From positions 44,035-108,034 of the forward strand of contig QZKH01000006.1 in assembly GCA_003598025.1 (NCBI GenBank): a stretch of 64,000 bases of DNA, written 5' to 3'. Positions 1 to 64,000 of this stretch are shown one piece after another. The notes under the pieces are model-generated. The model saw nothing but the letters and a program-made list of their open reading frames with translations. It made no database searches and was not told where the DNA came from. Each line of letters starts with the position of its first letter. The first letter of the stretch is position 1. Both the position numbers and the translations under genes were made by a program. Source of the DNA: Candidatus Omnitrophota bacterium (GTDB lineage: Bacteria > Omnitrophota > Gorgyraeia > Gygaellales > Profunditerraquicolaceae).

Positions 1-1
1 G

Positions 2-1984
2 TTGCGGAGCCTGCTAAAGTTTAAGGCTTCATCACAAGTGCCGATTGAGAAAGTCGAGCCCGTTAGTGAGATTGTTAGGCGTTTTGTTACCGGAGCAATG
101 AGTTTCGGCTCTATAAGCCGTTCCACCCATGAAACGATAGCAATAGCTATGAACAGGCTCAAAGGGAAATCTAATACCGGAGAAGGCGGAGAAGACCCTG
201 TGAGATTTATTCCTCTGCCTGATGGGGATTCGCGCAGAAGCGCTATAAAACAGGTCGCTTCCGGTAGGTTTGGGGTAACGACGAATTATCTGATTAATGC
301 CGATGAATTACAGATTAAGATTGCCCAGGGTGCAAAGCCTGGAGAGGGAGGGCAGCTGCCAGGGCATAAGGTCAGCGCAATAATTGCGAAGACACGTTAT
401 ACCACTCCGGGAGTCACTTTAATATCGCCTCCTCCTCATCACGATATATATTCTATAGAAGACCTGGCACAATTAATATTCGACTTGAAGAATGCTAATC
501 CAAATGCCCGCATAAGTGTAAAGCTGGTCTCAGAAATAGGAGTAGGCACAATTGCAGCAGGGGTGGCTAAGGGACATGCTGATATGATTCTCATTTCCGG
601 AGGCGATGGAGGCACAGGAGCGTCTCCTCTAAGTTCTATAAAGCATGCTGGCCTTCCGTGGGAATTAGGCCTTTCTGAAACACATCAGACATTGGTGCTT
701 AATGATTTAAGAAGCCGCCTCAGGCTTCAGACTGATGGCCAGATGCGCACAGGAAGAGATTTGGCTATCGCAGCTATTTTAGGTGCTGAAGAATTTGGTT
801 TTTGTACTTCTGCGCTAATAGTCTTAGGATGTGTTATGCTCAGGCATTGCCATCTGAACAATTGTTCGGTAGGAGTGGCTACTCAGGATGAGATTCTGGA
901 AAAGCGGTTTAACGGAAGGCCTGAATATCTGGTTAATTATTTTACTTTCGTTGCTGAAGAGCTGCGCCAGATTATGAGCGGTTTAGGCGTATATAGGATT
1001 GACGAAATGATAGGCAGGACTGAATTGCTTGAGGCAGATAAGGGGATTATCCCCTGGAAAGCAAAAGGCATAGATCTATCGAAAATCCTCTATAAGCCAA
1101 AAACAGAGATGGACTCTTCGATAAGATGTACGATGGCGCAGGATCACGGGATAGATAATATATTAGATTTAGAGCTGATAAAGCTCGCTGAAGAAGCACT
1201 CACCAGGCAGAAGCCGGTTTCCGCTGAATTGCCGATCCATAATTTTAACAGGACTACCGGAGCTATGTTGAGCGGCCAGGTTTGTAAGCGTTATGGCGAT
1301 TCCGGATTGCCTGAAGATACAATAAATTTCGCATTTAAAGGTACAGCCGGCCAAAGTTTCGGGGCATTTCTTGCCAGAGGTATTACTTTTAAACTTGAAG
1401 GCATGGCTAATGATTATGTAGGCAAAGGTATTTTTGGCGGAAAGATAATCATTTATCCGGATAGAACTGTAACTTATGATGCCGGCAGTAATATTATTAT
1501 CGGAAATACCACTTTTTACGGAGCAATAAACGGTCAGGCATACATAAGAGGGATTGCCGGAGAAAGATTCTGTATAAGGAATTCCGGGCTCAGTGCTGTT
1601 GTTGAGGGTGTAGGCGACCATGGTTGTGAGTATATGACCGGAGGCATTGTTGTCGTATTGGGCAGGACAGGGATGAATTTCGCTGCGGGTATGTCTGGAG
1701 GAATCGCATATATTTACGATGATAATGTTGAATTCAAGGATAAATGCAATATGAGTATGGTAGAGCTTGAGACGCCGGGGCAGGATGACCTTGAAACAAT
1801 ATCAAAACTGCTTAATAACCACTACAGATATACGCAGAGCCCGGTTGCCAGGGGAATAATGGATGATTTTAAAAAGAAATCAAAAAATTTCATCAAGGTA
1901 ATGCCGATTGAATATAAGCGGATAATAACAGAAGAAAAAGTAATAGAGAAGAAACTTAATTTGCTTGAGGTATCCGATGGGTGA
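2..1984 (+). CDS. gltB: Glutamate synthase large subunit, C-terminal part. The FMN-binding domain and the GXGXG domain are present; the 5' end lies before the window.
   Basis: The [15 protein letters not shown]-domain motif and the C-terminal GXGXG beta-helix region ([21 protein letters not shown]) are present. The ORF runs off the window start. It overlaps the downstream gltD start by 20 nt. Confidence 0.9.
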
Positions 1985-3419
1985 TATAAAAGGTTTTCTA
2001 AAAGTAGGCAGGAAAAGTCTTGAATACAGGCCGGTCTGCGAAAGAGTCAAAGATTACCGCGAGGTATCTTTGCCTAAAAAAGAAAATGTTTCCCGGGAAC
2101 AAGCCAGCCGTTGTATGGACTGCGGCGTTCCTTTCTGCCAATGGGGTTGCCCGATAGGCAATCTTATCCCGGAGTGGAATGATTTGGTTTTTCACGGGCA
2201 TTGGGAAAAGGCATTAAATTTATTGAGGGCTACTAATAATCTGCCTGAAGTAACAGGGAGGATTTGCCCTGCGCCATGTGAATATTCATGCGTTTTGGGG
2301 ATTAACGATGACCCCGTAACTATACGCGATAACGAACTGGCAATTATCGAGTATGGATTTAAAAAAAACCTGGTAAATCCCAATCCGCCCAGAAAAAGAA
2401 CAGGTAAGAATGTAGCTATTGTTGGTTCGGGACCAAGCGGCCTTGCCTGCGCAGATCAGTTAAACCAGGCCGGGCACAGTGTTTTTGTCTTTGAAAAGGA
2501 CGATAAAGCCGGCGGGATAATGCGTTACGGCATACCGGACTTCAAATTGGATAAAAGCGTACTGGATCGCAGGATTAAAATACTGCAGGAAGAGGGGGTT
2601 ACTTTTATTACCGGTATAAATGTAGGCAGCATGAATAACAATAAATATATTAATAAAGATTTTGATGCTGTTTGCCTGGCTTGCGGAAGCAGGGTTCCCA
2701 GGGATCTGAATATAGAAGGAAGGGAGTTATCGGGTATATATTTTGCCATGGATTATCTGGTACAGGCAAATAGGGTAAATGCGGGTTACAGAATTGAAGA
2801 TTCTAAGGTTATTTCTGCTAAAGGTAAGCGCGTAGTCGTCATTGGCGGAGGAGACACCGGGGCTGATTGTGTAGGCGTGGCAAATAGGCAGGGAGCAAAT
2901 TGCATAATACAAATTGAGGTTATGCCTGAGCCGCCGGCTTGCCGCGATTCAGAGATGCCCTGGCCAAAATATCCTTTGTTATTGCGCACATCTACCAGCC
3001 ACCAGGAGGGAGGCGAAAGGAAGTGGGCTATTCTTACCAAGAAATTTATTGGGCAGGACAAAAAGGTAAGAAAATTATCCTGTGTTAAAGTTGAATTTAC
3101 TAAAGACAGCAGGCATTGCAATGTAATGAAAGAAGTCCCCGGCTCAAGTTTTGAGATAGAAGCAGATCTTGTTATTTTAGCTTTAGGGTTTCTGCACCCC
3201 GAAAAAAACGGGTTGGTTAAAAGCCTGGGGTTAGCTTTAGATGAGAGGCAGAATATCAAAACCGATAGTCAATATATGACTTCATCTAAAGGTATTTTTT
3301 GCGCCGGAGATATGCGCAGGGGTCAATCGTTGATTGTATGGGCTATATCAGAAGGAAGAAGAGCTGCATATTGTATAGATAAGTTTTTAATGGGCCAGAG
3401 CGAGTTGCCGATTATTTAG
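1965..3419 (+). CDS. gltD: Glutamate synthase small subunit (NADPH-dependent, FAD/Fe-S).
   Basis: N-terminal Cys cluster [14 protein letters not shown], Rossmann motif [14 protein letters not shown] and C-terminal FCAGD motif, all typical of GltD. Confidence 0.9.
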
Positions 3420-3431
3420 ATCTAATTAGAG

Positions 3432-3504
3432 GTTAGTTCATAGTTCATTGTTCATAGAATATGCCATATCCATAAACCATCAACTATGAACCATGAACTA
3501 ATAT
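3432..3504. repeat. GTTCAT/ATGAAC palindromic intergenic element (family 1), copy A.
   Basis: gttcatagttcattgttcatag...ccatatccataaaccatcaactatgaaccatgaactaatat. The core is shared almost identically with the copies at 22333-22477 and 62195-62273. Confidence 0.8.
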
Positions 3505-3541
3505 TCCTTGCCATTTCCCCATATTTATGTAAAATTTACTC

Positions 3542-4075
3542 ATGCCTGTTATTAAATTAAAACCCGTCAAAGTAAGCCGCAAATTATTTAAGCTGCTAGA
3601 ACGCCGCAAACTAATAAAGACATTCTCGCCATCTAATAAGGTGTTAAATGTCAAACCCGGGCATGGTTATGTCGATACGGTATACGCTTGCTCTGAGGAA
3701 TATGGCCCGCATAAATTGATCTGCGTTGGTTTGAATTCCAGTAAAATCAGGCTGGCTTCGCATCCGGATAAAGAAGATTTTATTCTTATTAATAATATCC
3801 GGAAGTCAAAACCTTTATATATTGTGATAGGCTTGTATAAGCATGATATCATTCAGAATAAGGTTAAATCAGGTAAATTAACCGCTAAAGATTTCATTAT
3901 GTTAAATATCAAGCACAATGATATCCATACCTGTGTTTTTACCATGCTCGAAGGGACTGTGCATTGGGAAGCTACGACTAAGGGAAGGGGCAATTCTCCG
4001 TTTTTCTTTGTAACTGAACCCGCCAGACTAAGAATGGATTTCATAGACTTGTGCGAGTATAAGGTGGAGATATAA
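3542..4075 (+). CDS. Hypothetical protein, 177 aa, AT-rich orphan ORF with no recognisable domain.
   Basis: Clean ORF, but no Shine-Dalgarno-like motif (AAGGAG/GGAGG-type) was seen upstream of the ATG. Composition is AT-rich relative to neighbours. It is bracketed on both sides by GTTCAT-type repeat elements (3432-3504 and 4089-4327). Confidence 0.45.
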   Translation: MPVIKLKPVKVSRKLFKLLERRKLIKTFSPSNKVLNVKPGHGYVDTVYACSEEYGPHKLICVGLNSSKIRLASHPDKEDFILINNIRKSKPLYIVIGLYKHDIIQNKVKSGKLTAKDFIMLNIKHNDIHTCVFTMLEGTVHWEATTKGRGNSPFFFVTEPARLRMDFIDLCEYKVEI

Positions 4076-4088
4076 TATTGGTTCATGG

Positions 4089-4327
4089 TTCATAGAATAT
4101 GGAGAGTAGCTAGTCACAAAGACACAAGGACGCAAGGACACAAAGCCACAAGAAAAGCATAGTTTAATCGTTGATTCGTTTAATAGTTTATTCGTTAATC
4201 TAGGCTTCTTCGGTTCAACGAGTCAACTAGTCAACGGGTAAACGAATAAGAAGAAATAGGTTCTTAAGATCGTTATAAAGACACCTTACGCACTACGCTA
4301 TACGCAATACGAACTGTGAACTAATAT
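4089..4327. repeat. Composite element. A family-1 arm and a family-2 CACAAGGACA repeat (4122-4166) are interrupted by a nested approx 105-nt inverted-repeat insertion (4170-4276) and then resume (4277-4327) with ...CGCTATACGCAATACGAACTGTGAACTAATAT.
   Basis: Family-2 halves match 42784-42860 and 48772-48850. The inserted segment has its own arms (ttattcgttaat ... aaacgaataag). Confidence 0.7.
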
Positions 4328-4330
4328 CCC

Positions 4331-4358
4331 TTGACACTTTAATTTTTTAAGATAATAT
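4331..4358 (+). promoter_or_regulatory. Candidate sigma70-type promoter (TTGACA-16-TAATAT) for the gltB-paralog gene, leaving a approx 165-nt leader.
   Basis: cccTTGACActttaattttttaagaTAATATcat immediately after the repeat terminus gaactaatat. Confidence 0.4.
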
Positions 4359-4523
4359 CATTATAAGTATTTGAAGTGGCCTTAAGAAGCGAAGTTGCTT
4401 TATTAGGTCTAAGACAAAGACGTCCGCAAATATAAAGGGAGGTCTTTTTTATTTTTTTGGCCTTAGTTGCATAACATATAGGCAACATCTGCCTATAATA
4501 TAGTCAGAGAAAGGAGAATAGCT

Positions 4524-6110
4524 ATGAATCTAAGGACTCCTGGCGGAAATGATGCCAGCAGAACGTTTAATCGTTCCAAAAATGTAGTGCCTTGTTCCGG
4601 ATTATGTTCAAGGTGTCTTGAGTCATGCAGGGGTAATTGCGAGGTCTTCAAGTCTTCTTTTAGAGGCAGGGAAGTTATATATCCAGGGCCTTTTGGGGAG
4701 GTAACAGCCGGAGGCGATAAGGATTACCCGGTTGATTATTCACATATTAACATACATGGCTATGCCCAGGGAGCAAAAGGTTTACCCAAGGGTGTTAGCG
4801 CAGGCCCTGATACGGCAATATTCCCGGCAGTAGATACTCAGACCGAATACGGCTGGGATAAAAAAGTAAAAATGAAGGCGCCTATTTTTACCGGCGCTTT
4901 AGGTTCAACTGAAATCGCCCGTAAAAATTGGGAGCATTTTGCGATTGGCGCTGCTATTTCAGGCGTAACAATTGTATGCGGCGAGAACGTTTGCGGGATT
5001 GACCCTAAACTGGAGTTAGACAGCAAAGGAAAGGTCGCAAGCGCCCCTGATATGGACAGGAGAATAGAAGTCTATAAGAGATTTCATGACGGCTATGGCG
5101 AAATTCTAGTGCAGATGAACGTTGAGGATACAAGGCTTGGAGTCGCTGAATATGTACACAAAAAACATAAGCTTGATACCATTGAATTAAAATGGGGGCA
5201 GGGTGCTAAGTGTATCGGCGGTGAAATAAAAGTTAAAAGCCTTGAAAGAGCGTTAGAATTAAAGAAAAGAGGTTATATAGTCACCCCTGATCCTACGATA
5301 AAGGCGAATCAGGAAGCTTTTAAAGCCGGGGCAATCAAAGAGTTTGAAAGGCATTCGCGCCTCGGATTTGTTTCAGAGGAAGCCTTTATGAAGGAAGTCA
5401 AGCGTTTAAGGGATATAGGTTTTAAGAGAGTTACATTAAAAACAGGCGCTTATTCCATGGTTGAGCTTGCCCAGGCAATAAAGTTTTCTTCGCAGGCCAA
5501 AATCGACCTTTTGACTATCGATGGAGCCCCCGGCGGCACAGGTATGAGCCCATGGAGGATGATGCAGGAGTGGGGTATACCTACATTCTATCTGCAGGCT
5601 TTAGCTTATGAATTCTGCGAGAAGCTGGCTAAAAAGAAAAAGAGAGTTCCGGATATAGCTATTGCCGGAGGATTCGCTTTAGAAGACCATGTCTTTAAGG
5701 CTATAGCAATGGGCGCTCCTTATGTAAAAGCAGTATGCATGGGAAGGGCGCTTATGATACCCGGATTCGTTGGGAAAAACATAACAGAATGGATTAAAGG
5801 TAATACTTTACCGCCCACGGTGTCTGAATTCGGAAAAACCCCCGAGGAAATCTTTGTCTGTTATGAAGAGCTCTCCGAAAAATATGGCAATGATATGAAA
5901 GATATCCCGTTAGGAGCAGTTGCCATCTACACTTTCTCGCAACGTATAAAAGTAGGTCTTCAGCAGCTTATGGCAGGCTCGCGGAACTTTAACTTGAGTA
6001 CGATCTCAAGGAAGGATTTAATGAGTTTGACAAAGGAAGCTGAAGAGGTTAGCGGCATTCCTTATGTTATGGATGCTTATAGGAAAGAAGCAGAGAAAAT
6101 ATTAGCATAA
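4524..6110 (+). CDS. Standalone glutamate-synthase-family FMN-domain protein with a Cys-rich N-terminus (probable Fe-S site).
   Basis: LTIDGAPGGTGMSP matches the GltS FMN-domain signature ([12 protein letters not shown]). N-terminal CSGLCSRCLESCRGNC Cys cluster. Strong RBS AAAGGAGAA upstream of the ATG. Confidence 0.75.
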   Translation: MNLRTPGGNDASRTFNRSKNVVPCSGLCSRCLESCRGNCEVFKSSFRGREVIYPGPFGEVTAGGDKDYPVDYSHINIHGYAQGAKGLPKGVSAGPDTAIFPAVDTQTEYGWDKKVKMKAPIFTGALGSTEIARKNWEHFAIGAAISGVTIVCGENVCGIDPKLELDSKGKVASAPDMDRRIEVYKRFHDGYGEILVQMNVEDTRLGVAEYVHKKHKLDTIELKWGQGAKCIGGEIKVKSLERALELKKRGYIVTPDPTIKANQEAFKAGAIKEFERHSRLGFVSEEAFMKEVKRLRDIGFKRVTLKTGAYSMVELAQAIKFSSQAKIDLLTIDGAPGGTGMSPWRMMQEWGIPTFYLQALAYEFCEKLAKKKKRVPDIAIAGGFALEDHVFKAIAMGAPYVKAVCMGRALMIPGFVGKNITEWIKGNTLPPTVSEFGKTPEEIFVCYEELSEKYGNDMKDIPLGAVAIYTFSQRIKVGLQQLMAGSRNFNLSTISRKDLMSLTKEAEEVSGIPYVMDAYRKEAEKILA

Positions 6111-6130
6111 TTTTCTTTGCGAAGCAAAAT

Positions 6131-6168
6131 TAAAGCGCCTTGTCTTACTGACAGGGCGCTTTAATTTT
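6131..6168 (+). terminator. Rho-independent terminator after the gltB-paralog gene.
   Basis: aaagcgccttgtcttactgacagggcgcttt followed by aatttta. 8-11 bp GC-containing stem. Confidence 0.5.
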
Positions 6169-6287
6169 ATCAAGATTTAATCGGTAAGCCAGCCGATAAA
6201 ATTACAAATCTCAACTCACAAATCACAAGCCCAAGATGTAATATTTATGGCTTTAAATTTCGATTATATGGTAGTAAAATACTTGAG

Positions 6288-8237
6288 ATGGATAAGCATG
6301 CCGCCATAGATAATTTCCTTAGAAATCTCAGGATGGTCCTTAATAATGCTTTTATGTATAATAAGGAACATCCTTATTTTCTTAAATCAGTAGATTTGTT
6401 TAAAGGCAGCCTGGATGCCTTGTTTTCTTTAATCTCCCCCCTGAAAATCGGATTTACTCCTTCCTCGCTGTTTATCGGAAGCGAACATTTAGAAAGCCAG
6501 CCTTTGTATGAAGAAATAGCCAGAATATTCCATAACCGTAAGATTAAGAGCATCGAGATAAAAGATAATGTTACCACGGAAGAATTGGTTGATTTTCTCT
6601 CTACGGTAACCATGCCTGTCAGGGATTTGATCCAGCAAGGTAACATAAGGGCAATCTTTAATAAAGCAAAATTCCCTGATTTTCTAGTCGAAGAACTCGA
6701 TTATTCCATATTTTTAAGCGAGCAAGGAAGCGAACTTAAGGACCTATGGGGCAGCTTCTTGAGGGAAGCCGTTGTTAATAACGATTCGGACAGGATAGCA
6801 GACCTATCCGATAACTTCGGTACTGTCGTAAGAAAACTGAGCAGTAAGGATTTCTTAGATGACCAGCGGCTGCAAGCAGACGTAAAAGATTTCCTTAAGC
6901 ATCTTAAGGAATCACAAAGGGATAAATTTTATCAGTGCTCAAAAGAGATATTCAAATGGGCTATGAATAATAAACATAATCTGGATAATGAGCAGCTTGA
7001 TAAGATGAAAGCCATGCTTAAAGAGCTTGAAGACAGTGAGTTTGCCCGTCTTTTTTCGGAAGAGATACTTGAAGACGATAAGTTTGATCTTTTAAGTTTC
7101 CAGCTTTTCTCCAGGTTTATAGTAGAAGGCAGGCATAATAATGTAAGCAACCATTTAGCTAACGACAAGGCATTAAAAGACAACCTTAAGGACAGCCTTT
7201 CCGTTAAGAACAAGGTAAAAGAGCTGCTCTCTGCCCCTGAGGCGGAGATGGGTACCTCTAAAATTTTTCACAACACGCTCAAAATTTTGCTTACAAACAT
7301 AACTTATGAAGAAGGCATTTATTTCGACAGGAAACTATTAGAGGTAAATTATCGTTTTGTGCTAGTATCGATTTTTAGCACGGAAGAGGAGATGGGTAAA
7401 TTAAAGATTGTCGCCAATAGGTTGTCTCAGGTAGTCGAGCATGATAAGCAGGACATGGATCTTGATTGGTTGGTCACGGTGCTTGAGGCAATCAACGCTA
7501 AAAAGAAAAACTTTAGCCGAGGTTATAAAGAATTCTCGGATTTAGAAAAAAGATTAGCTAACTTTGTTGAGACGATGTTTTGGCAGGGCAGCATTTCTTT
7601 ACAGATGCAGAAATTAGTTGATTCTCTGGAAGTAACATCCATGGATTCCCATTTTTACTTAGAAAAGATGTTCGTCTATGGCCAAATAAATCAAAATGCC
7701 ATTAAGCTCTTCCTCAGGTTCTTTCCTTCAGATATCGCAATCTTTTATAAGAATATACAAGACAATGCTTATAAGACTGAAATGATGGCTGTGTTAACCG
7801 AGGCATTAAAAGGGCTAAAACACCATCTCGTTTTGGATATCTTAAAGACCATTTATAGCACCCCCAACCAATTCTTAAAAATTGAGGCTCTCAGGGCCAT
7901 GGCGGATAATAAAATAATTGACCAGGCATTCCTCTTAAATGTGATATCAGGGCAGGATATTACTTTGAAAAAAGGGGCTGTATATGCGCTGCTTAACGAA
8001 TCTGAAAGCCTTAAAAAGGCAATAGCTATTCTTTTAGATATCCCCAGCCCATTTGGGATAAGAAATCATATTATTATTGAAAACCTGCAGATTGTTGATG
8101 AGCTTATTTTGAGAGAAGCAATCAACAGCGTTATCGGGCTAAGCAACAGGAGATTTTTCTGGAATAAGGCGCTGAGAGAAAAGGCAGCTCAAACCCTAAG
8201 GAAATTAAATGTTAGAACAGGTAGAGAAGGCATTTAA
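6288..8237 (+). CDS. Hypothetical 649-aa protein. The N-terminus resembles the DUF3391-type domain found in front of HD-GYP domains; the C-terminal third has HEAT/PBS-like helical repeats; there is no catalytic domain.
   Basis: The N-terminal approx 110 aa align position-by-position with the N-terminus of the downstream HD-GYP protein (F..L...L..A..Y...H..F..SVD..Y.SL pattern). C-terminal EALRAMADNK / AVYALLNES repeats. Confidence 0.5.
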   Translation: MDKHAAIDNFLRNLRMVLNNAFMYNKEHPYFLKSVDLFKGSLDALFSLISPLKIGFTPSSLFIGSEHLESQPLYEEIARIFHNRKIKSIEIKDNVTTEELVDFLSTVTMPVRDLIQQGNIRAIFNKAKFPDFLVEELDYSIFLSEQGSELKDLWGSFLREAVVNNDSDRIADLSDNFGTVVRKLSSKDFLDDQRLQADVKDFLKHLKESQRDKFYQCSKEIFKWAMNNKHNLDNEQLDKMKAMLKELEDSEFARLFSEEILEDDKFDLLSFQLFSRFIVEGRHNNVSNHLANDKALKDNLKDSLSVKNKVKELLSAPEAEMGTSKIFHNTLKILLTNITYEEGIYFDRKLLEVNYRFVLVSIFSTEEEMGKLKIVANRLSQVVEHDKQDMDLDWLVTVLEAINAKKKNFSRGYKEFSDLEKRLANFVETMFWQGSISLQMQKLVDSLEVTSMDSHFYLEKMFVYGQINQNAIKLFLRFFPSDIAIFYKNIQDNAYKTEMMAVLTEALKGLKHHLVLDILKTIYSTPNQFLKIEALRAMADNKIIDQAFLLNVISGQDITLKKGAVYALLNESESLKKAIAILLDIPSPFGIRNHIIIENLQIVDELILREAINSVIGLSNRRFFWNKALREKAAQTLRKLNVRTGREGI

Positions 8238-9543
8238 AGATTTACTGGCATCTTTGCAATTGGCTAAATTATACGGGATCCAGCATAAGATATTTAGAGA
8301 TTCTGTGGATAAAGCCTATTTAAGCCTGGCTAAGGCGCTGGAAGGAAGAAGCGAACTGGTTATAGGCATTATTGGCGAAGAGCTGGCTTTTGAAAAAGAG
8401 ATACTATTTGGATTAAGCAAGGCTATAGGCCCGGCAGTGGGTTATTTAAAGAACTTGGGTATTGAAAGGATATCATTCGGGAGCAATGTTCAGAAGGATG
8501 AACTTGAGAAATTCATTGAATTTTTGGCTTCCAAAAAAGATACTGCTATAGACCAGCAGGGGTTAGATTTCGGGTCTTTAGGCATAAGGAACATTGTCAT
8601 CGGGAAACTCACCGTTCTTGGTAAAGACAAAGTTGATGAGTTAGGCATAAAGGCCGTAGATTATATGAATATATACGGTTCGGCTGCTGATATGGCGCAT
8701 AAGTCTTTTTCTTCCATGCTTGAAGGAGAGGCGCTTGATGCCTTGGCGGTAAAGTTAGCGCTTAATAATATATTAGAGAACCTGGCAGTTTATCATAATG
8801 AATTTTTCAAGATTGTAGCCTTACGCCGGCATGACCCTCAGACGCACATACACCTTATTAATGTTGCGACAATAGCAATGTACTTTGCCTCCAGGCTTGG
8901 TTTTAGCAAGGCTGATATACTGGACATCGGGATGTCCGGATTATTCCATGATATCGGCAAACTCTATATCTCCCACGGGATACTTACTAAAACAGATAAG
9001 CTTACCAATGAGGAATTTGCAAAAATAAAGAGCCATACTATATTTGGCGCAGAAATTTTATTGGAACATATAGAATCACTGGGGATACTGCCTGCAGTTG
9101 TTTCTTTTGAGCACCATCTTAAGTACGATATGACAGGTTATCCCAGAGTTAACTATTCCCGCAGGCCCCATATAGCCTCTTTGATTGTTTCTATATGCGA
9201 TGTTTATGATGCTTTATTTTCAAGAAGGACATATAAAGAGGATTATTCGCCGGAAAACGTCTATAATATAATGATTAAGGATAAAAATACTGCTTTTGAA
9301 CCGCGCCTTGTAGAGAGATTTTTTAAAATAATGGGTGTTTGGTATATAGGCTGTGTGGTTTCCCTGAGCGATGGCAGGATTGCCGTAGTCCGGGAGCAGA
9401 ATGAAGACGATATCAGGAGGCCAAAAGTAGAGGTAGTTTTCCCTAAAGATAGAAAAGAATTTATTGATCTGAAAGAGAACTCATCGCTTGAGATAAAGCG
9501 CAGCCTTAATCCCTGGACGGAAGCCAGGGATTATGTGTCTTAG
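8209..9543 (+). CDS. HD-GYP domain phosphodiesterase (c-di-GMP family) with a DUF3391-like N-terminal domain.
   Basis: HDIGK metal-binding motif and HHLKYDMTGYPR (HD-GYP signature). Overlaps the upstream ORF by 29 nt in another frame. Confidence 0.8.
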   Translation: MLEQVEKAFKDLLASLQLAKLYGIQHKIFRDSVDKAYLSLAKALEGRSELVIGIIGEELAFEKEILFGLSKAIGPAVGYLKNLGIERISFGSNVQKDELEKFIEFLASKKDTAIDQQGLDFGSLGIRNIVIGKLTVLGKDKVDELGIKAVDYMNIYGSAADMAHKSFSSMLEGEALDALAVKLALNNILENLAVYHNEFFKIVALRRHDPQTHIHLINVATIAMYFASRLGFSKADILDIGMSGLFHDIGKLYISHGILTKTDKLTNEEFAKIKSHTIFGAEILLEHIESLGILPAVVSFEHHLKYDMTGYPRVNYSRRPHIASLIVSICDVYDALFSRRTYKEDYSPENVYNIMIKDKNTAFEPRLVERFFKIMGVWYIGCVVSLSDGRIAVVREQNEDDIRRPKVEVVFPKDRKEFIDLKENSSLEIKRSLNPWTEARDYVS

Positions 9544-9545
9544 TC

Positions 9546-9620
9546 CATAGTTCACAGATCACGGTTCACAGAAATATTTATCCATTCCCGTGAACTGTGC
9601 ACAGTGAACTATGAACCAAT
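9546..9620. repeat. Family-1 element, GTTCAC/GTGAAC variant, copy C.
   Basis: catagttcacagatcacggttcacag...cccgtgaactgtgcacagtgaactatgaacc. Left GTTCAC units mirrored by right GTGAAC units. Confidence 0.75.
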
Positions 9621-9631
9621 ACTTATTCCCA

Positions 9632-9659
9632 TTGACTTTTAAACCGGATATGTTATAAT
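9632..9659 (+). promoter_or_regulatory. Candidate promoter (TTGACT-16-TATAAT) for pyrG.
   Basis: cattgacttttaaaccggatatgttataatt, positioned approx 40 nt upstream of a terminator hairpin and approx 130 nt upstream of the pyrG ATG. Confidence 0.4.
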
Positions 9660-9696
9660 TATTTTAATAGTTCAATGCTGAGCTATTAATGACAAT

Positions 9697-9739
9697 GGCG
9701 TTTTGGGGCTGGAAGTGTCACCCCGATACGCCTTTTTTT
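9697..9739 (+). terminator. Intrinsic-terminator-like hairpin + U-tract inside the pyrG leader (candidate attenuator).
   Basis: ggcgttttggggctggaagtgtcaccccgatacgcc followed by ttttttt. Stem arms GGCGT..GGGG / CCCC..ACGCC. Confidence 0.5.
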
Positions 9740-9788
9740 GTTGGTTCCCCAGGGAAAATATGCTTTAATCATTCAGATTAAAATAACT

Positions 9789-11393
9789 ATGGCAAAATTT
9801 ATTTTTATTACGGGTGGGGTTATTTCAAGCTTGGGCAAGGGAATAGCTTCAGCCTCAATAGGTAAAGTCCTTGAGTCAAGAGGGATAAAGGTTACCCTTA
9901 TGAAACTGGACCCATATATTAATGTTGACCCTGGCACGATGAACCCTTATCAGCATGGCGAAGTGTATGTTACAGAAGACGGCGCTGAAACAGATTTAGA
10001 CCTTGGGCATTACGAAAGATTTACGTCAGCAGCAATGACTAAATTCAACAATGCTACTACCGGACAGGTTTATAATGCGGTTATTTCCCGGGAAAGGCGC
10101 GGTGATTATCTGGGAAAAACTATTCAGGTAATACCTCATATCACTGATGAGATAAAGAGCCGTATCAAAAAAGTCGCTGAGGTTTCTAATGCTGAAGTAG
10201 TGATTGTTGAGATTGGCGGGACTGTAGGTGATATCGAGGGCCTGCCATTTTTGGAAGCAGTAAGGCAGTTCAGGCTGGATGTGGGCCAGGATAATGCACT
10301 CTACATTCATTTGACACTTGTCCCTTATATAAAATGCGCAGGTGAAATAAAAACCAAGCCTACCCAGCATAGCGTCGGTACGCTTCGCGAGATAGGAATA
10401 CAACCGGATATTTTGATCTGCCGCACAGAAAAACCGCTGAGCACTGAAGTAAAAGAAAAAATCTCTCTTTTCTGTAACGTAGCCAAAGAGGGCGTTATTG
10501 AGGCCCGGGATGTAGATTCTATATATGAGCTTCCCATCGTATTTAAAAACCAGATTTTGGATGAGATAATTTTGAGCCATTTTAAGCTTATCCGTAAATC
10601 CTCAGAGCTTAAAGACTGGGAAAAAAATGTCGTTGAGAGAGCATTAAACCCAAAGCGCAGAGTAACAGTAGCTATTGTAGGCAAATATATCGGCTTACAG
10701 GATGCTTATAAGTCAATATATGAAGCCTTAAACCACGCCGGTATTTATAATGATACAGCCGTAGATTTAAAGAAGGTGGATTCTGAAGAGCTATTATGCT
10801 GTGCGCCGGAGAAATTACTGGAGGGAGTAAGCGGCATATTGGTCCCCGGAGGCTTTGGCTCGCGGGGTGTAGAAGGTAAGATAAGGGCAATAAGGTATGC
10901 CAGAGAAAAACGAATCCCGTTCTTAGGGCTATGCTTGGGTATGCAGTGCGCGGTAATAGAATTTGCGCGTAATGTTGGTGGATTTAAAAAAGCTGATTCA
11001 ACGGAATTCCACCCTAATACGAAATACCCTGTAATCAGCCTTTTGGAAGAACAGAAAGGCATAAAGGAGATGGGTGGGACGATGCGTTTGGGTGCTTATC
11101 CCTGCCATATTAAAAATGGGACAAGGGCTTTACGCATTTATGGGAAAAATATGGTTACTGAAAGGCACAGGCATAGGTATGAGTTCAATAATAAGTACAG
11201 AAAACAGCTTGAAAAGAAAGGCCTGACCTTTTCAGGCATATATAAAAAGAAGAATTTAGTCGAAATAATAGAAATTAAAGACCATCCTTTTTTTGTAGCA
11301 GTACAATTCCATCCGGAATTTAAATCCAAGCCAGATTCTGCACATCCATTATTCAGGGATTTTATAGAGTCAGCCTTGGCTATGTCAGATTAA
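9789..11393 (+). CDS. pyrG: CTP synthase.
   Basis: N-terminal [25 protein letters not shown] is canonical. The GATase C-terminal domain has GLCLGMQ and the HRHRYE motif. Start placed at the ATG at 9789 rather than the upstream in-frame start at 9738. Confidence 0.95.
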
Positions 11394-11482
11394 TACCTGT
11401 TGATTAAAACCCGCATCTCCATAAAACTTTACAAAACCCCGGCCCTATAATATAATAGTGCAGTTTTAAAATAGGGGGCAAT

Positions 11483-13006
11483 ATGAAAAAAATAGGATTT
11501 GATAACGATAAATACCTTAAAGAGCAGACCGAAGCCATATTAAAAAGGGTAAATAAATTCGGGAGTAAGCTTTATCTGGAATTCGGCGGAAAACTCTGTT
11601 TTGATTATCACGCTGCAAGGGTCCTTCCCGGCTATGATCCAAACGTAAAACTCATGCTGCTTCAACAGCTTAAAGATAACGCGGATATTGTATTATGTAT
11701 TTATGCCGGGGATATAGAAAAGGGCCGCGTAAGAGGAGATTTCGGCATAACCTATGATGCCGCAACTTTTAAACTTATAGATGACCTGAGAAAGTGGGGC
11801 TTAGATATATTATCGGTTGTTATCACAAGGTATTCCAACCAACCCACAGCTGATATATTTAAAAATAAGCTGGAACGCAGAGGGGTAAAAGTTTACTTGC
11901 ATTATCCTATTCCGGGGTATCCGGCTGATGTAGATTTAATCGTTAGTGAAAATGGCCTGGGCAGAAATGATTATATCGAATCAAAAAAGCCGATTGTCGT
12001 AGTTACCGGACCTGGGCCGGGCAGCGGGAAACTGGCAACCTGCCTATCTCAATTATATCAAGAGCATAGAAAAGGCATCAGCGCAGGTTACGCTAAATTC
12101 GAGACTTTCCCCATTTGGAACCTGCCGCTTAAGCACGCCGTAAATGTTGCTTATGAGGCAGCGACCGCGGATATACAGGATTTTAATCTGGTCGATCCTT
12201 TCCACCTCAGTATTTATAAGGAAGCCGCCATAAATTATAATCGTGACGTTGAAAGCTTCCCGATATTGAAACTGATATTGAACAAGATATTAGATAAGGC
12301 GATAGATACCCCGATGTATAATTCCCCTACTGATATGGGCGTTAATCGCGCAGGGTTCGGGATTATAGACGATCAAGTGGTGCAGGAGGCAGCTAAGCAG
12401 GAATTAATACGCAGGTATTTCAGATACAACGCAGAATATGTTTTGGGAATAGAGAAAAAAGAAACGGTAAACAGGGTGTCGCTTCTTCTGGAAGAGTTGG
12501 GGGTTAAGCTTACTGATAGAGCCGTTGTTGAGGCTTCGCGGAGGGCATCGGAAGAAGCCGAAGCAAAAGGCAAAGGTAACAACGGGATTTTCTGCGGCGC
12601 GGCAATAGAGCTGGATGACGGCAGGATTATAACTGGCAAGAGCTCCAGGCTTATGAATGCTTCAGGAAGCCTTGTTTTAAATGCGGTAAAGGCTTTAGCA
12701 AGTATCCCTGATGAGATATTATTGCTTTCACCACACATTATCAAACAGATTTCTATTTTAAAAGAAAGCTGTTTAAAGATAGAGCCGGACCCGTTAGATC
12801 TGGAGGAGATATTAATAGCTTTATCAATAAGCGCGACTACTAATCATACAGCCGAAATAGCTATGAAGAAATTAAGCGAATTAAGAAATACGGAGGTACA
12901 TTTGACGCATATGCCTTCTCCCGGGGATGAGGTAGGGCTTAAAAGGCTTGGCGTGAACATGACTACCGACGGAAATTTTTCTTCGAGGAATTTATTTGTG
13001 AGTTGA
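11483..13006 (+). CDS. DUF1846 (UPF0371) family protein, function unknown.
   Basis: 507-aa ORF whose N-terminus ([23 protein letters not shown]..) and length match my recollection of the UPF0371 family. Sits between pyrG and carA. Confidence 0.55.
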
Positions 13007-13008
13007 TT

Positions 13009-14109
13009 ATGAGCACAGCTATATTAGCATTAGAGGACGGGAAAGTTTTTAAGGGTATTTCTTTCGGAGCAACGGGAGAAACCTATGGTGAGGTTGTATT
13101 TAATACCAGCATGAGCGGCTACCAGGAGATATTGACTGACCCTTCCTATAAAGGTCAGATAGTCGCAATGACCTATCCTTTAATCGGCAATTATGGTGTT
13201 AACAAAGAAGATGTAGAATCACGCAGGCCATTTGTGGAAGGGTTTGTTGTCAGAGAGGTAAGTAAGATATCCAGTAATTGGAGAGCAGAAGAATCTCTGG
13301 ATAGCTATCTTAACAGAAATAAAATATTGGGTATTGAGGGCATTGATACAAGAGAATTGACTTTGCACATAAGGGAGAAAGGCGAGCTCAAAGCCGTTAT
13401 ATCTACTTTAGACCTGGATGAGAGAAACCTTGTAAATAAAGCAAAAGATTCTTTGGGCTTGATAGGAAGGGATTTAGTTAAGGATGTAATAGGCGATGAT
13501 ACTTATGTATGGAATAAAAATGGTAAGTTAAAAATAGCTGTTTTAGATTGCGGGGTCAAGCTGAACATACTCAGGATTTTGGCAAATCACGGCTGCAGTG
13601 TTATGGTCGTACCTGCATCTTTGCCCGCAGATAAGATACTGGCTTTGGGGCCCGATGGGATATTGTTATCCAACGGGCCAGGAGACCCTGCGGCATTACC
13701 GTATGTTGTTGATACCACGAGGGAACTTATCGGTAAGCTGCCAATTTTCGGTATTTGCCTGGGCCATCAGATCCTCGGGCAGGCATTAGGCGGCAAGACA
13801 TTTAAGCTTAAATTCGGCCATCACGGCGCAAACCACCCGGTAAAAGACCTAAGGACAAAAAAAGTGGCAATAACCGTGCAGAATCATGGTTTTTGCGTAG
13901 ATATAGATACTTTGAATAAGAAAGAAATAGAACTGACCCATATCAATCTTAACGATAATACTTTGGAAGGCATGAAGCATAAGAAGCTGCCTTTGTTCTC
14001 CGTACAGTTCCATCCTGAAGCTTCCCCGGGACCGCATGATGCCAGTTATTTATTCAATGATTTTGTGGACTCAGTTAAGACAGCCAAAAAGAGACGTTCA
14101 AAGAAATAA
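13009..14109 (+). CDS. carA: Carbamoyl-phosphate synthase small (glutaminase) subunit.
   Basis: [11 protein letters not shown]...[12 protein letters not shown]-terminus. Class I GATase motifs GICLGHQ and HGANHPV near the C-terminus. ATG at 13009 chosen over TTG at 13003. Confidence 0.9.
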
Positions 14110-14118
14110 CATTGACCG

Positions 14119-15780
14119 ATGCCTAAAAGAAAAGATATAAAGAAAATACTGATTATAGGCTCCGGGCCTATCGTAATCGGCCAGGCATGTGAATTTGATT
14201 ATTCGGGCAGCCAGGCATGCAAAGTGTTAAGGCAGGATGGTTTTAAAGTCGTACTGATAAATTCTAATCCTGCAACTATAATGACTGACCCTCAGCTTGC
14301 CGATAGCACTTATATCGAGCCGATAACAACAGCTTCTTTGGAAAAGATTATTGCCAAAGAAAAACCTGATGCTCTTCTGCCGACTCTGGGAGGCCAGACC
14401 GCTTTAAATGCAGCCGTAGCCTTGCATGAGAAGGGGATACTAAACAAATATAAAGTTGAAGTTATAGGCGCCGATATCAGGGCGATAAGAAAAGGCGAGG
14501 ACAGGAAGCTTTTTAAGGAGGCCATGAAAAAGATAGGGCTGGACCTGCCGAGAAGCGGACAGGCCTACAGCCTTAAAGAAGCTAATAAAGTTGTAAAGGA
14601 TATAGGTTTTCCTGTTATCATCAGGCCTAGTTTTACACTCGGTGGCACAGGGGGAAGTGTAGCTTTTAATATTGAAGAATTCCAGGAAATGGCAAAGAGC
14701 GGACTCGAATCTAGCTTGATCAGTGAGATCTTGATTGAGGAATCTGTTGTGGGATGGAAAGAATATGAGTTGGAGGTTATGAGGGACTCAAAAGACAATG
14801 TGGTAGTAATATGTTCTATTGAGAACCTTGACCCTATGGGTGTACATACGGGCGACAGCATTACCGTTGCCCCGATCCAGACATTAACGGATAAAGAATA
14901 CCAAAAGATGCGTGATGCTGCTATTGCTTGTATAAGGGAGATAGGAGTATCAACAGGCGGTTCCAATATACAATTCGCAGTGAACCCGCAAAATGGCAGG
15001 ATGGTTGTGATTGAAATGAATCCCCGTGTATCAAGGAGTTCAGCCTTGGCATCTAAAGCCACAGGTTTTCCAATAGCAAAAATAGCTGCAAAGCTGGCGG
15101 TTGGGTATGCCCTGGATGAGATCGCCAATGATATTACAAAAGAAACTCCGGCTTGTTTTGAGCCGACGATAGATTATTGTGTTGTAAAGGTGCCGCGTTT
15201 CACATTTGAAAAATTCCCTTCTTCTGATGCCTCCTTAACGGTGTCTATGAAATCCGTCGGCGAAGCGATGTCGATAGGCAGGACTTTTAAAGAAGCATTG
15301 CAGAAAGGCCTGCGTTCCTTAGAGATAAAAAAATACGGCTTAGAGACGATTGTTTTTAAAAAGCCTCAAGAGGCGTCCGCAGATAATGGTATTATGGACT
15401 TAATAAACAGCAAGCTTATGACCCCCAATGCTGAAAGGATATTTTATATCGGCGATGCTTTGAGAATTGGCATAAGCATTGACAGGATCTTTGAGCTCAC
15501 AAGAATTGACAGATGGTTTTTGCAGAATATAAAAGAAATCATAGATTTAGAAAAACAAATAATAAGCAGTAAAGATAGCATCACAGAGGAATTAATGCTG
15601 GCGGCAAAGCAATTCGGCTTCAGCGATAGGCAGTTAGCGGTTCTTTTAGGCAAGAGGGAAGACGAAATCAAGCAGCTGCGTTCTTCATTGGGTATAGGGC
15701 CTTCTTTTAAGCTTGTGGATACATGTGCTGCCGAATTCAAAGCGTTTACCCCTTACTATTATTCTTCTTATGATAAGTAA
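14119..15780 (+). CDS. carB: Carbamoyl-phosphate synthase large subunit, N-terminal half only (carboxyphosphate plus oligomerisation domains). This is a split carB.
   Basis: [27 protein letters not shown]-terminus. The ORF terminates (..YYSSYDK) at the point where single-chain CarB continues into the second synthetase domain. The next gene is unrelated. Confidence 0.85.
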
Positions 15781-15856
15781 TGAGTTTAGTTGAAACAGGG
15801 TGTTTTTTATATAGATTATAGTTGAATCAGCGCTGATAACAGGGAGAAAGTATACG

Positions 15857-17248
15857 ATGGCCGTAAGCATAAGATTCTTAGGCGGGGTAAGGACCGTTAC
15901 CGGTTCAAGCCATCTTGTTTCTACGAATAAGTCCGAGGTTTTGCTTGATGCCGGACTTTTTCATGGCCATAGAGATGAGTTTTACGAAGTAAATTCTACT
16001 ATAAATTATAATCCGCGTAAATTAGATGCCCTGATATTGTCGCATGCCCATATAGATCATTGCGGCAATATCCCAAATGTCATAAAAAGGGGGCTGCGTT
16101 GCAAGATATACAGTACCGCAGCGACTAAAGACCTGGCTAAGCTTATGCTGGAAGATTCGGGTAAGATACAGGAAGAAGATATTAGATACGTAAACAAGAT
16201 AAACCGCAGGTTGAACCTTCCTCTTAGGAGGCCGCTTTACAATGAAAAAGAGGCTGCAGCCGCCACAAAAAAATTCAGGTCCATATCTTATGGCCAGAGG
16301 TTTTGTATTGCTAAAGATATGTTTGTAACTCTTCTGGATGCCGGGCATATCCTTGGCTCAAGCATTATAATACTGGATATCAAGGATTATACCCGTAATA
16401 TACGGCTGGGATATGCGGTTGACTTGGGCAGGAAGGGGCTGCCGTTGATTAACGATCCGGTGATACCCGAGAAATTAGATTATCTTATTATTGAGAGTAC
16501 GTATGGAGGCAGAACGCATGCGCCGATAGAGGATGCAAAACATAAATTGAGGGATGTAGTCAATAACACCGTAGAAAGAAGAGGTAAGATTTTAATTCCG
16601 TCATTTACTTTGGAACGTACGCAGGAAATCTTATTTTTCTTAAATGAGTTAATTCAAGAAAAAGCAATACCATCTATCCCTATTTATGTGGATAGCCCCC
16701 TAGCCACAGATATTACGGATCTGTTTAAATTTCATCAGTCTTTTTTGAATGAGGATACCCGCCAGATTATAAAAGGAGGAAGGAGCCCTTTTGAATTCGT
16801 GAGCCTGCGTTATATACGCGATCAAAGGGAATCCAAGAACCTCAACAACGATAAGCGGCCGATGATTATAATAGCCGGAAGCGGGATGTGCGAATCAGGC
16901 AGGATACTGCATCATCTAAAGAATAATATTGAGGATTCACGCAATACTATCCTTGTTGTCGGTTATATGGCTAAAGATACGTTGGGTAAGAGGATAGTTG
17001 ATCAGTATCCTTTTGTCAGGATATTCGGCGTAGAGTATGAGCTTAACGCCGAAGTGGCAGTAATAAACTCATTCTCTGCCCATGCTGATCAAAACGACCT
17101 TTTTGGTTTTATATCTGCCTGTCTTCCTTTAAAGGAGGTTTTTCTTGTACATGGAGACCTCGAGCAATCAGAAAAAATGATGAATAAGCTTAATCAGGCG
17201 GGGATAAACGCCTCGATGCCTTTAAAGAACCAGGAGATAAGGATCTAA
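15857..17248 (+). CDS. Metallo-beta-lactamase fold / beta-CASP ribonuclease (RNA-metabolising MBL family).
   Basis: HAHIDHCGNIP (HxHxDH) motif. C-terminal beta-CASP-like region with SAHAD motif. RBS AGGGAGAAAG upstream. Confidence 0.75.
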   Translation: MAVSIRFLGGVRTVTGSSHLVSTNKSEVLLDAGLFHGHRDEFYEVNSTINYNPRKLDALILSHAHIDHCGNIPNVIKRGLRCKIYSTAATKDLAKLMLEDSGKIQEEDIRYVNKINRRLNLPLRRPLYNEKEAAAATKKFRSISYGQRFCIAKDMFVTLLDAGHILGSSIIILDIKDYTRNIRLGYAVDLGRKGLPLINDPVIPEKLDYLIIESTYGGRTHAPIEDAKHKLRDVVNNTVERRGKILIPSFTLERTQEILFFLNELIQEKAIPSIPIYVDSPLATDITDLFKFHQSFLNEDTRQIIKGGRSPFEFVSLRYIRDQRESKNLNNDKRPMIIIAGSGMCESGRILHHLKNNIEDSRNTILVVGYMAKDTLGKRIVDQYPFVRIFGVEYELNAEVAVINSFSAHADQNDLFGFISACLPLKEVFLVHGDLEQSEKMMNKLNQAGINASMPLKNQEIRI

Positions 17249-17266
17249 AAGGCGGGAACCTTTTTG

Positions 17267-17296
17267 TTGCAAAGCGGTCATAAATTGTGTTAATAT
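17267..17296 (+). promoter_or_regulatory. Candidate promoter (TTGCAA-18-TAATAT) for rpmA.
   Basis: ttgttgcaaagcggtcataaattgtgttaatatc, approx 100 nt upstream of rpmA. No rplU is present upstream. Confidence 0.35.
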
Positions 17297-17394
17297 CTAT
17301 TCCTCTGCCTTAAATGGGCAGGAGCATGATTAAATAATATTTATGTAATCGGCCATTGTTTGTTTAAAAGGGAGATCATTAAAAGGAGGATTCA

Positions 17395-17625
17395 ATGATA
17401 GGGGGTTTTTCCACACCGAAGAAAGATAAAAAACTTAAAGTTTCATCTGGTATGCCGGTAAAAGCCGGACAGATCCTTTCGCGCGGGGTTAGTACCTATA
17501 AACCCGGAGAAAATGTAGGCGGGTCAGATACTATATATGCGCTTGTCCCTGGCACTGTATTCTTTTCAAAGAAGAAAACAACCAGCGGCAAAGTCCGCAC
17601 CTTCATTAACGTTAAAAAGAAATAA
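17395..17625 (+). CDS. rpmA: 50S ribosomal protein L27.
   Basis: 76-aa basic protein; KAGQILSRG..PGENVG..DTI.AL.PG.V.F matches the L27 consensus. Strong RBS AAAGGAGGA 6 nt upstream. Confidence 0.8.
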   Translation: MIGGFSTPKKDKKLKVSSGMPVKAGQILSRGVSTYKPGENVGGSDTIYALVPGTVFFSKKKTTSGKVRTFINVKKK

Positions 17626-17634
17626 TATCCTTAA

Positions 17635-18744
17635 GTGCCTGAAGCCAGGAAGTATTCTAATATAAAATATGCCTTAGCTATAATAGATACTTTTTATGCT
17701 CTTGGGCTCATTTTTATTTTCCTATACAGCGGACTATCTAAAGAATCAGTTTTATTTCTTTCGTCTAAAATAGGACAGGCATTTATCCTGCCGGTCTATA
17801 TTCTGGCCATTTATTCCGGATATTTTCTGTTTACCTTTCCTCTTAATTTCTACGGTTCATTTGTGGTTGAACATAAGTTTTCTCTTTCCACACAGAGTTT
17901 CTTTTCGTGGATTTCAGATCAAATTAAATCGGGGTTATTGATGTATGTATTAAGCCTGGGGCTATTTTTCCTGATGTATATAATCCTGGAAAAGAGCCAG
18001 GATTTATGGTGGTTATGGGTATCTCTGATCTGGCTGTTTTTTTCTGTCATATTGGCAAGGCTAATGCCTGTAGTCGTAATCCCCATGTTTTTTAAATATA
18101 GAGAACTCGCTGATCAGGGGTTAAAGTCCAGGATAATGGATCTTGCCGTTAAGATGAATATCAGGCTTTTGGATGTCTTTGAGATCGATTTTAGCAGAAA
18201 AACACTAAAGGCCAATGCTGCTTTTGTCGGCATGGGCAAGACTAAGAGGGTAATATTGGCCGATACCCTGAAAGACAAATATACACACCAAGAGATAGAG
18301 GTAATACTTGCCCATGAATTCGCGCACTACAGGTCAAGGCATCTGCTAAAACTTATAATTTTGAACTCCATAGTTACGTTATTGACATTCTATTTTATAT
18401 ACCTTAGCAGCAGCCAGGTTTTACTGTTCTTTGGGATCGATTCTTTGTCCAGGATTTACTCTCTACCTGTGATAATAGGATATTTTATAATTTTGGGCTT
18501 GGTGTTACAGCCAATTTCTAACGCCATCAGCAGGAAATTTGAAAGAGAGGCTGATAAGATAGCTATTGATATCACCGGGTTAAAAAAGCCTTTTATAAGC
18601 ATGATGGATAAACTGGCTAAACAGAACCTGGCTGATGTTAAACCCAGCTTCCTCATAAAAATGATATTCTTTGATCATCCTCCTGTTTCCGAGCGCATTG
18701 AAATGGCAGAGCGCTATCAACAGAAAGGCACCGGGAATGAATAA
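17635..18744 (+). CDS. M48 family zinc metallopeptidase (Ste24/HtpX-like) with an N-terminal multi-TM region.
   Basis: HEFAHY (HExxH) motif in the C-terminal half and several hydrophobic helices at the N-terminus. GTG start at 17635. Confidence 0.7.
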   Translation: MPEARKYSNIKYALAIIDTFYALGLIFIFLYSGLSKESVLFLSSKIGQAFILPVYILAIYSGYFLFTFPLNFYGSFVVEHKFSLSTQSFFSWISDQIKSGLLMYVLSLGLFFLMYIILEKSQDLWWLWVSLIWLFFSVILARLMPVVVIPMFFKYRELADQGLKSRIMDLAVKMNIRLLDVFEIDFSRKTLKANAAFVGMGKTKRVILADTLKDKYTHQEIEVILAHEFAHYRSRHLLKLIILNSIVTLLTFYFIYLSSSQVLLFFGIDSLSRIYSLPVIIGYFIILGLVLQPISNAISRKFEREADKIAIDITGLKKPFISMMDKLAKQNLADVKPSFLIKMIFFDHPPVSERIEMAERYQQKGTGNE

Positions 18745-18988
18745 GAACATATTGATTGTCTCAATAAAGCATAGAAATAGGACTGCAGGATTATTTCAGA
18801 AGTCACTCACAAAATGGGGCTGCCTGATAAAGACCAGGATCGGCATACATGATGCGGTATTAGATAAATGTTCCGACAGGGGTTTGATTATACTGGAACT
18901 GGTCGGCAAAAAGCAGGATGCCTTAAAGATGTACAGCGAAATCAGGAAGATAAAAGATTTAAAAGTAAAATTAGTATCTATCAGCTGA
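18737..18988 (+). CDS. Small (83 aa) truncated pseudo-receiver-like protein, translationally coupled to the M48 peptidase.
   Basis: The ATG overlaps the stop of the upstream gene (ATGA arrangement). Sequence NILIVS...GLIILEL...KQDALKMYSEIRKI resembles beta1-alpha3 of a CheY-like receiver with Asp replaced by Ser/Glu. Weak overall. Confidence 0.35.
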   Translation: MNKNILIVSIKHRNRTAGLFQKSLTKWGCLIKTRIGIHDAVLDKCSDRGLIILELVGKKQDALKMYSEIRKIKDLKVKLVSIS

Positions 18989-18989
18989 A

Positions 18990-20210
18990 TTAAAGCTTGA
19001 GGTTTTTAAATAACGGTATCGCCTGTTTTACGACTAGCGGATCAAATTGCGTCCCTGAGCGTTTTTCCATTTCTTTACAGGCAGCCAGCGGAGTCAGTGG
19101 CCTGCGGTACGGCCTGTTAGATGTCATGGCATCAAAGGCGTCGCATACTGCAAGTATCCTTGCCCCCAGAGGTATTTTCTCTCCTTTTAACCCGAGCGGA
19201 TAACCTTTGCCGTCAAAGCGCTCGTGATGAGAAGAAGCTATCAATGCTATCTCCTTCAAAGTTGACATCATGTTAAGTATTTGATTGGTAAGGCTTGCAT
19301 GGGTTTTTACTTTTATAAATTCTTTTGGCGTTAATTTTGAAGGTTTATCTAATATTTGCCTGGATAGGCTTATTTTACCTATATCATGGATCAGCCCTGA
19401 CCATTTAATTTTTGTAATATAATCATGGTCCAGGTCAAAAGCCAGGGCAATACCCATCGCATACCTGGAAACCCTTAGCGAGTGCCCGGAAGTATAAGGA
19501 TGTTTCATATCGATTATCTGTGCGATGGCTTCTAAAGCTGTGCCTATGGCGTCGACCCTGCTGGGGATCTTGATGAATCCGGCCTTTTCTTTGGTATCCT
19601 GGAATATCAAAGGTATGTTTGAAGAGGATAATAATTTACGATAAAAATTACCTTTTGAAAGCACCTGCCTCGCTTTTGAGAACAAATCGTAAGAATATTC
19701 CTTATTGACGTTTGTAGAAAGATGTTTTAAGAGAGGGCCCATTTCCTTAAACCTTCCTGTCTGTATAGCAATATCTATAGAATCAGCAATCCGGATTATC
19801 TTAGAGCCAATGGGTATAAATTTATTTGTTTTACCGCGCGGGTATCCATGTCCGTTAACCCATTCGTGATGGTCAAGTATCAATTTGGCAACAGGGGTCA
19901 TTTGGGGTATATTGGATACGAGCTGCGCCCCCAGTATGGGATGAGAAAACAGGATGTTTTGACTTTCTTTGTCTTTTTTCTTAAGATAATGCAGAATATT
20001 GTAAGGGAATCCGGCTCCACCTATATCATGCAGGACAGCCGCATAAAATATGCGTCGTAATTCTCTCTGTGACACCAGTTTTTCTGCTATTTTACATGAG
20101 AGTATGGCTACTCTCCAGGTATGATACGACTTTTTCTTTTCATCGATGTCGGTAATATAAGCCAGTACGGTAATGAGTTCGTTGATAGTTTTAGTAGGGT
20201 TTATCTTCAT
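18990..20210 (-). CDS. Protein with two tandem HD-GYP domains.
   Basis: First copy HDIGGAG...HHEWVNGHGYPRG; second copy HDIGKIS...HHERFDGKGYPLG. 406 aa. Confidence 0.75.
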   Translation of the reverse strand: MKINPTKTINELITVLAYITDIDEKKKSYHTWRVAILSCKIAEKLVSQRELRRIFYAAVLHDIGGAGFPYNILHYLKKKDKESQNILFSHPILGAQLVSNIPQMTPVAKLILDHHEWVNGHGYPRGKTNKFIPIGSKIIRIADSIDIAIQTGRFKEMGPLLKHLSTNVNKEYSYDLFSKARQVLSKGNFYRKLLSSSNIPLIFQDTKEKAGFIKIPSRVDAIGTALEAIAQIIDMKHPYTSGHSLRVSRYAMGIALAFDLDHDYITKIKWSGLIHDIGKISLSRQILDKPSKLTPKEFIKVKTHASLTNQILNMMSTLKEIALIASSHHERFDGKGYPLGLKGEKIPLGARILAVCDAFDAMTSNRPYRRPLTPLAACKEMEKRSGTQFDPLVVKQAIPLFKNLKL

Positions 20211-20223
20211 AGGTTTATCAAAA

Positions 20224-21393
20224 TCAGTGGCTATTGCCGGAAAAAAATTCTACTATAGCCTGTGCAGCTGTCTGGCTTGCCCCTTTATCTCCCAGTTTAA
20301 TTCTTAATTTAGCTAATTCATTTTTGATAGATGCAATTTTTTCTTTATCCCTAAGCAGGTCTATCGTGTATTCTGCGATTCTTTTAGGATCAGCCCTGTA
20401 CTGCAGGAATTCTTCAACGATTTTATTCTGAGCAACGACATTTACTAATCCGACATAAGGTATTTTAATTACTGACCTGATATAAAGCCATGTTAAGAAA
20501 GATACTTTATACAGTATTATCATCGGTATGCCTATAATAGCAGTCTCAAGCGTAGCCGTGCCCGATGCAACAAAAGCAAAATCGCTTACACTGAGCCCGT
20601 CGTAGAATCCATCACCGACTATTTTTACCTGCAGGCAGGAATCTCCAATTATTTTAGAAAATACTTCTTCTTTCACGGTAGGGGTTTTTAATATGAGGAA
20701 TTGCACATCATCTTTAGTTGCCCTGGATATCAATTCAGCGGATTTAAGCATTATCGGTAACAGTGTAGTGATCTCTTTTTGCCGGGAACCGGGCAGTAAT
20801 GCGATAGTCTTAATTTTGCCGTTTAAACCATATCTTTTTAGAATTTCTTCTTTATTATTTGTGCTTATTTTTATACTGTCAAGGAGGGGGTGACCTACGA
20901 ATCTTGCATTTACTCCGTTTTTCCTGTAAAGTGCTTCTTCAAACTCCAGAATTACAAGCATTAAGTCTATATTTTCACGGATCTGTTTTATTCTATCCTT
21001 GCCCCAGGCCCATATCTGCGGGCTTATGTAGTAGATTACAGGAATTTTTCTTTTTTTAAGTTCTTTAGCCAGCCTTAAATTAAATCCGGGATAATCTACG
21101 AGTATCGCAAGATCAGGATTACGTCTTTCGGTTTCTTTAAGTATGCCCGAAAATATATCCCTGAATTTTCCAATGTTTTTCAGGACTTCAAAAAGCCCGA
21201 CTACGGCAAGCTCAACCATATTGAAATACAGGTCTACTCCCTGGCCCTGCAGGTTTTCTCCTCCTAAGCCAAAGAAAGCCGAGTCCGGATAGAGCTTTTT
21301 TATCTCTTTGACGAGGTTAGCTGCATGCAGGTCCCCGGAAGCTTCGCCTGCGACTATTAGTATATTCTTTGTTTGCGCCATATTATTTTGCAT
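20224..21393 (-). CDS. lpxB: Lipid-A-disaccharide synthase.
   Basis: NILIVAGEASGDLHAANLVKEIKK...FFGLGGENLQ N-terminus typical of LpxB. GT19 length (389 aa). Start could be 12 nt downstream (21381). Confidence 0.85.
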   Translation of the reverse strand: MQNNMAQTKNILIVAGEASGDLHAANLVKEIKKLYPDSAFFGLGGENLQGQGVDLYFNMVELAVVGLFEVLKNIGKFRDIFSGILKETERRNPDLAILVDYPGFNLRLAKELKKRKIPVIYYISPQIWAWGKDRIKQIRENIDLMLVILEFEEALYRKNGVNARFVGHPLLDSIKISTNNKEEILKRYGLNGKIKTIALLPGSRQKEITTLLPIMLKSAELISRATKDDVQFLILKTPTVKEEVFSKIIGDSCLQVKIVGDGFYDGLSVSDFAFVASGTATLETAIIGIPMIILYKVSFLTWLYIRSVIKIPYVGLVNVVAQNKIVEEFLQYRADPKRIAEYTIDLLRDKEKIASIKNELAKLRIKLGDKGASQTAAQAIVEFFSGNSH

Positions 21394-22286
21394 ATCTGTA
21401 ATGCGATGGCAAGAGATGCTCGCGCTTCTTCGCCTGTGACAAGAGGCGGTTTACTCTGGATAATCGAATCAATGAAAGAGTTTAATTCCCGCTTTAACGG
21501 CTGTTCTTTTTCGATGGGAAGAGCTTCTTTGGTTATGCCCTGAGGCGTTTTTCTGTAAACAAAAGCTTCTTCGTGTTTATAATCAAGCGATATATAAGTA
21601 TTCTTAAGAAATATCCTGATTTTACGCAACCATTCATCTGAAACGCGGCTTGCAGTGAGGTTACAGACGCAGCCGTTTTTAAATTCTATTCTTGCATTGG
21701 CTATATCTTCGAATTTCGTAAGGACATTTATTCCCACCGCTTCCAGTTTCTTGACAGGAGAATTAACCAGCCCGAGCACGATGTCTAAGTCGTGGATCAT
21801 TAAATCCAATACTACGCCCACATCAAGGCTTCGGTTAGGGAAAGGGCTCAGCCTGTGGCATTCTATAAATTTAGGTTCATTTATTAATTTTTTGGTTGCG
21901 GCAAATGCGGAGTTGAACCTTTCTACGTGTCCTACCTGCAACAGGAGTTTTTTCTTTTTCGCAAGCCTTATTAATGCGTCAGCTTCCGGCAGGTTGGTAG
22001 TAAAAGGTTTTTCAACGAGGACGGGTATGCCATGGTTTAAAAGGTCAAAAGCGACTTTATAGTGCTGGTTTGTAGGTACGGCTACGCTTGCAGCATCAAT
22101 TTTGCCGAATAAGCTTTTATAATCTTGGGTCGTATATACTCCAAGTGCCGCTGATAACTCTGTTAAGCGGGTTTGGTTTATATCACAAATTGCCGTAAGC
22201 TCACACGAAGACAGTTCTTTATATAGTTTTGCGTGTATGCTGCCTAAATGACCGGCTCCGATAACCGCGACCCTTAATTTTCCCAT
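21357..22286 (-). CDS. Gfo/Idh/MocA family NAD(P)-dependent oxidoreductase. This type commonly accompanies lpxB in lipid A clusters.
   Basis: MGKLRVAVIGAGHLGSIHAKLY Rossmann N-terminus. EKP motif (LVEKPFT). Confidence 0.8.
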   Translation of the reverse strand: MGKLRVAVIGAGHLGSIHAKLYKELSSCELTAICDINQTRLTELSAALGVYTTQDYKSLFGKIDAASVAVPTNQHYKVAFDLLNHGIPVLVEKPFTTNLPEADALIRLAKKKKLLLQVGHVERFNSAFAATKKLINEPKFIECHRLSPFPNRSLDVGVVLDLMIHDLDIVLGLVNSPVKKLEAVGINVLTKFEDIANARIEFKNGCVCNLTASRVSDEWLRKIRIFLKNTYISLDYKHEEAFVYRKTPQGITKEALPIEKEQPLKRELNSFIDSIIQSKPPLVTGEEARASLAIALQICKIIWRKQRIY

Positions 22287-22332
22287 GAAAGAATAATAAC
22301 AGAGGAAGAGGATAGTTGCAATAAATTTTATT

Positions 22333-22477
22333 AGTTCATAGATAATAGTTCATAGATATGAGCGATTCATAATAGTTAACCAGGACCAAGTGTTATAACC
22401 AGAAGCCCGTATCAATGAACAATGAACCATCAACTATGAACTAATAACTATGATCTATGAACTAATAACTATGAACC
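22333..22477. repeat. Family-1 element, copy D (long; in the divergent promoter region between the Gfo/lpxB operon and the msbA-like gene).
   Basis: gttcatagataatagttcatagatatgag...cccgtatcaatgaacaatgaaccatcaactatgaactaataactatgatctatgaactaataactatgaacc. Confidence 0.8.
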
Positions 22478-22539
22478 AATTTATCTATTGCCCTTCTCCA
22501 AAACCTATGCTAAAATCAGCTTTTCGAAAGGAATAAAAG

Positions 22540-24330
22540 ATGAAGGAATACTTTAGGTTATTGAAATTTGTCAGGCCATATAGCGGGACCTTCGGCTTAG
22601 CTGCTTTTTGTATGGTAGTTTCGGCTATTTTTGACGGCGTGTCCCTAGCTATGGTTGTGCCTTTGGCGGATAAGGTGCTGACTAACAAAAAGATTATCAT
22701 ACCCAATAAGCTTCCTGATTTTTTATCTTCATTTGTTGATAAATTAAACTCCTTGCATCCGGAAATTCTCCTTAATTATATGGCAGTTGCGATATTGGCG
22801 CTATTCTTGTTTAAAGGGGTATTTTCCTTCCTGCAGAGTTATTTAATGTCCGATATAGGGCAGAAGGTAGTTAAGGACATAAGGGATAAACTCTACGCTA
22901 AGTTTCAGGTACTTTCACTGGATTATTATACTCATAAAAGGGCAGGAGAGCTTACCTCACGCATAACCAACGACGTAAAGCTGGTAGAAAATGCGGTATC
23001 TTATGGTTCTACGGACCTTGTTTATCAAACAGCGCAAGTTGTGTTGTTTACTTTGCTTATTTTCTTTATTCATGCGAAGCTGGCTCTTATTGCTTTTGTG
23101 CTTCTGCCCTTAATAAGCCTGCCGATAGTTAAAGTAGGCAGGGTTTTAAGAAAACTATCCAAGAAATCACAGGAAAAGATGGCTGATGTAAATTCTCTAC
23201 TTTATGAAACAATATCCGGTGTGCGCATAGTAAGAGCTTTTAATATGGAAGATTATGAGCTTAACCGTTTTAAGTCCGTAAACAGGGATTATTATAAAAT
23301 AACTATGAAGTCGATAAAGCGCACTCTTATTATCAGCCCGGTTACAGAGCTATTGGGAGGTTTAGCAGGTATAGGTGTGTTTTTCTGGGGAGGTAGAGAA
23401 GTTATCTCCGGCAGGCTTTCTTTTGGTGTCTTCGGGTTGTTCCTTGGCGCGCTATTATCATTAGTCAGGCCATTTAAGAAGCTTAGCCAGGTAAACTCAT
23501 TGAACCAGCAGGCTATTGCAGCAGGCGAGAGGATACATGAAGTATTAGATACGCTGCCGACTGTAAAAGAAGTTAAGGAGCCGCTATTCTTAGAAGAATT
23601 TAAAAGCAGCATTCTGTTTGAAGATATTTATTTTAATTACGGGGATAACCAGGTTTTAAAAGGGGTTAACTTGGAGGTAACCAAAGGGGAAGTTTTGGCA
23701 ATTGTAGGCCCCAGCGGCGTAGGCAAAAGTACGTTAGTAGACCTGATACCCAGATTCTACGACCCTTATAAAGGGAGGATTTTAATTGATGGGCGTGACA
23801 TGAGGGATTTTTCTATTAAATCTCTGCGCCAGAAGATAGGTATAGTGACTCAAGAGGTTATCCTGTTTAATGATACAATAAGGGCAAATATAGCTTATGG
23901 TCATCTGGATTCATCTGTAGAGAAAATCGAAAAGGCAGCCAAAGAGGCTTATGCCCATGATTTTATTGTTAAGCTTCCCTCCGGCTATGATACTGTTATT
24001 GGCGACAGGGGGACAAAATTGTCCGGAGGCGAGAGGCAGAGGATAGCTATCGCCAGGGCACTGCTTAAGAATCCGCCGATTTTAATACTCGATGAAGCCA
24101 CATCCCAGCTTGATTCTGAGTCAGAACGCATCGTTCAGGGTGCTTTAGACAGGCTTATTGAAGGCAGGACCGTATTCATTATAGCACACAGGCTTTCTAC
24201 GGTTAAAAACGCGCACAGGATAATAGTGCTTGATAAAGGCAGGATAATTGAGGAGGGTACGCATAGCCAGCTTATTGAAAAAGGCGGGTTATATAAGAGG
24301 TTATATGAGACCCAGGAGCTACAAAAATAG
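22540..24330 (+). CDS. ABC transporter permease/ATPase fusion, MsbA-like lipid exporter.
   Basis: Six-TM N-terminal domain. Walker A GPSGVGKST, ABC signature LSGGERQR and Walker B ILILDEATS. Divergent from the lpxB cluster. Confidence 0.85.
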   Translation: MKEYFRLLKFVRPYSGTFGLAAFCMVVSAIFDGVSLAMVVPLADKVLTNKKIIIPNKLPDFLSSFVDKLNSLHPEILLNYMAVAILALFLFKGVFSFLQSYLMSDIGQKVVKDIRDKLYAKFQVLSLDYYTHKRAGELTSRITNDVKLVENAVSYGSTDLVYQTAQVVLFTLLIFFIHAKLALIAFVLLPLISLPIVKVGRVLRKLSKKSQEKMADVNSLLYETISGVRIVRAFNMEDYELNRFKSVNRDYYKITMKSIKRTLIISPVTELLGGLAGIGVFFWGGREVISGRLSFGVFGLFLGALLSLVRPFKKLSQVNSLNQQAIAAGERIHEVLDTLPTVKEVKEPLFLEEFKSSILFEDIYFNYGDNQVLKGVNLEVTKGEVLAIVGPSGVGKSTLVDLIPRFYDPYKGRILIDGRDMRDFSIKSLRQKIGIVTQEVILFNDTIRANIAYGHLDSSVEKIEKAAKEAYAHDFIVKLPSGYDTVIGDRGTKLSGGERQRIAIARALLKNPPILILDEATSQLDSESERIVQGALDRLIEGRTVFIIAHRLSTVKNAHRIIVLDKGRIIEEGTHSQLIEKGGLYKRLYETQELQK

Positions 24331-24358
24331 TTGCAAACCGGAAATATTATGGTATAAT
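24331..24358 (+). promoter_or_regulatory. Candidate promoter (TTGCAA-16-TATAAT) for rpsB-tsf-pyrH-frr, giving a approx 220-nt leader.
   Basis: tagTTGCAAaccggaaatattatggTATAATttc. The -35 element overlaps the msbA-like stop codon. Confidence 0.45.
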
Positions 24359-24583
24359 TTCAAAACTAACCTTTATACATTCGCAACATGAAAACCGCAT
24401 ATTCCAAAGCGTAAATGGACAAAGGTAGCTCAGCATCAACCTTCAATATCTCGAGTTAGAATTCGAATTAATCGCAGGTTGATTCCAAAATAATTGAGGA
24501 ATATTAACATTCAATTCTGTTAACTTTAGTTAAAAAACAATAAAATTCAGCAGTTGACAGAGCAAAAAGGGAGGAAAATCAAA

Positions 24584-25465
24584 GTGCCTTCAGAGATAAT
24601 TAAACAATTGTTGGAAGCAGGAGTTCATTTTGGGCATAAGACGGCCAGGTGGAACCCCAAAATGAAGAAGTATATTTTTGGACAAAGGAGCGGTATTTAT
24701 ATCGTGGACCTGGAGAAGACCGAAGAATGCTTAAATAAAGCCAGGGATTTTCTTATCGAAGCTACTGCAAAGGGCCAAAGCGTCCTTTTTGTCGGTACAA
24801 AAAAGCAGGCCCAGGAGGTAGTCCAGCAGGAAGCAAAAAGATGCGGGATGTATTTTGTCACCGAGAGATGGCCCGGAGGGCTGCTTACTAATTTTGCCAC
24901 TATAAAGAAGAGCATCAAAAGGCTAAAAGACATAGAGAAGATGAAGGAAGACGGGACTTTTGAAAAGCTTACTAAGAAAGAAATAGCTCTCTTGCAGAAA
25001 GAGCTGGATAAGCTTAATAAGAATTTTTCTGGTATAGTACAGATGGAAAAGTTACCCGATGTCTTGTTTATAATCGATGCCAAAAAAGAAACGACGGCAG
25101 TAAACGAGGCATACAAGTTAGCTATACCAGTTGTAGGCCTTGTAGATACTAACTCCGACCCTACCAAAATCAGTTATCTTATTCCCGGCAATGACGATGC
25201 TACAAAAGCCATAGGCTTGGTTACCAGGCTGATAGCTGATAGTGTGATGGAAGGCAGGAAGAAATTCTTGTCGTATCTTTCCGAAGCAAGCATTAATTTG
25301 GGGCAGAAAGAGGAAAATGTTGACCTTTTGCCTGAAGAAAAAATTTTAATTGAAGAAATAGCAGAGCTTGCTAAAACTGACGATGAGGAAGAAGGCAAGC
25401 AGAAGAAGATGCGATTAAAGCAAGGCTTATCCGAAGAGAAACCAAAAATGAGAAAGAAAGGGTAA
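24584..25465 (+). CDS. rpsB: 30S ribosomal protein S2 with a charged C-terminal extension.
   Basis: LLEAGVHFGHKTARWNPKM is canonical. GTG at 24584 preferred (RBS AAAGGGAGG 9 nt upstream) over the annotated TTG at 24554. The Lys/Glu-rich tail (about the last 40 aa) is not in typical S2. Confidence 0.9.
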   Translation: MPSEIIKQLLEAGVHFGHKTARWNPKMKKYIFGQRSGIYIVDLEKTEECLNKARDFLIEATAKGQSVLFVGTKKQAQEVVQQEAKRCGMYFVTERWPGGLLTNFATIKKSIKRLKDIEKMKEDGTFEKLTKKEIALLQKELDKLNKNFSGIVQMEKLPDVLFIIDAKKETTAVNEAYKLAIPVVGLVDTNSDPTKISYLIPGNDDATKAIGLVTRLIADSVMEGRKKFLSYLSEASINLGQKEENVDLLPEEKILIEEIAELAKTDDEEEGKQKKMRLKQGLSEEKPKMRKKG

Positions 25466-25474
25466 TTTGGCACC

Positions 25475-25999
25475 ATGAATAAGAACCTAGTAGCCGTAAA
25501 GGAATTAAGGACTAAAACATCAGCCAGCATATCCGATTGCAAGAAGGCATTAGAAGATTCAGCCGGTAATATCGATAAAGCTATCGAATTATTGCGTAAG
25601 AGAGGACTTGAAATAGCTTCTAAAAAACAGGACAGGGTAACCAGAGAAGGAAGGGTGGAGGCTTACGTCCATCTGGGAAATAAAATAGGGGTATTGCTGG
25701 AAGTCAGTTGTGAGACTGATTTTGTTGCGCGTAACGAAGATTTTATTAAGTTTACCAAAGATGTTGCTATGCAGATTGCCGCTTGTAACCCTGCTTATAT
25801 CAAGAAAGAGGACGTTCCAAAAGATGTGCTTAAGCAGGAAAGCAAGCCGGATGAATTTTTAAAGTCCAGCTGCTTGCTTGAGCAACCGTTTATTAAAGAC
25901 GCATCTATGACTATAAATGATTATCTAGGCAGCTTGATCGGTAAAATCGGTGAAAACATTATTATCCGCAGGTTTATAAGATACAAAGTTGGAGAATGA
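25475..25999 (+). CDS. tsf: Elongation factor Ts (short form).
   Basis: [37 protein letters not shown] and [16 protein letters not shown] match EF-Ts. Confidence 0.85.
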
Positions 26000-26721
26000 G
26001 TGCTCATCCGGTTTATAAAAGGATAGTCCTAAAGATAAGCGGTGAATTCCTGCAAGGTAAGAAATTGCACGGGATTGACCATTCTGTATTAGTTTCAATA
26101 GCCCACCAGATAAAAGAAATAAAAGATTTAAAAGTAGATATCGCCATAGTCCTGGGCGCAGGAAACATTTTCAGAGGACAGGAAAATACCGGGTCTCTTG
26201 GCCTTGCTATGGACAGGTCCGTAGCAGACTATATGGGGATGTTGGCCACGGTCATTAATGGCCTGGCCCTGCAGAATGTACTGGAAAAGATCAATGTTCC
26301 TACAAGAGTTATGACTGCGATAGAGATGCAGCGTGTTGCAGAGCCGTATATACGCAGAAGGGCGATCAGGCACCTGGAAAAAGGCAGGGTGGTTATATTT
26401 GTAGCAGGCACTGGCAATCCGTATTTCACTACCGATACCGCAGCCGCATTAAGGGCCGTAGAGATAAACGCAGATGCGCTGCTTAAAGCGACAAAAGTGG
26501 ATGGTATTTATTCTGCAGACCCGATGAGAGTAAAAGGGGCCAGAAAGTTCGCTTCTCTAAAATATATAGATGTATTAAAGAAGGGTTTAAAGGTTATGGA
26601 TGCTACGGCGATAACACTTTGCATGGATAATAAATTACCCATAGCTGTATTTAACCTGAGCAAAGGCGGAAATATTAAGAAAGTAGTTTTAGGAAGAAAC
26701 GTAGGTTCGCTGGTTAAGTAG
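25996..26721 (+). CDS. pyrH: UMP kinase.
   Basis: [11 protein letters not shown]-terminus and [17 protein letters not shown] motif. Confidence 0.9.
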
Positions 26722-26748
26722 AATTTGCATTTAAAAGGAGGCGCAGGC

Positions 26749-27306
26749 ATGACTACTAAAGAAGTTTTGCACAATACAGAGGAGAAGATGAAAAAGGCTA
26801 TCGAATCTGTGCTTCGTGAATTTTCAGAAGTCAGGACCGGCAGGGCAAATCCGGGTTTAGTCGAAGGCATGCACATAGATTATTATGGGACACCTACGCT
26901 GTTAAAACAAATCGCCTCTATATCAGTTCCGGATCCGCACCTGATTACCATACAACCGTGGGACAAAAATGCTATACCTGAAATAGAAAAAGCAATCTTA
27001 AAGTCTAATCTCGGAGTCACCCCTTCTGTGGCTGATAATGTAGTCAGGCTGACTATCCCGCAGCTTTCCAGGGATAGGAGAGAAGAGATGGTTAAGCTCG
27101 TACATAAAATGTCCGAAGAGGGAAGAGTATCTTTAAGGACGATAAGGCGCGATGCAAAAGAGTCTTTAGAGAAACTTGAGAAGGACAAGGTAATATCTGA
27201 AGATGATAAATTCAGAAGTATAGACGAATTACAGAAGCTGGTCGATAGATATACAGCCAAAGTCGACGAGCTGCTAAAGAGTAAAGAAAAAGAAATTACT
27301 GGTTAA
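26749..27306 (+). CDS. frr: Ribosome recycling factor.
   Basis: TEEKMKKAIESVLREFSEVRTGRANPGLVEGMHIDYYGTPTLLKQIASI is canonical RRF. RBS AAAGGAGG 7 nt upstream of the ATG at 26749. Confidence 0.9.
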   Translation: MTTKEVLHNTEEKMKKAIESVLREFSEVRTGRANPGLVEGMHIDYYGTPTLLKQIASISVPDPHLITIQPWDKNAIPEIEKAILKSNLGVTPSVADNVVRLTIPQLSRDRREEMVKLVHKMSEEGRVSLRTIRRDAKESLEKLEKDKVISEDDKFRSIDELQKLVDRYTAKVDELLKSKEKEITG

Positions 27307-27316
27307 TAGTTTTTAT

Positions 27317-27336
27317 AGATTTGGGCCACTAGCTCA
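27317..27336 (+). repeat. 20-nt direct duplicate of the tRNA-Lys 5' end (AGATTTGGGCCACTAGCTCA); the second copy lies at 27398-27417 and begins the real tRNA.
   Basis: Exact 20/20 identity. The first copy is not followed by a foldable tRNA body. Confidence 0.7.
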
Positions 27337-27403
27337 CCCTTCGACTCAGCCGCCAGGGGCGGCTTCGCTCAGGGTTTTGCTAAGGGTTTGTAACACAAGA
27401 TTT

Positions 27404-27476
27404 GGGCCACTAGCTCATCCGGTAGAGCACCACCCTTTTAAGGTGGGTGTGCCGCGTTCGAGTCGCGGGTGGCTCA
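27404..27476 (+). tRNA. tRNA-Lys (anticodon UUU), no encoded CCA.
   Basis: Manual cloverleaf fold. Acceptor GGGCCAC/GTGGCTC (one G-U pair); D-arm GCTC-ATCCGGTA-GAGC; anticodon stem CCACC/GGTGG with loop CTTTTAA; T-arm CCGCG-TTCGAGT-CGCGG. Confidence 0.85.
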
Positions 27477-27675
27477 CGAATTCGCTGAAAGCGAATGAGT
27501 TCCGAGGCTCCTTCTTTGAGATTCAGAGACGAGGCAGTACAAAAAATCGAGTCCCGAGAACCCGTTGTTCTTACAATTTGGTGCGAGGGGAAAATAGATA
27601 CGGCATATCGTTTATTGCAGATAGATATAATTAATGACCGATAAGCGATAAGCTATAGGCGATATGCGAGATTAC

Positions 27676-27757
27676 GCGGACGTGGCGGAACTGGCATACG
27701 CGTATGGCTTAGGACCATATGGGGTAACCCTTGGGGGTTCAACTCCCTCCGTCCGCA
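27676..27757 (+). tRNA. tRNA-Leu (anticodon UAG), type II with long variable arm.
   Basis: Acceptor GCGGACG/CGTCCGC is perfect. Anticodon stem TATGG/CCATA with loop CTTAGGA. Variable hairpin GGGG-TAA-CCC. T-arm GGGGG-TTCAACT-CCCTC. Confidence 0.8.
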
Positions 27758-27792
27758 TATTTTGGATAAAGACTTTTTTTAAACTGAATCAC

Positions 27793-27865
<73 letters not shown>

Positions 27866-27910
27866 TAATTTTATCGAAAAGAACATTTTCTAAAAAGGAG
27901 AAAACAAAAT

Positions 27911-28381
27911 ATGAAGATAATGGATTTTCTGTCAAAGAAAGCAATTCTTACCGATATTAAATCGGCAAAGAAAGAAGATGTTATTAAGGAATTGGTAGAG
28001 CTATTAATTGAGTCTGGAGAAGTAGAGAAGCGGTCACGCAACAAGCTGGTTGAGGCCCTTATGGCCAGAGAATCACTGGGCTCAACCGCGATTGGCCAAG
28101 GTGTAGCCATACCTCATGCCAAATGCGATTGTGTGAATAAGCTCGTCGCCGCCTTTGGTTTATCTAAGAAAGGTGTTGATTTCGATTCTCTAGACGGAGA
28201 GCCGGCCTACATTTTTTTCTTATTAGTCGCCCCTCAAGATTCTGCCGGCCCACACCTGAAAGCGTTGGCAAGGATATCCAGGCTGCTTAAAGATAAGTAT
28301 TTCCGGGACAGCCTGCGTGTTTCTACAGACGATAAAGCCGTAATAAAAATCATTACCCAGGAAGATGAAAAAAAGATTTAA
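27911..28381 (+). CDS. ptsN: PTS EIIA component of the nitrogen-regulatory (EIIA-Ntr, PtsN-like) type.
   Basis: 156 aa. GVAIPHAKC active-site His region. Soluble, with no associated EIIB/EIIC. RBS AAAAGGAGAAAA upstream. Confidence 0.8.
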   Translation: MKIMDFLSKKAILTDIKSAKKEDVIKELVELLIESGEVEKRSRNKLVEALMARESLGSTAIGQGVAIPHAKCDCVNKLVAAFGLSKKGVDFDSLDGEPAYIFFLLVAPQDSAGPHLKALARISRLLKDKYFRDSLRVSTDDKAVIKIITQEDEKKI

Positions 28382-29630
28382 GGCCAGAATAAATAAATTT
28401 GAAGCGCTTTTTAAATGGCTTTATCCTGGCATAGGTATAAAGCGCTGGATCGGCTTGAGCGCATTCGGAGTTGTCCTTATAGCTATAGGTTCCAGCCTTT
28501 TGCACGGGCAGGAATACTTTATACTTAAGGCATTAGATGCAATAATACTTGCCTCCGGGATTATAGTCCTTATTTTAGGCATAAAGCAGATGATGCGTTC
28601 ATTTATAGTTGCTTTTATGCCTGCCTCCAAGACAAAGGATATCGTTGATATACTTTATCATAGCAAGCAGCTTTTAAGGGGCCCAAAGATAGTTGCTGTC
28701 GGAGGCGGGACGGGGCTATCAGTTCTTTTGAGCGGTTTAAAAGAATACACAGACCATATTACCGCTATTGTTACCGTTGCTGATGACGGAGGCTCTTCGG
28801 GAAGGCTAAGGCAGCAGTTTGATATATTGCCGCCGGGAGATATCAGGAACTGCCTTGTTGCTCTTTCGGATGTGCCGACGCTTATGAGGGATTTGTTTCA
28901 GTTCAGGTTTGATTCTAATTCTAACTCAGAGCTTGCAGGGCATAGCTTTGGGAATCTTTTTATAACAGTCATGACGCGCCTGACGGGTGATTTTGAAAAG
29001 GCGATAAAAGAGACGAGCAAAGTCCTGGCATTAAAAGGGCAGGTTATCCCTTCTACGTTAAGCAAGGTGGTATTGGTAGCCAAGCATAATGATGGTTCGG
29101 TTACCGAAGGGGAAGATAAAATACCAAAGGCCCATAAACCTATAAATAGGGTTTTGCTTAAGCCGGAAGAGCCGCAGGCAACACCCGATGCGATAAAGGC
29201 AATAAATGAGGCCCAGATAATAATATTAGGCCCGGGTTCTTTGTATACCAGTATAATCCCTAACCTTCTAATAAAAGAAATTACTGATGCAATAGTAAGC
29301 TCGGAAGCGATTAAAGTGTATGTTTGTAACGCCATGACTCAGCCGGGTGAAACTGACAATTTTAAGGTATCAGAACATATTAAAGTCCTGGTTAAACACA
29401 GTAATCCGAGGGTATTTGATTATTGTATTGTAAACACAGGCGAGATACCCCAGGAAGTGCTTGAACGTTATAAGAAAGAAAAATCAGTTCCGGTTGAAGT
29501 AGATACAGCCAGCATAGAAAATATGGGTTACAGGGTAGTTAAAGAAGATATTATAGTTACAGATAGCGTGATCAGGCACGACAGCGCAAAGCTGGCCAGG
29601 GTAATACTCAGTTTTATAGAAGAGGCTTAA
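28365..29630 (+). CDS. YvcK/CofD-family gluconeogenesis-factor-like protein (UPF0052), with an unusual N-terminal approx 90-aa hydrophobic extension if the first start is used.
   Basis: IVAVGGGTGLSVLLSGLK and ITAIVTVADDGGSSGRLR are the YvcK-family signatures. Start uncertain; internal Met codons exist around 28590-28600. Confidence 0.75.
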   Translation: MKKRFKARINKFEALFKWLYPGIGIKRWIGLSAFGVVLIAIGSSLLHGQEYFILKALDAIILASGIIVLILGIKQMMRSFIVAFMPASKTKDIVDILYHSKQLLRGPKIVAVGGGTGLSVLLSGLKEYTDHITAIVTVADDGGSSGRLRQQFDILPPGDIRNCLVALSDVPTLMRDLFQFRFDSNSNSELAGHSFGNLFITVMTRLTGDFEKAIKETSKVLALKGQVIPSTLSKVVLVAKHNDGSVTEGEDKIPKAHKPINRVLLKPEEPQATPDAIKAINEAQIIILGPGSLYTSIIPNLLIKEITDAIVSSEAIKVYVCNAMTQPGETDNFKVSEHIKVLVKHSNPRVFDYCIVNTGEIPQEVLERYKKEKSVPVEVDTASIENMGYRVVKEDIIVTDSVIRHDSAKLARVILSFIEEA

Positions 29631-29635
29631 AAACT

Positions 29636-29899
29636 ATGCCGTTAATTAAAAAAACCTTATTAGTCAAAAATAAATCCGGCCTGCATGCAAGGCCTGCAGC
29701 TTTGTTTGTCCAGATTGCCAATAAATTTGATTCCCGCATAACTGTAAGGCGCGACGAAGAGGAAGTCAACGGCAAGTCTATAATGGGTATCCTTATGCTG
29801 GGAGCGGAAAAAGGCAGCGAAATAATCATCGAGATTGATGGCGATGACGCAGAGATGGCCCTGGCTGAATTGGAAAAAATAATTAATTCTGAGGAGTAA
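29636..29899 (+). CDS. ptsH: Phosphocarrier protein HPr.
   Basis: 87 aa. NKSGLHARPAALFV carries the phospho-His15 motif. GKSIMGILMLG carries the Ser46 region. Confidence 0.85.
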   Translation: MPLIKKTLLVKNKSGLHARPAALFVQIANKFDSRITVRRDEEEVNGKSIMGILMLGAEKGSEIIIEIDGDDAEMALAELEKIINSEE

Positions 29900-29906
29900 T
29901 TAAAAG

Positions 29907-31646
29907 ATGATAAAGTTAAAAGGCATAGCAGCAGCTTCCGGCATAAGCATAGCCAAAGCTTACAGGCTTGATAAGGAAGAACTTGTTGTGCCAAAAGAAA
30001 AAATCAGCCCTGAAGAAGTGCCTATACAGATACAGATGTTCGAAGAGGCACTCATCCAGACCCGCAGAGAGATCATGGAGCTGCAAAAGAAGATAGATAT
30101 TGAAATGGGCCAGGAGCAGGCTGAGATTTTTGACGCACATTTGTTGGTTCTTGAAGACAGGATGATCATCGAAGAGGTGATTTTCCGCCTCAAAAAAGAG
30201 CTGATGAACGTGGCCTATATTTTTTCAGAAGTATTAAAGAAATATATAGATGTATTTTCAAAGATCGAAGATGAATATTTAAAAGAAAGAACAGCTGATG
30301 TAAACGATGTCGGCAAGCGTATTCTGCGTAATTTACTTGGCAAGAAAAAAATAACTCTGGGAGATACCGGTGAAAAGGTGGTAGTTGTGGCACATGACCT
30401 TTCGCCTTCCGATACTGCGGCGATGCGTAAGCAGAATGTATGCGGTTTTATCACTGATATTGGAGGCAAGACTTCCCATACCGCAATTATGGCTAAGGCG
30501 CTGGAGATTCCCGCAGTAGTCGGTGTGGAGGAAGCAACAAGCAGGATTAAAAGCGGTGATTTAGTTATAGTTGACGGCAGCATGGGTATGGTTATTGTTA
30601 GCCCTGAGCAGGATACACTTATTGCCTATCAGAAAGAGGAGCAGAAGCTAAAAGGTATTATCGAGAGGTTCTTATCTGTAAAAGAGCTGCCGGCAAAAAC
30701 CCTGGACGGTAAGCTGGTAGAGATCAATGCTAATATTGAGCTTCCTGACGAGGTCCCTTCAGTCAAATTGCACGGTGCACACGGAATAGGCCTGTACCGC
30801 ACCGAATTTTTTTATATGAACAGAAAAGACCTGCCTTCAGAAGAAGAGCATTATCAGGCCTATAAATTTGTCGCCGAGGAGATGAATCCTTATCCGGTTA
30901 TTATAAGGACTTTGGATTTAGGGGGAGATAAATTTTTGTCCCATTTTGATATACCGCAGGAAATGAAATCTTTCCTGGGATGGCGCGCCATAAGATTTTG
31001 TTTGGCTAGACCCGACATATTCAAAGCACAGCTGCGGGCAATATTAAGGGCATCTGTACATGGTAAACTGAAATTGATGTATCCGATGATTTCCGGGATT
31101 GAAGAGGTGCGCCAGGCCAATAAAATACTGGAAGAATTGAAAGGGGACTTAAATAAACAAGGGATACCTTTTGATAAAGATATAGAAATAGGCGCAATGA
31201 TCGAGGTGCCCTCAGCAGCTATAACTGCTGACTTGCTGGCTTCTGAAGTTGATTTCTTCAGCATAGGCACAAACGACCTTATACAGTATTCTATCGCCGT
31301 AGACCGTACCAACGAAAAAGTGGCATATCTTTATGAGCCTACACATCCTGCGGTGCTAAGGATGATAAAGAATATTATACGGGCAGGGCACGATGCCGGT
31401 ATTTGGGTCGGTATGTGCGGTGAGATGGCAGGAGAGCCTGCTTTTGCTTTACTTCTTATGGGGCTGGGTTTGGACGAATTCAGTATGCCGGCATCGATGA
31501 TACCGGAAATAAAATACATAATTCGTTCAATCACCTTACAGCAGGTAGAGGATATGGCAGATGAAGCTCTTAAACTGCCTACGGGTAAACAGGTTGAAGA
31601 TTTTATCCAAACGAAACTAAGGGAAATCCTGAAACAAACTTCTTAA
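29907..31646 (+). CDS. ptsI: Phosphoenolpyruvate-protein phosphotransferase (Enzyme I).
   Basis: GGKTSHTAIMAKALEIPAVVG (phospho-His domain). C-terminal PEP-utilising domain with GTNDLIQY and CGEMAG motifs. Confidence 0.9.
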   Translation: MIKLKGIAAASGISIAKAYRLDKEELVVPKEKISPEEVPIQIQMFEEALIQTRREIMELQKKIDIEMGQEQAEIFDAHLLVLEDRMIIEEVIFRLKKELMNVAYIFSEVLKKYIDVFSKIEDEYLKERTADVNDVGKRILRNLLGKKKITLGDTGEKVVVVAHDLSPSDTAAMRKQNVCGFITDIGGKTSHTAIMAKALEIPAVVGVEEATSRIKSGDLVIVDGSMGMVIVSPEQDTLIAYQKEEQKLKGIIERFLSVKELPAKTLDGKLVEINANIELPDEVPSVKLHGAHGIGLYRTEFFYMNRKDLPSEEEHYQAYKFVAEEMNPYPVIIRTLDLGGDKFLSHFDIPQEMKSFLGWRAIRFCLARPDIFKAQLRAILRASVHGKLKLMYPMISGIEEVRQANKILEELKGDLNKQGIPFDKDIEIGAMIEVPSAAITADLLASEVDFFSIGTNDLIQYSIAVDRTNEKVAYLYEPTHPAVLRMIKNIIRAGHDAGIWVGMCGEMAGEPAFALLLMGLGLDEFSMPASMIPEIKYIIRSITLQQVEDMADEALKLPTGKQVEDFIQTKLREILKQTS

Positions 31647-31663
31647 TTTAATATTCAAACGCC

Positions 31664-32419
31664 ATGAAAGCTTTAATATTAGCCGCCGGTTATGCAACCA
31701 GGCTTTACCCTTTGACTAAGGATTTTCCGAAACCTTTGCTTAAGGTCGGAGATAAGCCTATTATAGATTATATCGTTGAGAAGTTGGAAGGCATCCCGGG
31801 CCTGGACGAAATATTCATAATAACAAACAGCAAGTTTATTTCTATTTTCAGGAAATGGGCAAAAAGCAGGAGCTTTAAGAAGAAAGTAACCCTGGTTGAT
31901 GATTTGACTAAAAGCAATGAAACTAAGCTTGGCGCGATCGGCGATATGGATTTTGCAATAAATAAAACTAAGATCAAAGATGATCTGCTAGTTGTCGGGG
32001 GAGATAATCTTTTTGAGGATGATTTTCATGATTTCTTGCGCTTTGTAAGTTTGCGTAAAGCAAAGCCCGTAATAGGCATTTATGATTTAAAAAACAGAAA
32101 AAAGGCTTCTAACTACGGTGTTGTAAAGTTGGGCAGTAGCGGCAGGATATTGAATTTTAATGAAAAGCCAAAAAAACCCGATTCGACGCTAGTGGCAATG
32201 TGCGTTTATTATTTCCCTAAGATAAAACTTAAATTAATAAAACGTTATTATTCAGATAAGACAACTAAAAGAGATGCAACCGGATTCTATATCGACTGGT
32301 TGAGAAGACATGATGAAGTTTATGGTTTTATATTTAGCGGCAGGTGGTTTGATATAGGCCATTATAAATTCTACAACGAAGCAAACAGGGTTTTTTCTAA
32401 CAAAAAGGGGGAGAGATGA
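31664..32419 (+). CDS. Sugar-phosphate nucleotidyltransferase (NTP_transferase family).
   Basis: [26 protein letters not shown] is the classic G-rich nucleotide-binding N-terminus of sugar-1-P nucleotidyltransferases. Confidence 0.65.
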
Positions 32420-33585
32420 CATTGCGGAAACATTTTTTTACTTCTGAATCAGTGGGTGAGGGACACCCGGATAAACTTTGCGATCAGATATCCGATGGAG
32501 TTTTAGATGAAGTCTTAAGACAGGATCCATATGGTAGGGTAGCTTGCGAAACTTACGTTACTATGGGTTTATTGATTGTTGGCGGGGAGATCACGACAAC
32601 TGCATATGTCGATATACAGAGACTTGCCCGCAAGATCATCGGTGAGATAGGCTATAGCCACCAGAAATACGGCTTTGATTATCATACCTGTGCCATAGTC
32701 AATACGATAAACAGCCAGTCTCCAGATATAGCGCAGGGTGTTAATACCGGAGGTGCAGGAGACCAGGGTTTTATGGTAGGCTATGCATGCAAAGAGACGG
32801 ATGAATTAATGCCTCTGCCGATCATGCTGGCGCATAAGTTGGTTAAGCGTACAGCTGATGTAAGAAGGGACGGCACATTGAAATACCTGGGGCCGGATTG
32901 CAAATCCCAGGTGACTGTTGAATACCATGATGGCCATCCGAAAAGAGTAGATTCTGTTGTTCTTGCTTGCCAGCATACCGAAGATATATTGGATGCATCC
33001 AAGAACAAGATTACTAAAAAAGCCAGGCAAGAGCTTATAGATACCATAGCAAGGCCTATATTGAAAGAATATATAGATAAGGACACCAAGTATTTTATTA
33101 ACGAGACCGGAAAGTTTGTCGTAGGCGGGCCGCAGTCAGACACTGGTATGACAGGCAGAAAAATAGTCGTAGATACTTATGGCGGCGCAGCTGCTCCCGG
33201 CGGAGGGGCTTTCTCGGGCAAGGACCCGACAAAGGTTGACCGTTCGGCAGCCTATATGGCAAGATATATCGCTAAAAATATCGTTGCCGCAGGTTTAGCT
33301 GATAAATGCCTTGTGCATTTGGCTTATGTCATAGGTAAAGCTGATCCGTTAGCTATAATGGTTGATACCTCAGGTACCGGAAAATTACCTGAAGCATCTT
33401 TTGTAAAGCTTATCAGGGATAATTTTGAGCTTACCCCTAAAGGCATGATAAAGTCGCTGGAATTATTAAGGCCTATATATAAGAAAACGGCCTGTTACGG
33501 ACATTTTGGAAGAACAGAGCCTGAGTTTAGCTGGGAATTAACCGATAAAGCACAGGCTTTAAAGAAGCAGGCTGCTAGATTATAA
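32416..33585 (+). CDS. metK: S-adenosylmethionine synthetase.
   Basis: [26 protein letters not shown] and DTYGG motifs. Confidence 0.95.
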
Positions 33586-33593
33586 GAGAGTTA

Positions 33594-33635
33594 AAATACC
33601 AAAACAGGGTATTTAAATTCTGATTTTTGGTATTT
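33594..33635 (+). promoter_or_regulatory. AT-rich 11-bp inverted repeat between metK and ahcY (aaataccaaaa ... ttttggtattt).
   Basis: Exact complementarity of the two arms, with a 20-nt loop. Possible weak terminator or operator. Confidence 0.3.
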
Positions 33636-33660
33636 GTAAATTTTAAGATAAGGAGTTTTT

Positions 33661-34920
33661 ATGAACTATGATATAAAGGATGTTAAGCTGGCTAAAAAAG
33701 GCAACCTGAGGATAGAATGGGCTCGCAAGAGCATGCCAGTTTTATCTTCAATAACCGCAAGATTCCTGAAGCAAAAACCGCTGAAAGGGCTGAAGGTTGC
33801 TGCCTGTTTACATGTTACTACCGAGACAGGCGTTCTTATGGAAGCTTTAAAGGCAGGGGGTGCAAATATATATTTGTGCGCATCAAATCCCTTATCAACA
33901 CAGGATGATGTCGCAGCTTCCCTCGTCAAAGACCTCGGCATCTCGGTATTTGCGATTAAGGGAGAGGATACAAAGACTTACTATAAGCACATACAGTCAG
34001 TTTTGGCGACTAAACCCGATATCACAATGGATGATGGCGCAGATTTAGTCGGGACTATCCATCATTCCGAGAAGTCTGTTTATAAAAATATAATAGGCGG
34101 TACCGAAGAGACCACTACTGGAGTAATAAGATTAAAGGCCTTGGCTGCGGAAGGAAAACTGCGCTATCCGATAATTGCTGTAAATGATGCCCAGACAAAA
34201 CACTTGTTTGATAATAGATACGGTACTGGTCAATCAACCCTGGATGGTATAATCCGGGCAACAAATAAATTGATAGCAGGCTCCAGTTTTGTAATCTGCG
34301 GATATGGGTGGTGCGGCAAGGGCGCTGCAATGCGTGCTAAAGGCATGGGCGCAAGAGTCATTGTTGTGGAAGTAAACCCGTTACGCGCTCTTGAAGCGAC
34401 TATGGACGGCTTTGACGTAATGCCCATAAAAGATGCTGCTCGAATAGGAGATATTTTTTTGACCGTAACCGGAGATATCAACGTAATACGTAAAGAGCAT
34501 TTTCTGGTTATGAAAGACGGCTCAATTGTTTGTAATACCGGTCATTTTAATGTAGAGATAGATATCCCCGCGCTTAAAAAGCTTAGCTGTAAACAAAGAG
34601 CGATAAGGGATTTTGTCGAAGAATATACATTAAGGAAAAACAAGAACCGGATTTATCTGTTGGGTGAAGGACGTCTTATAAACCTTGCCGCAGCAGAGGG
34701 CCATCCGGCATCAGTTATGGATATGTCTTTTGCTAACCAGGCGCTGTCTGCAGAATATATTATGAAGCATCACGAAGGCCTGGGAAATGACGTATACAAA
34801 GTGCCTGAAGATATAGATAAGAACATCGCCAAATTGAAGTTGAGTTCAATGGGCATAAAAATAGACCGGTTGACTGAAGAACAGGTAAAATACCTTTCTA
34901 GTTGGGAAGCGGGGACGTAA
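33661..34920 (+). CDS. ahcY: Adenosylhomocysteinase (short bacterial/archaeal type).
   Basis: [26 protein letters not shown]-terminus. NAD-binding GYGWCGKG motif. HFNVEID region. RBS AAGGAG upstream. Confidence 0.9.
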
Positions 34921-34925
34921 ATAGC

Positions 34926-35885
34926 ATGAAAAGAATAGGGGTTATGACTTCTGGCGGGGAAAGTTCCGGGATGAATGCGGCTATCCGCAGTGTAGTGCGT
35001 TTTGCCCTGCATAATAAAATTGAAGTCATGGGTATTTTCCGCGGCTTTAAAGGATTAATAAATGAAGAAATCAAGCTTTTGAACCATCGCTCAGTGTCAA
35101 ATATCATCAATCTTGGAGGGACTATCCTTAAGACTTCGCGTTGCCCTGAATTTTTGAGCGAAGAGGGCCAGAGAAAAGCTGTTGACGTAATAAAAAAGAA
35201 TAAAATCGAGGGTTTAATTTTAATCGGTGGAAACGGTACCTATAATGGAGCAATAGCCCTTAACCGAAAATGGCAGGTTCCATGTATCGGTGTCCCGGGA
35301 ACAATTGACAATGATATCAGCGGCACGGATTTTACTATTGGCTCTGATACTGCCGTAAACGTCGCACTTGACGCATTGGATAAGATACGCGATACGGCAA
35401 CATCAATGGAAAGGATTTTTGTCGTTGAGGTGATGGGCAGGGAGAGCGGCTTCATTGCTCTTCAGACAGCAGTTGCCGGAGGCACTGAAGAAGTATTATT
35501 ACCGGAAAAAAAGTTTGACCTGCATAAAATGTGTGAGGAGATAGTAGAAGGCAACCTAATTGGCAAAATCAGCTGGATAATAATAGTTGCTGAGGGCGCT
35601 GCCAAAGCCGCCGAGATAGCATCCCAGATTAATAGTATTACGGGGCTTGAAACCAGAGAAGTGGTGCTCGGGCATATTCAGAGGGGCGGAAGGCCTACTG
35701 CACGAGATAGGATTATTGCTACCAGCCTTGGTGTAGCAGCCGTTGAGCTCCTTTTAAAAGGAGAACAGGGCAAAGCTGTGGGTATTGTTTCGAATGAAGT
35801 AAATATTGTGGATCTGGAATATGCAATAAAGAAAAAAGAACTTAAAATCGATAAGCTGTACAATTTGATTAAAATCTTGACTTAA
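34926..35885 (+). CDS. pfkA: ATP-dependent 6-phosphofructokinase.
   Basis: KRIGVMTSGGESSGMNAAIRSVVR, GIPGTIDNDI and GGDGS-type motifs. ATG at 34926 preferred over the annotated 34902. Confidence 0.85.
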   Translation: MKRIGVMTSGGESSGMNAAIRSVVRFALHNKIEVMGIFRGFKGLINEEIKLLNHRSVSNIINLGGTILKTSRCPEFLSEEGQRKAVDVIKKNKIEGLILIGGNGTYNGAIALNRKWQVPCIGVPGTIDNDISGTDFTIGSDTAVNVALDALDKIRDTATSMERIFVVEVMGRESGFIALQTAVAGGTEEVLLPEKKFDLHKMCEEIVEGNLIGKISWIIIVAEGAAKAAEIASQINSITGLETREVVLGHIQRGGRPTARDRIIATSLGVAAVELLLKGEQGKAVGIVSNEVNIVDLEYAIKKKELKIDKLYNLIKILT

Positions 35886-35906
35886 GTTTGGAAAGGAGTT
35901 TTTACC

Positions 35907-37232
35907 ATGGGTAGAAGGCCGGTTGATGCTGAAAAATTGATAATTGATTTAGTAATGAATGATGATTTGAAAATCAAGAAAGATATCGCCAAGAAGATAC
36001 TCGATATAGCATATAAAAAAGGTATTTATCCGTCAAGTATTCACGAATTATATATGGCAAGAGGCAGAGGCGAATTCAAGGGGTTTACTGTCCCGGCAAT
36101 AAACTTAAGGACGATGACCTATGATTTGGCGCGGGCGATATTCAGGGTAGCAAAAAGGAACAATAGTGGAGCTTTCATTTTTGAAATTGCAAAGTCAGAA
36201 ATGGGATATACCGCACAGCCGCCTGTTGAATTCTCCTCGGCAGTTTTAGCAGCGGCGATAAAAGAAGAATACGCAGGCCCGGTTTTTATACAGGGGGATC
36301 ATTTCCAGGTAAATCACAAGAAATTTTCCGAGAACCCCGATAAGGAGCTGGAAGGTTTAAAGGCATTAATCCAAGATGCTATCTCAGCAGGTTTCTATAA
36401 TATTGATATCGATTCTTCCACTTTAGTAGACTTGTCTAAAACTGATATCAAGAAACAGCAGTACCTGAATTTTGAGGTCTGTGCTAAACTCACCCAATAT
36501 ATCCGTCAGGTACAGCCTCGGGGCGTGGAGATATCGGTAGGCGGAGAAATCGGTGAAGTAGGGACTAAAAATTCTACGCCGGAAGATTTGCATGCATTTA
36601 TGACGGGTTTTAGAGAGAGGCTTCGTAAAGGAAGGGTCGGCATAAGCAAGATAAGTATACAGACCGGGACTTCACACGGAGGAGTTGTTTTGCCTGATGG
36701 CTCTATAGCTTCGGTGAAGCTTGATTTTGATACCTTAAAGAATCTTTCTGAGATTGCAAGGAAAGAATACGGGCTTGCCGGGGCAGTGCAGCATGGTGCA
36801 TCTACCCTGCCATCGGAGGCATTCCATAAATTTGCAGAAGTTGATGCTGCTGAAGTCCATCTGGCAACGGAATTCCAGAACATGATCTATGATTCCAGGC
36901 ATTTCCCTGCAGACCTTAAAGCAAGAATGTATGAATGGCTTAAAGTAAACGCTGCTTCGGAAAGGTCCGAGGGCCAGACAGACGAACAGTTTTTCTATAA
37001 GGCAAGGAAAAAAGCTTTGGGTGCTTTTAAAAAAGATATTATGGGTTTGCCAAAAGAGATAAGAGATGCTATAACTACTGAAGTAGAAGGCAAGTTTGAA
37101 TTTTTATTTAAGCAGTTGAATAATCTGAATAATAAAGATTTAGTAGATAAATTTATAACCCTGAAAAGAGTCATAATACGCAAGTCCCAGGAAGGCCCTG
37201 ATGTTGTGCATGACGGGGAAGGGGCAGATTAG
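35907..37232 (+). CDS. Class II (metal-dependent) fructose/ketose-bisphosphate aldolase, long-form family.
   Basis: IQGDHFQ (class II aldolase metal-binding DH motif) and VQHGASTLP. 441 aa is longer than E. coli FbaA. Placed right after pfkA. Identity is tentative. Confidence 0.55.
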   Translation: MGRRPVDAEKLIIDLVMNDDLKIKKDIAKKILDIAYKKGIYPSSIHELYMARGRGEFKGFTVPAINLRTMTYDLARAIFRVAKRNNSGAFIFEIAKSEMGYTAQPPVEFSSAVLAAAIKEEYAGPVFIQGDHFQVNHKKFSENPDKELEGLKALIQDAISAGFYNIDIDSSTLVDLSKTDIKKQQYLNFEVCAKLTQYIRQVQPRGVEISVGGEIGEVGTKNSTPEDLHAFMTGFRERLRKGRVGISKISIQTGTSHGGVVLPDGSIASVKLDFDTLKNLSEIARKEYGLAGAVQHGASTLPSEAFHKFAEVDAAEVHLATEFQNMIYDSRHFPADLKARMYEWLKVNAASERSEGQTDEQFFYKARKKALGAFKKDIMGLPKEIRDAITTEVEGKFEFLFKQLNNLNNKDLVDKFITLKRVIIRKSQEGPDVVHDGEGAD

Positions 37233-37260
37233 TAAATTTCTGCTTTCGCAGAAATTTACA
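37233..37260 (+). terminator. Perfect 12-bp hairpin right after the aldolase stop. There is no U-tract, so this is a terminator-like or RNA-processing structure.
   Basis: gtaaatttctgc-tttc-gcagaaatttac. Confidence 0.3.
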
Positions 37261-37341
37261 GTTCATAGTTCATAGTTGATGGTTCATGGCTGATAGAATG
37301 ATATATCTATGATCTATGAACTATGATCTATGAACTAATAT
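37261..37341. repeat. Family-1 element, copy E (core in inverted orientation), ending directly at the ilvD RBS.
   Basis: gttcatagttcatagttgatggttcatgg is the reverse complement of the ccatgaaccatcaactatgaac core. Ends ...ctatgatctatgaactaatat followed by aaggagacgatATG. Confidence 0.8.
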
Positions 37342-37352
37342 AAGGAGACGAT

Positions 37353-39005
37353 ATGCGTTCAGACAAGATAAAAAAAGGAATTGAGAGAATTCCTCACCGA
37401 GCGCTTTTACACGCAACCGGATTATCCCGTAGGGATTTTGATAAGCCATTTATCGGAGTGGCCACGTCTTTTACAGATTTAATCCCTGGGCATATCGGTA
37501 TGCGTGATTTAGAGCGGTATATCGAGCGCGGGGTTTGTTACGGCGGAGGTGTCCCGTTTTTCTTTGGCGTTCCTGGTATATGTGACGGTATTGCTATGGG
37601 GCACCTAGGCATGTGCTATCCTTTAGCGCTCCGGGAAATTATTGCCGATACAATCGAAACTGTCTGTAATGCGCACAGCCTAGATGGGTTAATTTGTTTA
37701 ACTAACTGCGATAAAATCACTCCCGGTATGCTTATGGGTATCGCCCGCCTGAATATCCCGGCGATAATAGTTACCGCAGGCCCGATGATGTCAGGCCGCT
37801 ATAATAAAAGGAAGCTTGCTTTTGTCCACGATACGTTTGAGGCGGTAGCAAAGGCAAAAAAGGGCCAAATTGGCAGCGAAGAATTAGTTTGCCTTGAAAT
37901 GGAAGCCTGCCCCGGTGCCGGCTCATGCCAGGGATTATATACTGCAAACACAATGGCATGCCTTACGGAGACTATGGGTATGTCACTGCCCGGATGCGGG
38001 ACTGCTTTGGCAGTTTCCGCGAAAAAACGCAGGATCGCCCAGGCAAGCGGAGAGCGTATAGTGGAATTAGTCAGGAAAGATATTAAGCCGCGTGATATAA
38101 TTACAAAGAGGTCAATTGAGAACGCAATTGCTGTAGATATGGCTTTGGGCGGTTCAAGTAATACTGTCCTGCATATAATGGCTATTGCCCATGAGGCAGG
38201 ATTAGCTTTTAATTTAAAGAGTTTTGACGAGATCAGCAGGAAAGTCCCCCATATAACCAATCTTGAGCCGGCAGGGGAGCATTTTATGGAAGACCTTGAA
38301 TATGCCGGAGGCATACCTGCAGTATTAAAGAGATTGAAATCTAAATTGCATAATTGCCCGACTCTATCCGGCAAGAGTACATTTGATATCGCGGATGACG
38401 CTGTTATTTTTGACGATAGCGTTATCAGGAAATCCGATAATGCTTACCATAAGGAAGGCGGCATCGCAGTTCTGTTCGGTAACCTTGCGCCGAATGGCGC
38501 AGTCGTAAAACAGGCGGCAGTGAGTGTAAAGATGATGAAATTCACCGGACGTGCCAGGGTATTTAACCGTGAAGAAGAGGCTATGAAGGCGATCCTTGGC
38601 GGCCAGATTAAAGGCGGCAGCGTAGTCGTTATCCGCTATGAAGGCCCGGCAGGCGGACCGGGAATGCGCGAGATGCTTGCTCCTACTGCAGCTATTGTAG
38701 GGGGCGGTTTGTCTGATTCAGTCGCTTTAATTACGGATGGAAGATTTTCCGGAGGCACAAAAGGGCCGTGCATTGGTCATGTTTCTCCTGAAGCCAGCGC
38801 AGGCGGGCCCATTGCAGTCATTCAAGACGGAGATATAATTACGATTGATATTCCAAACAGAAAGCTGGAAGTAAAATTAAGCGATGCAGAAATAAAAAAG
38901 AGATTAAAGAATGTAAAGATAGTCCCTCCAAAGATTACAACCGGGTATTTATCAAGATATTCCCGGCTGGTTACTTCGGCGGATAAGGGTGCAATTTTAA
39001 GTTGA
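37353..39005 (+). CDS. ilvD: Dihydroxy-acid dehydratase.
   Basis: CDGIAMGH and [10 protein letters not shown] motifs. C-terminal SGGTKG...HVSPEA. RBS AAGGAGA. Confidence 0.9.
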
Positions 39006-39072
39006 TAATCAGCAGTATAATACTGTGTACAGCGGACTGCTGATTATAAGTTTTTTAACGGAGTGAAGGTAA

Positions 39073-40737
39073 ATGACCGGAGCAGAGATATTAATTGAGT
39101 GTCTAAAGAGAGAAGGCGTGGATGTGATGTTTGGCTATCCGGGTGGCCAGATACTGCCTACATTTGATAAACTTTATGATTCTGACCTGAAGCTTATACT
39201 TGTGCGCCACGAGCAGGGCGCAGCGCATGCTGCCGATGGTTATGCCCGTGCAACCGGAAAGCCCGGAGTTTGCCTTGCTACGAGCGGTCCGGGTGCGACA
39301 AATCTTATTACGGGTATTGCAACTGCCTACATGGATTCAGTCCCTATGATAGCGATTACCGGACAGGTAAAATCTCATTTAATCGGAAACGATGCTTTTC
39401 AGGAAGCGGATGTTACAGGCATTACTCGGCCGATAACTAAGCATAATTACCTGGTTAAGGATGTCAAGGAGCTGGCGCAGATTATACGGGAAGCGTTTTA
39501 TATCGCGACTTCCGGTAGGCCGGGGCCTGTGTTGATAGATATACCCAGCGATGTGCAGATTGCCGAAACAGAATTTATCTGGCCTGAAAAAGTGGATATG
39601 CGCAGTTATAAGCCTACATATTTCGGCCACCCCGGGCAAATCAAAAAAGCAACTAAGCTTGTTGCTTTAGCTAAGCGTCCGCTGTTATATATAGGCGGAG
39701 GAATAATCATCAGCCAGGCCAGTAACGTATTGAGGGAATTTGCAGAGAAGACCAGAATACCGGTTACCTGGACGCTGATGGGCATAGGAGGTTTTCCGTC
39801 CAGCCATGAACTTTCTCTGGGGATGCTTGGTATGCATGGGACAGCTTACGCAAACCATGCCATAATGGAAGCAGATTTGATAATTGCCGTGGGTGCGCGT
39901 TTTGATGATAGAGTGACCGGCAGGCTTGATGCCTTTGCCCCAAAAGCAAAAATAATCCATATTGATATAGACCCTTCTTCTATAAGCAAGAACGTCCATG
40001 TTGATATACCTATTGTCGGAGACGCAAAAAATATTTTAGGGGAATTCCTGGAACAGATGAAGAAATTCCCCGATACTTCTGATTGGCTTGAGATGATAAG
40101 TTCCTGGAAAAAGAAGCATCCTTTAAGGTATAAAATGGAAGGCAAAATCAAGCCTCAATATGTCATTGAGCAGCTGTGCGAAGCCACAAAAGGAGAAGCA
40201 GTTATCGTTACCGAAGTCGGGCAGAACCAGATGTGGGCAGCACAGTGGTACAAATATAATCATCCGCGGACATTTATCTCAAGCGGCGGATTAGGTACGA
40301 TGGGTTTTGGTTTTCCAGCAGCTATGGGCGCTAAAGTCGGCTGCCCTGATAAAGTGGTTGTCGATATTGCCGGAGACGGCTCTATACAAATGAATATTCA
40401 AGAACTGGCTACTTGTATTTGTAATAATATAAATGTTAAAATATTTATATTGAATAATGGTTATCTTGGCATGGTGCGCCAATGGCAGGAGCTTTTTTAT
40501 AAAAAGCGGTATTCTCATACTTGTATTTCCGGGCCGGATTTTGTCAAACTGGCAGAAAGTTTCGGGGCTGTAGGGATAAGGGTTACCAAGAATGAAGATG
40601 TCCGTCCTGCAATCGAGAAGGCGCTTTCTACCGATAATACCGTGCTTATTGATTTTCAGATAGAGCAGGAAGAGAATGTCTTTCCTATGGTTCCAGCCGG
40701 AGAGGCATTAAACAGGATGATAGAAGGGCTGGCGTAA
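39073..40737 (+). CDS. ilvB: Acetolactate synthase large subunit (TPP-dependent).
   Basis: [26 protein letters not shown]-terminus. TPP-binding GDGS...NN motif ([16 protein letters not shown]...LNNGYLGMV). Confidence 0.9.
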
Positions 40738-40746
40738 TTAGAGGAC

Positions 40747-40824
40747 AGTTCACAGTTGACAGTGCATAGCTTCTTGTTAGTTTTGCTTAGCCTGTGAACT
40801 GTAAACTGTGCACCGTGAACTAAA
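40747..40824. repeat. Family-1 element, copy F, occupying the whole ilvB-ilvN intergenic space and abutting the ilvN ATG.
   Basis: cagttcacagttgacagtgcatagc...cctgtgaactgtaaactgtgcaccgtgaactaaa then ATG at 40825. Confidence 0.75.
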
Positions 40825-41298
40825 ATGAAACATACAATCTCACTACTCGTTGAAAACAAATTCGGGGTACTGGCACGCATCGCCGGGCTATTTAGTGCCA
40901 GGGGGTATAATATTTCATCTTTGGCAGTTTCTCAAACATTGGATCCATCTGTTTCCTATATGACAATAGTAGTCGATGCTAAGGATGAGAATGTGCTGGA
41001 GCAGATAAAAAAGCAGTTGAATAAATTGATTGATGTGATTGTTGTTACTGATTTCACAAAGAAAGACCATGTTGAACGCGAGATGATACTGGTTAAAGTC
41101 GAATATTCTGCCAAAAACAAACACAAACTTGAAACAACGCTTAAGAAATACGTTTCAAAGATAATCAAGTATAAATCAAATACCGCTATAATTGAAGCAG
41201 CCGGAGAGGAAGAGCAGATAAAAAAGCTTCTTTCTGAGCTTCAGGATTTCGGGATTAAGGAATTAGTCAGGACGGGGAAATTAGCAATTGGGTATTAA
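40825..41298 (+). CDS. ilvN: Acetolactate synthase small (regulatory, ACT-domain) subunit.
   Basis: HTISLLVENKFGVLARIAGLFSARGYNISSL is the canonical IlvH/IlvN ACT domain. Confidence 0.85.
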   Translation: MKHTISLLVENKFGVLARIAGLFSARGYNISSLAVSQTLDPSVSYMTIVVDAKDENVLEQIKKQLNKLIDVIVVTDFTKKDHVEREMILVKVEYSAKNKHKLETTLKKYVSKIIKYKSNTAIIEAAGEEEQIKKLLSELQDFGIKELVRTGKLAIGY

Positions 41299-41316
41299 TT
41301 TATAAAGGAGGGAGCA

Positions 41317-42309
41317 GTGATAAAGATATATTACGACAAAGACGCTGATTTAGGCATTTTAAAGGATAAGACTGTCGCAATAATCGGTTACGGTATACAG
41401 GGCAGGGGACAAGCTCTTTGCCTCCGTGATTCAGGATGTAATGTAATAGTTTCGGAATTACCAGGCACGGTTAATTATGAGCAGGCTTTAAACGACGGTT
41501 TTAAGCCCGTGCCGGTTGAAGAAGCGGCAAAACAAGCTGATATTATTCAGATCCTTACACAGGATCATGTTCAGGCTAAAGTCTACAATGAAAAAATAAA
41601 GCCCAACCTTAAAAAAGGTAAAGCATTATGTTTTTCTCACGGTTTTAATATCCATTTTAAGCAGATAAAACCGCCAAAGACAGTTGACGTATTCATGATC
41701 GCTCCTAAAGGCCCGGGCGCATTGGTAAGAAGAATGTTTGAAGAGGGCAAAGGTGTGCCTTCTCTGGTAGCTATATTTCAGGATGCAACAGGAAATGCCC
41801 TAAAAATAGCTCTGGCTTACGCAAAAGGACTGGGCGCGACCAGGGCAGGGGTAATCGAAACTACGTTTAAAGAAGAGACGGAGACTGATCTTTTTGGGGA
41901 GCAGGCGGTTCTTTGCGGCGGGGTAACAGAATTGATCAGGGCTGGTTTTGATACTTTGGTTGAAGCAGGTTATCAGCCTGAAATCGCCTATTTTGAAGTG
42001 CTCCACGAATTAAAACTTATCACTGATTTGATACAGGAGCGTGGTATAAGCGGTATGCGCAGGGGCGTTTCTAATACTGCCTGTTACGGAGACCTGACAA
42101 GAGGTAAAAGGATAATCACAGAGAAAACAAGAAAAGAGATGAAAAAGATCCTAAAAGAGATACAGAAAGGCAAGTTTGCCAAAGAGTGGATAAAAGAGAA
42201 TGAAGAAGGCAGGCCCAATTTCAACAAGCTGATTGCCGAGGGCGATAATCATCAGATTGAAAAGGTTGGTAAGCAGTTAAGAGAGATGATGCCTTGGATG
42301 AAGAAGTAA
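41317..42309 (+). CDS. ilvC: Ketol-acid reductoisomerase.
   Basis: [21 protein letters not shown] Rossmann motif and [14 protein letters not shown] start with AAAGGAGGGAG RBS. Confidence 0.9.
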
Positions 42310-42869
42310 GTCACAGGATAATGGTAAGAAGAAAATTAATAGTGCTGGTTTTGATTATTAATGTGTTGGTTTTTACGCGCGCCTATGGGCAGGATATTAG
42401 TTTTGGCGCCGAGGCTACAAAACCGGAAACCGAAAGTAATTTTTTCAAAATAAGCGAGATAAAAAGAGGTAACTTTGGCCCGGGGCAGTATTCGACCGAG
42501 GGTTTTGTTGTCAGAGTTTATACTTGCCCAGACTGTCCTGCCGGTGCTGTTTGTAAGCCGTGCATGAAGGATAATATTGTGATCTCTGAGAATAACCAGG
42601 AGCTTAAGGATTATTCCGGCTTGACTAACAGCGAGTTGATAATCTTCACTAATCATGTGACTGAATTCGAGATTGGCAGCAGTTATAAATTTTTAATAAA
42701 TATAACCAATAATAAATCTACATTAGAAAACATCAACGATATTGAGTTGGTAAGTTTTAGCGAGATAGTTGATAGAAAAGTGGGTCACAAAGACACAAGG
42801 ACACAAAGTCACAAGAACGCTATACTCAATACGCACTACGCTATACGCAATACGTTCAGTGAACAATGA
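42294..42869 (+). CDS. Hypothetical secreted/lipo-protein. The C-terminal approx 30 aa and the stop are encoded by a repeat element.
   Basis: Signal-peptide-like [20 protein letters not shown] near the N-terminus (true start possibly 42321). Tail ..[29 protein letters not shown] is a read-through of the CACAAGGACA / CGCTATACGCAATACG repeat. Confidence 0.4.
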
Positions 42870-42880
42870 ACCAAGCTGAT
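42778..42880. repeat. Family-2 + family-1 terminal element, copy G, overlapping the 3' end of ORF 42294-42869 and the leuA start region.
   Basis: gtcacaaagacacaaggacacaaagtcacaagaacgctatactcaatacgcactacgctatacgcaatacgttcagtgaacaatgaacc. Confidence 0.8.
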
Positions 42881-44386
42881 ATGGATAAAATATTAATTTT
42901 CGATACAACTTTAAGAGATGGGGAGCAGGCCCCAGGCGCATCTTTGAATGAAAAAGAAAAAATCGAGATCGCCAAGGCTTTAGCTGACTTAGGCGTGGAT
43001 ATAATCGAGGCTGGATTCCCGATCTCTTCTAAGGGTGACTTTGAGGCAGTGCGAATGGTATCCAAATCCGTCAAGGGTCCGGTTATATGTGCTTTAGCAA
43101 GGGCAATAAATAAGGATATTGATGCTGCATATCAGGCAATAAGGCCGGCTAGAAACCCGAGGATCCATGTATTCCTTGCTACTTCAAAGATCCATATGAA
43201 ATATAAGCTAAAGAAAGCTGAGGACGAGATACTACGTTTAGCTGTTAATGCTGTTAAATATGCCAGGAATTTTGTCTCCGATGTAGAATTTTCTCCTGAA
43301 GATGCTTCGCGCAGCGATAGGGAGTTTCTCTTTAAGGTGGTAGAGTCTGTTATTGCTGCTGGAGCCAAAACCGTAAATATACCAGATACTGTCGGCTATT
43401 CAGAGCCGCAGGAATTTGGCAGTCTTATAGCTGCTATCAAGGGGAATGTTCCGAATATAAATAAAGCTGTGATTTCCGTGCATTGCCATAATGACCTGGG
43501 TTTGGGCGTTGCCAATTCGCTTGAGGCGGTAAAAAACGGCGCCAGGCAGATAGAGTGTACAGTAAATGGTATTGGCGAGCGCGCCGGGAACGCCTCTATG
43601 GAAGAGGTAGTAATGGCATTGAATACCAGAAAAGATGTTTTTGGCGGCCTTGATACAAATATCAAGAAGAGCAAGATCTATAAAACTTCCCGTTTAGTAA
43701 GCAAACTGACGGGTTTTGTTATTGCCCCAAATAAAGCAATTGTCGGAGCAAACGCCTTCAGGCACGAATCCGGCATTCATCAGGACGGTGTTTTAAAAGA
43801 ACGCTCTACTTACGAGATAATAAGGCCGCAGGATGTAGGTTTTAGCGGGGTAGGTTTGGTGTTAGGAAAACATTCCGGCAGACACGCTTTCAGCGAGCGT
43901 CTTAATTCTTTGGGCTTTCATTTGTCAGGCCAGCAGCTTGAAAAAGCATTCAACCGTTTTAAGCAGATCGCTGATAAGAAGAAGAATATCTTTGACGATG
44001 ATCTCATGGCCATAGTTGAGGATGAGATCAGTGTAAGCAGGCCTACTTGGACCCTTGAAGGATTTGAAGTTAATTCAGGGACAAACATAAATCCAAAGGC
44101 AGCAGTCAGGCTGAAGAAAAAAGGAAAGATATATTCCGGAATTTCAAACGGCGATGGGCCGGTTGACGCATGTTTTAAGGCTATTGATAAAATATCTAAG
44201 ATAAAAATAAGGCTTTCCGACTACAGGCTTGAAGCCGTCACCTCGGGTAAAGACGCTTTGGGAGAAGTTACCTTAAAAATGGTCGCCAGAGGAAGGACCG
44301 CATCCGGCAGGGGTTCCAGCACTGACATTATCGAGGCTTCTGTAAGGGCCTATATAGATGCCCTTAATAAAATAGAGTCGAGATGA
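42881..44386 (+). CDS. leuA: 2-isopropylmalate synthase.
   Basis: MDKILIFDTTLRDGEQAPG is canonical. HCHNDLGLGVANSLEA motif. The ATG at 42881 is preferred over the in-frame ATG at 42866, which lies inside the repeat. Confidence 0.85.
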   Translation: MDKILIFDTTLRDGEQAPGASLNEKEKIEIAKALADLGVDIIEAGFPISSKGDFEAVRMVSKSVKGPVICALARAINKDIDAAYQAIRPARNPRIHVFLATSKIHMKYKLKKAEDEILRLAVNAVKYARNFVSDVEFSPEDASRSDREFLFKVVESVIAAGAKTVNIPDTVGYSEPQEFGSLIAAIKGNVPNINKAVISVHCHNDLGLGVANSLEAVKNGARQIECTVNGIGERAGNASMEEVVMALNTRKDVFGGLDTNIKKSKIYKTSRLVSKLTGFVIAPNKAIVGANAFRHESGIHQDGVLKERSTYEIIRPQDVGFSGVGLVLGKHSGRHAFSERLNSLGFHLSGQQLEKAFNRFKQIADKKKNIFDDDLMAIVEDEISVSRPTWTLEGFEVNSGTNINPKAAVRLKKKGKIYSGISNGDGPVDACFKAIDKISKIKIRLSDYRLEAVTSGKDALGEVTLKMVARGRTASGRGSSTDIIEASVRAYIDALNKIESR

Positions 44387-45315
44387 TCCCGCCTAAAATA
44401 TACGGATTAATAGGTTATCCGGTTAAACATAGTCTTTCGCCGGCAATGCATAACGCCGCATTCAGGCATCTGAAGATTAATGCTGAATATAGGCTTTTTG
44501 AAGTCAGGCCCGAAGAACTCAATGATTTTCTCCTCGGTAATATGGCTGTTAAAGATACCCAAGGAAATGAAGTCCACTCAGGAGATGTCATTGGTTTCAA
44601 TGTGACTATTCCCCATAAAATCAGAGCTAAAGAGATACTTGAAAGTAAAGTTAGAAATAAAGATGTTCCATCCCCCTTGGTTCTTGAAGAAGAACATTAC
44701 GTCAAAGTATCAGGAGCGATAAATACCGTAAAAAGGAATGTATTAGGTATTCAGTATTTTAATACTGATGCTTCCGGATTCATTGAATCCTTGCGTGATG
44801 ATCTGGAATTTGATGTAAAGGACAAAAATACAGTTGTTATCGGATGTGGCGGAGCCGGAAGGGCGGTAGTAGCTTCTTTATCTTGGAAAAATATAAATGC
44901 TAACAAGATATATATTTATGATATCAATAGTAGCGCAGTGGAAGAAACAAAAATTCAATTCTCCAAGATAGAATATATAGGAGATAAAATTGAGTTTATT
45001 GACAAAAAGTCGTTAATGGGGGCAATAAAGAATTCACAACTTTTGGTTAATGCTTCATCTTGCGGCATGAAAGACGAAGATGGCTCTATCGTTGAAAGAG
45101 GTTTGCTGCATAATAATTTATCTGTTTACGATGTTGTATATAACAGAGAAACGCAACTGATTAAGGATGCGCATGCCTTGGGTCTTAAAGCAGTAAATGG
45201 TGCTGGGATGCTTTTATGTCAAGGCGCCAGAGCGTTTGAATTATGGTTTAATCGTCGTGCCCCAAAAGACGTGATGAAGCAGGCTTTAGAAAAGGAGTTG
45301 GCAAAATGGAAATAA
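44383..45315 (+). CDS. aroE: Shikimate dehydrogenase.
   Basis: IYGLIGYPVKHSLSPAMHNAAFRHLKINAEY. NAD(P) site VIGCGGAGRAV. Contains a approx 40-aa insertion relative to the typical AroE N-domain. Confidence 0.75.
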   Translation: MIPPKIYGLIGYPVKHSLSPAMHNAAFRHLKINAEYRLFEVRPEELNDFLLGNMAVKDTQGNEVHSGDVIGFNVTIPHKIRAKEILESKVRNKDVPSPLVLEEEHYVKVSGAINTVKRNVLGIQYFNTDASGFIESLRDDLEFDVKDKNTVVIGCGGAGRAVVASLSWKNINANKIYIYDINSSAVEETKIQFSKIEYIGDKIEFIDKKSLMGAIKNSQLLVNASSCGMKDEDGSIVERGLLHNNLSVYDVVYNRETQLIKDAHALGLKAVNGAGMLLCQGARAFELWFNRRAPKDVMKQALEKELAKWK

Positions 45316-46121
45316 TTACGGTGATAATCCTATTTATTATGGGTTCAATTGTCGGCAGTTTCCTTAATGTGTGCATTCATCGCATGCCGTTAAATGAGTC
45401 TGTCGTCTGGCCGCGTTCACATTGCCCTAATTGTAAGAAAAAAATACAGGGTTATGACAATATTCCTTTTATAAGCTATATTCTTTTGGGAGGGAAGTGC
45501 CGTTTTTGCAAAAAACCGATCTCTTTAAGGTATGTCATAGTTGAACTGGTAACTGCTTTAATGTTTGTGGTTTTATTTGCAAAATACGGATTATCTTATG
45601 AATTCTTCGTATATATAGTGTTCGTAAGCGGGTTGATCGTAGCCACTTTTATAGATATCAAACACAGGATTATACCTGATGAGGTATCTGTCGGCGGCCT
45701 GATTGTCGGGCTGGTATTATTTGCCGTAAGGGGTATCGAGATAAAACCGTTGAGCTATAATTACCAGTATGCCTTGGATTCATTCCTGGGCATCTTAATC
45801 GGCGGAGGCACTATTTATCTTACAGGCGCGCTTTTTGATTTAGTATATTTTAAACTGCTCAAAAGGCCGCCGATACAGGGTGAGACAGAATCGATGGGCG
45901 GGGGCGATATCAAGTTATTAGCCATGATAGGCGCATTTGTAGGATGGAAGGCTGCATTGGTTACTTTTCTCATCGCGCCGTTTCTAGGTCTTACGGTGGG
46001 ATTGGTGAATCTGGTATCGCGTAAAGACCACACCATACCTTATGGGCCATTTTTGTCGTTGGCAGCGATTATTGCCCTTTTCTGGCAAGATAAAATAATA
46101 TCTTTTGTAATACCGCGTTAA
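45306..46121 (+). CDS. pilD: Type IV prepilin leader peptidase (A24 family).
   Basis: N-terminal zinc-binding Cys pairs (CPNCKKKI...CRFCKK) and multiple TM helices. GGGDIKLLA catalytic Asp region. Confidence 0.8.
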   Translation: MEIITVIILFIMGSIVGSFLNVCIHRMPLNESVVWPRSHCPNCKKKIQGYDNIPFISYILLGGKCRFCKKPISLRYVIVELVTALMFVVLFAKYGLSYEFFVYIVFVSGLIVATFIDIKHRIIPDEVSVGGLIVGLVLFAVRGIEIKPLSYNYQYALDSFLGILIGGGTIYLTGALFDLVYFKLLKRPPIQGETESMGGGDIKLLAMIGAFVGWKAALVTFLIAPFLGLTVGLVNLVSRKDHTIPYGPFLSLAAIIALFWQDKIISFVIPR

Positions 46122-46128
46122 TTCTTAT

Positions 46129-47958
46129 ATGCCTGTAGATGAATTTAGGGAATACCTTCTTAACACTCCTTCCGGGAATAAATGGAGGCGTATCGGCATC
46201 AGCAAGAAGTCCGGGGTTGTCGTGCCTTTGTTTTCTGTATATTCCCGCAATAGTATCGGTATCGCAGATACCGGTGATATCAAATTATTAATTGATTGGT
46301 GTTCGTCTACGGGTAACTCTATCCTGCAATTCCTTCCGTTAAATGAAGTGGGCTCTACTTTTTGCCCATATGATTCCACAAGTTCATTTGCCCTTGAGCC
46401 GGCATACATAAATTTAAATGATATACCTGATGTAGGAGAGAAGCAGCTGGGCGAAATTCGCGCCGTATTAAGGAAAATTTTTCCTCAGATCGGCCCGCAC
46501 ATTGATTACAGGATTAAAGAGGAAAAACTCAAAGCCTTAAAAAGCATATTTAACTCGGTAAATAATATAGGTGCGCAAGACAGCCTGGCTGCCTATATCA
46601 GAGATAATTCTTATTGGCTTGACGATTTCTGCCTTTATAAGCTGTTGAAAAATTTGCATAATGGCAGGCCCTGGTATGAGTGGGAGCCTGATTTCAGGGA
46701 TAGGATAGAGATACGTTTGGTTGAACTTAAGGAAAAATATAAGAAAGAAATTTTGTTCGAGGCCTGGCTTCAGTGGCTTATGGCAATGCAACTTAAGAAT
46801 GCAAAAAACTATGCGGTCAAAAACAATATTTTTATCAAGGGTGATTTGCCGATTTTAGTTTCAAGGGATAGTGCCGACGTATGGGCCCATCCGGAATTCT
46901 TTAAGCTTGATTTTGCTTCCGGGGCTCCGCCGGATATGTATTGCGCAAAAGGGCAGCGTTGGGGCATGCCCACATATAACTGGGATAAAATAAGAGAGAA
47001 TAATTTTGAGTATATAAAAGAGAAGCTCAAATACGCCGAAGGGTTTTATGATATTCTTCGGATCGACCATGTAGTCGGAGTATTCCGCATATGGAGTATT
47101 CCCTACGGCGAACCCTTAGAAAATCAGGGCCTGCATGGTTTTTTTGACCCTGCAGATGATAAGCTGTGGGCAGGGCAAGGCAGAGAAATATTAAAGGTCA
47201 TGCAGGAGAGTACTGATATGCTTTTATGCGCCGAAGATCTCGGCACTATACCTGCCGTTTGCCCGGAGACCATGAAGGAGCTAGGCATACCGGGTAATGA
47301 TGTTCAGCGGTGGGTTAAGGATTGGCAGAAGAGGCATGATTTTCTTTTGCCTGATGAATTCAGGCAGCTCTCTGTAGCTATGTTATCTACGCACGATACA
47401 ACAAATTGGCCCGGTTGGTGGCAGGATGAAGCAGGCACCGTAGATGAGGCGTTATTTATAAGAAAATGCCAGAGCCGTTCGATAGCCTATGAGCAAATTA
47501 AGGACAGGCTTTTTAATCATGATTTATCCCGTCATGGAAGGCTGCGTTGGCGCAGGGATATAGATTCCGCCGATAAACTTTTAAATGTACTGGGAAAGCC
47601 TAAAGAGGAGCTTGCAGATTTTATTGAAATGTACGAAAATAGCTTTATGGAAAAAGAGAAATTATGGGCGATCCTGAAATTCAAAGGCCCGGTCAGGGAA
47701 AAGGCGGATAGCGCACTGATTAAAGCTGTCTTTAAATTCATTCTTGATTCAGAAGCCATATTTTGCATAAACATAATCTTTGATTATCTTGCCTTTGCCG
47801 GGCTTATGAATAATGACCCAGGCCAATACCGTATTAATTATCCAGGGAGCGTTAACCGGGATAATTGGTCGGTCACCCTTCCCTTAGCTCTCGAAGATTT
47901 GTTAAAACATAAATCTTGCGCCGAATTAAAAAGAATGACCCGTAAAAGTGCAAGGTAA
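46129..47958 (+). CDS. malQ: 4-alpha-glucanotransferase (amylomaltase, GH77), long form.
   Basis: RIDHVVGVFRIWSIP, AEDLGTIP and LSTHDT GH77 catalytic motifs. Confidence 0.85.
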   Translation: MPVDEFREYLLNTPSGNKWRRIGISKKSGVVVPLFSVYSRNSIGIADTGDIKLLIDWCSSTGNSILQFLPLNEVGSTFCPYDSTSSFALEPAYINLNDIPDVGEKQLGEIRAVLRKIFPQIGPHIDYRIKEEKLKALKSIFNSVNNIGAQDSLAAYIRDNSYWLDDFCLYKLLKNLHNGRPWYEWEPDFRDRIEIRLVELKEKYKKEILFEAWLQWLMAMQLKNAKNYAVKNNIFIKGDLPILVSRDSADVWAHPEFFKLDFASGAPPDMYCAKGQRWGMPTYNWDKIRENNFEYIKEKLKYAEGFYDILRIDHVVGVFRIWSIPYGEPLENQGLHGFFDPADDKLWAGQGREILKVMQESTDMLLCAEDLGTIPAVCPETMKELGIPGNDVQRWVKDWQKRHDFLLPDEFRQLSVAMLSTHDTTNWPGWWQDEAGTVDEALFIRKCQSRSIAYEQIKDRLFNHDLSRHGRLRWRRDIDSADKLLNVLGKPKEELADFIEMYENSFMEKEKLWAILKFKGPVREKADSALIKAVFKFILDSEAIFCINIIFDYLAFAGLMNNDPGQYRINYPGSVNRDNWSVTLPLALEDLLKHKSCAELKRMTRKSAR

Positions 47959-47976
47959 ACCTGCTTACAAAATCAG

Positions 47977-48696
47977 ATGCCGATATTAAACGGCTCCGCC
48001 TATTATATATCCAAAGAGATTGGTAAGGCCATAGGGGATTACGGGCTCATCTCCGATGGGGATAAAATCGCCGTTGCCGTTTCAGGAGGCAAAGACAGTA
48101 TTACATTGCTTAATTTATTGAATGAGCGCAGGAAATTCGCCCCGGTTAACTATGAAATCATGGCAATTCACGTGGATTTAGGCTATCCCCGTTCCGTCTC
48201 GAATAAACTAAAGAAATATTTTAATAAGATAGGCGTCAATTACCATATAGAAAAGAACGATGTACTGAAGAAAACCGGGCGTTCGGATATCTCTTGTTTC
48301 TGGTGTTCCTGGAACAGGAGAAAGTCATTGTTTGAATCGGCAGCCAGGCTTGGGTTTTCAAAAGTGGCCCTGGGACATCATATGGATGACATAATTGAAA
48401 CGATTTTGATGAACATGTTTTTTCAGGGCGAGATATCAGCTATGCTCCCAAAGCAGGAATTATTCGGAGGCAAGATAACGTTAATACGCCCGCTTGCTTA
48501 TGTGCAGGAATGCATGATCAAAAAATATACAAAAGAATTTTCTGTTGAATATGATAAATGCATTTGCCCGAATTCTGCAATTTCCAACCGCAGGCGTATG
48601 CGTAGGATAATAAGCCAGCTTAAAAAGGCTTGCCCGGATATAAAAAAGAACATATTCAGGAGCGTAAGGAGAGTCAAGGCGGATTATTTGCTTTAA
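47977..48696 (+). CDS. ttcA: PP-loop ATPase of the TtcA family (tRNA 2-thiolation).
   Basis: IAVAVSGGKDSITLL (SGGxDS PP-loop). CFWCSWNRRKSL...ALGHHMDDIIETILMNMFFQG matches the TtcA CxxC / GHH.DD block. Confidence 0.75.
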   Translation: MPILNGSAYYISKEIGKAIGDYGLISDGDKIAVAVSGGKDSITLLNLLNERRKFAPVNYEIMAIHVDLGYPRSVSNKLKKYFNKIGVNYHIEKNDVLKKTGRSDISCFWCSWNRRKSLFESAARLGFSKVALGHHMDDIIETILMNMFFQGEISAMLPKQELFGGKITLIRPLAYVQECMIKKYTKEFSVEYDKCICPNSAISNRRRMRRIISQLKKACPDIKKNIFRSVRRVKADYLL

Positions 48697-48726
48697 ACGG
48701 GTAGAGCAGAGTGGTATAATTTTATT

Positions 48727-48872
48727 GGTTCACAGTGCACAGTTCATGGTTCATAGAAATAGATAAAGTAGGTAGCCACAAGGACACACGACACAGGCTC
48801 ATAAGAACACCATACTCAATACGCACCACGCTATACGCAATACGTTCAGTGAACTGTGAACATTGAACTAGC
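48727..48872. repeat. Family-1 arm + family-2 + family-1 terminal element, copy H, upstream of rmuC.
   Basis: ggttcacagtgcacagttcatggttcatagaaatag...gccacaaggacacacgacacaggctcataagaacaccatactcaatacgcaccacgctatacgcaatacgttcagtgaactgtgaacattgaac. Confidence 0.8.
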
Positions 48873-48891
48873 AAATATTTGGAGAGATAAT

Positions 48892-49815
48892 ATGGTTTGG
48901 CTGTTAACAGGTTTATTTTTAGTATTGGCATCCATAATAATAGCGATAATGCTTAAGATTTCATCGCAGGTAAACGAAAGCCTCAAGACTATCAATAACT
49001 CGCTGTTTGAGGCAAACAAGGTGATCGGGCAGAATTTAGGCAGCACTGCTTCTATATTCGGAAATGTCCAGGAATCCTTAGGCCAGTTAAAAGAGAGCAA
49101 TGAGAGGATATATGAAATAAGCAAGGATATCTCAAGCCTGCAGGAATTGCTCCGGGCACCAAAGTTCAGGGGGCAAATCGGGGAGGCAATGCTTGAGAAC
49201 CTGCTTTCTCAAGTCTTGCCCAAGGCTGCGTTTCAAGTGCAGTATAGGTTTAAGTCTCAGGAAGCAGTTGATGCTGTCATCAACCTGGGGGGAAAGCTTG
49301 TCCCTATTGATGCCAAGTTCAGCCTTGAGAATTTCCAGAGGTATATTGAGGCAGAAGAAGAGCAGTTGAAAAACAGCCTTAATAAGAAATTTATCCAGGA
49401 CGTAAAAAACAGAATAGATGAAATAGCATCGAAGTATATCTTACCTCATGAAAATACATATGATTTTGCATTTATGTATATCCCTGCAGAGAACGTTTAT
49501 TATGAGATAATAATAAAGGAAGATTTATTTTCGTATTGCATTTCTAAGAAAGTTATACCCGTATCTCCGAATACTTTTTATGCCTACCTGCAGATAATTT
49601 GTTCCGGTTTAAGGGGTTTTATGATCGAGGATAATGCCAAGGCTATCCTGAAGAATCTAAGCTCAATAAGCGTTGAATTGGATAAATTCAAAGAAGATTT
49701 CGAATTATTGGGAAAACATCTTTTTAACGCTAATAGTAAATATTCGGATTCGCAGAATAAGCTGGCGAGGTTCTCCGATAGGATAGCGAATATCCAAACC
49801 AAAGACTCTAAATAG
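48892..49815 (+). CDS. rmuC: DNA recombination protein RmuC family.
   Basis: N-terminal TM helix, coiled-coil region and RmuC core (RAPKFRGQIGEAMLENLL...PIDAKF...PNTFYAYLQII). ATG at 48892 with GGAGAG RBS preferred over the GTG at 48856 inside the repeat. Confidence 0.7.
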   Translation: MVWLLTGLFLVLASIIIAIMLKISSQVNESLKTINNSLFEANKVIGQNLGSTASIFGNVQESLGQLKESNERIYEISKDISSLQELLRAPKFRGQIGEAMLENLLSQVLPKAAFQVQYRFKSQEAVDAVINLGGKLVPIDAKFSLENFQRYIEAEEEQLKNSLNKKFIQDVKNRIDEIASKYILPHENTYDFAFMYIPAENVYYEIIIKEDLFSYCISKKVIPVSPNTFYAYLQIICSGLRGFMIEDNAKAILKNLSSISVELDKFKEDFELLGKHLFNANSKYSDSQNKLARFSDRIANIQTKDSK

Positions 49816-49845
49816 CCTTATCAAATATTCCGATAGGTCCCGAGA

Positions 49846-50064
49846 ATGATTTTATCTGTCCGAGTCATGCCAAAATCAAGCCGTAATTTTGTCAAAGATG
49901 AAGAGGGTTGCCTTAAGGTATATGTTAGTAAGCCCGCCCAGGACGGCTTAGCCAATGAGCAGTTAATCGAAGTACTGGCTAAGCATCTGGGAGTAAAGAA
50001 GTACCAGATTAAAATAATCAAGGGCCACAGAGCCAGAAATAAAATTATTGAAGTAAATGCCTGA
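49846..50064 (+). CDS. DUF167 / YggU family protein.
   Basis: 72 aa. The VKVYVSKPAQDGLANEQLIEVLAKHLGV...IKIIKGHRARNKIIEV pattern is the YggU (UPF0235) signature. Confidence 0.65.
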   Translation: MILSVRVMPKSSRNFVKDEEGCLKVYVSKPAQDGLANEQLIEVLAKHLGVKKYQIKIIKGHRARNKIIEVNA

Positions 50065-50773
50065 AATACATTTACACCCAAAAGTTACCTGCGCCATAAG
50101 TAATAGAGATTCTGGAAACATGTCTTTAGTGTATGGAGATACTGGACAGGCTATTAATAACCGCAGGGGATTCCTTAAGGGTATCGGTATAGATTACCTA
50201 GATATAGTTTGTGCAAAGCAGGTCCATTCAAATAATGTGGTTTATGTCAAAGAAGGCGATAAGGGCAAGGGGGCAAGCTATTATGATGATTCCATCGATG
50301 CTGCAGATGCGCTTATAACAGATTGCAGGAATTTGCCTTTGGCGGTATTCAGCGCGGATTGCTTGAGTATATTTATTTATGATAAGAATTCCCTTTCAAT
50401 CGCTTTAGTGCATGCAGGCAGAAGCGGTACCCTTGCCGGTATAATATCCAGGACTATAGGCTTAATGCAGAAAATATTTTTTTCTGTTCCGGGTGATTTA
50501 ATTGTTGCTTTTGGCCCATGTATCCGTTCCTGCTGTTATAAGGTTAAGAGTGAGGTAGCGGGATTGTATTCTTCCGGCGTGATTAAGATCAACGGCCATT
50601 TTTATCTGGATATAGCCGCATTGAACAAATCGGAGTTGCTAGGTCTTGGAGTTAAGGAGCAGAATATAAACGATTCCGGGATTTGTACTTCTTGTAATAA
50701 TAAACACTATTACTCTTATTATAAAGAGGGTAAGTCATCAGGCAGGATCATGTCAGTTATGATGCTTAAGTAA
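50057..50773 (+). CDS. pgeF: YfiH/PgeF family (DUF152, laccase-domain) purine-nucleoside / peptidoglycan-editing enzyme.
   Basis: CAKQVHSNNVVYV..., HAGRSGT and CTSCNNKHYYSYY motifs typical of the family. Confidence 0.75.
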   Translation: MPEIHLHPKVTCAISNRDSGNMSLVYGDTGQAINNRRGFLKGIGIDYLDIVCAKQVHSNNVVYVKEGDKGKGASYYDDSIDAADALITDCRNLPLAVFSADCLSIFIYDKNSLSIALVHAGRSGTLAGIISRTIGLMQKIFFSVPGDLIVAFGPCIRSCCYKVKSEVAGLYSSGVIKINGHFYLDIAALNKSELLGLGVKEQNINDSGICTSCNNKHYYSYYKEGKSSGRIMSVMMLK

Positions 50774-50837
50774 ATATTTTTCTCTAAAGCAATACTAGTA
50801 AAACTTATTGTTATCGGACTAAAAAGGGAGGGATTAC

Positions 50838-51314
50838 ATGCTTAAAGCTCTTGTGACTTATTATTCGCGTAGCGGAAACACCAAGAAAATGGCTGATATT
50901 ATCGGTACAGGCATAAATAAAGACGGTATCGCCTGTGAGGTCAAAGAAGTAAGTGAGGTTAAGGCTGAGGCGCTTGTTGAATACGGGCTAATTATAATCG
51001 GTTCGCCTACATATTACGGAAGCATGGCTGCTGAAGTGAAAAAACTTCTGGATGATTCCGTAAAATTGCATGGTAAACTTGATGGCAAGATAGGTGCGGC
51101 ATTTTCATCAAGCGCAAATATAGCCGGAGGCAATGAAACCACTATCCTAGATATCTTGAATGCCATGCTCATTCATGGTATGATAATTCAAGGCGATCCC
51201 CGCGGAGATCACTATGGCCCGGTGGCAATAGGAGCTCCTGATGAGCGCGTAATCAAGGAATGCCAGAGGTTTGCGGCCAGATTAGCCAGGCTTGCCAGAA
51301 GACTGCAGGAATGA
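50838..51314 (+). CDS. Flavodoxin-like fold protein.
   Basis: KALVTYYSRSGNTKKMAD...IIIGSPTYYGSMAAEVKKLLD is a flavodoxin/WrbA-type FMN-binding N-terminus. RBS AAAGGGAGGGA. Confidence 0.6.
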   Translation: MLKALVTYYSRSGNTKKMADIIGTGINKDGIACEVKEVSEVKAEALVEYGLIIIGSPTYYGSMAAEVKKLLDDSVKLHGKLDGKIGAAFSSSANIAGGNETTILDILNAMLIHGMIIQGDPRGDHYGPVAIGAPDERVIKECQRFAARLARLARRLQE

Positions 51315-51315
51315 T

Positions 51316-51627
51316 ATGCATATAGTAATATTAATTACGGTTCCCAAGAAGAATGAGGCTCTACGTATCGCAAAGAAGCTTATAGAAGCAAAATTAGCAG
51401 CTTGCGTAAATATTATCCCTAAGGTCAATTCGGTTTTTTGGTGGGGATCTAAAGCTGATAATGCATCGGAGTTATTATTGATAGTAAAGTCAAAGAAATC
51501 ATATTTTACTAAACTTGTTAATACCGTAAAGCTTTTACATAGTTATAAGGTGCCGGAGATAATTGCGTTGCCGATAGTCTCCGGAAATAAAGCGTATCTG
51601 GATTGGATTGATGAATCTCTCGGGTAA
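51316..51627 (+). CDS. cutA: Divalent-cation tolerance protein CutA.
   Basis: HIVILITVPKKNEALRIAKKLIEAKLAACVNIIP...VFWWGSK matches CutA1. ATG at 51316. Confidence 0.75.
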   Translation: MHIVILITVPKKNEALRIAKKLIEAKLAACVNIIPKVNSVFWWGSKADNASELLLIVKSKKSYFTKLVNTVKLLHSYKVPEIIALPIVSGNKAYLDWIDESLG

Positions 51628-52285
51628 TCCTATAGACTATCTGGTCGTTTTTTCAGGGGGCATACTGTTGAGTTTTAGCCCGTGCACCTACCCTTTAATC
51701 CCGGTGAGCCTGGGTTATATTGGCGTGAATGCTTCCGGTTCTAGGTTGCGCGGATTTTCGCTTAGTTTAATATATGTTACCGGATTAGCTGTTACATATT
51801 CCGTTCTCGGATTATTGGCTTCCTTAACCGGGCAGTTCTTTGGTCAGCTTAGCACCCATCCTTTGACTAGGTTAATAGTAGGATTGATAATTACGATTTT
51901 TGGGCTGAGCATGCTGGGTAATTTATTCATTAAACTTCCTCAGCTTAAGCTTATGGGGTTAACAAAAAAGGACGGCTATCCGGCTGTATTTTTTCTGGGC
52001 TTAAGCTCTGGTTTAATAATCAGTCCCTGCATAACGCCTGTTTTAGGCTCAATACTGGCATATATAGCTACAAAGCATAATCTTTTTTATGGCGTTACTC
52101 TGTTATTTACTTTTGCCTTCGGCATGGGCATTATTTTTATCTTATCTGGTACGTTTGCTTCGTTTCTGGCTAGTTTACCGAAATCCGGCAAGTGGATGGA
52201 GTATATCAGGACGATATTTGGTCTGGTCATTGCTTCTATAGGCTTATTTATTATTATTAATGCGCTAAGGAGGATAATAATATGA
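51608..52285 (+). CDS. ccdA: Cytochrome c biogenesis / thiol-disulfide transfer membrane protein CcdA (DsbD beta-domain family).
   Basis: Six TM helices. Paired Cys in the FSPCTYPLIP and ISPCITPVLG motifs. Confidence 0.8.
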   Translation: MMNLSGNPIDYLVVFSGGILLSFSPCTYPLIPVSLGYIGVNASGSRLRGFSLSLIYVTGLAVTYSVLGLLASLTGQFFGQLSTHPLTRLIVGLIITIFGLSMLGNLFIKLPQLKLMGLTKKDGYPAVFFLGLSSGLIISPCITPVLGSILAYIATKHNLFYGVTLLFTFAFGMGIIFILSGTFASFLASLPKSGKWMEYIRTIFGLVIASIGLFIIINALRRIII

Positions 52286-52767
52286 GAAAGCTTGTTTTAA
52301 TTTTAGCTTTTTTTGTTTTTGTAAACTTTTCAGTTGTTTTCGGAGTGGGGGAAAAGCCTGTAAGCAAAGCCGTTGATTTTGAGCTTATTGATACACATGA
52401 TGATTTGGTCAAACTAAGCAGTTATAAGGATAAGCAGCCGGTGCTTTTGTTTTTCTGGACTACATGGTGCCCGTTTTGCCAGAAAGAACTCAGGGTGTTA
52501 AACAGCATGTATTCTCAGCTCTTAGAGGGCGGAGTAGAAGTTTTATCAATTAATGTGGGAGAGTCTCCCGATAAGGTAAGCAATTTTATTAAGAATTATT
52601 ACCTGGCATTTAGAGTTTTACTGGATAAGGATTCTGCTGTTGCGCGCCAGTTCGGTATTTTAGGCGTGCCTACTTATTTGCTGGTTAATAAGGAAGGCAA
52701 CATTGTGTTCAGCGATAACTTTTTCCCAAACAATTATAAAGACCTCATTTCCCGGCAAGAAAAATAA
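52282..52767 (+). CDS. TlpA/ResA-like periplasmic thioredoxin-fold thiol-disulfide oxidoreductase.
   Basis: Signal anchor, then FFWTTWCPFCQKE (CxxC thioredoxin motif). Translationally coupled to ccdA. Confidence 0.75.
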   Translation: MRKLVLILAFFVFVNFSVVFGVGEKPVSKAVDFELIDTHDDLVKLSSYKDKQPVLLFFWTTWCPFCQKELRVLNSMYSQLLEGGVEVLSINVGESPDKVSNFIKNYYLAFRVLLDKDSAVARQFGILGVPTYLLVNKEGNIVFSDNFFPNNYKDLISRQEK

Positions 52768-52878
52768 TTCAGTGCTGCGTAATTTAATAAGGGTAGTTGC
52801 TGTTTTCTTAGACGGGGGTGATTTTTAACTTGGGGCTGTATTTACGCCTTTTGTCTAAAACAGGTATTATTAGAAAAG

Positions 52879-53511
52879 ATGGCTAGCCGGAATAAGATAA
52901 AAGGCCTTATAGAAAAGTGGAAGAAAAGGAACATCAACGGTTATTTCTTTGAAAACAGGCAAGATGCGCTTAAGGAGATAGTCAATAATATACCTGTATC
53001 AGCCGGAATAGGGATTTCAGGCTCCGTGACCTTGGACCAGCTTGGCTTGGTTGGCATATTGGAAAAAAGGGGAAATAAAGTATATAACCAATATAAGCCT
53101 GGTATCGACAGACAAGAGAGCCTAAGGTTGCGTAAAGAAGGCTCTCGGGCTGAATTCTATCTTGCAAGCGCAAATGCAATTTCTGAAAATGGCGAACTTG
53201 TTTTCTTAAGCGCATGGGGTAACCGCACAAGCGGTATTGCCTATGCGGATAACGTAATTATTGTTTGCGGAATAAACAAAATATGTAAAGATGCAGCCGA
53301 GGCAATAAAAAGGAGCAGGGATTATGCAGCCCCGCTTAATTGCAAGCGGCTTAATTGGCAAAGCTATTGTTTTAACGGTAAGGCGTGCAACCAGGAGCTT
53401 TGCCTTTTTCCTGAATATAAAAGGATGTGCTGCCAGCTCCTTCTAGTCGAAGCAGAAATCAAGCCGGATAGGCTGAAGATATTTATAATAAATGAAAATC
53501 TTGGATTCTAG
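52879..53511 (+). CDS. LUD-domain (DUF162, YkgG-like) protein with a Cys-rich C-terminus.
   Basis: GIGISGSVTL, ASANAISENGELVFL and VIIVCGINKI segments fit the LUD fold pattern. C-terminal C..C....C...C...CC cluster. Confidence 0.5.
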   Translation: MASRNKIKGLIEKWKKRNINGYFFENRQDALKEIVNNIPVSAGIGISGSVTLDQLGLVGILEKRGNKVYNQYKPGIDRQESLRLRKEGSRAEFYLASANAISENGELVFLSAWGNRTSGIAYADNVIIVCGINKICKDAAEAIKRSRDYAAPLNCKRLNWQSYCFNGKACNQELCLFPEYKRMCCQLLLVEAEIKPDRLKIFIINENLGF

Positions 53512-53523
53512 GGAGGCACAAAG

Positions 53524-53817
53524 ATGTTTGACAAAGTTAAGCAGTTGATGGATATGCAGAATAAAATGCAGCAGGTAAAGCGGCAGCTTGAGAATACGGT
53601 ATTTGAGGTTGAAAGCTCCGACGGCAGTATCAGGATCGAGATGGATGGTTCACAAAAGGTAAGACAAGTGAAGCTGCAGAAAGAAATGAGCGATGTTGAT
53701 AAGACATCTTTTGAGTCAGCTCTGAAAGATGTTTATAATAAAGCGATAAAGCGGTCGCATGAGTTAGCAGCCGATGAGATGAAAAAGGTTTCTGGTTTTA
53801 ATATTCCTGGTTTGTAA
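53524..53817 (+). CDS. ybaB: Nucleoid-associated protein YbaB/EbfC.
   Basis: 97 aa. MFDKVKQLMDMQNKMQQVKRQLENTVFEVESSDGSIRIEMDG matches the YbaB consensus. Confidence 0.8.
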   Translation: MFDKVKQLMDMQNKMQQVKRQLENTVFEVESSDGSIRIEMDGSQKVRQVKLQKEMSDVDKTSFESALKDVYNKAIKRSHELAADEMKKVSGFNIPGL

Positions 53818-53854
53818 CAGAAAAGGCATAAATTTAAGTTGCAAGCAAATAAAT

Positions 53855-54262
53855 ATGAAGAAGAAGAATTTTTATAAATTAGTTGAAGAGATTTGTTCTG
53901 CGGATCCCCGCTATAAACCTGAAAGTTATGAATTCGTAATCCATGCCCTGCATTTTACTCAGAAGAAACTTAAAGAGAGCGGCCATGTCAGCGGCAGAGA
54001 GCTTCTTGGAGGCATAAAAGATTACGCTATCGAACAGTTCGGGCCGCTGGCGAAAAATGTTTTAAATCATTGGGGCATCCTTAAGACTGATGATTTTGGA
54101 AATATTGTTTATAATATGATTAAGAAAAAGATGCTCTCCAGGAGAGACGAAGATTCTTTGGAAGATTTTAAGAAGGTTTACGATTTTGATGTAGTATTTG
54201 CTGATATATTGAGATCCAGCGTGATTAAACAGATAAAAGAGCTGGAGGCTGAGGGGATTTAA
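53855..54262 (+). CDS. Hypothetical protein, 135 aa.
   Basis: ORF only; no recognisable motif. Confidence 0.4.
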   Translation: MKKKNFYKLVEEICSADPRYKPESYEFVIHALHFTQKKLKESGHVSGRELLGGIKDYAIEQFGPLAKNVLNHWGILKTDDFGNIVYNMIKKKMLSRRDEDSLEDFKKVYDFDVVFADILRSSVIKQIKELEAEGI

Positions 54263-54264
54263 GT

Positions 54265-55290
54265 ATGGATAATTTTAGAGGATTAGCTACAGGTATCGGG
54301 AGTTTGCCGCATGTAAAGGCAGAAGAAGCACTTAATTTAATCTTTAAATACGTGCCCCAAATTCCATTTTGGCCACAACTGCCTAAAAGGTCAATAAGAG
54401 AAGGAATGGTTGCTCAATTCAGCGAGAAGCTGCCATGCTTAAAAATATCCAGCCAGGGCCTGGCAGTGGATTTAAGCAATAGAGAATCTGAATTAGAGAA
54501 GTTTTATGAGCATTTGATAGCTGAGGATTTAGATTATTTCCGTATAACCCAGGATTATTCTCATGGATTATACGCTTTTCTAACTAAGCTCCAAGATGTG
54601 GATTTACGGCAAGTAAGGGCTGTCAAATGCCAAGTAACCGGACCTTTTACTTTTGCTGCAGGTTTAAAGGATGAGACCGGTAAGGCTGTTTTGCACGACC
54701 CTGTTTTATTCCAGGCCATGCTGAAAGGGCTGTTAATGAAAGCGCTATGGCAGATAAACTCCTTAAAGAAATTCAATAAGGAAATAATCATATTTATCGA
54801 TGAGCCTTATTTAGGATGCTTTGGCTCCGCTTATACACCGATAAACAGGGAAGAGGTGGTAAGGGTCCTTTCTGAATTTAGCAGAGCACTAAAAGCCGAG
54901 AATGTTTTTGTGGGCGTGCATTGCTGCGGCAATACAGATTGGTCTATTCTGACCGAGATCGGATCTATCGACTTGATCAGTTTCGATGCTTATGATTTTA
55001 TTGATAAGTTTGTGATTTATGCCAAAGATTTAAACGTATTCTTAAGGCGCGGGGGTATGATTTGTTGGGGCATAGTACCTACTCAAGAACAAGCTGGCCT
55101 AGAAACTCCGGAATCTTTAAGTGAAAGATTAAAATCTGCTATTGATGTTTTAGTTGATAAAGGCATAGACAGAGGTTTAATCCTTAACGGCTTATTGATC
55201 AGCCCCAGTTGCGGCTTAGGCACGCTTAATACAGATGACGCAGAGCCTATCCTTAAACTGCTTTTGCAAACAGCTGCCAAAGTTTCATAG
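54265..55290 (+). CDS. MetE-like (cobalamin-independent methionine synthase catalytic-domain family / UroD-like fold) zinc methyltransferase.
   Basis: GPFTFAAGL, IFIDEPYLG, VHCCGNTDW and ISPSCGLG correspond to the MetE C-domain blocks (GPVT, IQIDEPA, H.C, PDCGLK) that include the Zn ligands. Confidence 0.55.
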   Translation: MDNFRGLATGIGSLPHVKAEEALNLIFKYVPQIPFWPQLPKRSIREGMVAQFSEKLPCLKISSQGLAVDLSNRESELEKFYEHLIAEDLDYFRITQDYSHGLYAFLTKLQDVDLRQVRAVKCQVTGPFTFAAGLKDETGKAVLHDPVLFQAMLKGLLMKALWQINSLKKFNKEIIIFIDEPYLGCFGSAYTPINREEVVRVLSEFSRALKAENVFVGVHCCGNTDWSILTEIGSIDLISFDAYDFIDKFVIYAKDLNVFLRRGGMICWGIVPTQEQAGLETPESLSERLKSAIDVLVDKGIDRGLILNGLLISPSCGLGTLNTDDAEPILKLLLQTAAKVS

Positions 55291-55308
55291 CCTTTTTACA
55301 ATCTATCC

Positions 55309-56829
55309 ATGAAAATAGGAAAAAACGCAGTTATTGACTTAATAATCCCCTCATCTTTAACCCTTCTGGGTTTTTTATTGAGAATATATAAATTCACGGA
55401 ATATTTTCATTTTAAAAAGGACCAGGCTGTTTCGTTATTAGAGGCCATGAAAATAACAAACGGCGAATTTATCCTGCTTGGCCCTACTGTCAGCGTCGGG
55501 GACTTTCATTTTGGCCCATTTTATTATTATTTTTTGGCTGTTTCTTTTTTATTCAGGGGCCTTTTGCCTGAAGCAGCTGCCATGATGACAATGTTTTTTA
55601 ATCTTGCTACCATGGTCTTGATTTATTACCTGGTCAAAAATGCATGCGACAGGAAATCTGCTTTTGCTGCCGCTCTTTTATTTACTTTTTCTGCCGGGGC
55701 GATTAACCTTTCAAGAACCATTTGGAGCCCTTCTTTAATGCCATTCTTTGCAGGTTTGTTTGTGTTTTCTTTATACAAGCTAATCAAAGATAACCAGGAT
55801 AATTACTTACTTCTTGTGTCTTTTTCGGTCAGCGTCATGGTTCAGTTGCATCATAACGCATTTGCCGCTTTTTTTGTTCTGGCTATCTGCTGGTTATACT
55901 TTAAGCCGGTAAATATCAGGAAGTCACGGTTTTTATATTCGGCATTAATATTCATCTTATTGATGAGCGCGACGATTATTTATGAATTGCAACATGGATT
56001 TATAGAGAGCAGGCTTGTATTCAGATATTTAACCGCGGTTTCTATGTTTTCTGTACTAAATCTTGTATATAAGCTTAAATCGGTGCTGGCGTCTTTTTTT
56101 GATTTCTTCAGGCTTGCATTTCCTGGATATCTCTTAGCAAAAGTAATGTTTATTTGTATTTTTGTATTCATTGGAGTTAAATCAATGCTTACTTTAAAAG
56201 ATAGAAACAGGAACGTGTTAGAAAAAGTGCTTTTTATCTGCTTGTCCGTATTTTTTGTATTATCATTGCTCTTTTTACCTAAACGCGCATTATTGCAGGG
56301 GCATTATTTCAGCTTCTTATACCCGTTGCCTTTTTTAGCTTTTGGAAGTTTGTTTTATAATACATATTCAAGAAAGCGCATAAAACTGGTAGTAACAGGT
56401 TTTTTTGTGTTTATCGTCTTTTTGAACATCAGGTCAGTGATTTTGGGCTATGATTTTATGGAGAAAACAGCTAAGAATGAGGAAGTTTTTCTAAATGAGC
56501 AAAGAGAGGTATTTAATTACTTGAGCCGGCAGGCTGATCCGTCTTCAGTCATTATTTGGCCTGATAGTTATCTGTATTCATATAAATTTTTATTTAAGGA
56601 AAGCAAGACAAGCATAGAACCGCCCGCTAGGCCTAAGAAACTCGTAGTGATAAGCGATAATTTTTATAACTTAGGCAGGCCCAAAAGAATAAATATTTCT
56701 TTGAACGGCGCAAAGGCTTCTTTAATGCTTGTTAAATCCTTTAATAACGCCAGGGTGTACGGTTTCTCCAGCGAAAATAAGGCGCTGGAAGGCAGAATAT
56801 TCGAAAAAATAAAATATTTGACAAATTAA
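55309..56829 (+). CDS. Polytopic membrane glycosyltransferase of the GT39/GT83 (PMT / ArnT-like) superfamily.
   Basis: Approx 10 predicted TM helices in the N-terminal two-thirds and a soluble C-terminal domain. This architecture and the loop pattern are typical of ArnT/PMT-like enzymes. Tentative. Confidence 0.45.
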   Translation: MKIGKNAVIDLIIPSSLTLLGFLLRIYKFTEYFHFKKDQAVSLLEAMKITNGEFILLGPTVSVGDFHFGPFYYYFLAVSFLFRGLLPEAAAMMTMFFNLATMVLIYYLVKNACDRKSAFAAALLFTFSAGAINLSRTIWSPSLMPFFAGLFVFSLYKLIKDNQDNYLLLVSFSVSVMVQLHHNAFAAFFVLAICWLYFKPVNIRKSRFLYSALIFILLMSATIIYELQHGFIESRLVFRYLTAVSMFSVLNLVYKLKSVLASFFDFFRLAFPGYLLAKVMFICIFVFIGVKSMLTLKDRNRNVLEKVLFICLSVFFVLSLLFLPKRALLQGHYFSFLYPLPFLAFGSLFYNTYSRKRIKLVVTGFFVFIVFLNIRSVILGYDFMEKTAKNEEVFLNEQREVFNYLSRQADPSSVIIWPDSYLYSYKFLFKESKTSIEPPARPKKLVVISDNFYNLGRPKRINISLNGAKASLMLVKSFNNARVYGFSSENKALEGRIFEKIKYLTN

Positions 56830-56894
56830 AGGAATAGATATATTATAGGTATTCCTTTACATTATAAATCATGTAATAAGGAGATTTGTTAATA

Positions 56895-57434
56895 ATGAAA
56901 GAGATAAGAATCCATGCCCGCGCAGGCCAGGGCGCGATTACAACAGCGTCTTTGTTAGGGTATGTATATTTTTTAAAAGGGCTTTATCCTTATGCATTCC
57001 CGCATTTTGGAGCAGCAAGGATGGGGGCTCCGATGAATGCGTTTGTACGGATTGATACCAAGCCTGTAAGGCTGAGAAGCCAGATATATGAACCGGATTT
57101 CGTAATTGTTGTCGATGCTACCCTTATGCGGGGCTTTAATTGTTTTTCCGGCCTTAAAAGCAAGGGTGTTGCGATCATAAACGAAGGAGAAGAACTGCCT
57201 AAGTTGGGTGTCGCCCAGAAAGTATACAGCGTCCCGGCAAATGAGATCGCCTTAAAAACAATAGGACGGCCTTTGGGCAATACCGCTCTTTTAGGTGCTT
57301 TTTCAGCTGCGACAGGGGAGTTTGAGCTTGATTACCTGCTTGATGCAATTAAGAAGCGTTTCCCCGGCAAGATAGCAGAAAAGAATTTAGAAGCTGCACG
57401 TCAGGGTTATGATTATATTAAAAGCGTAAAATAA
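56895..57434 (+). CDS. porG: 2-oxoacid:ferredoxin oxidoreductase gamma subunit.
   Basis: IRIHARAGQGAITTASLLG N-terminus is typical of POR/VOR gamma. First gene of a four-gene POR cluster. Confidence 0.8.
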   Translation: MKEIRIHARAGQGAITTASLLGYVYFLKGLYPYAFPHFGAARMGAPMNAFVRIDTKPVRLRSQIYEPDFVIVVDATLMRGFNCFSGLKSKGVAIINEGEELPKLGVAQKVYSVPANEIALKTIGRPLGNTALLGAFSAATGEFELDYLLDAIKKRFPGKIAEKNLEAARQGYDYIKSVK

Positions 57435-57451
57435 GACAAGAGAGGCATGTT

Positions 57452-57724
57452 ATGTTCGGCCCTTTAACTGTAAAACCTGGAGCAAGCAAGAAAAACAAGA
57501 CTGGTTCCTGGAGGACAGAATCAAAGCCTAAGTTCCTGCAGAAAAACTGTATTGCCTGCAAGATGTGCGTATTGATATGCCCTGAGGCCTGCATTACCGG
57601 CTCAGAGAAGAATACATATATCTGCGATTATGCTTATTGCAAGGGTTGCGGTAATTGCGTGGCGATTTGCCCTAAGCAGGACATTATTATGGTCAAAGAA
57701 GATACATCTCAGGAGAAAAAATAA
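57452..57724 (+). CDS. porD: 2-oxoacid:ferredoxin oxidoreductase delta subunit (2x[4Fe-4S] ferredoxin).
   Basis: CIACKMCVLICP and CKGCGNCVAICP motifs. Confidence 0.8.
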   Translation: MFGPLTVKPGASKKNKTGSWRTESKPKFLQKNCIACKMCVLICPEACITGSEKNTYICDYAYCKGCGNCVAICPKQDIIMVKEDTSQEKK

Positions 57725-57729
57725 TAGCC

Positions 57730-58965
57730 ATGAAAGAATTTGTTGAAGGTTCGCATGCAGTAGCAGAAATAGTAAAGTTATGTAAGCCGGCAGTTATATC
57801 AGCTTATCCGATCACGCCCCAGACGCATATTGTTGAGGATCTTGCACAGATGGTCGCTGACGGAGAATTAAATTCCCAATTTGTCAATGTTGAATCCGAA
57901 CATTCTGCTGCTTCTGTTGTATTGGGTGCGGTTGCAACCGGGGTAAGGGCCTATACCGCTACCAGTTCTCAGGGGCTTTTTTACATGGCAGAGGTAGTGT
58001 TTAACATAGCAGGATTGCGTCTTCCGGTGATTATGACTTGCGCAAACAGGGCAATATCTGCGCCTATAAATATCTGGAATGATCAGCAGGATTCAGTCTC
58101 TCTAAGGGACAGCGGCTGGATCCAGGTATACGCGGAAAATATCCAGGAAGCAGTTGATCTGCACCTTATAGCTTATAAGTTAGCCGAGGATAAATCTATT
58201 ATGCTGCCGGTTATGGTTTGTATGGATGGTTTTATCCTTACGCATGGTATCGAAACAGTAGATATCCCCGGGCAAAAAGAAGTTGATGCTTTCTTGCCGC
58301 CTTATAAAGCGTTATATAAGCTTGATCCGGAGAAGCCCATAACTTTAGGCCCGTTAGTTGACCCCGATTCCTATATGGAGACCCGGTATGCAGTTGAACA
58401 GACCCAGAAAAAAGCTTTATCAATGATTCCGGGTATAGCCGCAGATTTTAACAAAACATTTGGCCGTAATTATAACGGCTTAATAGAAGAATACCACACT
58501 AAAGATGCAGAGCGTGTTATTGTTGCCATGGGTTCGGTATGCGGGACAGTCAAGGATGTTGTTGATGAGCTGAGGAGTAAGGGCAAAAAGGTAGGATTGC
58601 TGAAAATAACAACTTATAGGCCATTTCCATGCGATGCTATTTATGCTGCCCTCAAAAATATCCCCAAAGTCGCGGTATTAGACAGGGCATTATCGCTTGG
58701 CTCATTTTCTCCGCTTTTAACGGAGATAAGAGCGATATTCACTTCAAAGAAAAAGAAGCCCCAGGTTATAAGCGGCTTTAATATCGGCTTAGGCGGCAGG
58801 GATATTACTACGCATTCCATAAAAGAAGTTTTCAGGCTTCTAACAAATAAAGAGCTTACATCAGAATATATTGATTTGAAACCAGAGCTATTGAAGGAGA
58901 ATTATGATATCTCCGACTCCGCTGGCGGTCTAAGCGAGCGGCGAAAGGAGCCAAGCTGTGAGTAA
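57730..58965 (+). CDS. porA: 2-oxoacid:ferredoxin oxidoreductase alpha subunit.
   Basis: [27 protein letters not shown]...[13 protein letters not shown] is canonical POR alpha. Confidence 0.85.
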
Positions 58966-59842
58966 TCATTTATTTGTAGCAGGTCATACCGCCTGTTCTG
59001 GATGCGGCCAGTCGATGGCAGCGCGTCTGGTAATAGATGCTGCTGGTCCGAATACGATTATTTCAAATAATACAGGCTGTCTGGAGGTTTTCTCAACAAA
59101 ATATCCGGAATCTGCCTGGGAGGTCCCCTGGATACATTCTTTGTTTGAAAACTCTTCTGCAGTAGCTTCCGGTATAGAAGCGGCGCTGAAATATTTAGGG
59201 ACAAAAGATAAAATAAACGTAATTGCCCAGGGTGGTGATGGCGGTACGGCTGATATCGGTCTACAAGCTTTATCAGGGATGTTTGAACGCGGCCATGATA
59301 TTCTATATGTTTGTTATGATAATGAAGCATATATGAATACGGGAGTTCAGAGAAGCGGCCTTACCCCTTTTGAAACCAACACTACTACCAGTCCTGCAGG
59401 CTCTCAATCTTTCGGTAATATAAGACCGAAAAAACCCATGCCGGAAATAGCTTTGGCGCATGGCATACCTTATGTAGCCACCTCTTCAGTAGTATTTCCT
59501 CAGGATATACAGCGTAAAGTGAAAAAGGCATTCTCTATAAAAGGGCCAAAGTATATACAAATACATGTCCCTTGCCCGTTAGGATGGAGACACGATTCTA
59601 GCCTCACTTATGAGATAGCGAAATTAGCAGTTGAAACAGGGCTTTATCCTATAATAGAATACGAAAACGGGGTGCTGGCCCAGCGCAAAATCAAGCCAAA
59701 GCCAGTTGAGGAATATCTAAAGAAACAGGGTAGGTTTAAGCACCTATTAAACAACCCGGAACTTATTAAAAAAATCCAGGATATTGCAGACAATAATATC
59801 CTTAAATATAAACTTAGTTTGGAGAATCAAAGCAGCGTTTAA
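58958..59842 (+). CDS. porB: 2-oxoacid:ferredoxin oxidoreductase beta subunit (TPP-binding).
   Basis: [17 protein letters not shown] (Cys ligands of the proximal cluster) and the [13 protein letters not shown] motif. Confidence 0.85.
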
Positions 59843-59855
59843 AGGAGGTAATAAT

Positions 59856-60335
59856 ATGGGTAAACAGGCAAGAGCGATAGTTGATTTAAGTTTAAAGGAA
59901 CTGGTAAAAGACCTGCATAAGGCTTATTGTGATGAGTGGTTAGCTTTTTATTTGTACTGGTATATGGCGCAGACTGTTTCGGGTAAAGCTTATGAAGATA
60001 TGAAGGAATTCCTGGAGAAAATCGCCAAGGATGAATTAGAGCATGCGCAGGAATTAGCAGATCTAATTACTAAATTAGGAGATGTACCTCCGGCAAATCC
60101 TATGGAACTGGAGAAACATGCAAATTTTCCGTATCTTATGCCGCCTAAAAATACTGCCGATATTAATAGGATGATCCGTATAGTAACCGAGGCTGAGTCT
60201 GGGGCAATAGAAGTTTATAATAAGATAGCCAAGAAAACATTAGGTAAAGATCATGTGACTTACCAGCTGGTTACGCACATACTTTCGGAAGAAGTCACGC
60301 ATGAAGAGATGTTTGAAAACCTGCAGGAAAGATAA
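59856..60335 (+). CDS. Ferritin-like diiron (Dps/ferritin superfamily) protein.
   Basis: Four-helix pattern with E..H ligands (DELEHAQE, EEVTHEE). RBS AAAGGAGG 7 nt upstream of the ATG at 59856. Confidence 0.55.
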   Translation: MGKQARAIVDLSLKELVKDLHKAYCDEWLAFYLYWYMAQTVSGKAYEDMKEFLEKIAKDELEHAQELADLITKLGDVPPANPMELEKHANFPYLMPPKNTADINRMIRIVTEAESGAIEVYNKIAKKTLGKDHVTYQLVTHILSEEVTHEEMFENLQER

Positions 60336-60355
60336 ATAACAGGAGGAAAATTATC

Positions 60356-60541
60356 ATGGCAAAAGTTACAGTGGATGCTTCAACTTGCGTAGGTTGCGGA
60401 ATTTGCGAACAAGCTTGTCCTGATGTGTTTGAAGTCCAGGGCGATGGGGTAGCTCATGTAAAAACCCAAGTATGTGCAACCTGCAATTTAGAAGAAATTG
60501 CTTTGCAGTGCCCGGTAAACGCTATAAAGGTAAGCAATTAA
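60356..60541 (+). CDS. Small single-cluster [4Fe-4S] ferredoxin.
   Basis: 61 aa. C.GCG.CEQACP...C..C, matching monocluster ferredoxins. RBS AGGAGGAAAA. Confidence 0.75.
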   Translation: MAKVTVDASTCVGCGICEQACPDVFEVQGDGVAHVKTQVCATCNLEEIALQCPVNAIKVSN

Positions 60542-61974
60542 AATAATTGGCTTTTCTGTTTTAAATCCACTAGGAATTTAACGAAAGCCTCTTCTTTCTT
60601 CTTCATCAAGAGTTGCTGCTGGAATTCTTCTTTAACTTCATTAAATTTCTGCTGGTCAATAGAAGTTGATGACTTTAGCCTTATCAGAAAATACCCGGAA
60701 GGCATTGATATTACATCGCTTATCTGATTATCTTTGAGGCTTCTGGCTTTAAGCCAGAAATTGTCGGAAGCACCTATACCTTCTATATAGCTGCCGAATT
60801 TAAACATATCCGTTGCGCCGTATTTTAATCCTATCTCTTTTGCAGTTTTCTCGAAGTTATTTAATTTTGCCGCCTCTTTGTCTGTTAAAAGCGATTCTTT
60901 AGCCTTTGTTATTTTATTTCTGGCAATATTAGCAGAGGCGTCTTTTACAAATCTTGATTTTACCGTATCCCCAATGTCTTTGAATAGCGGTATATAAGGA
61001 TCTTTTTTCCCTTTTAATCTCAATATAAAGAAGCTTTGCCCGCTCAGCAAGGGCTGAGTGAAATCCCCGGCTTTTAGCTGAGCGATCATATTGGCCAGTT
61101 CTGGAGCCCAGCCAAATCCCGGGATACCCTCGGCAGGGAAGAAATAGCCTGTTTCTTTTATTTCCAGCCCTAACTCTTTAGCTATGCCAGCAAAACTTTT
61201 TTCATCTAACAGCCTGCGATAAATATTTTTTAGCTCATCTTCATTAACAGCTTTATCATTCAGTTTTTGAGGTATTTGGATATACTCAACGTCGTAAGAA
61301 GCAGGCTTTTTAAACAGGTCTTTGTTCTGTTCGTAGTATGATTTTATTTCCTCTTCTGTTGGATTAATCTGGTTTTCATATGCTTCAGGAAGGGCGGCAA
61401 GATAATAAACACTTATCTTCTCATTGGTTTTTGCATATTCTTCCTGTAGTTCTTTATCGGTTATTTCTATACTCTTGGTAACGTCATTATAAAGTTTAAA
61501 TATGGTAAGGTTTTGACGCACCTGTTCTTCAAATTCCCTGGGCGGCGTATTGAAGAGCTCATATTGCAAAGCCAAAGAATAAGTTTGCGGGTCGAACTGC
61601 CCGTTTTTTTGGAAGAGGGGGAATTTTTGTATCCAGTCTATCACTTCTTTATCATCTACTTTTATCCTGTGTTTTTTGGCTTCTAAGAGAAGCACAAGCC
61701 TTTCCCATGCCTGTCCCTCAAAATCGAACATATTCTTTATTTTGTCAAAGTTATCACCGTATTGAAGCAGCGCCAGGTTCCTGGAAGCTTTCATCGCATC
61801 CATGAAGTCCTGGGCAGATATTTTTTTTCCAAAAATCTTGCCTACGAAACCCGCTTTTTTTTGGTTATCAAATATTACCCCTGAGCCCCAGAAGACAAAC
61901 GCAGGGATTATTATTAAAGCCAGGACTATCCATATTTTTTTAGCCGTTTTTTTATCTCTTAATTGTTTAAGCAT
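60538..61974 (-). CDS. ppiD: PpiD/SurA-like periplasmic chaperone / peptidyl-prolyl isomerase with an N-terminal membrane anchor.
   Basis: N-terminal KKIWIVLALIIIPAFVFWG anchor. Long SurA-like chaperone region. A parvulin-like block near the C-terminus (GYFLIRL). Confidence 0.65.
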   Translation of the reverse strand: MLKQLRDKKTAKKIWIVLALIIIPAFVFWGSGVIFDNQKKAGFVGKIFGKKISAQDFMDAMKASRNLALLQYGDNFDKIKNMFDFEGQAWERLVLLLEAKKHRIKVDDKEVIDWIQKFPLFQKNGQFDPQTYSLALQYELFNTPPREFEEQVRQNLTIFKLYNDVTKSIEITDKELQEEYAKTNEKISVYYLAALPEAYENQINPTEEEIKSYYEQNKDLFKKPASYDVEYIQIPQKLNDKAVNEDELKNIYRRLLDEKSFAGIAKELGLEIKETGYFFPAEGIPGFGWAPELANMIAQLKAGDFTQPLLSGQSFFILRLKGKKDPYIPLFKDIGDTVKSRFVKDASANIARNKITKAKESLLTDKEAAKLNNFEKTAKEIGLKYGATDMFKFGSYIEGIGASDNFWLKARSLKDNQISDVISMPSGYFLIRLKSSTSIDQQKFNEVKEEFQQQLLMKKKEEAFVKFLVDLKQKSQLF

Positions 61975-61984
61975 CCTATCCTCC

Positions 61985-62110
61985 TAGCGTAGAAACGCAT
62001 ACCGAGCTATCCTTTAAGCACGGGTGTAGCGTAGAAACGCATACGTGTAGTAAACATGCACTGTGCCTTCCTGTGGGCACAGGTGCCGAGCTATCCTTTA
62101 AGCACGGGTG
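61985..62110. repeat. Pair of interleaved direct repeats upstream of ppiD (- strand): an 18-nt repeat (tagcgtagaaacgcatac, x2) and a 26-nt repeat (ccgagctatcctttaagcacgggtgt, x2), with a central hairpin (cactgtgcc..gggcacagg).
   Basis: Exact repeated strings at 61985-62002 / 62026-62043 and 62003-62028 / 62085-62110. Confidence 0.7.
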
Positions 62111-62194
62111 TTAATGAACTAAATAATTAGTTTAATAATTATATTCCAAAACAAGAGGAAAGGGAAGGAATAAAAAGTAGGCTTAAGCAGGAGT

Positions 62195-62273
62195 TAGTTC
62201 ATAGTTCATAGTTCAAAGTTCATAGAAATAGGCCGTATCCATGAACAATGAACCATCAACTATGAACTAAAAT
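62195..62273. repeat. Family-1 element, copy I, upstream of hisG.
   Basis: tagttcatagttcatagttcaaagttcatagaaataggccgtatccatgaacaatgaaccatcaactatgaactaaaat. Confidence 0.8.
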
Positions 62274-62357
62274 CATCTTTTTCCTTTACAAACTAAATCC
62301 CTGCAAGTATAATAACTTCGCTATAAAGAAAAATTCAAAAGGGGAGAGATTTAAGTT

Positions 62358-63251
62358 ATGGCGACAAAACAGGAGCAGGTGTTAAAATTAGGCTTGCCTA
62401 AGGGCAGCCTTCAGGAATCGACTTTCAGGATGTTCAAGAAGGCCGGATTTAATATCAATTTATCTTCGGAGAGGTCATATTTTCCTTCCATTGACGATCC
62501 TCAGATAAATGTAGTCCTGCTTAGAGCCCAAGAGATGTCCCGCTATATACAGGACGGCGCCTTGGATTGCGGAATAACGGGAAATGATTGGGTCATGGAG
62601 AATGATTCCGATGTAGTTACTATAACCGGGCTTATGTATGCTAAACAGAGCCTTAATAAGGTAAAATGGGTAGTAGCCGTCCCTATAGAGGCCGGGATAA
62701 CATCCATAAAACAACTTAACGGCAAGCGTATAGCTACAGAGCTGGTCAATGTAACAAAAAAATATTTTAAGAAGAATAAGATAGATGTAGATGTGGAATT
62801 CAGCTGGGGAGCTACTGAAGTAAAAGTTACCGCAGGTTTAGTCGATGCAATAGTAGAATTGACGGAAACAGGCAGGAGCTTAAAGGCGAATAAACTCATT
62901 CCGATCGATACAGTGTGCGAATCTACTACGCAGTTTATCGCAAATAAAGATTCTTATAAGGATAACTGGAAAAGAAGCAAGATGGAACAGATTGAGCTGC
63001 TGTTAAAAGGGGCTATAGCAGCCGAAGAGAAGGTCGGTATCAAGATGAACGTTAAAAAAGCTCAGCTTGATAAAGTAATTGCTTTGTTGCCGGCACTTAA
63101 AAAACCTACTATCTCTAATCTTTCTGAAGATGGCTGGTATGCTATCGACACGGTAATTGACGAGAGGGTAGTCCGGGTATTGATACCTCAGTTGAGGAAG
63201 GCAGGGGCTGAGGGGATTATAGAGTATCCGTTGAATAAGGTGATATATTAA
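62358..63251 (+). CDS. hisG: ATP phosphoribosyltransferase, long form with C-terminal regulatory domain.
   Basis: LKLGLPKGSLQE...DCGITGNDW N-terminus. 297 aa is consistent with long-form HisG. RBS AAAAGGGGAGAG. Confidence 0.9.
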   Translation: MATKQEQVLKLGLPKGSLQESTFRMFKKAGFNINLSSERSYFPSIDDPQINVVLLRAQEMSRYIQDGALDCGITGNDWVMENDSDVVTITGLMYAKQSLNKVKWVVAVPIEAGITSIKQLNGKRIATELVNVTKKYFKKNKIDVDVEFSWGATEVKVTAGLVDAIVELTETGRSLKANKLIPIDTVCESTTQFIANKDSYKDNWKRSKMEQIELLLKGAIAAEEKVGIKMNVKKAQLDKVIALLPALKKPTISNLSEDGWYAIDTVIDERVVRVLIPQLRKAGAEGIIEYPLNKVIY

Positions 63252-63253
63252 TT

Positions 63254-63317
63254 AGTTCACGGTTCATGGTTCACAGTTCACGGCTGTGAACTACGTTCTG
63301 TGCACTGTGAACTAATA
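63254..63317. repeat. Family-1 element, GTTCAC variant, copy J, between hisG and the micro-ORF.
   Basis: agttcacggttcatggttcacagttcacggctgtgaactacgttctgtgcactgtgaactaatat. Near-perfect long inverted repeat. Confidence 0.8.
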
Positions 63318-63339
63318 TTTTTATACGTGGAGGAATAAA

Positions 63340-63441
63340 ATGCCTTGCGGCAAGAAAAGAAAAAGAAGAAAAATAAGGACTCATAAGAGGAAAAAGGCGC
63401 GTCGTCGTCTTCGTCATCTCAAGAAGAGAGCCTGGAGTTAA
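63340..63441 (+). CDS. 33-aa Arg/Lys-rich micro-protein (MPCGKKRKRRKIRTHKRKKARRRLRHLKKRAWS). It is below the ORF-track size cut-off.
   Basis: GGAGG 7 nt upstream of the ATG. The composition resembles tiny ribosome-associated basic peptides. Preceded directly by a repeat element. Could also be noise. Confidence 0.35.
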   Translation: MPCGKKRKRRKIRTHKRKKARRRLRHLKKRAWS

Positions 63442-63509
63442 GCTTTTAGGCTTTTAGCCTTGGCCTCCGGTCATAATTCTTGAAATATCAAAATAATCCC
63501 TAATTCAGG

Positions 63510-64000
63510 ATGACATCTAAGCTTAGAAGATATGCTAGCGGAATATTTTTTTGCCTTCTGGCCGCATCCATAATTCTAAATAAAGCGTATGCTTTGGATA
63601 AAAAAACTTCATATGCGCTAAGCCATTATATTATGGCCGGCGTTTATGAAGGCTTAGATGAGATTGATAAGGCCATAAGCGAATATAATAAATCACTTAA
63701 GGCAGACCGTCAGAATTGCATAGTTTATTTGAGAATGGCGGTAAGCTATATAAAGCAGGATAAAAACGGGTTAGCCGTTGAAAAACTGAATGAAGCGATA
63801 AGCTGCGACCCTGACGGCGTTGAGCCGCATGTAATATTAGCGCTTCTTTATGCAGCAGATGATAAGATGGATTCTGCAACCAGCGAATATGAAATAGCGC
63901 TTAAAAATGCTTCTAAACTAGACCCTAAGAATATAGATATCTATAAGAATTTAGGGCTTATTTATTTCAGGCAGAATAAGCTCGATGCGGCGGAGAATAC
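63510..64000 (+). CDS. TPR-repeat protein with N-terminal signal peptide (partial; continues past the window end).
   Basis: The open frame from the ATG at 63510 runs to the window edge with no stop. FFCLLAASIILNKAYA signal-like segment, then TPR-like 34-aa repeats (AISEYNKSLKADRQN.., AISCDPDGVEPHV.., IDIYKNLGLIYFRQNKLDAAE). Confidence 0.6.
   Translation, partial: MTSKLRRYASGIFFCLLAASIILNKAYALDKKTSYALSHYIMAGVYEGLDEIDKAISEYNKSLKADRQNCIVYLRMAVSYIKQDKNGLAVEKLNEAISCDPDGVEPHVILALLYAADDKMDSATSEYEIALKNASKLDPKNIDIYKNLGLIYFRQNKLDAAEN

Follow-up and report, generated by a model that had tools for sequence, protein, structure and literature searches.

A conserved, probably native gene with a predicted cupin fold between gltD and a glutamate synthase paralog of an Omnitrophota genome, flanked by REP-like intergenic hairpins

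The closest structural counterpart of the protein considered here, the 177-aa product of an open reading frame (ORF) in a Candidatus Omnitrophota genome, is the ureidoglycolate lyase AllA (Pfam PF04115; PDB 1XSQ, 1YQC, 2BDR), which is of similar size with 160 aa and likewise is composed of an N-terminal strand-helix segment followed by one cupin barrel. Another relative by structure is the DUF4867 protein SftX/SqvB, a cupin metalloprotein of 222 aa, the crystal structure of which (PDB 9GYY/9GYZ) identifies His99, Glu103 and His150 as metal ligands (PMC11968277). DUF4867 is encoded in sugar-utilisation loci, as are members of the ORF family in Bacteroidales, Opitutaceae and Chloroflexota, and both are without demonstrated biochemical activity; the ORF family is, though, not seen beside sulfoquinovose genes. 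Besides, sensors and transcription-factor domains are found among the cupins (PMC11968277).

With respect to the repeats on either side of the ORF, two described classes of elements are relevant. REP/BIME elements are multi-copy, genome-specific and strictly intergenic imperfect palindromes, which form hairpins right after stop codons, also within operons. The cargo of MITEs or composite transposons, on the other hand, can be a small gene with repeated sequence on both sides.

The first-pass annotation of the 64-kb stretch of DNA analysed (the window) had described the ORF as an AT-rich orphan bracketed by repeat copies, had regarded it as a small cargo insertion mobilised or captured by these repeats and had considered a toxin, immunity or defence function. 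According to our analysis the gene is an ordinary, native one from a cupin family that awaits characterisation, and neither mobilisation as cargo by the repeats nor a function as a toxin or in defence is demonstrated for it. The whole of this explanation, a native and functional gene for a small cytoplasmic cupin of a conserved family that the databases do not name, has in our estimation a probability of about 0.6.

Table 1. Features of the ORF locus, in window coordinates
Feature	Position	Strand	Description and basis
gltD (glutamate synthase small subunit)	1965-3419	+	Pfam Fer4_20 and Pyr_redox_2; upstream neighbour of the ORF
Short-form hairpin repeat	3433-3501	none	31-nt inverted repeat with 81% complementarity; TRF period-7 arrays; left arm (TAGTTCA)n 3434-3457, right arm (CCATGAA)n 3470-3498
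Promoter-like site of the ORF	3508-3535	+	TTGCCA-16 nt-TAAAAT; consensus scan, 10/12 matches
ORF	3542-4075	+	177 aa, ATG start; member of an unnamed conserved family with predicted cupin fold (homologs, alignments, AF2, Foldseek)
Long composite repeat	4078-4327	none	TRF arrays, two inverted repeats, fold; left arm 4078-4101, (CACAAGGA)n 4115-4152, nested hairpin of other 8-mers ~4159-4250, (TACGCAA)n 4287-4311, right arm 4311-4327
Promoter-like site of the paralog	4331-4358	+	TTGACA-16 nt-TAATAT; consensus scan
Terminator-like hairpin and T-run, 5' leader of the paralog	4417-4458	+	AAGACGTCC...GGAGGTCTT; fold
GltB FMN-domain paralog, 528 aa	4524-6110	+	Pfam Glu_synthase, 1.8e-18; downstream neighbour of the ORF

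Fold and family of the ORF protein

The frame, its strand and ATG start and its place between gltD and the FMN-domain paralog are as originally described (Table 1), and so is the lack of a recognisable domain, with zero matches in Pfam and NCBIfam for the protein itself and for 96 relatives. The term orphan, in contrast, does not fit. The protein matches, at 100% identity, an NCBI entry annotated as hypothetical in a MAG of Candidatus Omnitrophota and has 12 full-length homologs of 37-54% identity, the closest homolog other than the identical MAG protein being 54% identical, while the family amounts to about 160 representative clusters at 50% identity (141 with E <= 1e-10) and is spread over at least 8 phyla. 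As the homologs align with the N-terminus of the ORF from residue 1 in the family alignment, the annotated start codon is right. The ORF is consequently a real, conserved gene and marks a moderately large cupin family missing from Pfam and NCBIfam.

The mostly beta AF2 model of the protein is confident (pLDDT 87.8, pTM 0.84). Foldseek against the PDB ranks AllA (1xsq/1yqc) first and DUF4867 (9gyy) next, followed by many other cupins, and cupin or DSBH proteins constitute most of the best matches, which assigns the modelled protein to the cupin (double-stranded beta-helix) fold class. AllA is the best whole-chain match, with an E value of about 3e-3, a probability of 1.00 and TM scores of 0.49-0.56 for 1xsq_B and 1yqc_A (top pair 0.51/0.56), whereas the DUF4867 structure, third-best among the matching structures, overlaps the model only partially (112 columns, TM 0.36/0.30). 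The confident model is not accompanied by a significant match to any sequence family. Neither PF04115 nor Pfam DUF4867 is matched by the ORF, a sequence search of the PDB with the protein and the family alignments yielded nothing significant, and hhalign of the 96-sequence family alignment against E. coli AllA was not significant (E 0.45), nor was hhalign against a 26-sequence AllA profile built in this work (E 0.092, probability 0.6%); Pfam and hhalign against AllA thus provide no sequence-level tie to any cupin family. The best local profile alignment, itself non-significant with its E of 0.092, places H74-P75 of the ORF on the invariant H74-P75 of AllA, but the AllA invariants E72, Q79, Y118, W123, D140, N146 and C147 are not those that the ORF family conserves.

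In the 96-sequence alignment, H74, E78 and F133 are invariant and H57, H141, E143, D117, F155, V157 and E159 are conserved in at least 90% of the sequences, the last three residues being part of an FFVTEP stretch. The resulting family motif H74-x3-E78...H141, in which the first histidine of cupin motif 1 (H-x-H-x3,4-E) is absent, equals the H-x3-E...H ligand pattern of DUF4867 (PMC11968277), and most likely forms together with H57 and E143 a putative divalent metal site at the centre of the barrel. Given such a site, the product would be a lyase or isomerase that depends on the metal and converts a small metabolite of carbonyl, sugar or ureido type. With its AllA/DUF4867-like fold and conserved His/Glu site, the family is a reasonable target for curation and enzymology.

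Hairpin repeats and composition

The repeats reported on both sides of the ORF are real and share, as had been observed, a string, GTTCATAGAATATG, which occurs exactly twice in the window (3450-3463 and 4088-4101) and around which the two flanks match over 21 nt at 95% identity and, on longer extension, over 32 nt at 81%. They do not bracket the ORF as two ends, however, as each flank is a complete self-complementary hairpin. The short form begins 14 nt past the stop codon of gltD and its RNA fold has -20.1 kcal/mol (z = -3.9). The long form begins 3 nt past the stop codon of the ORF and is closed by an outer stem, in which ~4075-4096 pairs with 4310-4327 (-59.6 kcal/mol, z = -2.5); its module order recurs at 48721-48875 and 42786-42870. 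Both the self-folding of each flank and the module order of the other copies reject the two flanks as ends of one element. A target-site duplication is not distinguishable at the repeats because the palindrome reaches the element ends.

In the 64 kb, the hairpin family has 10 copies, all of them intergenic and with arms that are tandem heptamer arrays (RGTTCAY), which fill most of the longer spacers directly behind stop codons, also inside operons such as ilv, and bracket hisG, ilvD-ilvB and ilvN-ilvC in the same way as the ORF. With 0.36/kb here, their density is ~100-fold above that of other loci (0.003/kb, 1.5 Mb), and inspection of the loci of all homologs revealed no such repeats beside members of the ORF family elsewhere. 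Each of the two flanks is an independent copy of a REP-like hairpin family that is intergenic and specific to this genome, and their presence has no bearing on the mobility of the ORF. All the features of REP/BIME elements outlined above are shared, while the heptamer-array arms, the octamer and heptamer arrays with nested hairpins in the long forms and the absence of an Rfam family match set the repeats apart. On the window and on 3380-4560, Rfam recognised only tRNAs and gave spurious microRNA-type matches on the hairpin, and a search of the literature on Omnitrophota for repeats of this kind retrieved nothing relevant. From MITE or composite-transposon cargo the locus differs in that the flanks are complete, separate hairpins, in that a transposase is missing, in that core genes carry identical flanks and in the native codon usage of the ORF. 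Since the hairpins occur genome-wide and flank also hisG and the ilv genes, nothing shows the ORF as cargo moved by repeats.

The main value of this result is negative. Because heptamer hairpins fill most longer spacers, a small ORF flanked by repeats gives no signal of mobile cargo in this genome, and other findings in the window which rest on the same repeats are to be read in that light. The anatomy and distribution of the repeats are direct observations, while their role is a matter of inference. As a repeat family specific to one genome, the hairpins are possibly of greater interest than the ORF.

The composition of the ORF had been regarded as visibly AT-rich. It is indeed lower in GC (0.380) than its neighbours (0.437 and 0.441), but not anomalous, being 1.3 SD under the mean of the 52 window genes (0.413, SD 0.025). 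Its GC3 of 0.424 is close to the window mean of 0.416, and by the likelihood of its synonymous codons it ranks 23rd of 52, which rejects a foreign composition. The codon usage, on comparison with the window genes, is native and typical for the genome, and it is the amino-acid composition that accounts for the low GC.

Genomic context and alternative readings

In the same-genome data, which consist of the window and an overlapping 20-kb stretch of the source contig (L063), gltD is the last gene in the order amtB-glnB-glnA-HTH_8-gltB-gltD. Relatives of the paralog downstream of the ORF, which consists of a Glu_synthase FMN domain only and is very highly conserved, are encoded in 574 metagenome stretches, and for the best 80 of the 574 (73-91% identical) the surrounding loci were surveyed over as much as 7 kb to either side, or over what a shorter contig provided. 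In none of these 80 loci does the ORF accompany the paralog, an absence that had been anticipated for an insertion. Only in two of the 80 does gltD adjoin the paralog at all, and there the spacer harbours an unrelated 96-aa ORF (L072) or two unrelated minus-strand ORFs (L064). The gltD-paralog spacer is hence a variable, rearrangement-prone slot filled by other genes elsewhere, and the exact position of the ORF is accordingly lineage-specific.

Homologs in three other Omnitrophota genomes (L058, L011 and L006) lie nevertheless among nitrogen-assimilation genes as well, with glnA, GAF-ANTAR, gltD-like, gdhA, amtB and glnB genes nearby, and in L058 carA and the gene after it, located 6 kb downstream, are shared as well (69-81% identity). 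This distribution suggests that a native region was rearranged, and not that cargo was imported. In a neighbour-joining (NJ) tree of the family proteins without support values, the ORF is located on a long branch outside any defined Omnitrophota sub-clade, and this unsupported tree agrees with a vertical as well as with a horizontal origin; with the gene missing at the site in relatives and not nested in the tree, transfer within the superphylum may have taken place.

Most homologs lie away from nitrogen genes. The operons in which homologs occur are densely packed and serve housekeeping or sugar utilisation; translational coupling to tolR or folD is frequent, and tolQ/tolR, folD, sugar ABC permeases, EamA, SIS and GH38-like genes are among the neighbours. 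These heterogeneous contexts point to no pathway: a single conserved operon partner was not found in 47-57 loci, allantoin or ureide-pathway genes were not recognised in the neighbourhood survey, and the 25 commonest families of neighbours include neither transposases nor integrases.

Recent acquisition as cargo that entered the gltD-paralog spacer by or with the flanking repeats would agree with the absence of the ORF from the spacer of relatives, the content of which varies by lineage, with direct repeat sequence on either side, with a closest homolog that is just 54% identical and with the long branch in the tree. Native codon usage and GC3, repeats that are self-contained hairpins filling most longer spacers and bracketing core biosynthetic genes, homologs without such repeats elsewhere, the lack of mobile-element families among the frequent neighbours and the related Omnitrophota homologs in nitrogen-assimilation regions make it improbable, nevertheless. 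The proposed role as a toxin, immunity or anti-phage defence singleton would suit a small, unannotated gene standing alone with its own promoter-like site, yet PADLOC has no family matching the protein, detects no defence or phage signal at the ORF and gives for one of 13 family members a weak match (E 0.0088). As the ORF also lacks a partner gene, as different phyla retain the family in operons for housekeeping and sugar use, where coupling to tolR or folD is frequent, and as the modelled fold is enzyme-like, we judge this role very improbable. The lower GC and the missing Shine-Dalgarno (SD) sequence might even have suggested that the frame is open by chance, or is a pseudogene in decay, within a spacer rich in AT; this is effectively refuted by the homolog set, in which full-length proteins keep the catalytic-type residues, and is at odds with the confident structure prediction.

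Two other readings concern the role of the protein. As a rival to the enzyme, a non-catalytic ligand-sensing cupin, which binds a metabolite indicative of nitrogen or carbon status and modulates the neighbouring nitrogen-assimilation genes or proteins, is conceivable, though unlikely. The family is found inside nitrogen-assimilation clusters of four Omnitrophota genomes, sensor and transcription-factor cupins exist (PMC11968277), and the N-terminal LxxLExRGLI motif gives faint matches to winged-helix families of MarR, LexA and TrmB type. These matches are, however, far from significance (E 0.03-1), the AF2 model has a single helix at the N-terminus and no winged helix, a conserved His/Glu set such as this one typically belongs to a catalytic metal site, and nitrogen genes are not near most homologs. 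On a speculative and slightly less likely view, the family, with its ~160 clusters in at least 8 phyla, would be an undescribed AllA-like metallo-cupin family, recurrent in ammonium/glutamine/glutamate clusters of Omnitrophota, where it would provide a nitrogen-scavenging enzyme of lyase/deaminase type, perhaps translated from a leaderless mRNA. If true, the enzyme would act on a ureido, amido or amino-sugar compound and deliver ammonia or urea to GS-GOGAT.

Promoter-like sites and the downstream paralog

An SD sequence is absent upstream of the ORF, as the first-pass annotation had stated; such a lack is common here, an SD preceding only some half of the starts called mechanically in the window. 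The -10 hexamer of the promoter-like site ends 7 nt ahead of the ATG, a spacing as expected for a leaderless mRNA, and the ORF is probably read from its own promoter as such a transcript. The promoter regions of the ORF and the paralog have a 19-mer in common, GAACTAATATYCCTTGMCA, with 2 occurrences versus 0.10 expected and two matches in 0/100 shuffles, while promoter-like sites as such are not in excess in the region (6 versus 5.0 in shuffles). The ORF may be viewed as a small transcription unit by itself, embedded in the large cluster for nitrogen assimilation amtB-glnB-glnA-HTH_8-gltB-gltD-ORF-paralog.

A comparable CCTTGACA promoter-like sequence precedes the leaders of paralog orthologs, for example in L064. 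The stem of the terminator-like hairpin in the leader of the paralog, for which there is no Rfam family, is kept in 12 relatives, among which both partners have changed at 3 pairs, which makes it a conserved attenuator candidate and a property of the downstream gene, not of the ORF. A GAF-ANTAR gene is present neither in the window nor in the 10 kb upstream. The conserved leader terminator of the GltB-FMN paralog, a gene frequently paired with a GAF-ANTAR regulator, is possibly of greater interest than the ORF.

Gene order and family of T

The 177-aa ORF (T) and its downstream neighbour, a GltB FMN-domain gene (the paralog), end a long nitrogen-assimilation cluster that reads amtB-glnB-glnA-HTH_8-gltB(1513 aa)-gltD-T-paralog on the source contig, with a 649-aa protein, an HD-domain protein, pyrG, DUF1846 and carA following 3' of the paralog. 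Gene calls and Pfam agree with the first-pass annotation that T interrupts the order gltB-gltD-FMN-domain paralog. The gene of the 649-aa protein (6288-8237; no domain in Pfam) runs into the start of the HD/HD_5-domain gene (8209-9543), and this pair is kept 3' of the paralog in locus L064 (34% and 53% identity). Three tRNA genes are clustered at 27404-27865.

Features of the T locus and copies of the heptamer hairpin family (window positions)
Feature	Position	Description
gltB, 3' part	2-1984	
gltD	1965-3419	
Spacer gltD/T		122 bp
Upstream hairpin	3433-3501	imperfect; arms of tandem heptamers, (TAGTTCA)n and complement
Promoter-like site of T	3508-3535	TTGCCA-16-TAAAAT
T	3542-4075 (+)	177 aa, start ATG
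Spacer T/paralog		448 bp
Downstream element	4078-4327	long form of the upstream hairpin's family
Nested second hairpin	4159-4250	other tandem 8- and 16-mers, GTTTAATCGTTGATTC / TCAACGAG
Paralog promoter and 5' leader	4331-4523	
Terminator-like hairpin and T-run in paralog leader	4417-4458	
Paralog	4524-6110	528 aa; sole Pfam domain Glu_synthase FMN domain
Hairpin family, first five copies	3433-3501, 4078-4327, 9537-9622, 22328-22480, 37255-37337	ten copies/64 kb in all
Hairpin family, last five copies	40745-40821, 42786-42870, 48721-48875, 62194-62270, 63251-63316	

T, which matches 'hypothetical protein C4533_05465 [Candidatus Omnitrophota bacterium]' at 100% identity, is not the orphan it was first taken for, as 12 full-length homologs (37-54% identity) exist, a profile run against 1.84 billion representatives yields 160 clusters (141 with E <= 1e-10), nearly all of ~180 aa, and a scan of GTDB species genomes locates 57 loci in Omnitrophota, Elusimicrobiota, Planctomycetota, Verrucomicrobiota, Kiritimatiellia, Chloroflexota, Bacteroidales, Desulfobacter, Clostridia and others. 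The family alignment runs from the first residue of T, so that the ATG at 3542 is confirmed as the start. None of H74, E78 and F133 varies among 96 diverse members, and H57, H141, E143, D117, Y48, G55, F155, V157 and E159 are kept in at least 90%. The 5' part of the gene (3571-3619) contains a 22-nt imperfect direct repeat (77%) that encodes a repeated basic motif, RKLFKL / RRKLIK.

The lack of a recognisable domain had been correctly noted at the sequence level, T and its relatives having no match in Pfam, NCBIfam, PADLOC or among PDB sequences; structure prediction goes further and gives a cupin fold. The mostly beta AlphaFold2 model built on the family alignment (pLDDT 87.8, pTM 0.84) has as its top Foldseek PDB match the E. 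coli ureidoglycolate lyase AllA (1xsq, 1yqc; E ~3e-3, probability 1.00; whole-chain TM 0.51/0.56), followed by DUF4867 (9gyy) and a long list of mostly cupins (sugar isomerases, dioxygenases, JmjC-type enzymes). DUF4867 is a cupin metalloprotein related to AllA, the function of which is still unknown, with the metal ligands His99, Glu103 and His150 (structure 9GYY; PMC11968277). T keeps the same pattern, H74-x3-E78...H141. Comparison with a purpose-built AllA family profile is not significant (E 0.092), though its best local alignment does place H74-P75 of T on the invariant H74-P75 of AllA. T is filed as a predicted cupin-fold protein of AllA/DUF4867-like architecture and as a member of neither family; we infer that it may act as a metal-dependent lyase or isomerase. 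The accessory toxin or defence role raised earlier finds no support, PADLOC included, and the description that fits T best is that of a native gene, from a widespread AllA-like cupin family that is uncharacterised. In P0047 (512 aa), P0096 and P0065 the T-family domain is fused C-terminally to a GH5-like domain (Cellulase, PF00150), a hint that its role is carbohydrate-related in some lineages.

Lineage-specific placement and origin

Among 574 metagenome stretches encoding a relative of the paralog, the best 80 loci share 73-91% amino-acid identity with it, and none of these 80 has T in the flanks covered (up to 7 kb on each side, less on short contigs). In two of them gltD adjoins the paralog: the 513-bp spacer of L072 (gltB-gltD-paralog) holds a 96-aa ORF of another kind (6508-6797), and the 1.4-kb spacer of L064 (gltD-...-paralog-649aa-HD-pyrG) two minus-strand ORFs (273-686 and 673-1398); in the remaining loci the paralog does not adjoin gltBD. 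Only the end of gltD and the paralog promoter and leader are kept across these spacers. As the slot is variable, the position of T is lineage-specific, in line with the first-pass annotation, and gain here or loss elsewhere both fit. A neighbour-joining tree without support values puts T of the window on a long branch in the Omnitrophota/Elusimicrobiota part of the family. The paralog itself is unusually conserved, gltD in the same loci reaching only ~67-69% identity, and has a Cys-rich N-terminus, CSGLCSRCLESCRGNC.

T homologs reside in lineage-specific, mostly tight same-strand arrangements, such as DUF502-tolQ-tolR-T-CBM11 protein with gaps of 0 bp in several Omnitrophota, gyrA-PHP-folD-T...metH in Elusimicrobiota, EamA-T-SIS-GH38-like in Bacteroidales and Opitutaceae, and a place after sugar ABC permeases in Chloroflexota. 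In a Pfam survey of 150 neighbours at most two genes away, MotA_ExbB, ExbD, TPR, BPD_transp_1, EamA, DsbD_TM, FolD and URO-D are commonest, and no mobile-element family is among the top 25. In three other Omnitrophota loci T again lies amid nitrogen-assimilation genes: L058 reads aminotransferase-glnA-GAF/ANTAR-HycI-like-T-x-GT2-(PyrK-like)-(GltD-like)-gdhA-carA, with carA and the next gene 69-81% identical to the window genes at 13003-15780, and L011 and L006 read SNF transporter-DUF3568-T-(PyrK-like)-(GltD-like)-gdhA, with amtB-glnB also downstream in L011. That T keeps turning up in such surroundings favours a native gene of a rearranging nitrogen region over imported cargo.

Composition likewise bears no mark of foreign origin. 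T is indeed more AT-rich than its two neighbours (GC 0.380 vs 0.437 and 0.441), but not anomalously so, as the 52 window genes average 0.413 (SD 0.025) and ten lie at or below 0.383. The deficit sits in codon positions 1 and 2 (0.412, 0.311) because the protein is rich in Lys, Ile and Asn; GC3 is ordinary (0.424 vs a mean of 0.416), and when synonymous codons are scored by log-likelihood against the usage of the other window genes, T ranks 23rd of 52, so that neither measure gives a foreign-origin signal against these genes.

Heptamer hairpins around T

The common string reported on both flanks is real: GTTCATAGAATATG occurs exactly twice in the window (3450-3463 and 4088-4101), in a similarity reaching 21 nt, and another 32-nt block common to both sides (3485-3516 / 4308-4339, 81%) contains GAACTAATATYCCTTGMCA, a pattern with 2 occurrences vs 0.10 expected. 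The upstream hairpin folds at -20.1 kcal/mol (z = -3.9). The downstream element, whose outer stem pairs 4075-4096 with 4310-4327, is composed of left heptamer arm, TAGAATATGG, (CACAAGGA)n array, nested 8-mer hairpin, (TACGCAA)n array and right heptamer arm, an order that recurs at 48721-48875 and, without the left arm, at 42786-42870. Across the family the arms are tandem heptamers (RGTTCAY)n, which in long forms are joined by (CACAAGGA)n and (ATACGCA)n arrays; no Rfam family matches.

All ten copies are intergenic and begin at or within ~15 nt past the upstream stop codon; what follows them is either a promoter-like site or the next start codon itself. Hairpins bracket hisG (62358-63251), ilvD-ilvB (37353-40737) and ilvN-ilvC (40825-42309) exactly as T, and the heptamer signature is ~100-fold rarer in 1.5 Mb of relatives' loci (0.003/kb vs 0.36/kb in the window). 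This distribution marks the family as genome-specific and REP-like, and flanking by it carries no information on mobility. Mobilisation or capture of T by the repeats is thus not supported; the first-pass annotation was largely right in what it observed in the sequence, 'orphan' and 'bracketed' being misreadings, and of its interpretation only the lineage-specific position stands.

With respect to expression, T lacks an obvious ribosome-binding site, as had been remarked, though so do about half of the gene starts in the window. The -10 box of its promoter-like site ends 7 nt before the ATG, with no SD, a geometry that would be that of a leaderless mRNA, a weak hint by itself, as such sites are no commoner near T than in shuffles.

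The paralog leader

The leader stem AAAGRCGTCC/GGACGYCTTT recurs in 12 relatives, three of its pairs having changed on both sides (covariation), and by eye the aligned leaders suggest that an upstream, conserved GGAC might base-pair with GTCC, giving a small alternative hairpin whose loop is AAAGAC. No Rfam family matches the leader, which looks like a conserved attenuator and, by analogy with ANTAR targets, may be under ANTAR control. A GAF-ANTAR gene is found neither in the window nor in the 10 kb upstream of it. Of the 80 relatives, ~27 (including L075, L076, L078, L085, L086, L090-L093, L097-L103, L105, L107, L108 and L115) carry such a gene immediately 5' of the paralog, and that of L058 (6396-7115) adjoins glnA and lies two genes ahead of the T homolog.

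Follow-up and report, generated by a model that had tools for sequence, protein, structure and literature searches.

A dispersed family of palindromic intergenic repeats with tandem heptamer arms in Candidatus Omnitrophota

Ten intergenic regions in a 64,000-nt stretch of DNA from a Candidatus Omnitrophota bacterium (referred to here as the window) carry imperfect palindromes built from GTTCAY/RTGAAC units. These elements probably represent a dispersed, non-coding palindromic repeat family, which was spread by copying and is non-specific with respect to the function of the downstream gene. The family is part of a wider class of intergenic hairpins with tandem heptamer arms, which is found in many phyla, uses several alternative units and combines an STRR-like composition with REP/MITE-like behaviour. 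The GTTCAY family is new; the heptamer-hairpin class itself is already known.

Allowing at most one mismatch, GTTCAYNGTTCAY matches the 64-kb window 41 times compared to 0.61 expected matches, and all 41 are confined to the intergenic loci A to J (Table 1); shuffling the window 100 times never gave more than 3. All ten loci described in an earlier note on this DNA are present where it had placed them. The note gave the repeat unit as GTTCAT/GTTCAC, which is correct in its bases but too short, as the true unit is a heptamer consisting of these six bases and a separator, which on the left arm is mostly a purine. A period of 7 was detected by Tandem Repeats Finder in the arms of A, D, E, F, I and J, and by reading in C. 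Each element is an imperfect palindrome of 60-250 nt with hairpin arms of ~15-35 nt that reads alike on either strand. Hereby, the arms consist of 2-5 tandem heptamers (mode 4 and range 2-5 units in 257 arms), R-GTTCA-Y forming the 5' arm and its complement the 3' arm. The load described previously as one kilobase-scale repeat per 6 kb actually amounts to one 60-250-nt repeat per ~6 kb, and the elements fill 10 of the ~21 truly non-coding gaps of at least 60 nt in the window.

The terminus YRTGAACTAAWAT, which was said to close almost every element, is exact in A, B, E, F, I and J (6 copies compared to 0.02 expected, all on the + strand), while variants of it close the remaining four copies. 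Left ends mirror the right ends in inverted form, e.g. ATATTGGTTCA in B, and the terminus is thus one half of a terminal inverted repeat. Element ends read (A/T)TATTAGTTCA, and the elements possess these terminal inverted repeats but no coding capacity. All six exact TGAACTAAWAT termini face the downstream gene, and seven of the eight orientable copies agree in orientation when read from alignments. This facing and the common orientation hint at a strand-specific constraint that a copied repeat family indifferent to its downstream genes does not predict, transcription and replication direction being inseparable here.

Table 1. Position, structure and surroundings of the elements in the window (predicted folding energies in kcal/mol)
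Feature	Position	Strand	Structure	Surroundings	dG; z
A	3432..3504		3 GTTCAT units left, loop AGAATATGCCATATCC, 4 units right ending CATGAACTAATAT	begins 12 nt past gltD stop; ends 3 nt short of -35 TTGCCA at 3508; unknown ORF of 177 aa (ORF177) downstream	-19.5; -4.2
B	4079..4327		composite; outer GTTCAT arms 4079-4096 and 4305-4327	begins 3 nt past ORF177 stop; ends 3 nt short of -35 TTGACA (4331) of Glu_synthase-domain gene	
B, loop module part 1	4112..4155	+	CACAAGGA-like octamer array	array recurs in G (42786-42814) and H (~48778-48806)	
B, nested inner hairpin	4159..4250		8-nt units TCGTTNAT ... ATNAACGA	unit family also in hairpins of ilvB-ilvN (L123) and ilvC-leuA (L132)	
B, loop module part 2	4277..4311	+	ATACGCA-like heptamer array; TACGCACYACGCTATACGCAATACG common to B, G and H		
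C	9543..9620		GTTCAC type; left end overlaps stop codon of HD-domain gene	ends ~11 nt before TTGACT-16-TATAAT, upstream of pyrG	-29.1; -6.1
D	22332..22477		right arm expanded, period 7/14/21	flanked by divergent promoters (- strand 22321-22293, + strand 22488-22516)	
E	37260..37341		core inverted relative to A, D and I	between aldolase-like gene and ilvD; preceded by simple hairpin 37236-37259; SD 2 nt past its end	-34.0; -7.5
F	40746..40824		GTTCAC type; fills ilvB-ilvN spacer	begins 8 nt past ilvB stop; ilvN ATG immediately next	
G	42762..42876		composite, loop module as in B and H	degenerate left arm (GAGATAGTTGATAGAA) within ORF 42294-42869	
H	48727..48872		composite	just 3' of TG-extended -10 promoter 48692-48720, hence in 5' UTR of rmuC-like gene (probable ATG at 48893)	
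I	62194..62273			divergent SurA-like/hisG spacer; ends 11 nt before TTTACA-17-TATAAT (62285-62313)	-28.3; -6.2
J	63252..63318		GTTCAC type	directly after hisG stop (TAA within TAATTAG); ends 12 nt before SD of basic 33-aa micro-ORF	-31.4; -7.3

The copies resemble each other beyond the repeat unit. In line with the shared core proposed earlier, D and I are identical at 38 of 40 positions including the loop, and E aligns only as reverse complement. A and F have the left flank TAATTAGAGG in common, and the loops of B, G and H carry a two-part module of 70 nt, composed of a CACAAGGA-octamer array and an ATACGCA-heptamer array, in which the best stretch is identical in 24 of 25 nt. Judged by this shared loop and flank sequence and by the nested repeat modules, the family has multiplied by copying. 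The behaviour is MITE/REP-like, as suspected before, with elements that are dispersed, non-coding, hairpin-forming, homologous beyond the unit and mutually nested, and it is copy homology and nesting, both read from sequence, that speak for the label "mobile". No transposase is present among the genes annotated in the 64 kb and a further ~9 kb of this genome, and those 9 kb beyond the window (~73 kb read in total) contain no further copy. The flanks extend the palindrome and show no consistent direct repeat indicative of a target-site duplication; the filled ilvB-ilvN site of the window and the empty one of a relative (L124) are too diverged for a base-level comparison. An autonomous parent, i.e. 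a gene between a GTTCAY arm and an RTGAAC arm, did not occur in 0.92 Mb, and no protein family recurs near the elements.

The reported closeness of the elements to -35 boxes, RBSs and ATGs is real in the window, and the genes assigned to A (unknown 177-aa ORF), B (Glu_synthase-domain protein) and C (pyrG) are correct. Left ends, at 0-12 nt in A, B, C, F and J, hug upstream stop codons as closely as right ends hug starts; the spacer is simply filled up by the element. That some copies are transcribed holds for H, past its promoter, and for E, F, G and J, between cistrons, but not for D, which is probably not transcribed at all. A location in 5' UTRs likewise applies to H but not to A, B, C and I, which end upstream of the next promoter. 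Among 115 copies in other genomes, 76 lie in tandem, 24 in convergent and 15 in divergent spacers, a distribution that does not differ significantly from the background of 358, 83 and 100 spacers, respectively (p = 0.18). The median distance of these copies to the stop is 10.5 nt and that to the start 23 nt, with the stop nearer in 46 and the start in 29 copies (p = 0.06); start distances are approximate, as genes in these foreign loci were called crudely as the longest ORF. Pooling three sets, namely GTTCAY-first copies in genomes, the reverse arrangement in metagenomes and TCAGTY copies in viral contigs, gives 54 convergent and 24 divergent placements against a background of 83:100, as raw counts without a formal test; a trend towards the 3' ends of genes shows more clearly in this pool than in the GTTCAY family by itself. 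A placement that targets gene starts is not borne out, since spacer types do not differ significantly from the background and stops are abutted equally. The suggested tie to amino-acid and nucleotide biosynthesis is not supported either, because the neighbours are functionally unrelated, without any recurring gene family, and msbA, rmuC and hypothetical ORFs are also among the downstream genes in the window. The earlier note had reasoned that copies placed at random with respect to gene starts and function, and mostly between convergent genes, would indicate plain REP-like elements, and by this reasoning the background-like spacer distribution points to such elements.

Orthologous spacers of related Omnitrophota contain hairpins made from other 7-8-nt units, or nothing. 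The hairpin in the aldolase-ilvD spacer consists of GTTCAT units in the window, of CGTAAC units in L124 and of GTCACCA units in L132. Between ilvB and ilvN, the GTTCAC hairpin F of the window is replaced by a hairpin of 8-mer units in L123 and is missing in L124, where the spacer is empty and measures 18 nt compared to 87 nt with F. In L124, the ttcA-rmuC spacer lacks a repeat and measures 67 nt, compared to 159 nt with H in the window. Presence/absence polymorphism at orthologous sites is therefore seen for ilvB-ilvN and ttcA-rmuC (window versus L124), and the hairpins turn over rapidly. A shared regulatory or RNA-stability role tied to these biosynthesis genes, which the earlier note had considered, is not supported, given relatives that keep the ilv/leu genes with other hairpins or none, and the position of D between divergent promoters.

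Predicted folding energies of A, C, D, E, F, I and J range from -19 to -34 kcal/mol, with z values of -4 to -7.5. B and H fold weakly (z about -2) due to their large loop inserts, and G shows no significant fold (z = 0). In the GTTCAY family the arms are 80% complementary, and unit variants are matched in position across the arms (414 concordant compared to 349 ± 12 in shuffles). Sense-strand mismatches of the G·U and A·C type are balanced in this family (31:32), i.e. without G·U excess; in two other unit families the ratios are 15:11 and 13:7. The missing G·U bias and the location of D outside transcripts speak against the need for an RNA function. A curated RNA family was rejected, as a covariance search of the window against Rfam 15 returned only three tRNAs, both at the gathering threshold and at E <= 1. 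An intrinsic Rho-independent terminator was likewise rejected, because a U-tract is lacking and the elements scanned in the window gave no terminator-like call; among 76 copies elsewhere, only 4 have at least 5 T within 8 nt past the stem.

To place the family in a wider context, the hairpin pattern was scanned against 185,579 species genomes (596 Gb). This yielded at least 120 loci, compared to a chance expectation of ~1 match per 596 Gb, estimated from information content under the assumption of uniform base composition. The matches listed come from ~85 genomes in more than 10 phyla, as counted manually from accession prefixes, and include Bacteroidota, Cyanobacteria, Planctomycetota and Nitrospirota. 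Since matches occur in isolates with complete genomes, an assembly artefact is ruled out, and a local duplication artefact or a genome-specific family was rejected because the architecture is found in many other genomes. Other unit families, including the reverse arrangement (RTGAAC-first) and TCAGTTA/TAACTGA, build similar hairpins and keep the layout of stop, hairpin, SD and ATG, the TCAGTTA/TAACTGA hairpins being found in phage-like contigs. In viral contigs the dominant unit families count 5, 8, 33 and 9, compared to 1, 0 and 0 for composition-matched permutations.

The known systems most similar to this family are the STRR (short tandemly repeated repetitive) hairpins of cyanobacteria and REP/MITE elements. 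In STRR1-3, the classical units are CCCCAGT, TTGGTCA and CAACAGT, whereas the unit found here is GTTCAY+N. Both systems share intergenic tandem 7-nt units, hairpins close to the 3' end of the gene upstream, a large number of loci in each genome and variability between close relatives. Unlike simple repeats, the copies described here are homologous elements with shared loops and nested modules; they reside in a Candidatus Omnitrophota host, with the family also present in Bacteroidota, Planctomycetota, Nitrospirota and other phyla. STRR repeats of 7 bp form intergenic hairpins in filamentous cyanobacteria, with hairpin-forming arrays between hupS and hupL and upstream of hoxW, and were proposed to act in transcript stability, translational coupling or termination (PMC2670836). 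The restriction of STRR to heterocystous or filamentous cyanobacteria and to the STRR1-3 units is historical and not mechanistic. The REP, BIME and REPIN elements of Proteobacteria, which are mobilised by RAYT (Y1) transposases, resemble the present family as extragenic imperfect palindromes of high copy number that lie after stop codons in co-directional or convergent gaps, with proposed roles in mRNA stabilisation or termination. REPs sometimes also occupy one spacer in related species with differing sequence. According to PMC3733652, a REP is a single 20-40-nt palindrome with a conserved 5' GTAG or CGTC tag, whereas the elements described here span 60-250 nt and have tandem-heptamer arms. 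Neither tag is seen at the foot of their stems, and no RAYT gene is seen in the 64 kb and ~9 kb of this genome. The TAACTGA repeats of Beggiatoaceae, Cyanobacteria and Bacteroidetes (MacGregor 2015, PMC4679880) share intergenic heptamer arrays near starts, patchy cross-phylum spread including Cyanobacteria and Bacteroidetes, stop codons in all frames and a spread without known mechanism. They are described as direct repeats with one inverted case in the BOGUAY genome (PMC4679880), whereas here the repeats always form palindromic pairs. GTTCAY+N was rejected as a member of that family, because none of its rotations or reverse complements matches TAACTGA. Bacterial MITEs (e.g. Correia, ERIC and Nezha) are similarly small, non-coding, dispersed and nested, with terminal inverted repeats, presence/absence at orthologous sites and occasional ORF extension; here, in contrast, the inverted repeats are internally tandem-repetitive, and neither a target-site duplication nor an IS with matching ends was found.

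Several other explanations have to be weighed against a copied repeat family. It is very improbable that the elements are a shared cis-regulatory RNA, i.e. a 5'-UTR or leader structure that co-regulates amino-acid and nucleotide genes by attenuation, a stability switch or a common RNA-binding regulator. The short distance of 0-12 nt between the right ends of E, F, G, H and J and an SD or ATG, the promoter preceding H, the six exact termini pointing at downstream genes and the translational control that MacGregor proposed for TAACTGA arrays before start codons (PMC4679880) would fit such a role. However, A, B, C, D and I precede the next promoter (D between divergent ones), msbA, rmuC and hypothetical ORFs are also located downstream, and 21% of the copies elsewhere sit between convergent genes, with stops nearer than starts. 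Moreover, the ilv/leu spacers of relatives hold unrelated hairpins or none, and both a G·U excess and an Rfam match are lacking. Unconventional terminators, which would terminate the transcript of the upstream gene without needing a U-tract, appear quite improbable as well: although elements start 0-12 nt past stop codons, a new promoter follows A, B and C, and the class as a whole is in excess between convergent and in deficit between divergent genes, full termination would be harmful inside the evident operons that contain F, G and J (ilvB-ilvN, ilvC-leuA). In addition, D is not 3' of any gene, and the scarcity of T-rich stem ends (4/76 copies) and the absence of terminator calls in the window speak against this role.

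The arrays could also be double-stranded binding sites for a heptamer-reading protein (nucleoid-associated, insulator-like or a promoter-proximal activator), with the palindrome as by-product of head-to-head sites, which we consider rather improbable. Five copies end 3-11 nt upstream of a -35 box, in the zone of UP elements and activators, and D has promoters on both sides; GTTCAY-first and RTGAAC-first arrangements both occur, as expected for a reader of double-stranded DNA, and an RNA-type mismatch bias is absent. Contiguous heptads bound by a regulator are known, e.g. TTTTGAT in the ctx promoter. Nevertheless, many proteins would be needed for the many unrelated units that show this one architecture in the same spacers of relatives, neighbouring sites at a spacing of 7 bp end up on different faces of the helix, half of the copies are found within operons without a nearby promoter, and a candidate protein was not found. 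Growth in place is unlikely, too. Here, a terminator or stem already present locally would have expanded by 7-nt slippage, with quasi-palindrome template switching keeping the arms complementary and the likeness of units at different places being convergent. Heptanucleotides are the commonest long simple repeats in bacteria and are ascribed to polymerase slippage, at least as Mrazek 2007 is cited in PMC4679880, which favours such an origin. The same is true for the unit sequence that varies between orthologous spacers of relatives, for the position-matched arm variants without RNA-type bias and for the failure to find a transposase or target-site duplication. On the other hand, distant copies share non-repeat sequence (the D/I loop, the A/F flank and the 70-nt module of B, G and H), one 8-mer family turns up at sites that differ between the window, L123 and L132, viral contigs are dominated by a few unit families with hardly any composition-matched permutations, and arm lengths cluster narrowly around a mode of 4 units.

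If the elements are a repeat family spread by copying, their placement pattern would reflect insertions that are tolerated in the short stretch between a stop codon and the next promoter, RBS or start, independent of the function of the downstream gene. Since the unit length of 7 is no multiple of 3, all three reading frames are closed by TAG in the left and TGA in the right arm, and insertions at gene ends would thus be harmless. This is exemplified by G, where ORF 42294-42869 exceeds its L123 homologue by 33 codons and stops at the right-arm TGA; the true leuA start is probably at 42881. Within transcripts, namely in E, F, G, H and J and, for A, B and C, in the 3' UTR of the preceding gene, the element would form a long stem without U-tract. 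By analogy with REP and STRR hairpins, this stem may stop 3' exonucleases, be cut by RNase III or stand in the way of ribosomes or RNA polymerase, which could result in a non-specific tuning of segmental mRNA stability and cistron coupling. The heptamer arms would most simply be maintained at the DNA level by 7-nt slippage together with template switching or conversion from arm to arm; arm variants that are matched in position, yet show balanced G·U and A·C mismatches, count in favour of this. The occurrence of the same heptamer across phyla is left unexplained by purely generic slippage.

Tentatively, and with considerable doubt, tandem-heptamer-armed hairpins might be one coherent cross-phylum element class rather than assorted simple repeats. 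Its recurring units may then be GTTCAYR, the reverse arrangement thereof, TCAGTTA/TAACTGA and GATTCYG, which may multiply within genomes, spread by exchange or re-invention across more than 10 phyla and phage-like contigs, and take each other's place at the same intergenic sites. Such a coherent class would imply an unrecognised mechanism, e.g. a structure-specific mobilisation or generation of DNA in 7-nt steps, or alternatively a conserved factor that reads heptamer hairpins and has the part that RAYT has for REPs.

The ten hairpin-repeat loci described in the earlier note, here called A to J, are present as described and form a genuine, dense family, which fills 10 of the approximately 21 gaps in the window that are truly non-coding and 60 nt or longer. 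Allowing for at most one mismatch, GTTCAYNGTTCAY is found 41 times in the window, compared to 0.61 matches expected from shuffled sequences, and all 41 matches lie inside these loci. The arms show a period of 7 (Tandem Repeats Finder): each locus contains 2 to 5 GTTCAY units, each with one separator base, followed by a loop, which frequently starts with AGAATAT or AGAAATAG, and then by complementary units. While the proposed hairpin is recovered for A, C, D, E, F, I and J (-19 to -34 kcal/mol, z -4 to -7.5), B and H fold more weakly because of long inserts in their loops, and the left arm of G is mostly gone. The conserved terminus could be confirmed, with YRTGAACTAAWAT occurring 6 times against an expectation of 0.02. 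The left ends carry the same terminus inverted with 1-2 changes; the elements are thus bounded by terminal inverted repeats, which reach 4-5 nt past the heptamers.

Positions of elements A-J and of features discussed with them. L123, L124 and L130 are related Omnitrophota ilv/leu regions; L084 is a GC-rich Omnitrophota MAG.
Feature	Sequence	Position	Strand
Element A	window	3432-3504	
Element B	window	4079-4327	
Element C	window	9543-9620	
Element D	window	22332-22477	
Element E	window	37260-37341	
Element F	window	40746-40824	
Element G	window	42762-42876	
Element H	window	48727-48872	
Element I	window	62194-62273	
Element J	window	63252-63318	
Promoters flanking D	window	22321-22293	-
	window	22488-22516	+
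Cys-rich ORF	window	42294-42869	+
leuA start, ORF table (ATG)	window	42866	
leuA start, likely	window	42881	
rmuC-like start, longest ORF (GTG)	window	48856	
rmuC-like start, likely (ATG)	window	48893	
Micro-ORF	window	63340-63441	+
Direct repeats	window	61975-62150	
Unpaired array, CAAATCA-like	window	6199-6228	
Unpaired array, CGATAAG	window	27639-27669	
Two-hairpin leader	L124	9862-10000	
	L124	10994-11153	
	L123	1824-1990	
	L130	5683-5801	
GCTGGCT array	L084	4360-4400	

Sequence outside the repeat units is shared as well. As previously noted, D and I have a common core, with 38 of 40 positions identical over the non-repetitive loop and right arm; A is close to both, and E aligns only as the reverse complement. 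A and F have the left flank TAATTAGAGG in common. The loops of B, G and H contain the same two-part module, consisting of a CACAAGGA-like octamer array and a subsequent ATACGCA-like heptamer array, in which the stretch TACGCACYACGCTATACGCAATACG is essentially identical; an extra hairpin of 8-nt units sits within the module of B. The common non-repeat sequence and the nesting point to duplicative spread, so that copies A-J appear to be related by descent and not merely via the repeat unit. No transposase linked to the elements, target-site duplication or autonomous parent was found.

The genes of the window comprise gltBD, a Glu_synthase-domain paralogue, pyrG, msbA, ilvD, ilvB, ilvN, ilvC, leuA, malQ, ttcA, an rmuC-like gene and hisG. 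IlvC shows 85-92% identity to homologues from Candidatus Omnitrophota/Omnitrophica, and an Omnitrophota MAG shows synteny in the SurA-like/hisG neighbourhood. Good sigma-70-type promoters begin 3-11 nt after the right ends of A, B, C and I, D lies between divergent promoters and is therefore probably untranscribed, and E, F, G and J are intercistronic. H directly follows a TG-extended -10 box and hence lies within the 5' UTR, in line with the earlier proposal that some copies are 5'-UTR hairpins. Upstream stop codons are found 0-12 nt from the left ends of A, B, C, F and J, which is as tight as the spacing at the right ends; for F and J the stop codon is part of a TAATTAG motif at the foot of the element.

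As the 7-nt units are out of step with triplet codons, three of them provide a TAG (left arm) or a TGA (right arm) in every frame. This is relevant for the ORF lying between ilvC and leuA, which encodes a small, Cys-rich and secreted-looking protein; L123 has a 152-aa ORF with 37% identity in the equivalent position. The frame in the window runs 33 codons past the end of this homologue into G, so that the 3' end of the ORF overlaps the element and its stop is the right-arm TGA. Likewise, the tabulated leuA start and the rmuC-like start given by the longest ORF fall into the arms of G and H, respectively, and are probably artefacts; the downstream rmuC-like ATG is supported by comparison with L124 and preceded by the Shine-Dalgarno sequence (SD) GGAGAG. 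Directly after J, a good SD (GGAGG) precedes a micro-ORF encoding an extremely basic 33-aa peptide (MPCGKKRKRRKIRTHKRKKARRRLRHLKKRAWS), which has no Pfam match and resembles a ribosomal-type protein of very small size. Two different direct repeats, GTAGCGTAGAAACGCATAC and GCCGAGCTATCCTTTAAGCACGGGTG, occur in two copies each in the divergent SurA-like/hisG spacer, on the upstream side of I.

The family extends beyond this genome: 185,579 species genomes were scanned with the pattern GTTCAYNGTTCAYN{8,38}RTGAACNRTGAAC, for which an information-content estimate with uniform base composition predicts about 1 chance match in 596 Gb. At least 120 matches were obtained. The matches listed come from approximately 85 genomes (manual count of accession prefixes) and include Bacteroidota (Mucilaginibacter, Chitinophagaceae, Saprospiraceae, Prevotella), Cyanobacteria, Planctomycetota, Methylomirabilota, Nitrospirota, Omnitrophota, Acidobacteriota and Verrucomicrobiota, along with a few Firmicutes and Proteobacteria as well as complete-genome isolates. 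Complete genomes carrying the family are, for example, those of Mucilaginibacter sp. X5P1 (NZ_CP183230) and Petroclostridium sp. X23 (NZ_CP124862), and Niabella and Lacibacter are further cultivable carriers. They resemble the window elements down to recurring GTTGAT/ATCAAC variant units and ...CATCAACTATGAACTAA ends, and the arms of those listed comprise 2-5 units, most often 4.

The earlier note had linked the elements to gene starts and to a possible shared regulation of amino-acid and nucleotide biosynthesis genes. This is not borne out. Among the matches listed, the 115 classifiable copies occupy 76 tandem, 24 convergent and 15 divergent spacers, which does not differ significantly from background gaps (358/83/100, p = 0.18). 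The upstream stop lies at a median distance of 10.5 nt from the matches listed and the crudely called downstream start at 23 nt, with the stop nearer than the start in 46 copies and the opposite in 29 (p = 0.06), and no recurrent protein family adjoins the elements in the foreign loci. Spacer types, distances and neighbours thus indicate that the elements are aimed neither at gene starts nor at any functional class, and the window hairpins give no regulon signal. When GTTCAY-first copies from genomes (GTTCAY units on the 5' arm), reverse-arrangement copies from metagenomes and TCAGTY copies from viral contigs are pooled, the matches listed amount, as raw counts, to 54 convergent versus 24 divergent spacers against a background of 83:100, an apparent gene-3'-end bias as for REPs. 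An asymmetry of the TGAACTAA end relative to gene direction was dropped, as 8 versus 4 cases in other phyla are not significant.

The relatives provide a view on turnover. In five related ilv/leu regions (L123, L124, L130, L131, L132; IlvC identity 88-92%) gene order is kept and the spacers are not. At aldolase-ilvD, the GTTCAT hairpin E of the window corresponds to a (NCGTAAC)n...(GTTACGN)n hairpin in L124 and a GTCACCA-unit hairpin in L132 (L123 not covered). At ilvB-ilvN, the GTTCAC hairpin F faces an 8-mer-unit hairpin in L123 (TGTTTCGN / AACGA), an empty 18-nt spacer in L124 and a spacer without repeat hairpin in L132. At ilvC-leuA, where G follows the small ORF, L123 has the small ORF without repeat hairpin, L124 a conserved leader and L132 an 8-mer hairpin of the family found inside B; at ttcA-rmuC, H is matched by 67 nt without repeat in L124 (L123 and L132 not covered). 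L130 and L131 are almost devoid of tandem-repeat hairpins. The GTTCAY array is absent from all five relatives and present in two other Omnitrophota MAGs (L076/L113 and L084). Tandem-repeat-armed hairpins are thus a class with many unit families, which, judged by these spacers, appear and vanish at the same permissive sites. In L084, an array of six GCTGGCT heptamers lies within a coding region, in its 5' part, adjacent to hisG. Separately, related Omnitrophota have a conserved two-hairpin leader of about 120 nt with the core GGRATAAATTCG ... CTCATTTAAA in front of ilvB, ilvC or leuA; the window lacks this leader, which has no Rfam match and is a candidate for a new leader or riboswitch-like RNA of branched-chain amino-acid genes.

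Among the matches listed for the first 121 sources, GTTCAY comes first in 142 cases against 1. A corresponding polarity rule was refuted by the metagenome scan, in which the reverse-order matches listed are genuine hairpins, typically (GATGAAC)n...(GTTCATC)n, with the units GATGAAC and AGTGAAC; the two arrangements are therefore separate families. GTTCAY is not uniquely special either, as several families recur. In viral contigs, 5 stretches were found for GTTCAY, 8 for the reverse arrangement (looser pattern), 33 for TCAGTY and 9 for GATTCY, compared to 1, 0 and 0 for the composition-matched permutations GTCTAY, CTTGAY and TGCTAY. TCAGTY corresponds, as reverse complement, to the published TAACTGA unit (PMC4679880), and (TCAGTYN)n...(NRACTGA)n is its hairpin form. 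Such hairpins occupy many successive spacers of phage-like contigs of about 36 kb (L268, L280, L293; IMG/VR 3300025409_000011, 3300038427_000181) with a stop codon in front of the hairpin and an SD and ATG behind it. About 35 more unit types were picked up in the fetched loci by a generic detector; the widely recurring heptamers form a limited set including GTTCAY, on small counts. Two heptamer arrays of the window are without inverted partner, one of about 4 CAAATCA-like units after a terminator-like hairpin and one of 4.4 CGATAAG units just before tRNA-Leu.

As a test for selection at the RNA level, mismatch types in the stems were compared. In tandem-spacer copies, single stem mismatches on the sense strand comprise 31 of G·U type versus 32 of A·C type (15:11 and 13:7 in two other unit families), and these similar counts give no sign of selection for pairing in the sense transcript specifically. 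The arms are 80% complementary with unit variants position-matched across arms (414 versus 349 ± 12 in shuffles), as would fit either palindromes maintained at the level of DNA or young copies. Taken together with the probably untranscribed position of D, this pattern argues against the need for an RNA function. All 6 exact termini in the window point downstream and 7 of 8 orientable copies share one orientation (read from alignments), a hint of strand specificity. GC skew is uniformly positive across the window, by which replication probably runs the same way as the genes; the two are thus inseparable as cause of the orientation. Where transcribed, the copies would form a long hairpin lacking a U-tract, which would affect mRNA ends and the coupling of cistrons in a generic way.

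With respect to known systems, Rfam matches were limited to tRNAs, whether at gathering score or at E <= 1. Intrinsic terminators are ruled out by the missing U-tract; a T-rich tail follows the stem in only 4 of 76 copies among the matches listed, and window scans called no terminator-like sites at the elements scanned. By reading, integron attC sites were rejected (core sites in opposite order, housekeeping neighbours), as were a Cheo/LexA box, which would require GAAC-N4-GTTC, CsrA sites in the CACAAGGA module, whose GGA motif is not conserved across B, G and H, and tRNA T-loop likeness, which misfits at position 58. A literature search with the repeat as a sequence string matched primers only. 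The MITE/REP-like assignment of the earlier note holds for behaviour, but the elements lack the short single palindrome and GTAG/CGTC tag of REPs, and no consistent target-site duplication or parent IS, as in MITEs, was seen. The closest described kind are the STRR heptamer repeats, known from cyanobacteria since about 1990, whose origin and function have, to our knowledge, never been explained. In cyanobacteria, intergenic hairpins built from 7-bp STRR repeats are described (hupS-hupL; upstream of hoxW, near the 3' end of the preceding gene), with function stated as unknown and transcript stability, translational coupling or termination as proposals (PMC2670836). A Nostoc preprint describes heptamer arrays close to promoters and start codons, their partner being unidentified. 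The TAACTGA arrays described by MacGregor are patchily distributed across Cyanobacteria and Bacteroidetes, as are the GTTCAY elements (PMC4679880).

In conclusion, the elements are most likely a dispersed REP/STRR-like palindrome with tandem-heptamer arms, settling wherever a spacer tolerates it. For annotation, caution is advised, as heptamer hairpins can lengthen ORFs, give false starts (leuA and rmuC here) and mimic leaders. In an Omnitrophota genome, GTTCAY heptamer hairpins take up about half of the non-coding spacers. The recurrence of the heptamer architecture across phyla and the replacement of unit families at the same sites are above the ordinary; they give a broad comparative handle with which the old STRR question is now testable.

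Follow-up and report, generated by a model that had tools for sequence, protein, structure and literature searches.

Hardly any work exists on the small intergenic repeats of Omnitrophota and of other uncultivated phyla. Elsewhere, a role in expression has been proposed for the TAACTGA repeats of Beggiatoaceae, whose cross-phylum distribution is puzzling (PMC4679880), heptamer repeats near promoters and start codons of Nostoc are reported to influence expression (bioRxiv 10.1101/2022.06.06.494920), and the commonness of heptanucleotide repeats is attributed to polymerase slippage in the part of Mrazek 2007 relayed by PMC4679880. In the window, by which we mean the whole 64,000-nucleotide stretch of an Omnitrophota contig analyzed here, an A/C-rich repeat module of ~70 nt (family 2) is found at three loci, in each case adjoining another repeat (family 1) and in one case split by a further block. 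The question is what family 2 represents: an element of its own, a part of a larger one, an array that grew in place, or a site read by some factor.

The window has a GC content of ~41%, and nearly all of its genes lie on the + strand. They are housekeeping genes, among them gltB/gltD-like genes, pyrG, carAB, the ilv-leu operon, ribosomal protein genes and others, and the closest homologues of their proteins belong to named Omnitrophota. A 374-kb contig from a second assembly of the same population encodes identical proteins.

Results

Anatomy of the three composites

Family 2 is laid out as CACAARGA octamers (CACAAGGA-type) followed by TACGCNN heptamers. The three loci that contain it span 4078-4327 (copy 1), 42755-42874 (copy 2) and 48725-48871 (copy 3), and consist of the following parts.

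4078-4097, + strand: copy 1 family-1 left arm, TTGGTTCATGGTTCATAGAA, YRGTTCA heptamers; pairs with 4312-4327 in MFE and centroid folds
4115-4154, + strand: copy 1 family-2 left half, five octamers CACAAAGA CACAAGGA CGCAAGGA CACAAAGC CACAAGAA
4136-4161, + strand: flank of the inner hairpin, left copy of a diverged ~26-nt direct repeat, family-2 profile positions ~15-40
4160-4250, + strand: inner hairpin, with left arm 4160-4200 (TCGTTNAT five times), loop 4201-4213 and right arm 4214-4250 (NNGTCAAC four times)
4252-4277, + strand: flank of the inner hairpin, right copy of the diverged ~26-nt direct repeat, family-2 profile positions ~15-40
4287-4311, + strand: copy 1 family-2 right half, heptamers TACGCAC TACGCTA TACGCAA TACG
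4312-4327, + strand: copy 1 family-1 right arm, AACTGTGAACTAATAT
42755-42780, + strand: copy 2, putative degenerate remnant of a family-1 left arm, TTTTAGCGAGATAGTTGATAGAAAAG, within ORF 42294-42869, read as such from its sequence
42786-42854, + strand: copy 2 family-2 module, with octamers at 42786-42817 and heptamers at 42818-42854, which encodes the C-terminal tail of the 191-aa ORF product
42855-42874, + strand: copy 2 family-1 right arm, TTCAGTGAACAATGAACCAA, which supplies the TGA stop of the ORF and the ATG called as leuA start
48725-48758, + strand: copy 3 family-1 left arm
48777-48844, + strand: copy 3 family-2 module (octamer-like units 48777-48807, heptamers 48808-48844)
48845-48871, + strand: copy 3 family-1 right arm, TTCAGTGAACTGTGAACATTGAACTAG, with the rmuC ATG (48893) 21 nt downstream

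The initial annotation had recognized a segment common to three loci, made of CACAAAG-type sub-repeats followed by a further sequence, with every copy continuing into a family-1 terminus. This description stands, with refined boundaries: tandem-repeat analysis placed four to five octamers and 3.5-5 heptamers in each copy, and a family-1 right arm closes all three. TRF reported periods of 7 and 8, with 3.4-5.4 copies, in all parts of the composites, and higher-order periods of 14 and 21 nt are present in the arrays. Such head-to-tail arrays of a 5-11-nt unit, typically a heptamer, in intergenic DNA are what is understood by STRR or long simple sequence repeats. The octamer pattern has 8 matches in the window against 0.17 expected from shuffles, and the heptamer pattern 14 against 3.7.

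The three copies are clearly related. Copies 2 and 3 share 88% identity over 72 nt, and the 35-nt junction between the TACGC array and family 1 in copy 1 is 91% identical to that of copy 2 and 89% to that of copy 3. A profile of copies 2 and 3, with copy 1 left out, recovered the right half of copy 1 with E=2e-9 and its left half with E=0.004-0.013, and found no further family-2 site in 78.7 kb of the 201-kb source contig (the window and 14.7 kb of flanks), so that copy number is based on three copies in 78.7 kb of one contig. Unit counts vary, copy 1 having one octamer more and one or two heptamers fewer, and all three copies are oriented as the downstream gene, which has a probability of 0.25 by chance. 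The order of variant units is the same in copies 2 and 3, down to a degenerate CTCAATA unit; in STRRs, by comparison, arrays vary in place and their variant order need not match across loci. Because this order is common to both, comparison of the units indicates that copies 2 and 3 derive from one template and not from independent growth by slippage, and the match in variant order over the 72 nt argues that the block was copied whole.

A purely local origin would invoke 7-8-nt arrays grown by slippage, palindromes formed by intrastrand template switching at hairpins already present, and gene conversion between family-1 hairpins that keeps the three copies alike or spreads their likeness. It would be in keeping with the building of all parts from short tandem units with higher-order periods, with the variation of unit numbers between copies, and with the standing of heptanucleotides as the commonest long simple-sequence-repeat class in many bacteria, as PMC4679880 relays from Mrazek 2007. 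Furthermore, the unit of the left arm of the inner hairpin, TCGTTNAT, resembles the flanking ATCGTTATA, which aligns with the first ACGCTATA unit of copy 2. Slippage, however, cannot put one 70-nt variant order at three unlinked loci, separated by 38 and 6 kb, so that a copying step would still be required; with 20-35 nt and ~80% identity the family-1 arms offer little length for conversion, and the 33-aa ORF extension and the empty site of a relative, both described below, look like the arrival of whole blocks. We consider a local origin unlikely and proceed with the copying of the composite as a block.

Family 2 in the predicted loop of family-1 hairpins

Family-1 hairpins occupy ten intergenic sites in the window. 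Their arms are made of three to five tandem heptamers with the consensus YRGTTCA, in which the G at position 3 is found in 83 of 83 units, with the 7-nt phase picked by the best GTTCA match, and positions 1-2 toggle between Y and R. The arms are ~80% complementary and fold with -19 to -34 kcal/mol (z -3.3 to -8.5). The ends, TTAGTTCA...TGAACTAA, are palindromic throughout, and a TA duplication would be indistinguishable from the arm itself. No clear target-site duplication was found at these elements, and the combination of terminal inverted repeats and target-site duplication that distinguishes MITEs is not seen. A short imperfect intergenic palindrome in many copies, as in REP and REPIN sequences, describes family 1 and the whole composite, not family 2 alone. 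The best-supported reading of family 1 is one of non-autonomous intergenic palindromes, similar to REP, MITE and STRR sequences.

Family 2 has a different character. Its base composition is A 42%, C 31%, G 15% and T 12%, its fold (MFE -13.3, z=+0.17) is that of unstructured sequence, and no inverse arrays of its units were found on either strand of the whole window. It ends in differing arrays at its two sides, with neither terminal inverted repeats nor a duplication. Pairing between its two halves, or family 2 as a hairpin, was dropped as a candidate for lack of complementarity and of a significant fold. At the three loci (3/3) it is bracketed by family-1 arms, the left arm of copy 2 being degenerate (ATAGTTGATAGAA against ATAGTTCATAGAA), and in the predicted folds these arms pair and leave family 2 as the loop, a placement that the initial annotation, which had noted the right-hand terminus, did not mention. 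Copy 1 thus holds three levels of nesting: family-1 arms, family-2 arrays within them, and the inner octamer hairpin within these.

Since family 2 lacks ends of its own and self-complementarity, we read it as a passenger in the loop of a composite family-1 array hairpin and not as an element in its own right, a reading to which we give about an even chance. The initial annotation had suggested one miniature element inside another. The nested architecture is there; family 2 as a separate miniature element is not upheld, as it lacks terminal inverted repeats and a significant fold and always comes with family-1 arms.

The inner block of copy 1: insertion or deletion

Copy 1 contains an extra block from ~4155/4161 to ~4272/4286. 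It had been described as approximately 105 nt of inverted repeat splitting the two halves of family 2; the extra block is real, its length is 112-130 nt depending on the alignment, and the inverted repeat is located in its core. The arms at 4160-4200 and 4214-4250 are 74-87% complementary (-28.2 kcal/mol, z=-3.0) and are themselves octamer arrays. No second copy of the block was found in the 78.7 kb or in the fetched loci, save for viral loci picked by the same pattern.

The inner hairpin is surrounded by direct repeats of ~26 nt, which could represent an old target duplication or, equally, the sequence through which a palindrome was deleted. With only ~46% identity between them, against ~90% between the remainder of copy 1 and its paralogues, they read less well as a target duplication. 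In another Omnitrophota genome, MAG207, a dispersed composite (L006, L007, L010, L011) follows the same layout, with an AAGGYTN array on the left, a TACGCNN array on the right and, in all of its copies, an inner hairpin between them. These composites make deletion in copies 2 and 3 as plausible as insertion in copy 1. The inner block was either inserted in copy 1, or was ancestral and was lost in the common ancestor of copies 2 and 3, and we find both equally plausible; the comparison of polarity involves two lineages only, with copies 2 and 3 as sisters and no outgroup.

A reading in which these are separate mini transposable elements, with family 2 as the target of the inner block and family 1 as the target of family 2, and with recent or ongoing mobilization in trans by transposases encoded elsewhere in the genome, would draw on the real nesting, on the inverted-repeat arms of the inner block, on the flanking repeat if it were an old target duplication, on the presence or absence of family 1 between relatives, and on the independent NNGTCAAC hairpins of two viral contigs (L092 and L111). 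Family 2, on the other hand, has neither terminal inverted repeats nor structure and does not occur apart from family 1, the 78.7 kb hold no second inner block, and the flanking repeats are not only diverged relative to the rest of copy 1 but, at 26 nt, atypical for a target duplication. The regular presence of the inner hairpin in the MAG207 composites also speaks against it, as do the age of the copies and the lack of a transposase, to which we return below. This succession of independent insertions is, in our judgement, improbable, and we retain family 2 as a passenger of a composite family-1 element.

Arrival of the repeats at their sites

Three comparisons with relatives bear on whether these repeats were inherited at their positions. 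The ORF at 42294-42869 (191 aa) reads through copy 2, and five homologues of its product stop at ...ELVSF, plus or minus a few residues, so that the window protein is ~33 aa longer and its tail is encoded by the element. In a relative (L014), whose gltB-like protein is 91% identical to that of the window, the interval between the HD-domain gene and pyrG has a TAG stop codon that directly abuts the -35 box; in the window, an 88-nt family-1 hairpin lies between the two. Finally, every relative examined has the gltD-like gene next to the gltB-like gene, and the window carries a family-1 hairpin, a 177-aa orphan gene and composite copy 1 between the two. The orphan gene has homologues of 37-54% identity in other lineages and other contexts, and a family-1 right end followed by a -35 box is present on either side of it (81% identity). 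The tail absent from the homologues, the empty site of the relative and the foreign gene between family-1 elements lead us to conclude, from comparative data, that family-1 and composite repeats were acquired at their sites and not inherited there. No orthologous empty site was found for copy 1, where the upstream synteny of the relatives differs, and no orthologous site for copy 2, where the context of the homologue is not syntenic.

No transposase, integrase or RAYT (Y1_Tnp) was found among the Pfam hits of all genes in the 78.7 kb, and we therefore assign the copying to no particular machinery; REP and REPIN sequences typically flank a cognate RAYT gene, which encodes an IS200/IS605-like Y1 transposase. 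The initial annotation had proposed a search for a matching transposase, for which this stretch of the source contig was thus negative, and had taken the nesting to imply recent or ongoing mobility. The data do not favour such mobility: the copies are 88-91% identical, one arm of copy 2 has decayed, the inner block is found once, and a transposase is lacking in the 78.7 kb.

Position relative to genes and possible regulation

Family-1 elements start within ~30 nt of an upstream stop codon at 8 of the 10 sites; the left arm of copy 1 (4078) begins 2 nt past the stop codon of ORF 3542-4075. At five sites a -35-like box follows the element at a distance of 3-14 nt, at five the element abuts the next RBS or start codon, and two of the ten sites are divergent promoter regions. 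A promoter-like sequence, TTGACA-16-TAATAT (4331-4358), is found 3 nt past the right arm of copy 1, and another, TTTAAA-17-TGgTATAAT (48692-48720), just before the left arm of copy 3.

The omega repressor of pSM19035 is a ribbon-helix-helix protein that recognizes 7-bp heptads, and MetJ recognizes 8-bp metboxes. Operator arrays of such proteins comprise two or more contiguous 7-8-bp units, in direct and/or inverted orientation beside promoters, to which the cognate protein binds cooperatively. The contiguous 7/8-bp units described here, each with a conserved 5-nt core and 2-3 free positions and placed next to -35-like boxes, would fit an arrangement of this kind. It can be proposed from this that the arrays are binding platforms which regulate the downstream gene, either as DNA sites for ribbon-helix-helix proteins or, in the case of family 2, as a single-stranded RNA loop for Rho, Hfq or a CsrA-like factor. 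Variation is position-specific, with the invariant G3 and the Y/R toggle of family 1 and likewise with CAC-N-AAG-R and TACGC-NN, also in other phyla and viral contigs; the same cores occur in Omnitrophota, Phycisphaerae, Pirellulales, Chloroflexota and IMG/VR contigs. The distance of 3-14 nt to -35-like boxes at five sites, the A/C-rich and unstructured nature of family 2 and the common orientation of its copies with the downstream gene would also fit, as would the effect on expression of the heptamer arrays near promoters and start codons in Nostoc (bioRxiv 10.1101/2022.06.06.494920) and the similar role proposed for TAACTGA repeats (PMC4679880). Against these points, copy 2 falls within an ORF and one of its arms has decayed, a common orientation of three in three is expected with a chance of 0.25, promoter-like matches are no commoner than in shuffles, and a candidate binding protein was not found. 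Furthermore, in relatives the same genes have no such element at the orthologous upstream position, which indicates that these genes do not need one. A platform function for the arrays is thus doubtful. Under the composite-passenger reading, the family-2 segment is most likely tolerated loop content and not a working part, and it is the family-1 arms, as long imperfect DNA or RNA hairpins at gene boundaries, that would act, if functional, as REP-like insulators or mRNA-end structures, with which their positions relative to genes otherwise agree.

Several more specific candidates were considered and dropped. Intrinsic terminators have a G+C-rich stem and a T/U run, and are found elsewhere in the window in canonical form, e.g. 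at 6125-6170. The arms of the composites are A/T-rich and are followed by CTAATAT, with no T run, and the terminator scan returned 0 sites at the composite loci; besides, terminator function would make no sense at two of the ten family-1 sites because these are divergent promoter regions. Selection on the stems at the RNA level was set aside since, on the sense strand, G-U-compatible changes are not in excess among the arm mismatches (13 vs 12 vs 27 other). A known RNA family or riboswitch was rejected for want of an Rfam match at either threshold: at the gathering threshold Rfam 15 yielded only three tRNAs in the window, and at E<=1 nothing at 4050-4540 or 48680-48900. HutP-like NAG-N4 arrays were discarded because the conserved part is GTTCA and not the NAG triplet, and a CsrA sponge based on ACAAGGA motifs because each copy has one or two GGA, unconserved between copies. 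Finally, family 2 was not retained as coding sequence, as an ORF covers it at copy 2 only and the resulting tail is missing from the homologues.

Unit cores in other phyla and in viruses

The complete family-2 arrangement was not recovered outside the source contig. A pattern for the junction of family 2 with family 1 had 0 matches in JGI metagenome contigs, and a pattern for the whole architecture (octamer array, 5-35 nt, TACGC array), validated by its match to the window, had 0 in JGI metagenome contigs and 0 in IMG/VR. The 20-mer ACYACGCTATACGCAATACG gave 11 genome matches, none of which contained the octamer half, and 0 viral matches. Family 2 as a whole looks lineage-specific.

Its parts are more widespread. 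TACGCNN arrays with ACYACGCTATACGCAATACG are found in two other Omnitrophota and in Phycisphaerae, Pirellulales and Chloroflexota MAGs, as well as in one labelled Bacteroidetes. All of these arrays lie between genes; several form hairpins with an inverse GCGTA array, and at one locus (L008) a further heptamer hairpin is nested inside the TACGCNN hairpin. TACGCNN arrays also occur in 32 viral contigs. Octamer arrays of CACAAAGA with an inverse CTTTGTG arm are present in about 12 IMG/VR contigs, typically just past stop codons, and these contigs also carry heptamer arrays with a GTTCA core; NNGTCAAC octamer hairpins are those of viral contigs L092 and L111 mentioned above. Other types of unit, e.g. 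CCAAAT/ATTTGG, take the equivalent position between stop codon and promoter in relatives (L014-L016). A string search of the literature returned no papers matching the unit sequences.

Family 2 thus has the look of a chimera in which single arms of two hairpins, one of CACAAAG type and one of TACGC type, have been joined. One could go further and view YRGTTCA, CACNAAGR, TACGCNN and NNGTCAAC as a vocabulary of array hairpins common to Omnitrophota, Planctomycetota, Chloroflexota and viruses and read by conserved proteins, the composite and nested forms being combinatorial cis-regulatory or virus-host interaction sites and not junk; this readout may use operator-, centromere- or RNA-platform-like arrays. 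We rate this wider proposal as very unlikely. A purely selfish, lineage-specific repeat, for its part, leaves the recurrence of unit cores in distant phyla and viruses unexplained.

Discussion

We regard the composite as a variant, specific to this lineage, of the small palindromic repeats that other bacteria are known to carry. Like the REP, BIME and REPIN sequences of Proteobacteria (Bertels and Rainey 2011, PMC3116915), it is built on short noncoding imperfect palindromes that are non-autonomous, occur in many intergenic copies, often just past stop codons, and form hairpin doublets that can be nested or mosaic. Those sequences, however, are based on one palindromic unit of 20-40 nt, whereas the arms described here consist of tandem 7-8-nt units, lack a conserved GTAG-type head, enclose a long non-palindromic passenger in their loop and have no RAYT within 78.7 kb. 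The STRR heptamers of heterocystous cyanobacteria (PMC2670836; bioRxiv 10.1101/2022.06.06.494920) are likewise tandem intergenic heptamers near promoters and start codons, with several unit families per genome and a largely unknown function; they belong to another phylum and have other units, while ours form inverted pairs and nested composites copied as blocks. The TAACTGA repeats of Beggiatoaceae, Cyanobacteria and Bacteroidetes (MacGregor 2015, PMC4679880) resemble ours as intergenic heptamer arrays near starts, of 2-6 units, and in the presence of one unit in distant groups with no evident mechanism of transfer. They differ in their unit and in being direct repeats (169 direct sets against one indirect), and no composites or nesting have been described for them.

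Nested MITEs (Correia/NEMIS and Nezha) share with these elements their non-autonomous, hairpin-forming and intergenic nature and the nesting of element within element, and they can extend or alter neighbouring ORFs and adjoin promoters. Family 2 departs from them in the lack of defined terminal inverted repeats and target-site duplication, the arms are tandem arrays, and no related autonomous IS was found in the 78.7 kb. Small dispersed repeats (SDR) of Nostoc punctiforme, which Elhai and co-workers reportedly described in 2008 as nested in other repeats and as tiny mobile DNA without a transposase, are said to have units of 21-27 nt, compared with the two-array modules of 70 nt found here.

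Together, this evidence is compatible with the following account, which we hold to be roughly as probable as its negation. A composite made of a family-1 arm, a spacer, CACAARGA octamers, TACGCNN heptamers and a second family-1 arm would have arisen once and been copied to at least three intergenic sites, with family 2 as its passenger. Copying might have been carried out by the machinery that moves family 1, or by gene conversion between family-1 hairpins through homology of their arms. The block of copy 1 would be a third array hairpin between the family-2 arrays, either inserted there or ancestral and later lost elsewhere. The dispersed composites of MAG207 provide a parallel for the spread of such a structure as a unit.

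The most intriguing point is the recurrence of the unit cores across phyla and viruses, which raises the testable question of a shared recognition machinery or of horizontal spread, and makes the wider array-hairpin vocabulary, more than the specific finding, the subject for follow-up. In annotation, any ORF tail or start codon located within such a repeat should be distrusted. If confirmed genome-wide, these repeats would reshape genes, as in the 33 residues, the stop codon and the neighbour's called start provided by one copy, with others placed exactly between stop codons and promoters; and nested hairpins made wholly of 7-8-nt tandem units, with exchangeable or cargo modules, would, if they hold true across the genome, extend the current picture of REP, MITE and STRR sequences.

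Genes and leaders next to the repeats

The 177-aa orphan gene (3542-4075, in the region 3420-4360) has no Pfam hit and sits between the gltD-like and gltB-like genes, which are adjacent to each other in relatives. Family-1 elements, the intergenic hairpins with arms of tandem YRGTTCA heptamers, are found on both sides of it, and its homologues are confined to scattered lineages, where they have different gene contexts. The gene could have been brought in, or fixed, together with the repeats. Its mRNA may be leaderless, since 6 nt separate the end of the promoter-like TTGCCA-16-TAAAAT from the ATG.

We also observed a conserved leader at 4331-4523, 5' of the FMN-binding glutamate-synthase-family gene, with the following parts:

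First part of the leader: promoter, CTTGACA
4414-4455: conserved terminator-like hairpin, GACAAAGRCGTCC...GGNGRYCTTTTTT, after the promoter
4468-4506: palindrome TGCCTA-AAT-TAGGCA, after the hairpin

The same leader is conserved at three loci from elsewhere (L017/L018, 9850-9990; L019, 9640-9990), and Rfam returned no match for 4331-4523. It could act as an attenuator or riboswitch-like leader, or be a small RNA, tied to nitrogen metabolism. Attenuation in the pyrG leader is known in Bacillus. At 9683-9740, after the promoter and ahead of the pyrG (CTP synthase) start, a terminator-like hairpin with a T run, present also in the relative L014 (10110-10160), looks like a leader attenuator of this kind.

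At the second copy of family 2, the A/C-rich module carried in a family-1 loop, the repeat probably distorts two gene calls. The last approximately 33 residues and the stop codon of an annotated 191-aa secreted-looking protein (42294-42881 region) come from the repeat, and the called leuA start (42866) falls within a family-1 arm, and the conserved LeuA N-terminus (MDKILIFDTTLRDGEQ) begins at 42881.

Other arrays in the window and elsewhere

Two solitary arrays and one pair of duplications were also observed in the window:

6199-6235: CA-rich array, ACAAATC/CACAAG, 3' of a canonical terminator
27639-27669: CGATAAG-type heptamers, 4.4 units, directly 5' of tRNA-Leu (27676)
61985-62115: two distinct short segments, AGCGTAGAAACGCATAC and GCCGAGCTATCCTTTAAGCACGGGTGT, each duplicated in tandem order, in a divergent region upstream of a family-1 element and the hisG promoter

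The genome of Omnitrophota MAG207 contains a dispersed composite repeat, made of AAGGYTN heptamer arrays, an inner hairpin of G/T-rich versus C/A-rich arms and a TACGCNN array, in near-identical copies at several loci:

L006, 6040-6330, minus strand
L007, 6880-7110
L010, 4830-5090
L011, 2150-2400, minus strand

Array hairpins with the same cores as in the window, CACNAAGR, GTTCA/TGAAC, GAACATC and NNGTCAAC, abound in IMG/VR viral contigs (L026, L027, L033, L039, L041, L044, L056 and L092/L111; for instance L041, 7057-7131 and 8158-8217). They usually lie in the stretch separating a stop codon from the following RBS, and L056 has direct ACGAGTCA arrays just 5' of start codons (170-205, 8296-8325). 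The viral CACAAAG hairpins differ systematically from arm to arm at the same two unit positions.

Turnover of the repeat units

Close relatives (88-92% protein identity) have hairpins of another unit flavour, built of CCAAAT/ATTTGG-type heptamers:

L014, 11770-11860 and 16190-16320
L015/L016, 540-565

These hairpins occupy the same kind of site, between stop codon and promoter, and because different units are found in equivalent positions, the repeat vocabulary turns over quickly between related genomes.

Follow-up and report, generated by a model that had tools for sequence, protein, structure and literature searches.

A conserved gene pair of Omnitrophota encodes a predicted divergent HD-GYP phosphodiesterase and an α-solenoid protein with homologous N-terminal domains

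Results and Discussion

Two overlapping genes in an Omnitrophota MAG

In a 64-kb stretch of DNA from a Candidatus Omnitrophota MAG (the whole stretch analysed is called the window), two genes on the forward strand, ORF1 and ORF2, overlap in different frames by 29 nt. Their coordinates and the overlap are exactly as originally predicted. The features of the locus are listed below.

6126..6168, + strand: likely intrinsic terminator of the glutamate-synthase-like gene upstream; perfect 19-bp hairpin flanked by A and T tracts
6288..8237, + strand: ORF1, 649 aa, member of an orphan family; N-domain, then an α-solenoid
6288..6707, + strand: ORF1 N-domain (aa 1-140), paralogue of the ORF2 N-domain
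6729..8204, + strand: ORF1 α-solenoid (aa 148-639), some 30 helices, from the AF2 model and Foldseek
8198..8202, + strand: Shine-Dalgarno (SD)-like AAGGA within the 3′ end of ORF1, 6 nt upstream of the ORF2 ATG
8209..8237, + strand: overlap of the ORF1 stop and the ORF2 start, from the ORF coordinates
8209..9543, + strand: ORF2, 444 aa, predicted divergent HD-GYP phosphodiesterase, from homology and motifs
8209..8616, + strand: ORF2 N-domain (aa 1-136), topology as in the ORF1 N-domain; Y22 and H26 invariant
8617..8823, + strand: ORF2 linker, helical (aa 137-205), modelled with low pLDDT in the monomer
8824..9333, + strand: ORF2 HD-GYP catalytic domain (aa 206-375), HD and GYP motifs intact
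9334..9540, + strand: ORF2 C-terminal β-rich domain (aa 376-444), small-β-barrel-like
9632..9659, + strand: predicted σ70-like promoter ahead of pyrG; TTGACT-16-TATAAT, 11/12 matches, TG extension

The hairpin upstream of ORF1 (fold z-score for the region, -7.6) is the likely 5′ limit of the unit, and the predicted strong promoter of pyrG would mark its 3′ limit. An Rfam scan in and around the operon detected no riboswitch or other Rfam family; sub-threshold matches to sRNA families cluster at 6126..6168 because of the terminator hairpin. The operon gave no defence-system match beyond generic Cas3-HD noise. A second HD-GYP protein encoded in the window is canonical (216 bits on HD_5), lacks the N-domain shared by ORF1 and ORF2 and has no such partner, which indicates that the partner tracks the N-domain and not HD-GYP proteins in general.

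The gene pair is conserved across the phylum

A relative is encoded in 183 genomes, from which 80 species loci with enough DNA were drawn, and in all 80 the ORF2 homologue lies directly downstream of the ORF1 homologue. The pair is also recovered when starting from ORF2, with two independently chosen ORF2 homologues and at two further loci. Neighbouring genes differ between loci while the pair is constant; the two-gene operon is characteristic of Omnitrophota and conserved phylum-wide.

The genes overlap by 4-29 nt at 79 of the 81 junctions (mode 11) and are separated by intergenic gaps at two loci. ORF2 starts with ATG at nearly all junctions, 5-10 nt downstream of an SD-like sequence with the family consensus AAGGAG. 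The overlap and the internal SD-like sequence are consistent with predicted translational coupling; the co-translation of the original prediction holds in this sense and in no stronger one.

The overlap in different frames could also betray a single gene, either split by a frameshift into a pseudogene pair or joined in expression by programmed ribosomal frameshifting. We looked for variants in which the two halves are fused and found none at the 81 junctions. At one locus (L046) that was considered as an in-frame fusion, the junction contains a stop codon and a gap of 48 nt, its ORF1 carrying an insertion of approximately 60 aa. Both frame offsets occur (62 versus 18 loci) which, together with the varied overlap length and the two gaps, implies that there is no conserved slippery site. 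Moreover, all ORF2 homologues start at an aligned Met1 with an SD-like sequence ahead of it, and both families are stable in length and conserved at the protein level. Adjacency being conserved, overlaps kept and fusions absent, the pair is not a frameshifted pseudogene, and we consider either form of the split-gene explanation hardly credible.

The N-terminal domains are homologous

The N-terminal domains of the two proteins had been predicted to be homologous over some 110 aa. The homology stands, and it extends over approximately 135 aa. Aligned with hhalign, the isolated N-domain profiles reach a probability of 97.8% (E=1.2e-12, score 75.9 over 123 columns), while the scores of the controls are at least 55 units lower (column-shuffled, up to 20.1; reversed, 15.2; other regions, up to 16.6). 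The full-length profile-profile comparison of ORF1 and ORF2 gives a probability of 96% (E=3.6e-9); its long alignment tail is spurious, since there is no similarity past the N-domain, either into the ORF2 linker or into the ORF1 mid-region. In pairwise Smith-Waterman comparison the N-domains score 52, against 28±4.7 for shuffled sequences, of which two in 2000 reach 52. Plain BLASTP does not detect similarity between the full proteins, and profiles are needed to see it. This silence is what could be said for a chance or compositional likeness of two helical regions, an explanation of negligible probability against the profile statistics and their controls, a nearly gapless alignment over approximately 135 residues, invariant residues in common and an identical predicted order of secondary structure.

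That order is α1-α2-β1-β2-β3-α3-β4-α4…β5 in both proteins (in full for ORF1, α-α-β-β-β-α-β-α-α-α-β). A Tyr, a His, an Ile and a Glu are invariant across both paralogue families, the remainder being only 15-22% identical; in the predicted structures, the Y-x3-H-P motif sits in the α1-α2 loop. In ORF1, the invariant Y24 and H28 are part of the longer motif Y-x3-H-P-x-F-x-K-S. The N-domains of ORF1 (N1) and ORF2 (N2) also have separate, family-specific invariant patches; this difference fits separate functions as well, and was counted against the partnership discussed below.

The N-domain had originally been likened to DUF3391, an identity that we reject. The Pfam model (PF11871) has no match at E<=1 in ORF1 or ORF2 and none at E<=10 in 24 N-domains of the families, and the predicted order of secondary-structure elements is reversed with respect to the published one, in which four β-strands precede two long helices. 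The shared N-domain has no relative in Pfam, NCBIfam or the PDB, and no ligand-binding fold was recognised for it. A profile search returned 5149 cluster representatives at E<=1e-3, the best 150 of which were examined; ten matches of odd length that were inspected proved to be fragments of the ORF1 and ORF2 families and not new architectures. The N-domain may occur in other contexts among the matches past the best 150 of the 5149, and this could alter the partner picture.

ORF1 combines the N-domain with an α-solenoid

ORF1 has no match in Pfam or NCBIfam. Its 94 homologues measure 634-660 aa and all come from Omnitrophota-type MAGs. The AF2 model (pLDDT 86) is all-α over residues 148-639, with pLDDT >90 over the C-terminal 200 aa, so the helical repeats of the original prediction hold up as an α-solenoid. 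Their assignment to HEAT repeats finds no counterpart at the sequence level: Pfam HEAT or ARM families do not match at E<=1, and segment-versus-segment hhalign detects no internal repeat (best probability 13%). The best Foldseek matches of the solenoid are importin-β/α, PP2A-A and SF3b1 (E~1e-4) with TM values of only 0.14-0.26, and the models support a likeness to ARM/HEAT proteins at the level of the generic α-solenoid fold only. The resemblance to these protein-binding scaffolds was counted in favour of the partnership. A word-filtered search for homologues of the solenoid by itself returned two members of the family and no other context. ORF1 is a non-enzymatic protein, and it has no counterpart of the long linker helix of ORF2.

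ORF2 is a divergent HD-GYP protein

The HD-GYP domain is, as had been claimed, confined to the second protein: HD (58 bits) and HD_5 (48 bits), each above its cut-off, are found in ORF2 alone. Among solved structures, ORF2 is closest to PmGH, the GAF-HD-GYP c-di-GMP phosphodiesterase of Persephonella marina (4mcw, 2e-30), followed by 5z7c (1e-18) and 4r8z (2e-13); V-cGAP3, which is specific for cGAMP, ranks second among the PDB matches. The top nine Foldseek matches are all HD-GYP or related HD phosphodiesterases, led by 4mcw, 4r8z, 9rbz, 3tm8 and then PgpH (4s1b).

The catalytic residues are H215, H247-D248, K251, K261, H276, H302-H303, G310-Y311-P312 and D331. ORF2 keeps seven of the eight PmGH metal ligands: H215, H247, D248, H276, H302, H303 and D331, invariant in 42/42 homologues, correspond to PmGH H189, H221, D222, H250, H276, H277 and D305. 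The GYP triplet and both lysines are equally invariant among the 42, and the lysine equivalent to PmGH K235, which binds c-di-GMP, is kept. In PmGH, mutation of the His and Asp ligands abolished activity (PMC4159591). The eighth, bridging ligand of the E/D-T-G trinuclear subgroup is missing from ORF2, where Q211 stands for PmGH E185; of the 42 homologues, 23 have E at the equivalent position, 13 have G and six have other residues. The PmGH mutant E185A still had residual activity (PMC4159591).

Galperin and Chou used the full signature HHExh(D/N)GxGYP for accepting HD-GYP members. The motif of the ORF2 family is HHLKY(D/N)x(S/T)GYP: it keeps HH, the h position, D/N and GYP, while HHE has become HHL in 42/42 homologues and the first G of GxGYP is replaced by L, S, M or V in 41/42. 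With the signature partly kept and HHE lost, we regard ORF2 as a divergent HD-GYP subtype and not as a canonical member.

The helical linker occupies the position of the S-helix or dimerisation helix of other HD-GYP proteins, the analogy being drawn from α5 of PmGH (PMC4159591). The C-terminal β-domain is conserved (approximately 61% mean identity) and matches no Pfam family. Homology and motifs establish ORF2 as a predicted divergent HD-GYP-type metal-dependent phosphodiesterase consisting of N-domain, helical linker, HD-GYP domain and small C-terminal β-domain. Its putative substrate is most likely c-di-GMP, by homology to PmGH, for a subtype that is divergent. The HHL motif, the replacement of G by L, S or M and the Gln at the E185-equivalent position make both activity and substrate uncertain.

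A possible enzyme-partner complex and its alternatives

A pair built on a duplicated input domain, with an enzyme on one side and a helical-repeat protein on the other, is borne out by the profile-profile statistics and the strict conservation of the pair. We propose that ORF1 and ORF2 are an autonomous, translationally coupled pair of enzyme and non-catalytic partner that associate via their paralogous N-domains, a reading to which we give roughly even odds. The shared N-domain would act as an oligomerisation module, a signal-input module or both. In PmGH, the N-terminal domain and the linker helix are the only parts through which the enzyme dimerises (PMC4159591) and, by analogy with HD-GYP enzymes of this kind, the N-domain of ORF1 may dock onto that of ORF2. 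Lacking the long linker helix, ORF1 could not form a PmGH-like coiled-coil heterodimer, so contact would only be from N-domain to N-domain. ORF1 would then be a dedicated non-catalytic subunit, the solenoid surface of which may localise, scaffold or gate the phosphodiesterase, and coupled translation would hold the amounts of the two proteins matched. We looked for charge complementarity between conserved N1 and N2 residues and obtained no net support for it.

The main rival is that the two N-domains separately bind one small-molecule or macromolecular cue without contacting each other; ORF2 would respond by altering nucleotide hydrolysis and the ORF1 solenoid by acting on a different target, co-transcription serving only to coordinate expression. 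The four residues invariant in two otherwise strongly diverged families fit this, as do the position of Y-x3-H-P, where a common ligand site could lie, and the invariant patches that each family has of its own. Mirror-tree correlations are uniform for all domain pairs (0.5-0.8; partial r 0.06-0.42) and hence carry little information; N1 and N2 do not co-vary more than other pairs. Overlap at nearly every junction and absolute adjacency are, however, seen more typically among subunits of a single complex than with effectors that act independently, and no known fold for ligand binding was recognised in the domain; we judge such independent sensing rather unlikely. The enzyme might alternatively hydrolyse something other than c-di-GMP (3′3′-cGAMP, pGpG or another cyclic oligonucleotide) or be mainly a nucleotide receptor, with ORF1 as effector or adaptor. 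The altered HHE and GxGYP motifs point that way, together with the Gln or Gly at the E185-equivalent position, an HD_5 score far below that of the canonical HD-GYP of the window, the cGAMP-specific second-best PDB match and, as weak evidence, the absence of any GGDEF motif seen within the 64-kb window; non-hydrolysing HD-GYP proteins that act by protein contacts are known from the literature. Yet all the His and Asp ligands essential in PmGH are invariant here, loss of the bridging Glu leaves residual activity in PmGH, the c-di-GMP-binding lysine is kept, and documented inactive HD-GYPs have lost HD or HH residues, both of which ORF2 retains, making a different substrate or a receptor role distinctly improbable.

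Beyond the partnership of enzyme and non-catalytic subunit that we favour, a more far-reaching version can be put forward tentatively: the shared module may represent an undescribed input/oligomerisation family that defines a phylum-wide heteromeric HD-GYP holoenzyme, made up of a catalytic subunit and a dedicated α-solenoid regulatory subunit, the latter having arisen by duplication of the input domain of the enzyme.

Significance

Of the c-di-GMP phosphodiesterases, the HD-GYP enzymes are the class about which less is understood, and the majority of their N-terminal input domains lack annotation. Omnitrophota are ultra-small bacteria, for which host-dependent lifestyles are suspected; to our knowledge, the phylum is uncultured and has no cultured model. 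The gene pair supplies a well-delimited new N-terminal domain family, an orphan family of 640-aa partner proteins found only beside the enzyme, and the testable hypothesis of a regulatory subunit created by input-domain duplication. If true, this would be the first known case of an HD-GYP phosphodiesterase working with a paralogous subunit that is not catalytic, a new mode of HD-GYP regulation and a way into the second-messenger signalling of Omnitrophota. Should ORF1 and ORF2 not interact, annotation would still gain a new domain and an HHL-type subfamily of divergent HD-GYP proteins.

Comparison with known systems

The architecture was originally thought to be new for HD-GYP systems, and our incomplete coverage of the literature yielded no published description of it. 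PmGH (4MCW), the solved protein nearest to the catalytic domain of ORF2, likewise consists of an N-terminal regulatory domain, a long helix and an HD-GYP domain. However, its N-terminal domain is a GAF domain, whereas that of ORF2 is an unannotated α/β domain; it carries HHE and the E-T-G trinuclear signature where ORF2 has HHL and Q-T-H; and it lacks the C-terminal β-domain. PmGH forms homodimers and is not known to be paired with a paralogous gene, while ORF2 has ORF1.

The Bd1817 family (DUF3391-HD-GYP; PA4108, VC2497) shares with ORF2 the succession of an uncharacterised N-domain of approximately 120-135 aa, a helix and HD-GYP. It differs in the N-domain itself, PF11871 being silent here, and DUF3391 begins with its strands whereas the N-domain of ORF2 is predicted to begin with two long helices; Bd1817 (3tm8) aligns with ORF2 in the HD region only, and no partner gene sharing the N-domain has been described for the family. 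Precedents for HD-GYP proteins in complexes and local signalling are RpfG with its GGDEF/PilZ partners, HnoD, which inhibits HnoB, and DvhD. They work with other c-di-GMP domain proteins or with proteases and not, as is proposed for ORF2, with a paralogue of their own input domain, and most HD-GYPs of this type are catalytically degenerate, whereas ORF2 keeps its ligands.

In the stressosome, RsbR paralogues and RsbS share a STAS domain that mediates their co-assembly, other parts of the proteins being devoted to sensing or output. Its domains are unrelated to those of ORF1 and ORF2, its output runs through a kinase cascade, and its assembly has been demonstrated experimentally, whereas co-assembly is here a proposal; the proposed pair would resemble the stressosome in that co-encoded proteins have one paralogous co-assembly domain in common.

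Organisation and Conservation of the Gene Pair

Two overlapping genes, ORF1 and ORF2, lie where the original prediction had placed them: the ORF listing gives both, with a 29-nt overlap in different frames. Proteins identical to them, encoded on a 374-kb contig of a Candidatus Omnitrophota MAG, are annotated as "hypothetical protein" (ORF1) and "HD domain-containing protein" (ORF2). The features of the pair and its borders are as follows.

6126-6168 (+): perfect 19-bp inverted repeat (hairpin) AAAATTAAAGCGCCTTGTC / GACAGGGCGCTTTAATTTT, flanked by A and T tracts, after the upstream gene
6288-8237 (+): ORF1, 649 aa
8209-9543 (+): ORF2, 444 aa
Residues about 135-210 of ORF2 (+): helical linker, low model confidence
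9334-9540 (+): C-terminal β-rich domain of ORF2, aa 376-444 (confident core ~383-432), pLDDT 80-90
9632-9659 (+): σ70-like promoter 5′ of pyrG, 11 of 12 positions matched

The GC content of the pair (~0.38-0.40) is similar to that of its surroundings. The hairpin is probably a bidirectional intrinsic terminator; several sub-threshold Rfam sRNA matches are drawn to it, and an Rfam search at the operon found no Rfam elements. A defence-system search gave no match for the pair. Directly upstream, a gene encodes a 528-aa Glu_synthase (FMN-domain) protein with a Cys-rich N-terminus (4524-6110, +), and a 177-aa ORF without Pfam match (3542-4075, +; in a stretch of lower GC, 0.365-0.38) lies between gltD-like and Glu_synthase-like genes. 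The pyrG ORF (9738-11393, +), as called mechanically, opens with a TTG (MLVPQGKY…); since the conserved CTP-synthase start is found 17 codons downstream, translation probably begins at the ATG near 9786, in agreement with the strong promoter at 9632-9659.

The first search returned 94 ORF1 homologs, each either 571-660 aa long or a fragment, and E-values jump abruptly after the last of them. Among GTDB species, each represented by a single genome, 183 genomes encode a relative of ORF1; the 80 loci retained come almost entirely from Omnitrophota MAGs, with a few under other submitter labels. The pair is strictly conserved: an ORF2 homolog occurs immediately 3′ of the ORF1 homolog, on the same strand, in 80 of 80 loci with enough DNA. 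Conversely, when we searched from ORF2 homologs outside the ORF1 match list, both cases (2/2) had a Pfam-less, overlapping upstream gene of 640 or 648 aa. The two genes overlap by 4-29 nt in 79 of 81 junctions (window included), most often by 11 nt (38 loci) or 17 nt (15 loci), the exceptions being gaps of 122 nt in locus L038 (about 5956-6079) and 48 nt in L046, where ORF1 (2220-4319) carries a ~60-aa insertion and totals 699 aa. ORF2 starts with ATG at nearly all junctions, 5-10 nt downstream of an AAGGAG-like sequence within ORF1.

The flanking genes vary from genome to genome. A Glu_synthase-type gene is likewise found directly 5′ of the pair in at least one distant Omnitrophota genome, that of L046 (443-2122); elsewhere, the upstream neighbour is NAD synthase, TMP-TENI or others.

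The pair might have been a single gene split by a frameshift. The conserved overlap, the occurrence of both frame offsets (+1 in 62 loci, +2 in 18) and the absence of any fused ORF1-ORF2 gene among the 81 junctions rule out a broken gene or a frameshifting site. The pair is thus a real, strongly conserved feature; the conserved adjacency and overlap, the hairpin on its 5′ side and the separate pyrG promoter on its 3′ side mark it, at the level of gene arrangement, as an autonomous, translationally coupled operon.

A Shared, Unannotated N-Terminal Domain

The N-terminal similarity was not reported by BLASTP of whole ORF1 against whole ORF2. When residues 1-140 of each were aligned by Smith-Waterman, the score was 52, against 28.3±4.7 for shuffles (2 of 2000 reach 52). 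With family alignments of 44 ORF1 homologs (A1) and 42 ORF2 homologs (A2), full-length hhalign paired ORF1 from residue 5 with ORF2 from residue 3 (probability 96%, E=3.6e-9), and the N-domains alone gave a probability of 97.8%, E=1.2e-12 and a score of 75.9 over 123 columns; controls scored ≤20.1 (thirty column-shuffled profiles), 15.2 (reversed profile) and ≤16.6 (all other regions of either protein). Aligned jointly, 24 N-domains need almost no gaps; Y, H, I and E do not vary in either family, both families have the motif Y-x3-H-P-x-F-x-K-S, and the AlphaFold models of both proteins have the identical element order α-α-β-β-β-α-β-α…β. Together, these comparisons confirm, on profile and model evidence, that the N-domains are homologous, as predicted; the homology stops at the domain boundary, and the domain spans ~135 aa instead of ~110 aa.

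Its proposed likeness to DUF3391 did not hold. Pfam and NCBIfam gave no match anywhere in ORF1 or in the N-terminal region of ORF2, none of 24 family N-domains matched PF11871 (DUF3391) even at E≤10, and a profile search of PDB sequences found nothing credible. In DUF3391, four β-strands precede two long helices (Galperin and Chou, bioRxiv 10.1101/2021.11.05.467447), an order opposite to the one predicted for this domain. DUF3391 is therefore ruled out, and the shared N-domain is an unannotated one. An exhaustive profile search over 1.84 billion cluster representatives retrieved 5149 proteins at E≤1e-3, of which 1455 reached ≤1e-10 and 151 reached ≤1e-30. The best 150 of the 5149 have lengths as in the ORF1 and ORF2 families, or shorter; ten odd-length proteins among them have no Pfam domain beyond HD/HD_5 and so are taken as fragments.

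ORF2 Is a Divergent HD-GYP Protein and ORF1 a Predicted α-Solenoid

Residues 206-366 of ORF2 are covered by Pfam HD (58 bits) and HD_5 (48 bits). The closest solved relative is the Persephonella marina GAF-HD-GYP phosphodiesterase PmGH (4MCW, 2e-30), then the cGAMP-specific V-cGAP3, PA4781 and DvhD, a ranking with which Foldseek agrees. We transferred the PmGH residues by alignment and scored conservation over 42 ORF2 homologs: H215, H247/D248, K251, K261, H276, H302/H303, G310-Y311-P312 and D331 vary little or not at all. The bridging ligand E185 of PmGH is Q211 in ORF2 (E in 23/42 and G in 13/42 homologs). HHE is HHL in 42/42, and L, S or M takes the place of the leading G in GxGYP; ORF2 thereby fails the strict HHExh(D/N)GxGYP signature of Galperin and Chou. 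In PmGH, alanine in place of the His/Asp ligands abolished activity and E185A kept some (PMC4159591). With its His/Asp ligands kept, ORF2 thus looks catalytically competent, yet its altered motifs place it in a divergent HD-GYP subtype; c-di-GMP, cGAMP or another nucleotide are candidate substrates. The C-terminal β-domain is conserved (~61% mean identity over the family), but no Pfam family matches it and its Tudor/SH3/YgdR-like fold matches are all insignificant; it may serve to bind a ligand or a partner.

A second HD-GYP protein in the window (18990-20210, -; 406 aa) is of canonical type, with two HD_5 stretches in tandem (216 bits versus 48 for ORF2), and is without the shared N-domain (hhalign probability 0.1%). 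Its gene adjoins lpxB, a GFO_IDH gene and an msbA-like ABC gene; at locus P0091 of a related genome, the ORF1-ORF2 pair itself sits beside lpxB. HD-GYP-like genes also occur 1-2 kb 5′ of the pair in L078 (2682-3236, -), L079 (2690-3148, +) and L082 (2902-3336, +), three related loci that their submitters assigned to Aminicenantes or Eubacteriales.

The ORF1 model (pLDDT 86) comprises the N-domain (residues 1-137) and ~30 helices (148-639), with confidence peaking in the last 200 residues. Foldseek against PDB retrieved importin-α/β, PP2A-A, SF3b1 and designed ARM proteins (E~1e-4, TM only 0.14-0.26). Of the "HEAT-like" description, the α-solenoid fold stands, as modelled, but HEAT/ARM Pfam models do not match ORF1 and internal sequence repeats are not detectable.

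A Proposed Role for the Pair

Solenoids are protein-binding platforms, and HD-GYP proteins are known to work inside protein complexes. Since PmGH, in addition, forms dimers only by way of its N-terminal domain and linker helix (PMC4159591), ORF1 may dock onto ORF2 via its paralogous N-domain and would then be a non-catalytic regulatory or scaffolding subunit. On the established basis of homologous N-domains, an intact ORF2 metal site, an α-solenoid ORF1 and strict adjacency with start/stop overlap, this is the most economical model. The chief alternative has both N-domains independently reading one common cue; a mirror-tree analysis of the ORF1 and ORF2 domains was flat. Docking by a PmGH-style coiled-coil heterodimer is excluded, because ORF1 has no counterpart of the long linker helix of ORF2.

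We infer that the pair functions in signalling. As the original prediction supposed, the architecture appears undescribed: an HD-GYP architecture survey and literature searches (Omnitrophota with c-di-GMP; HD-GYP with HEAT repeat), of incomplete coverage, disclosed no HD-GYP system in which a paralog of the enzyme's input domain is encoded alongside it. The pair is a variation on a known type of signalling enzyme.
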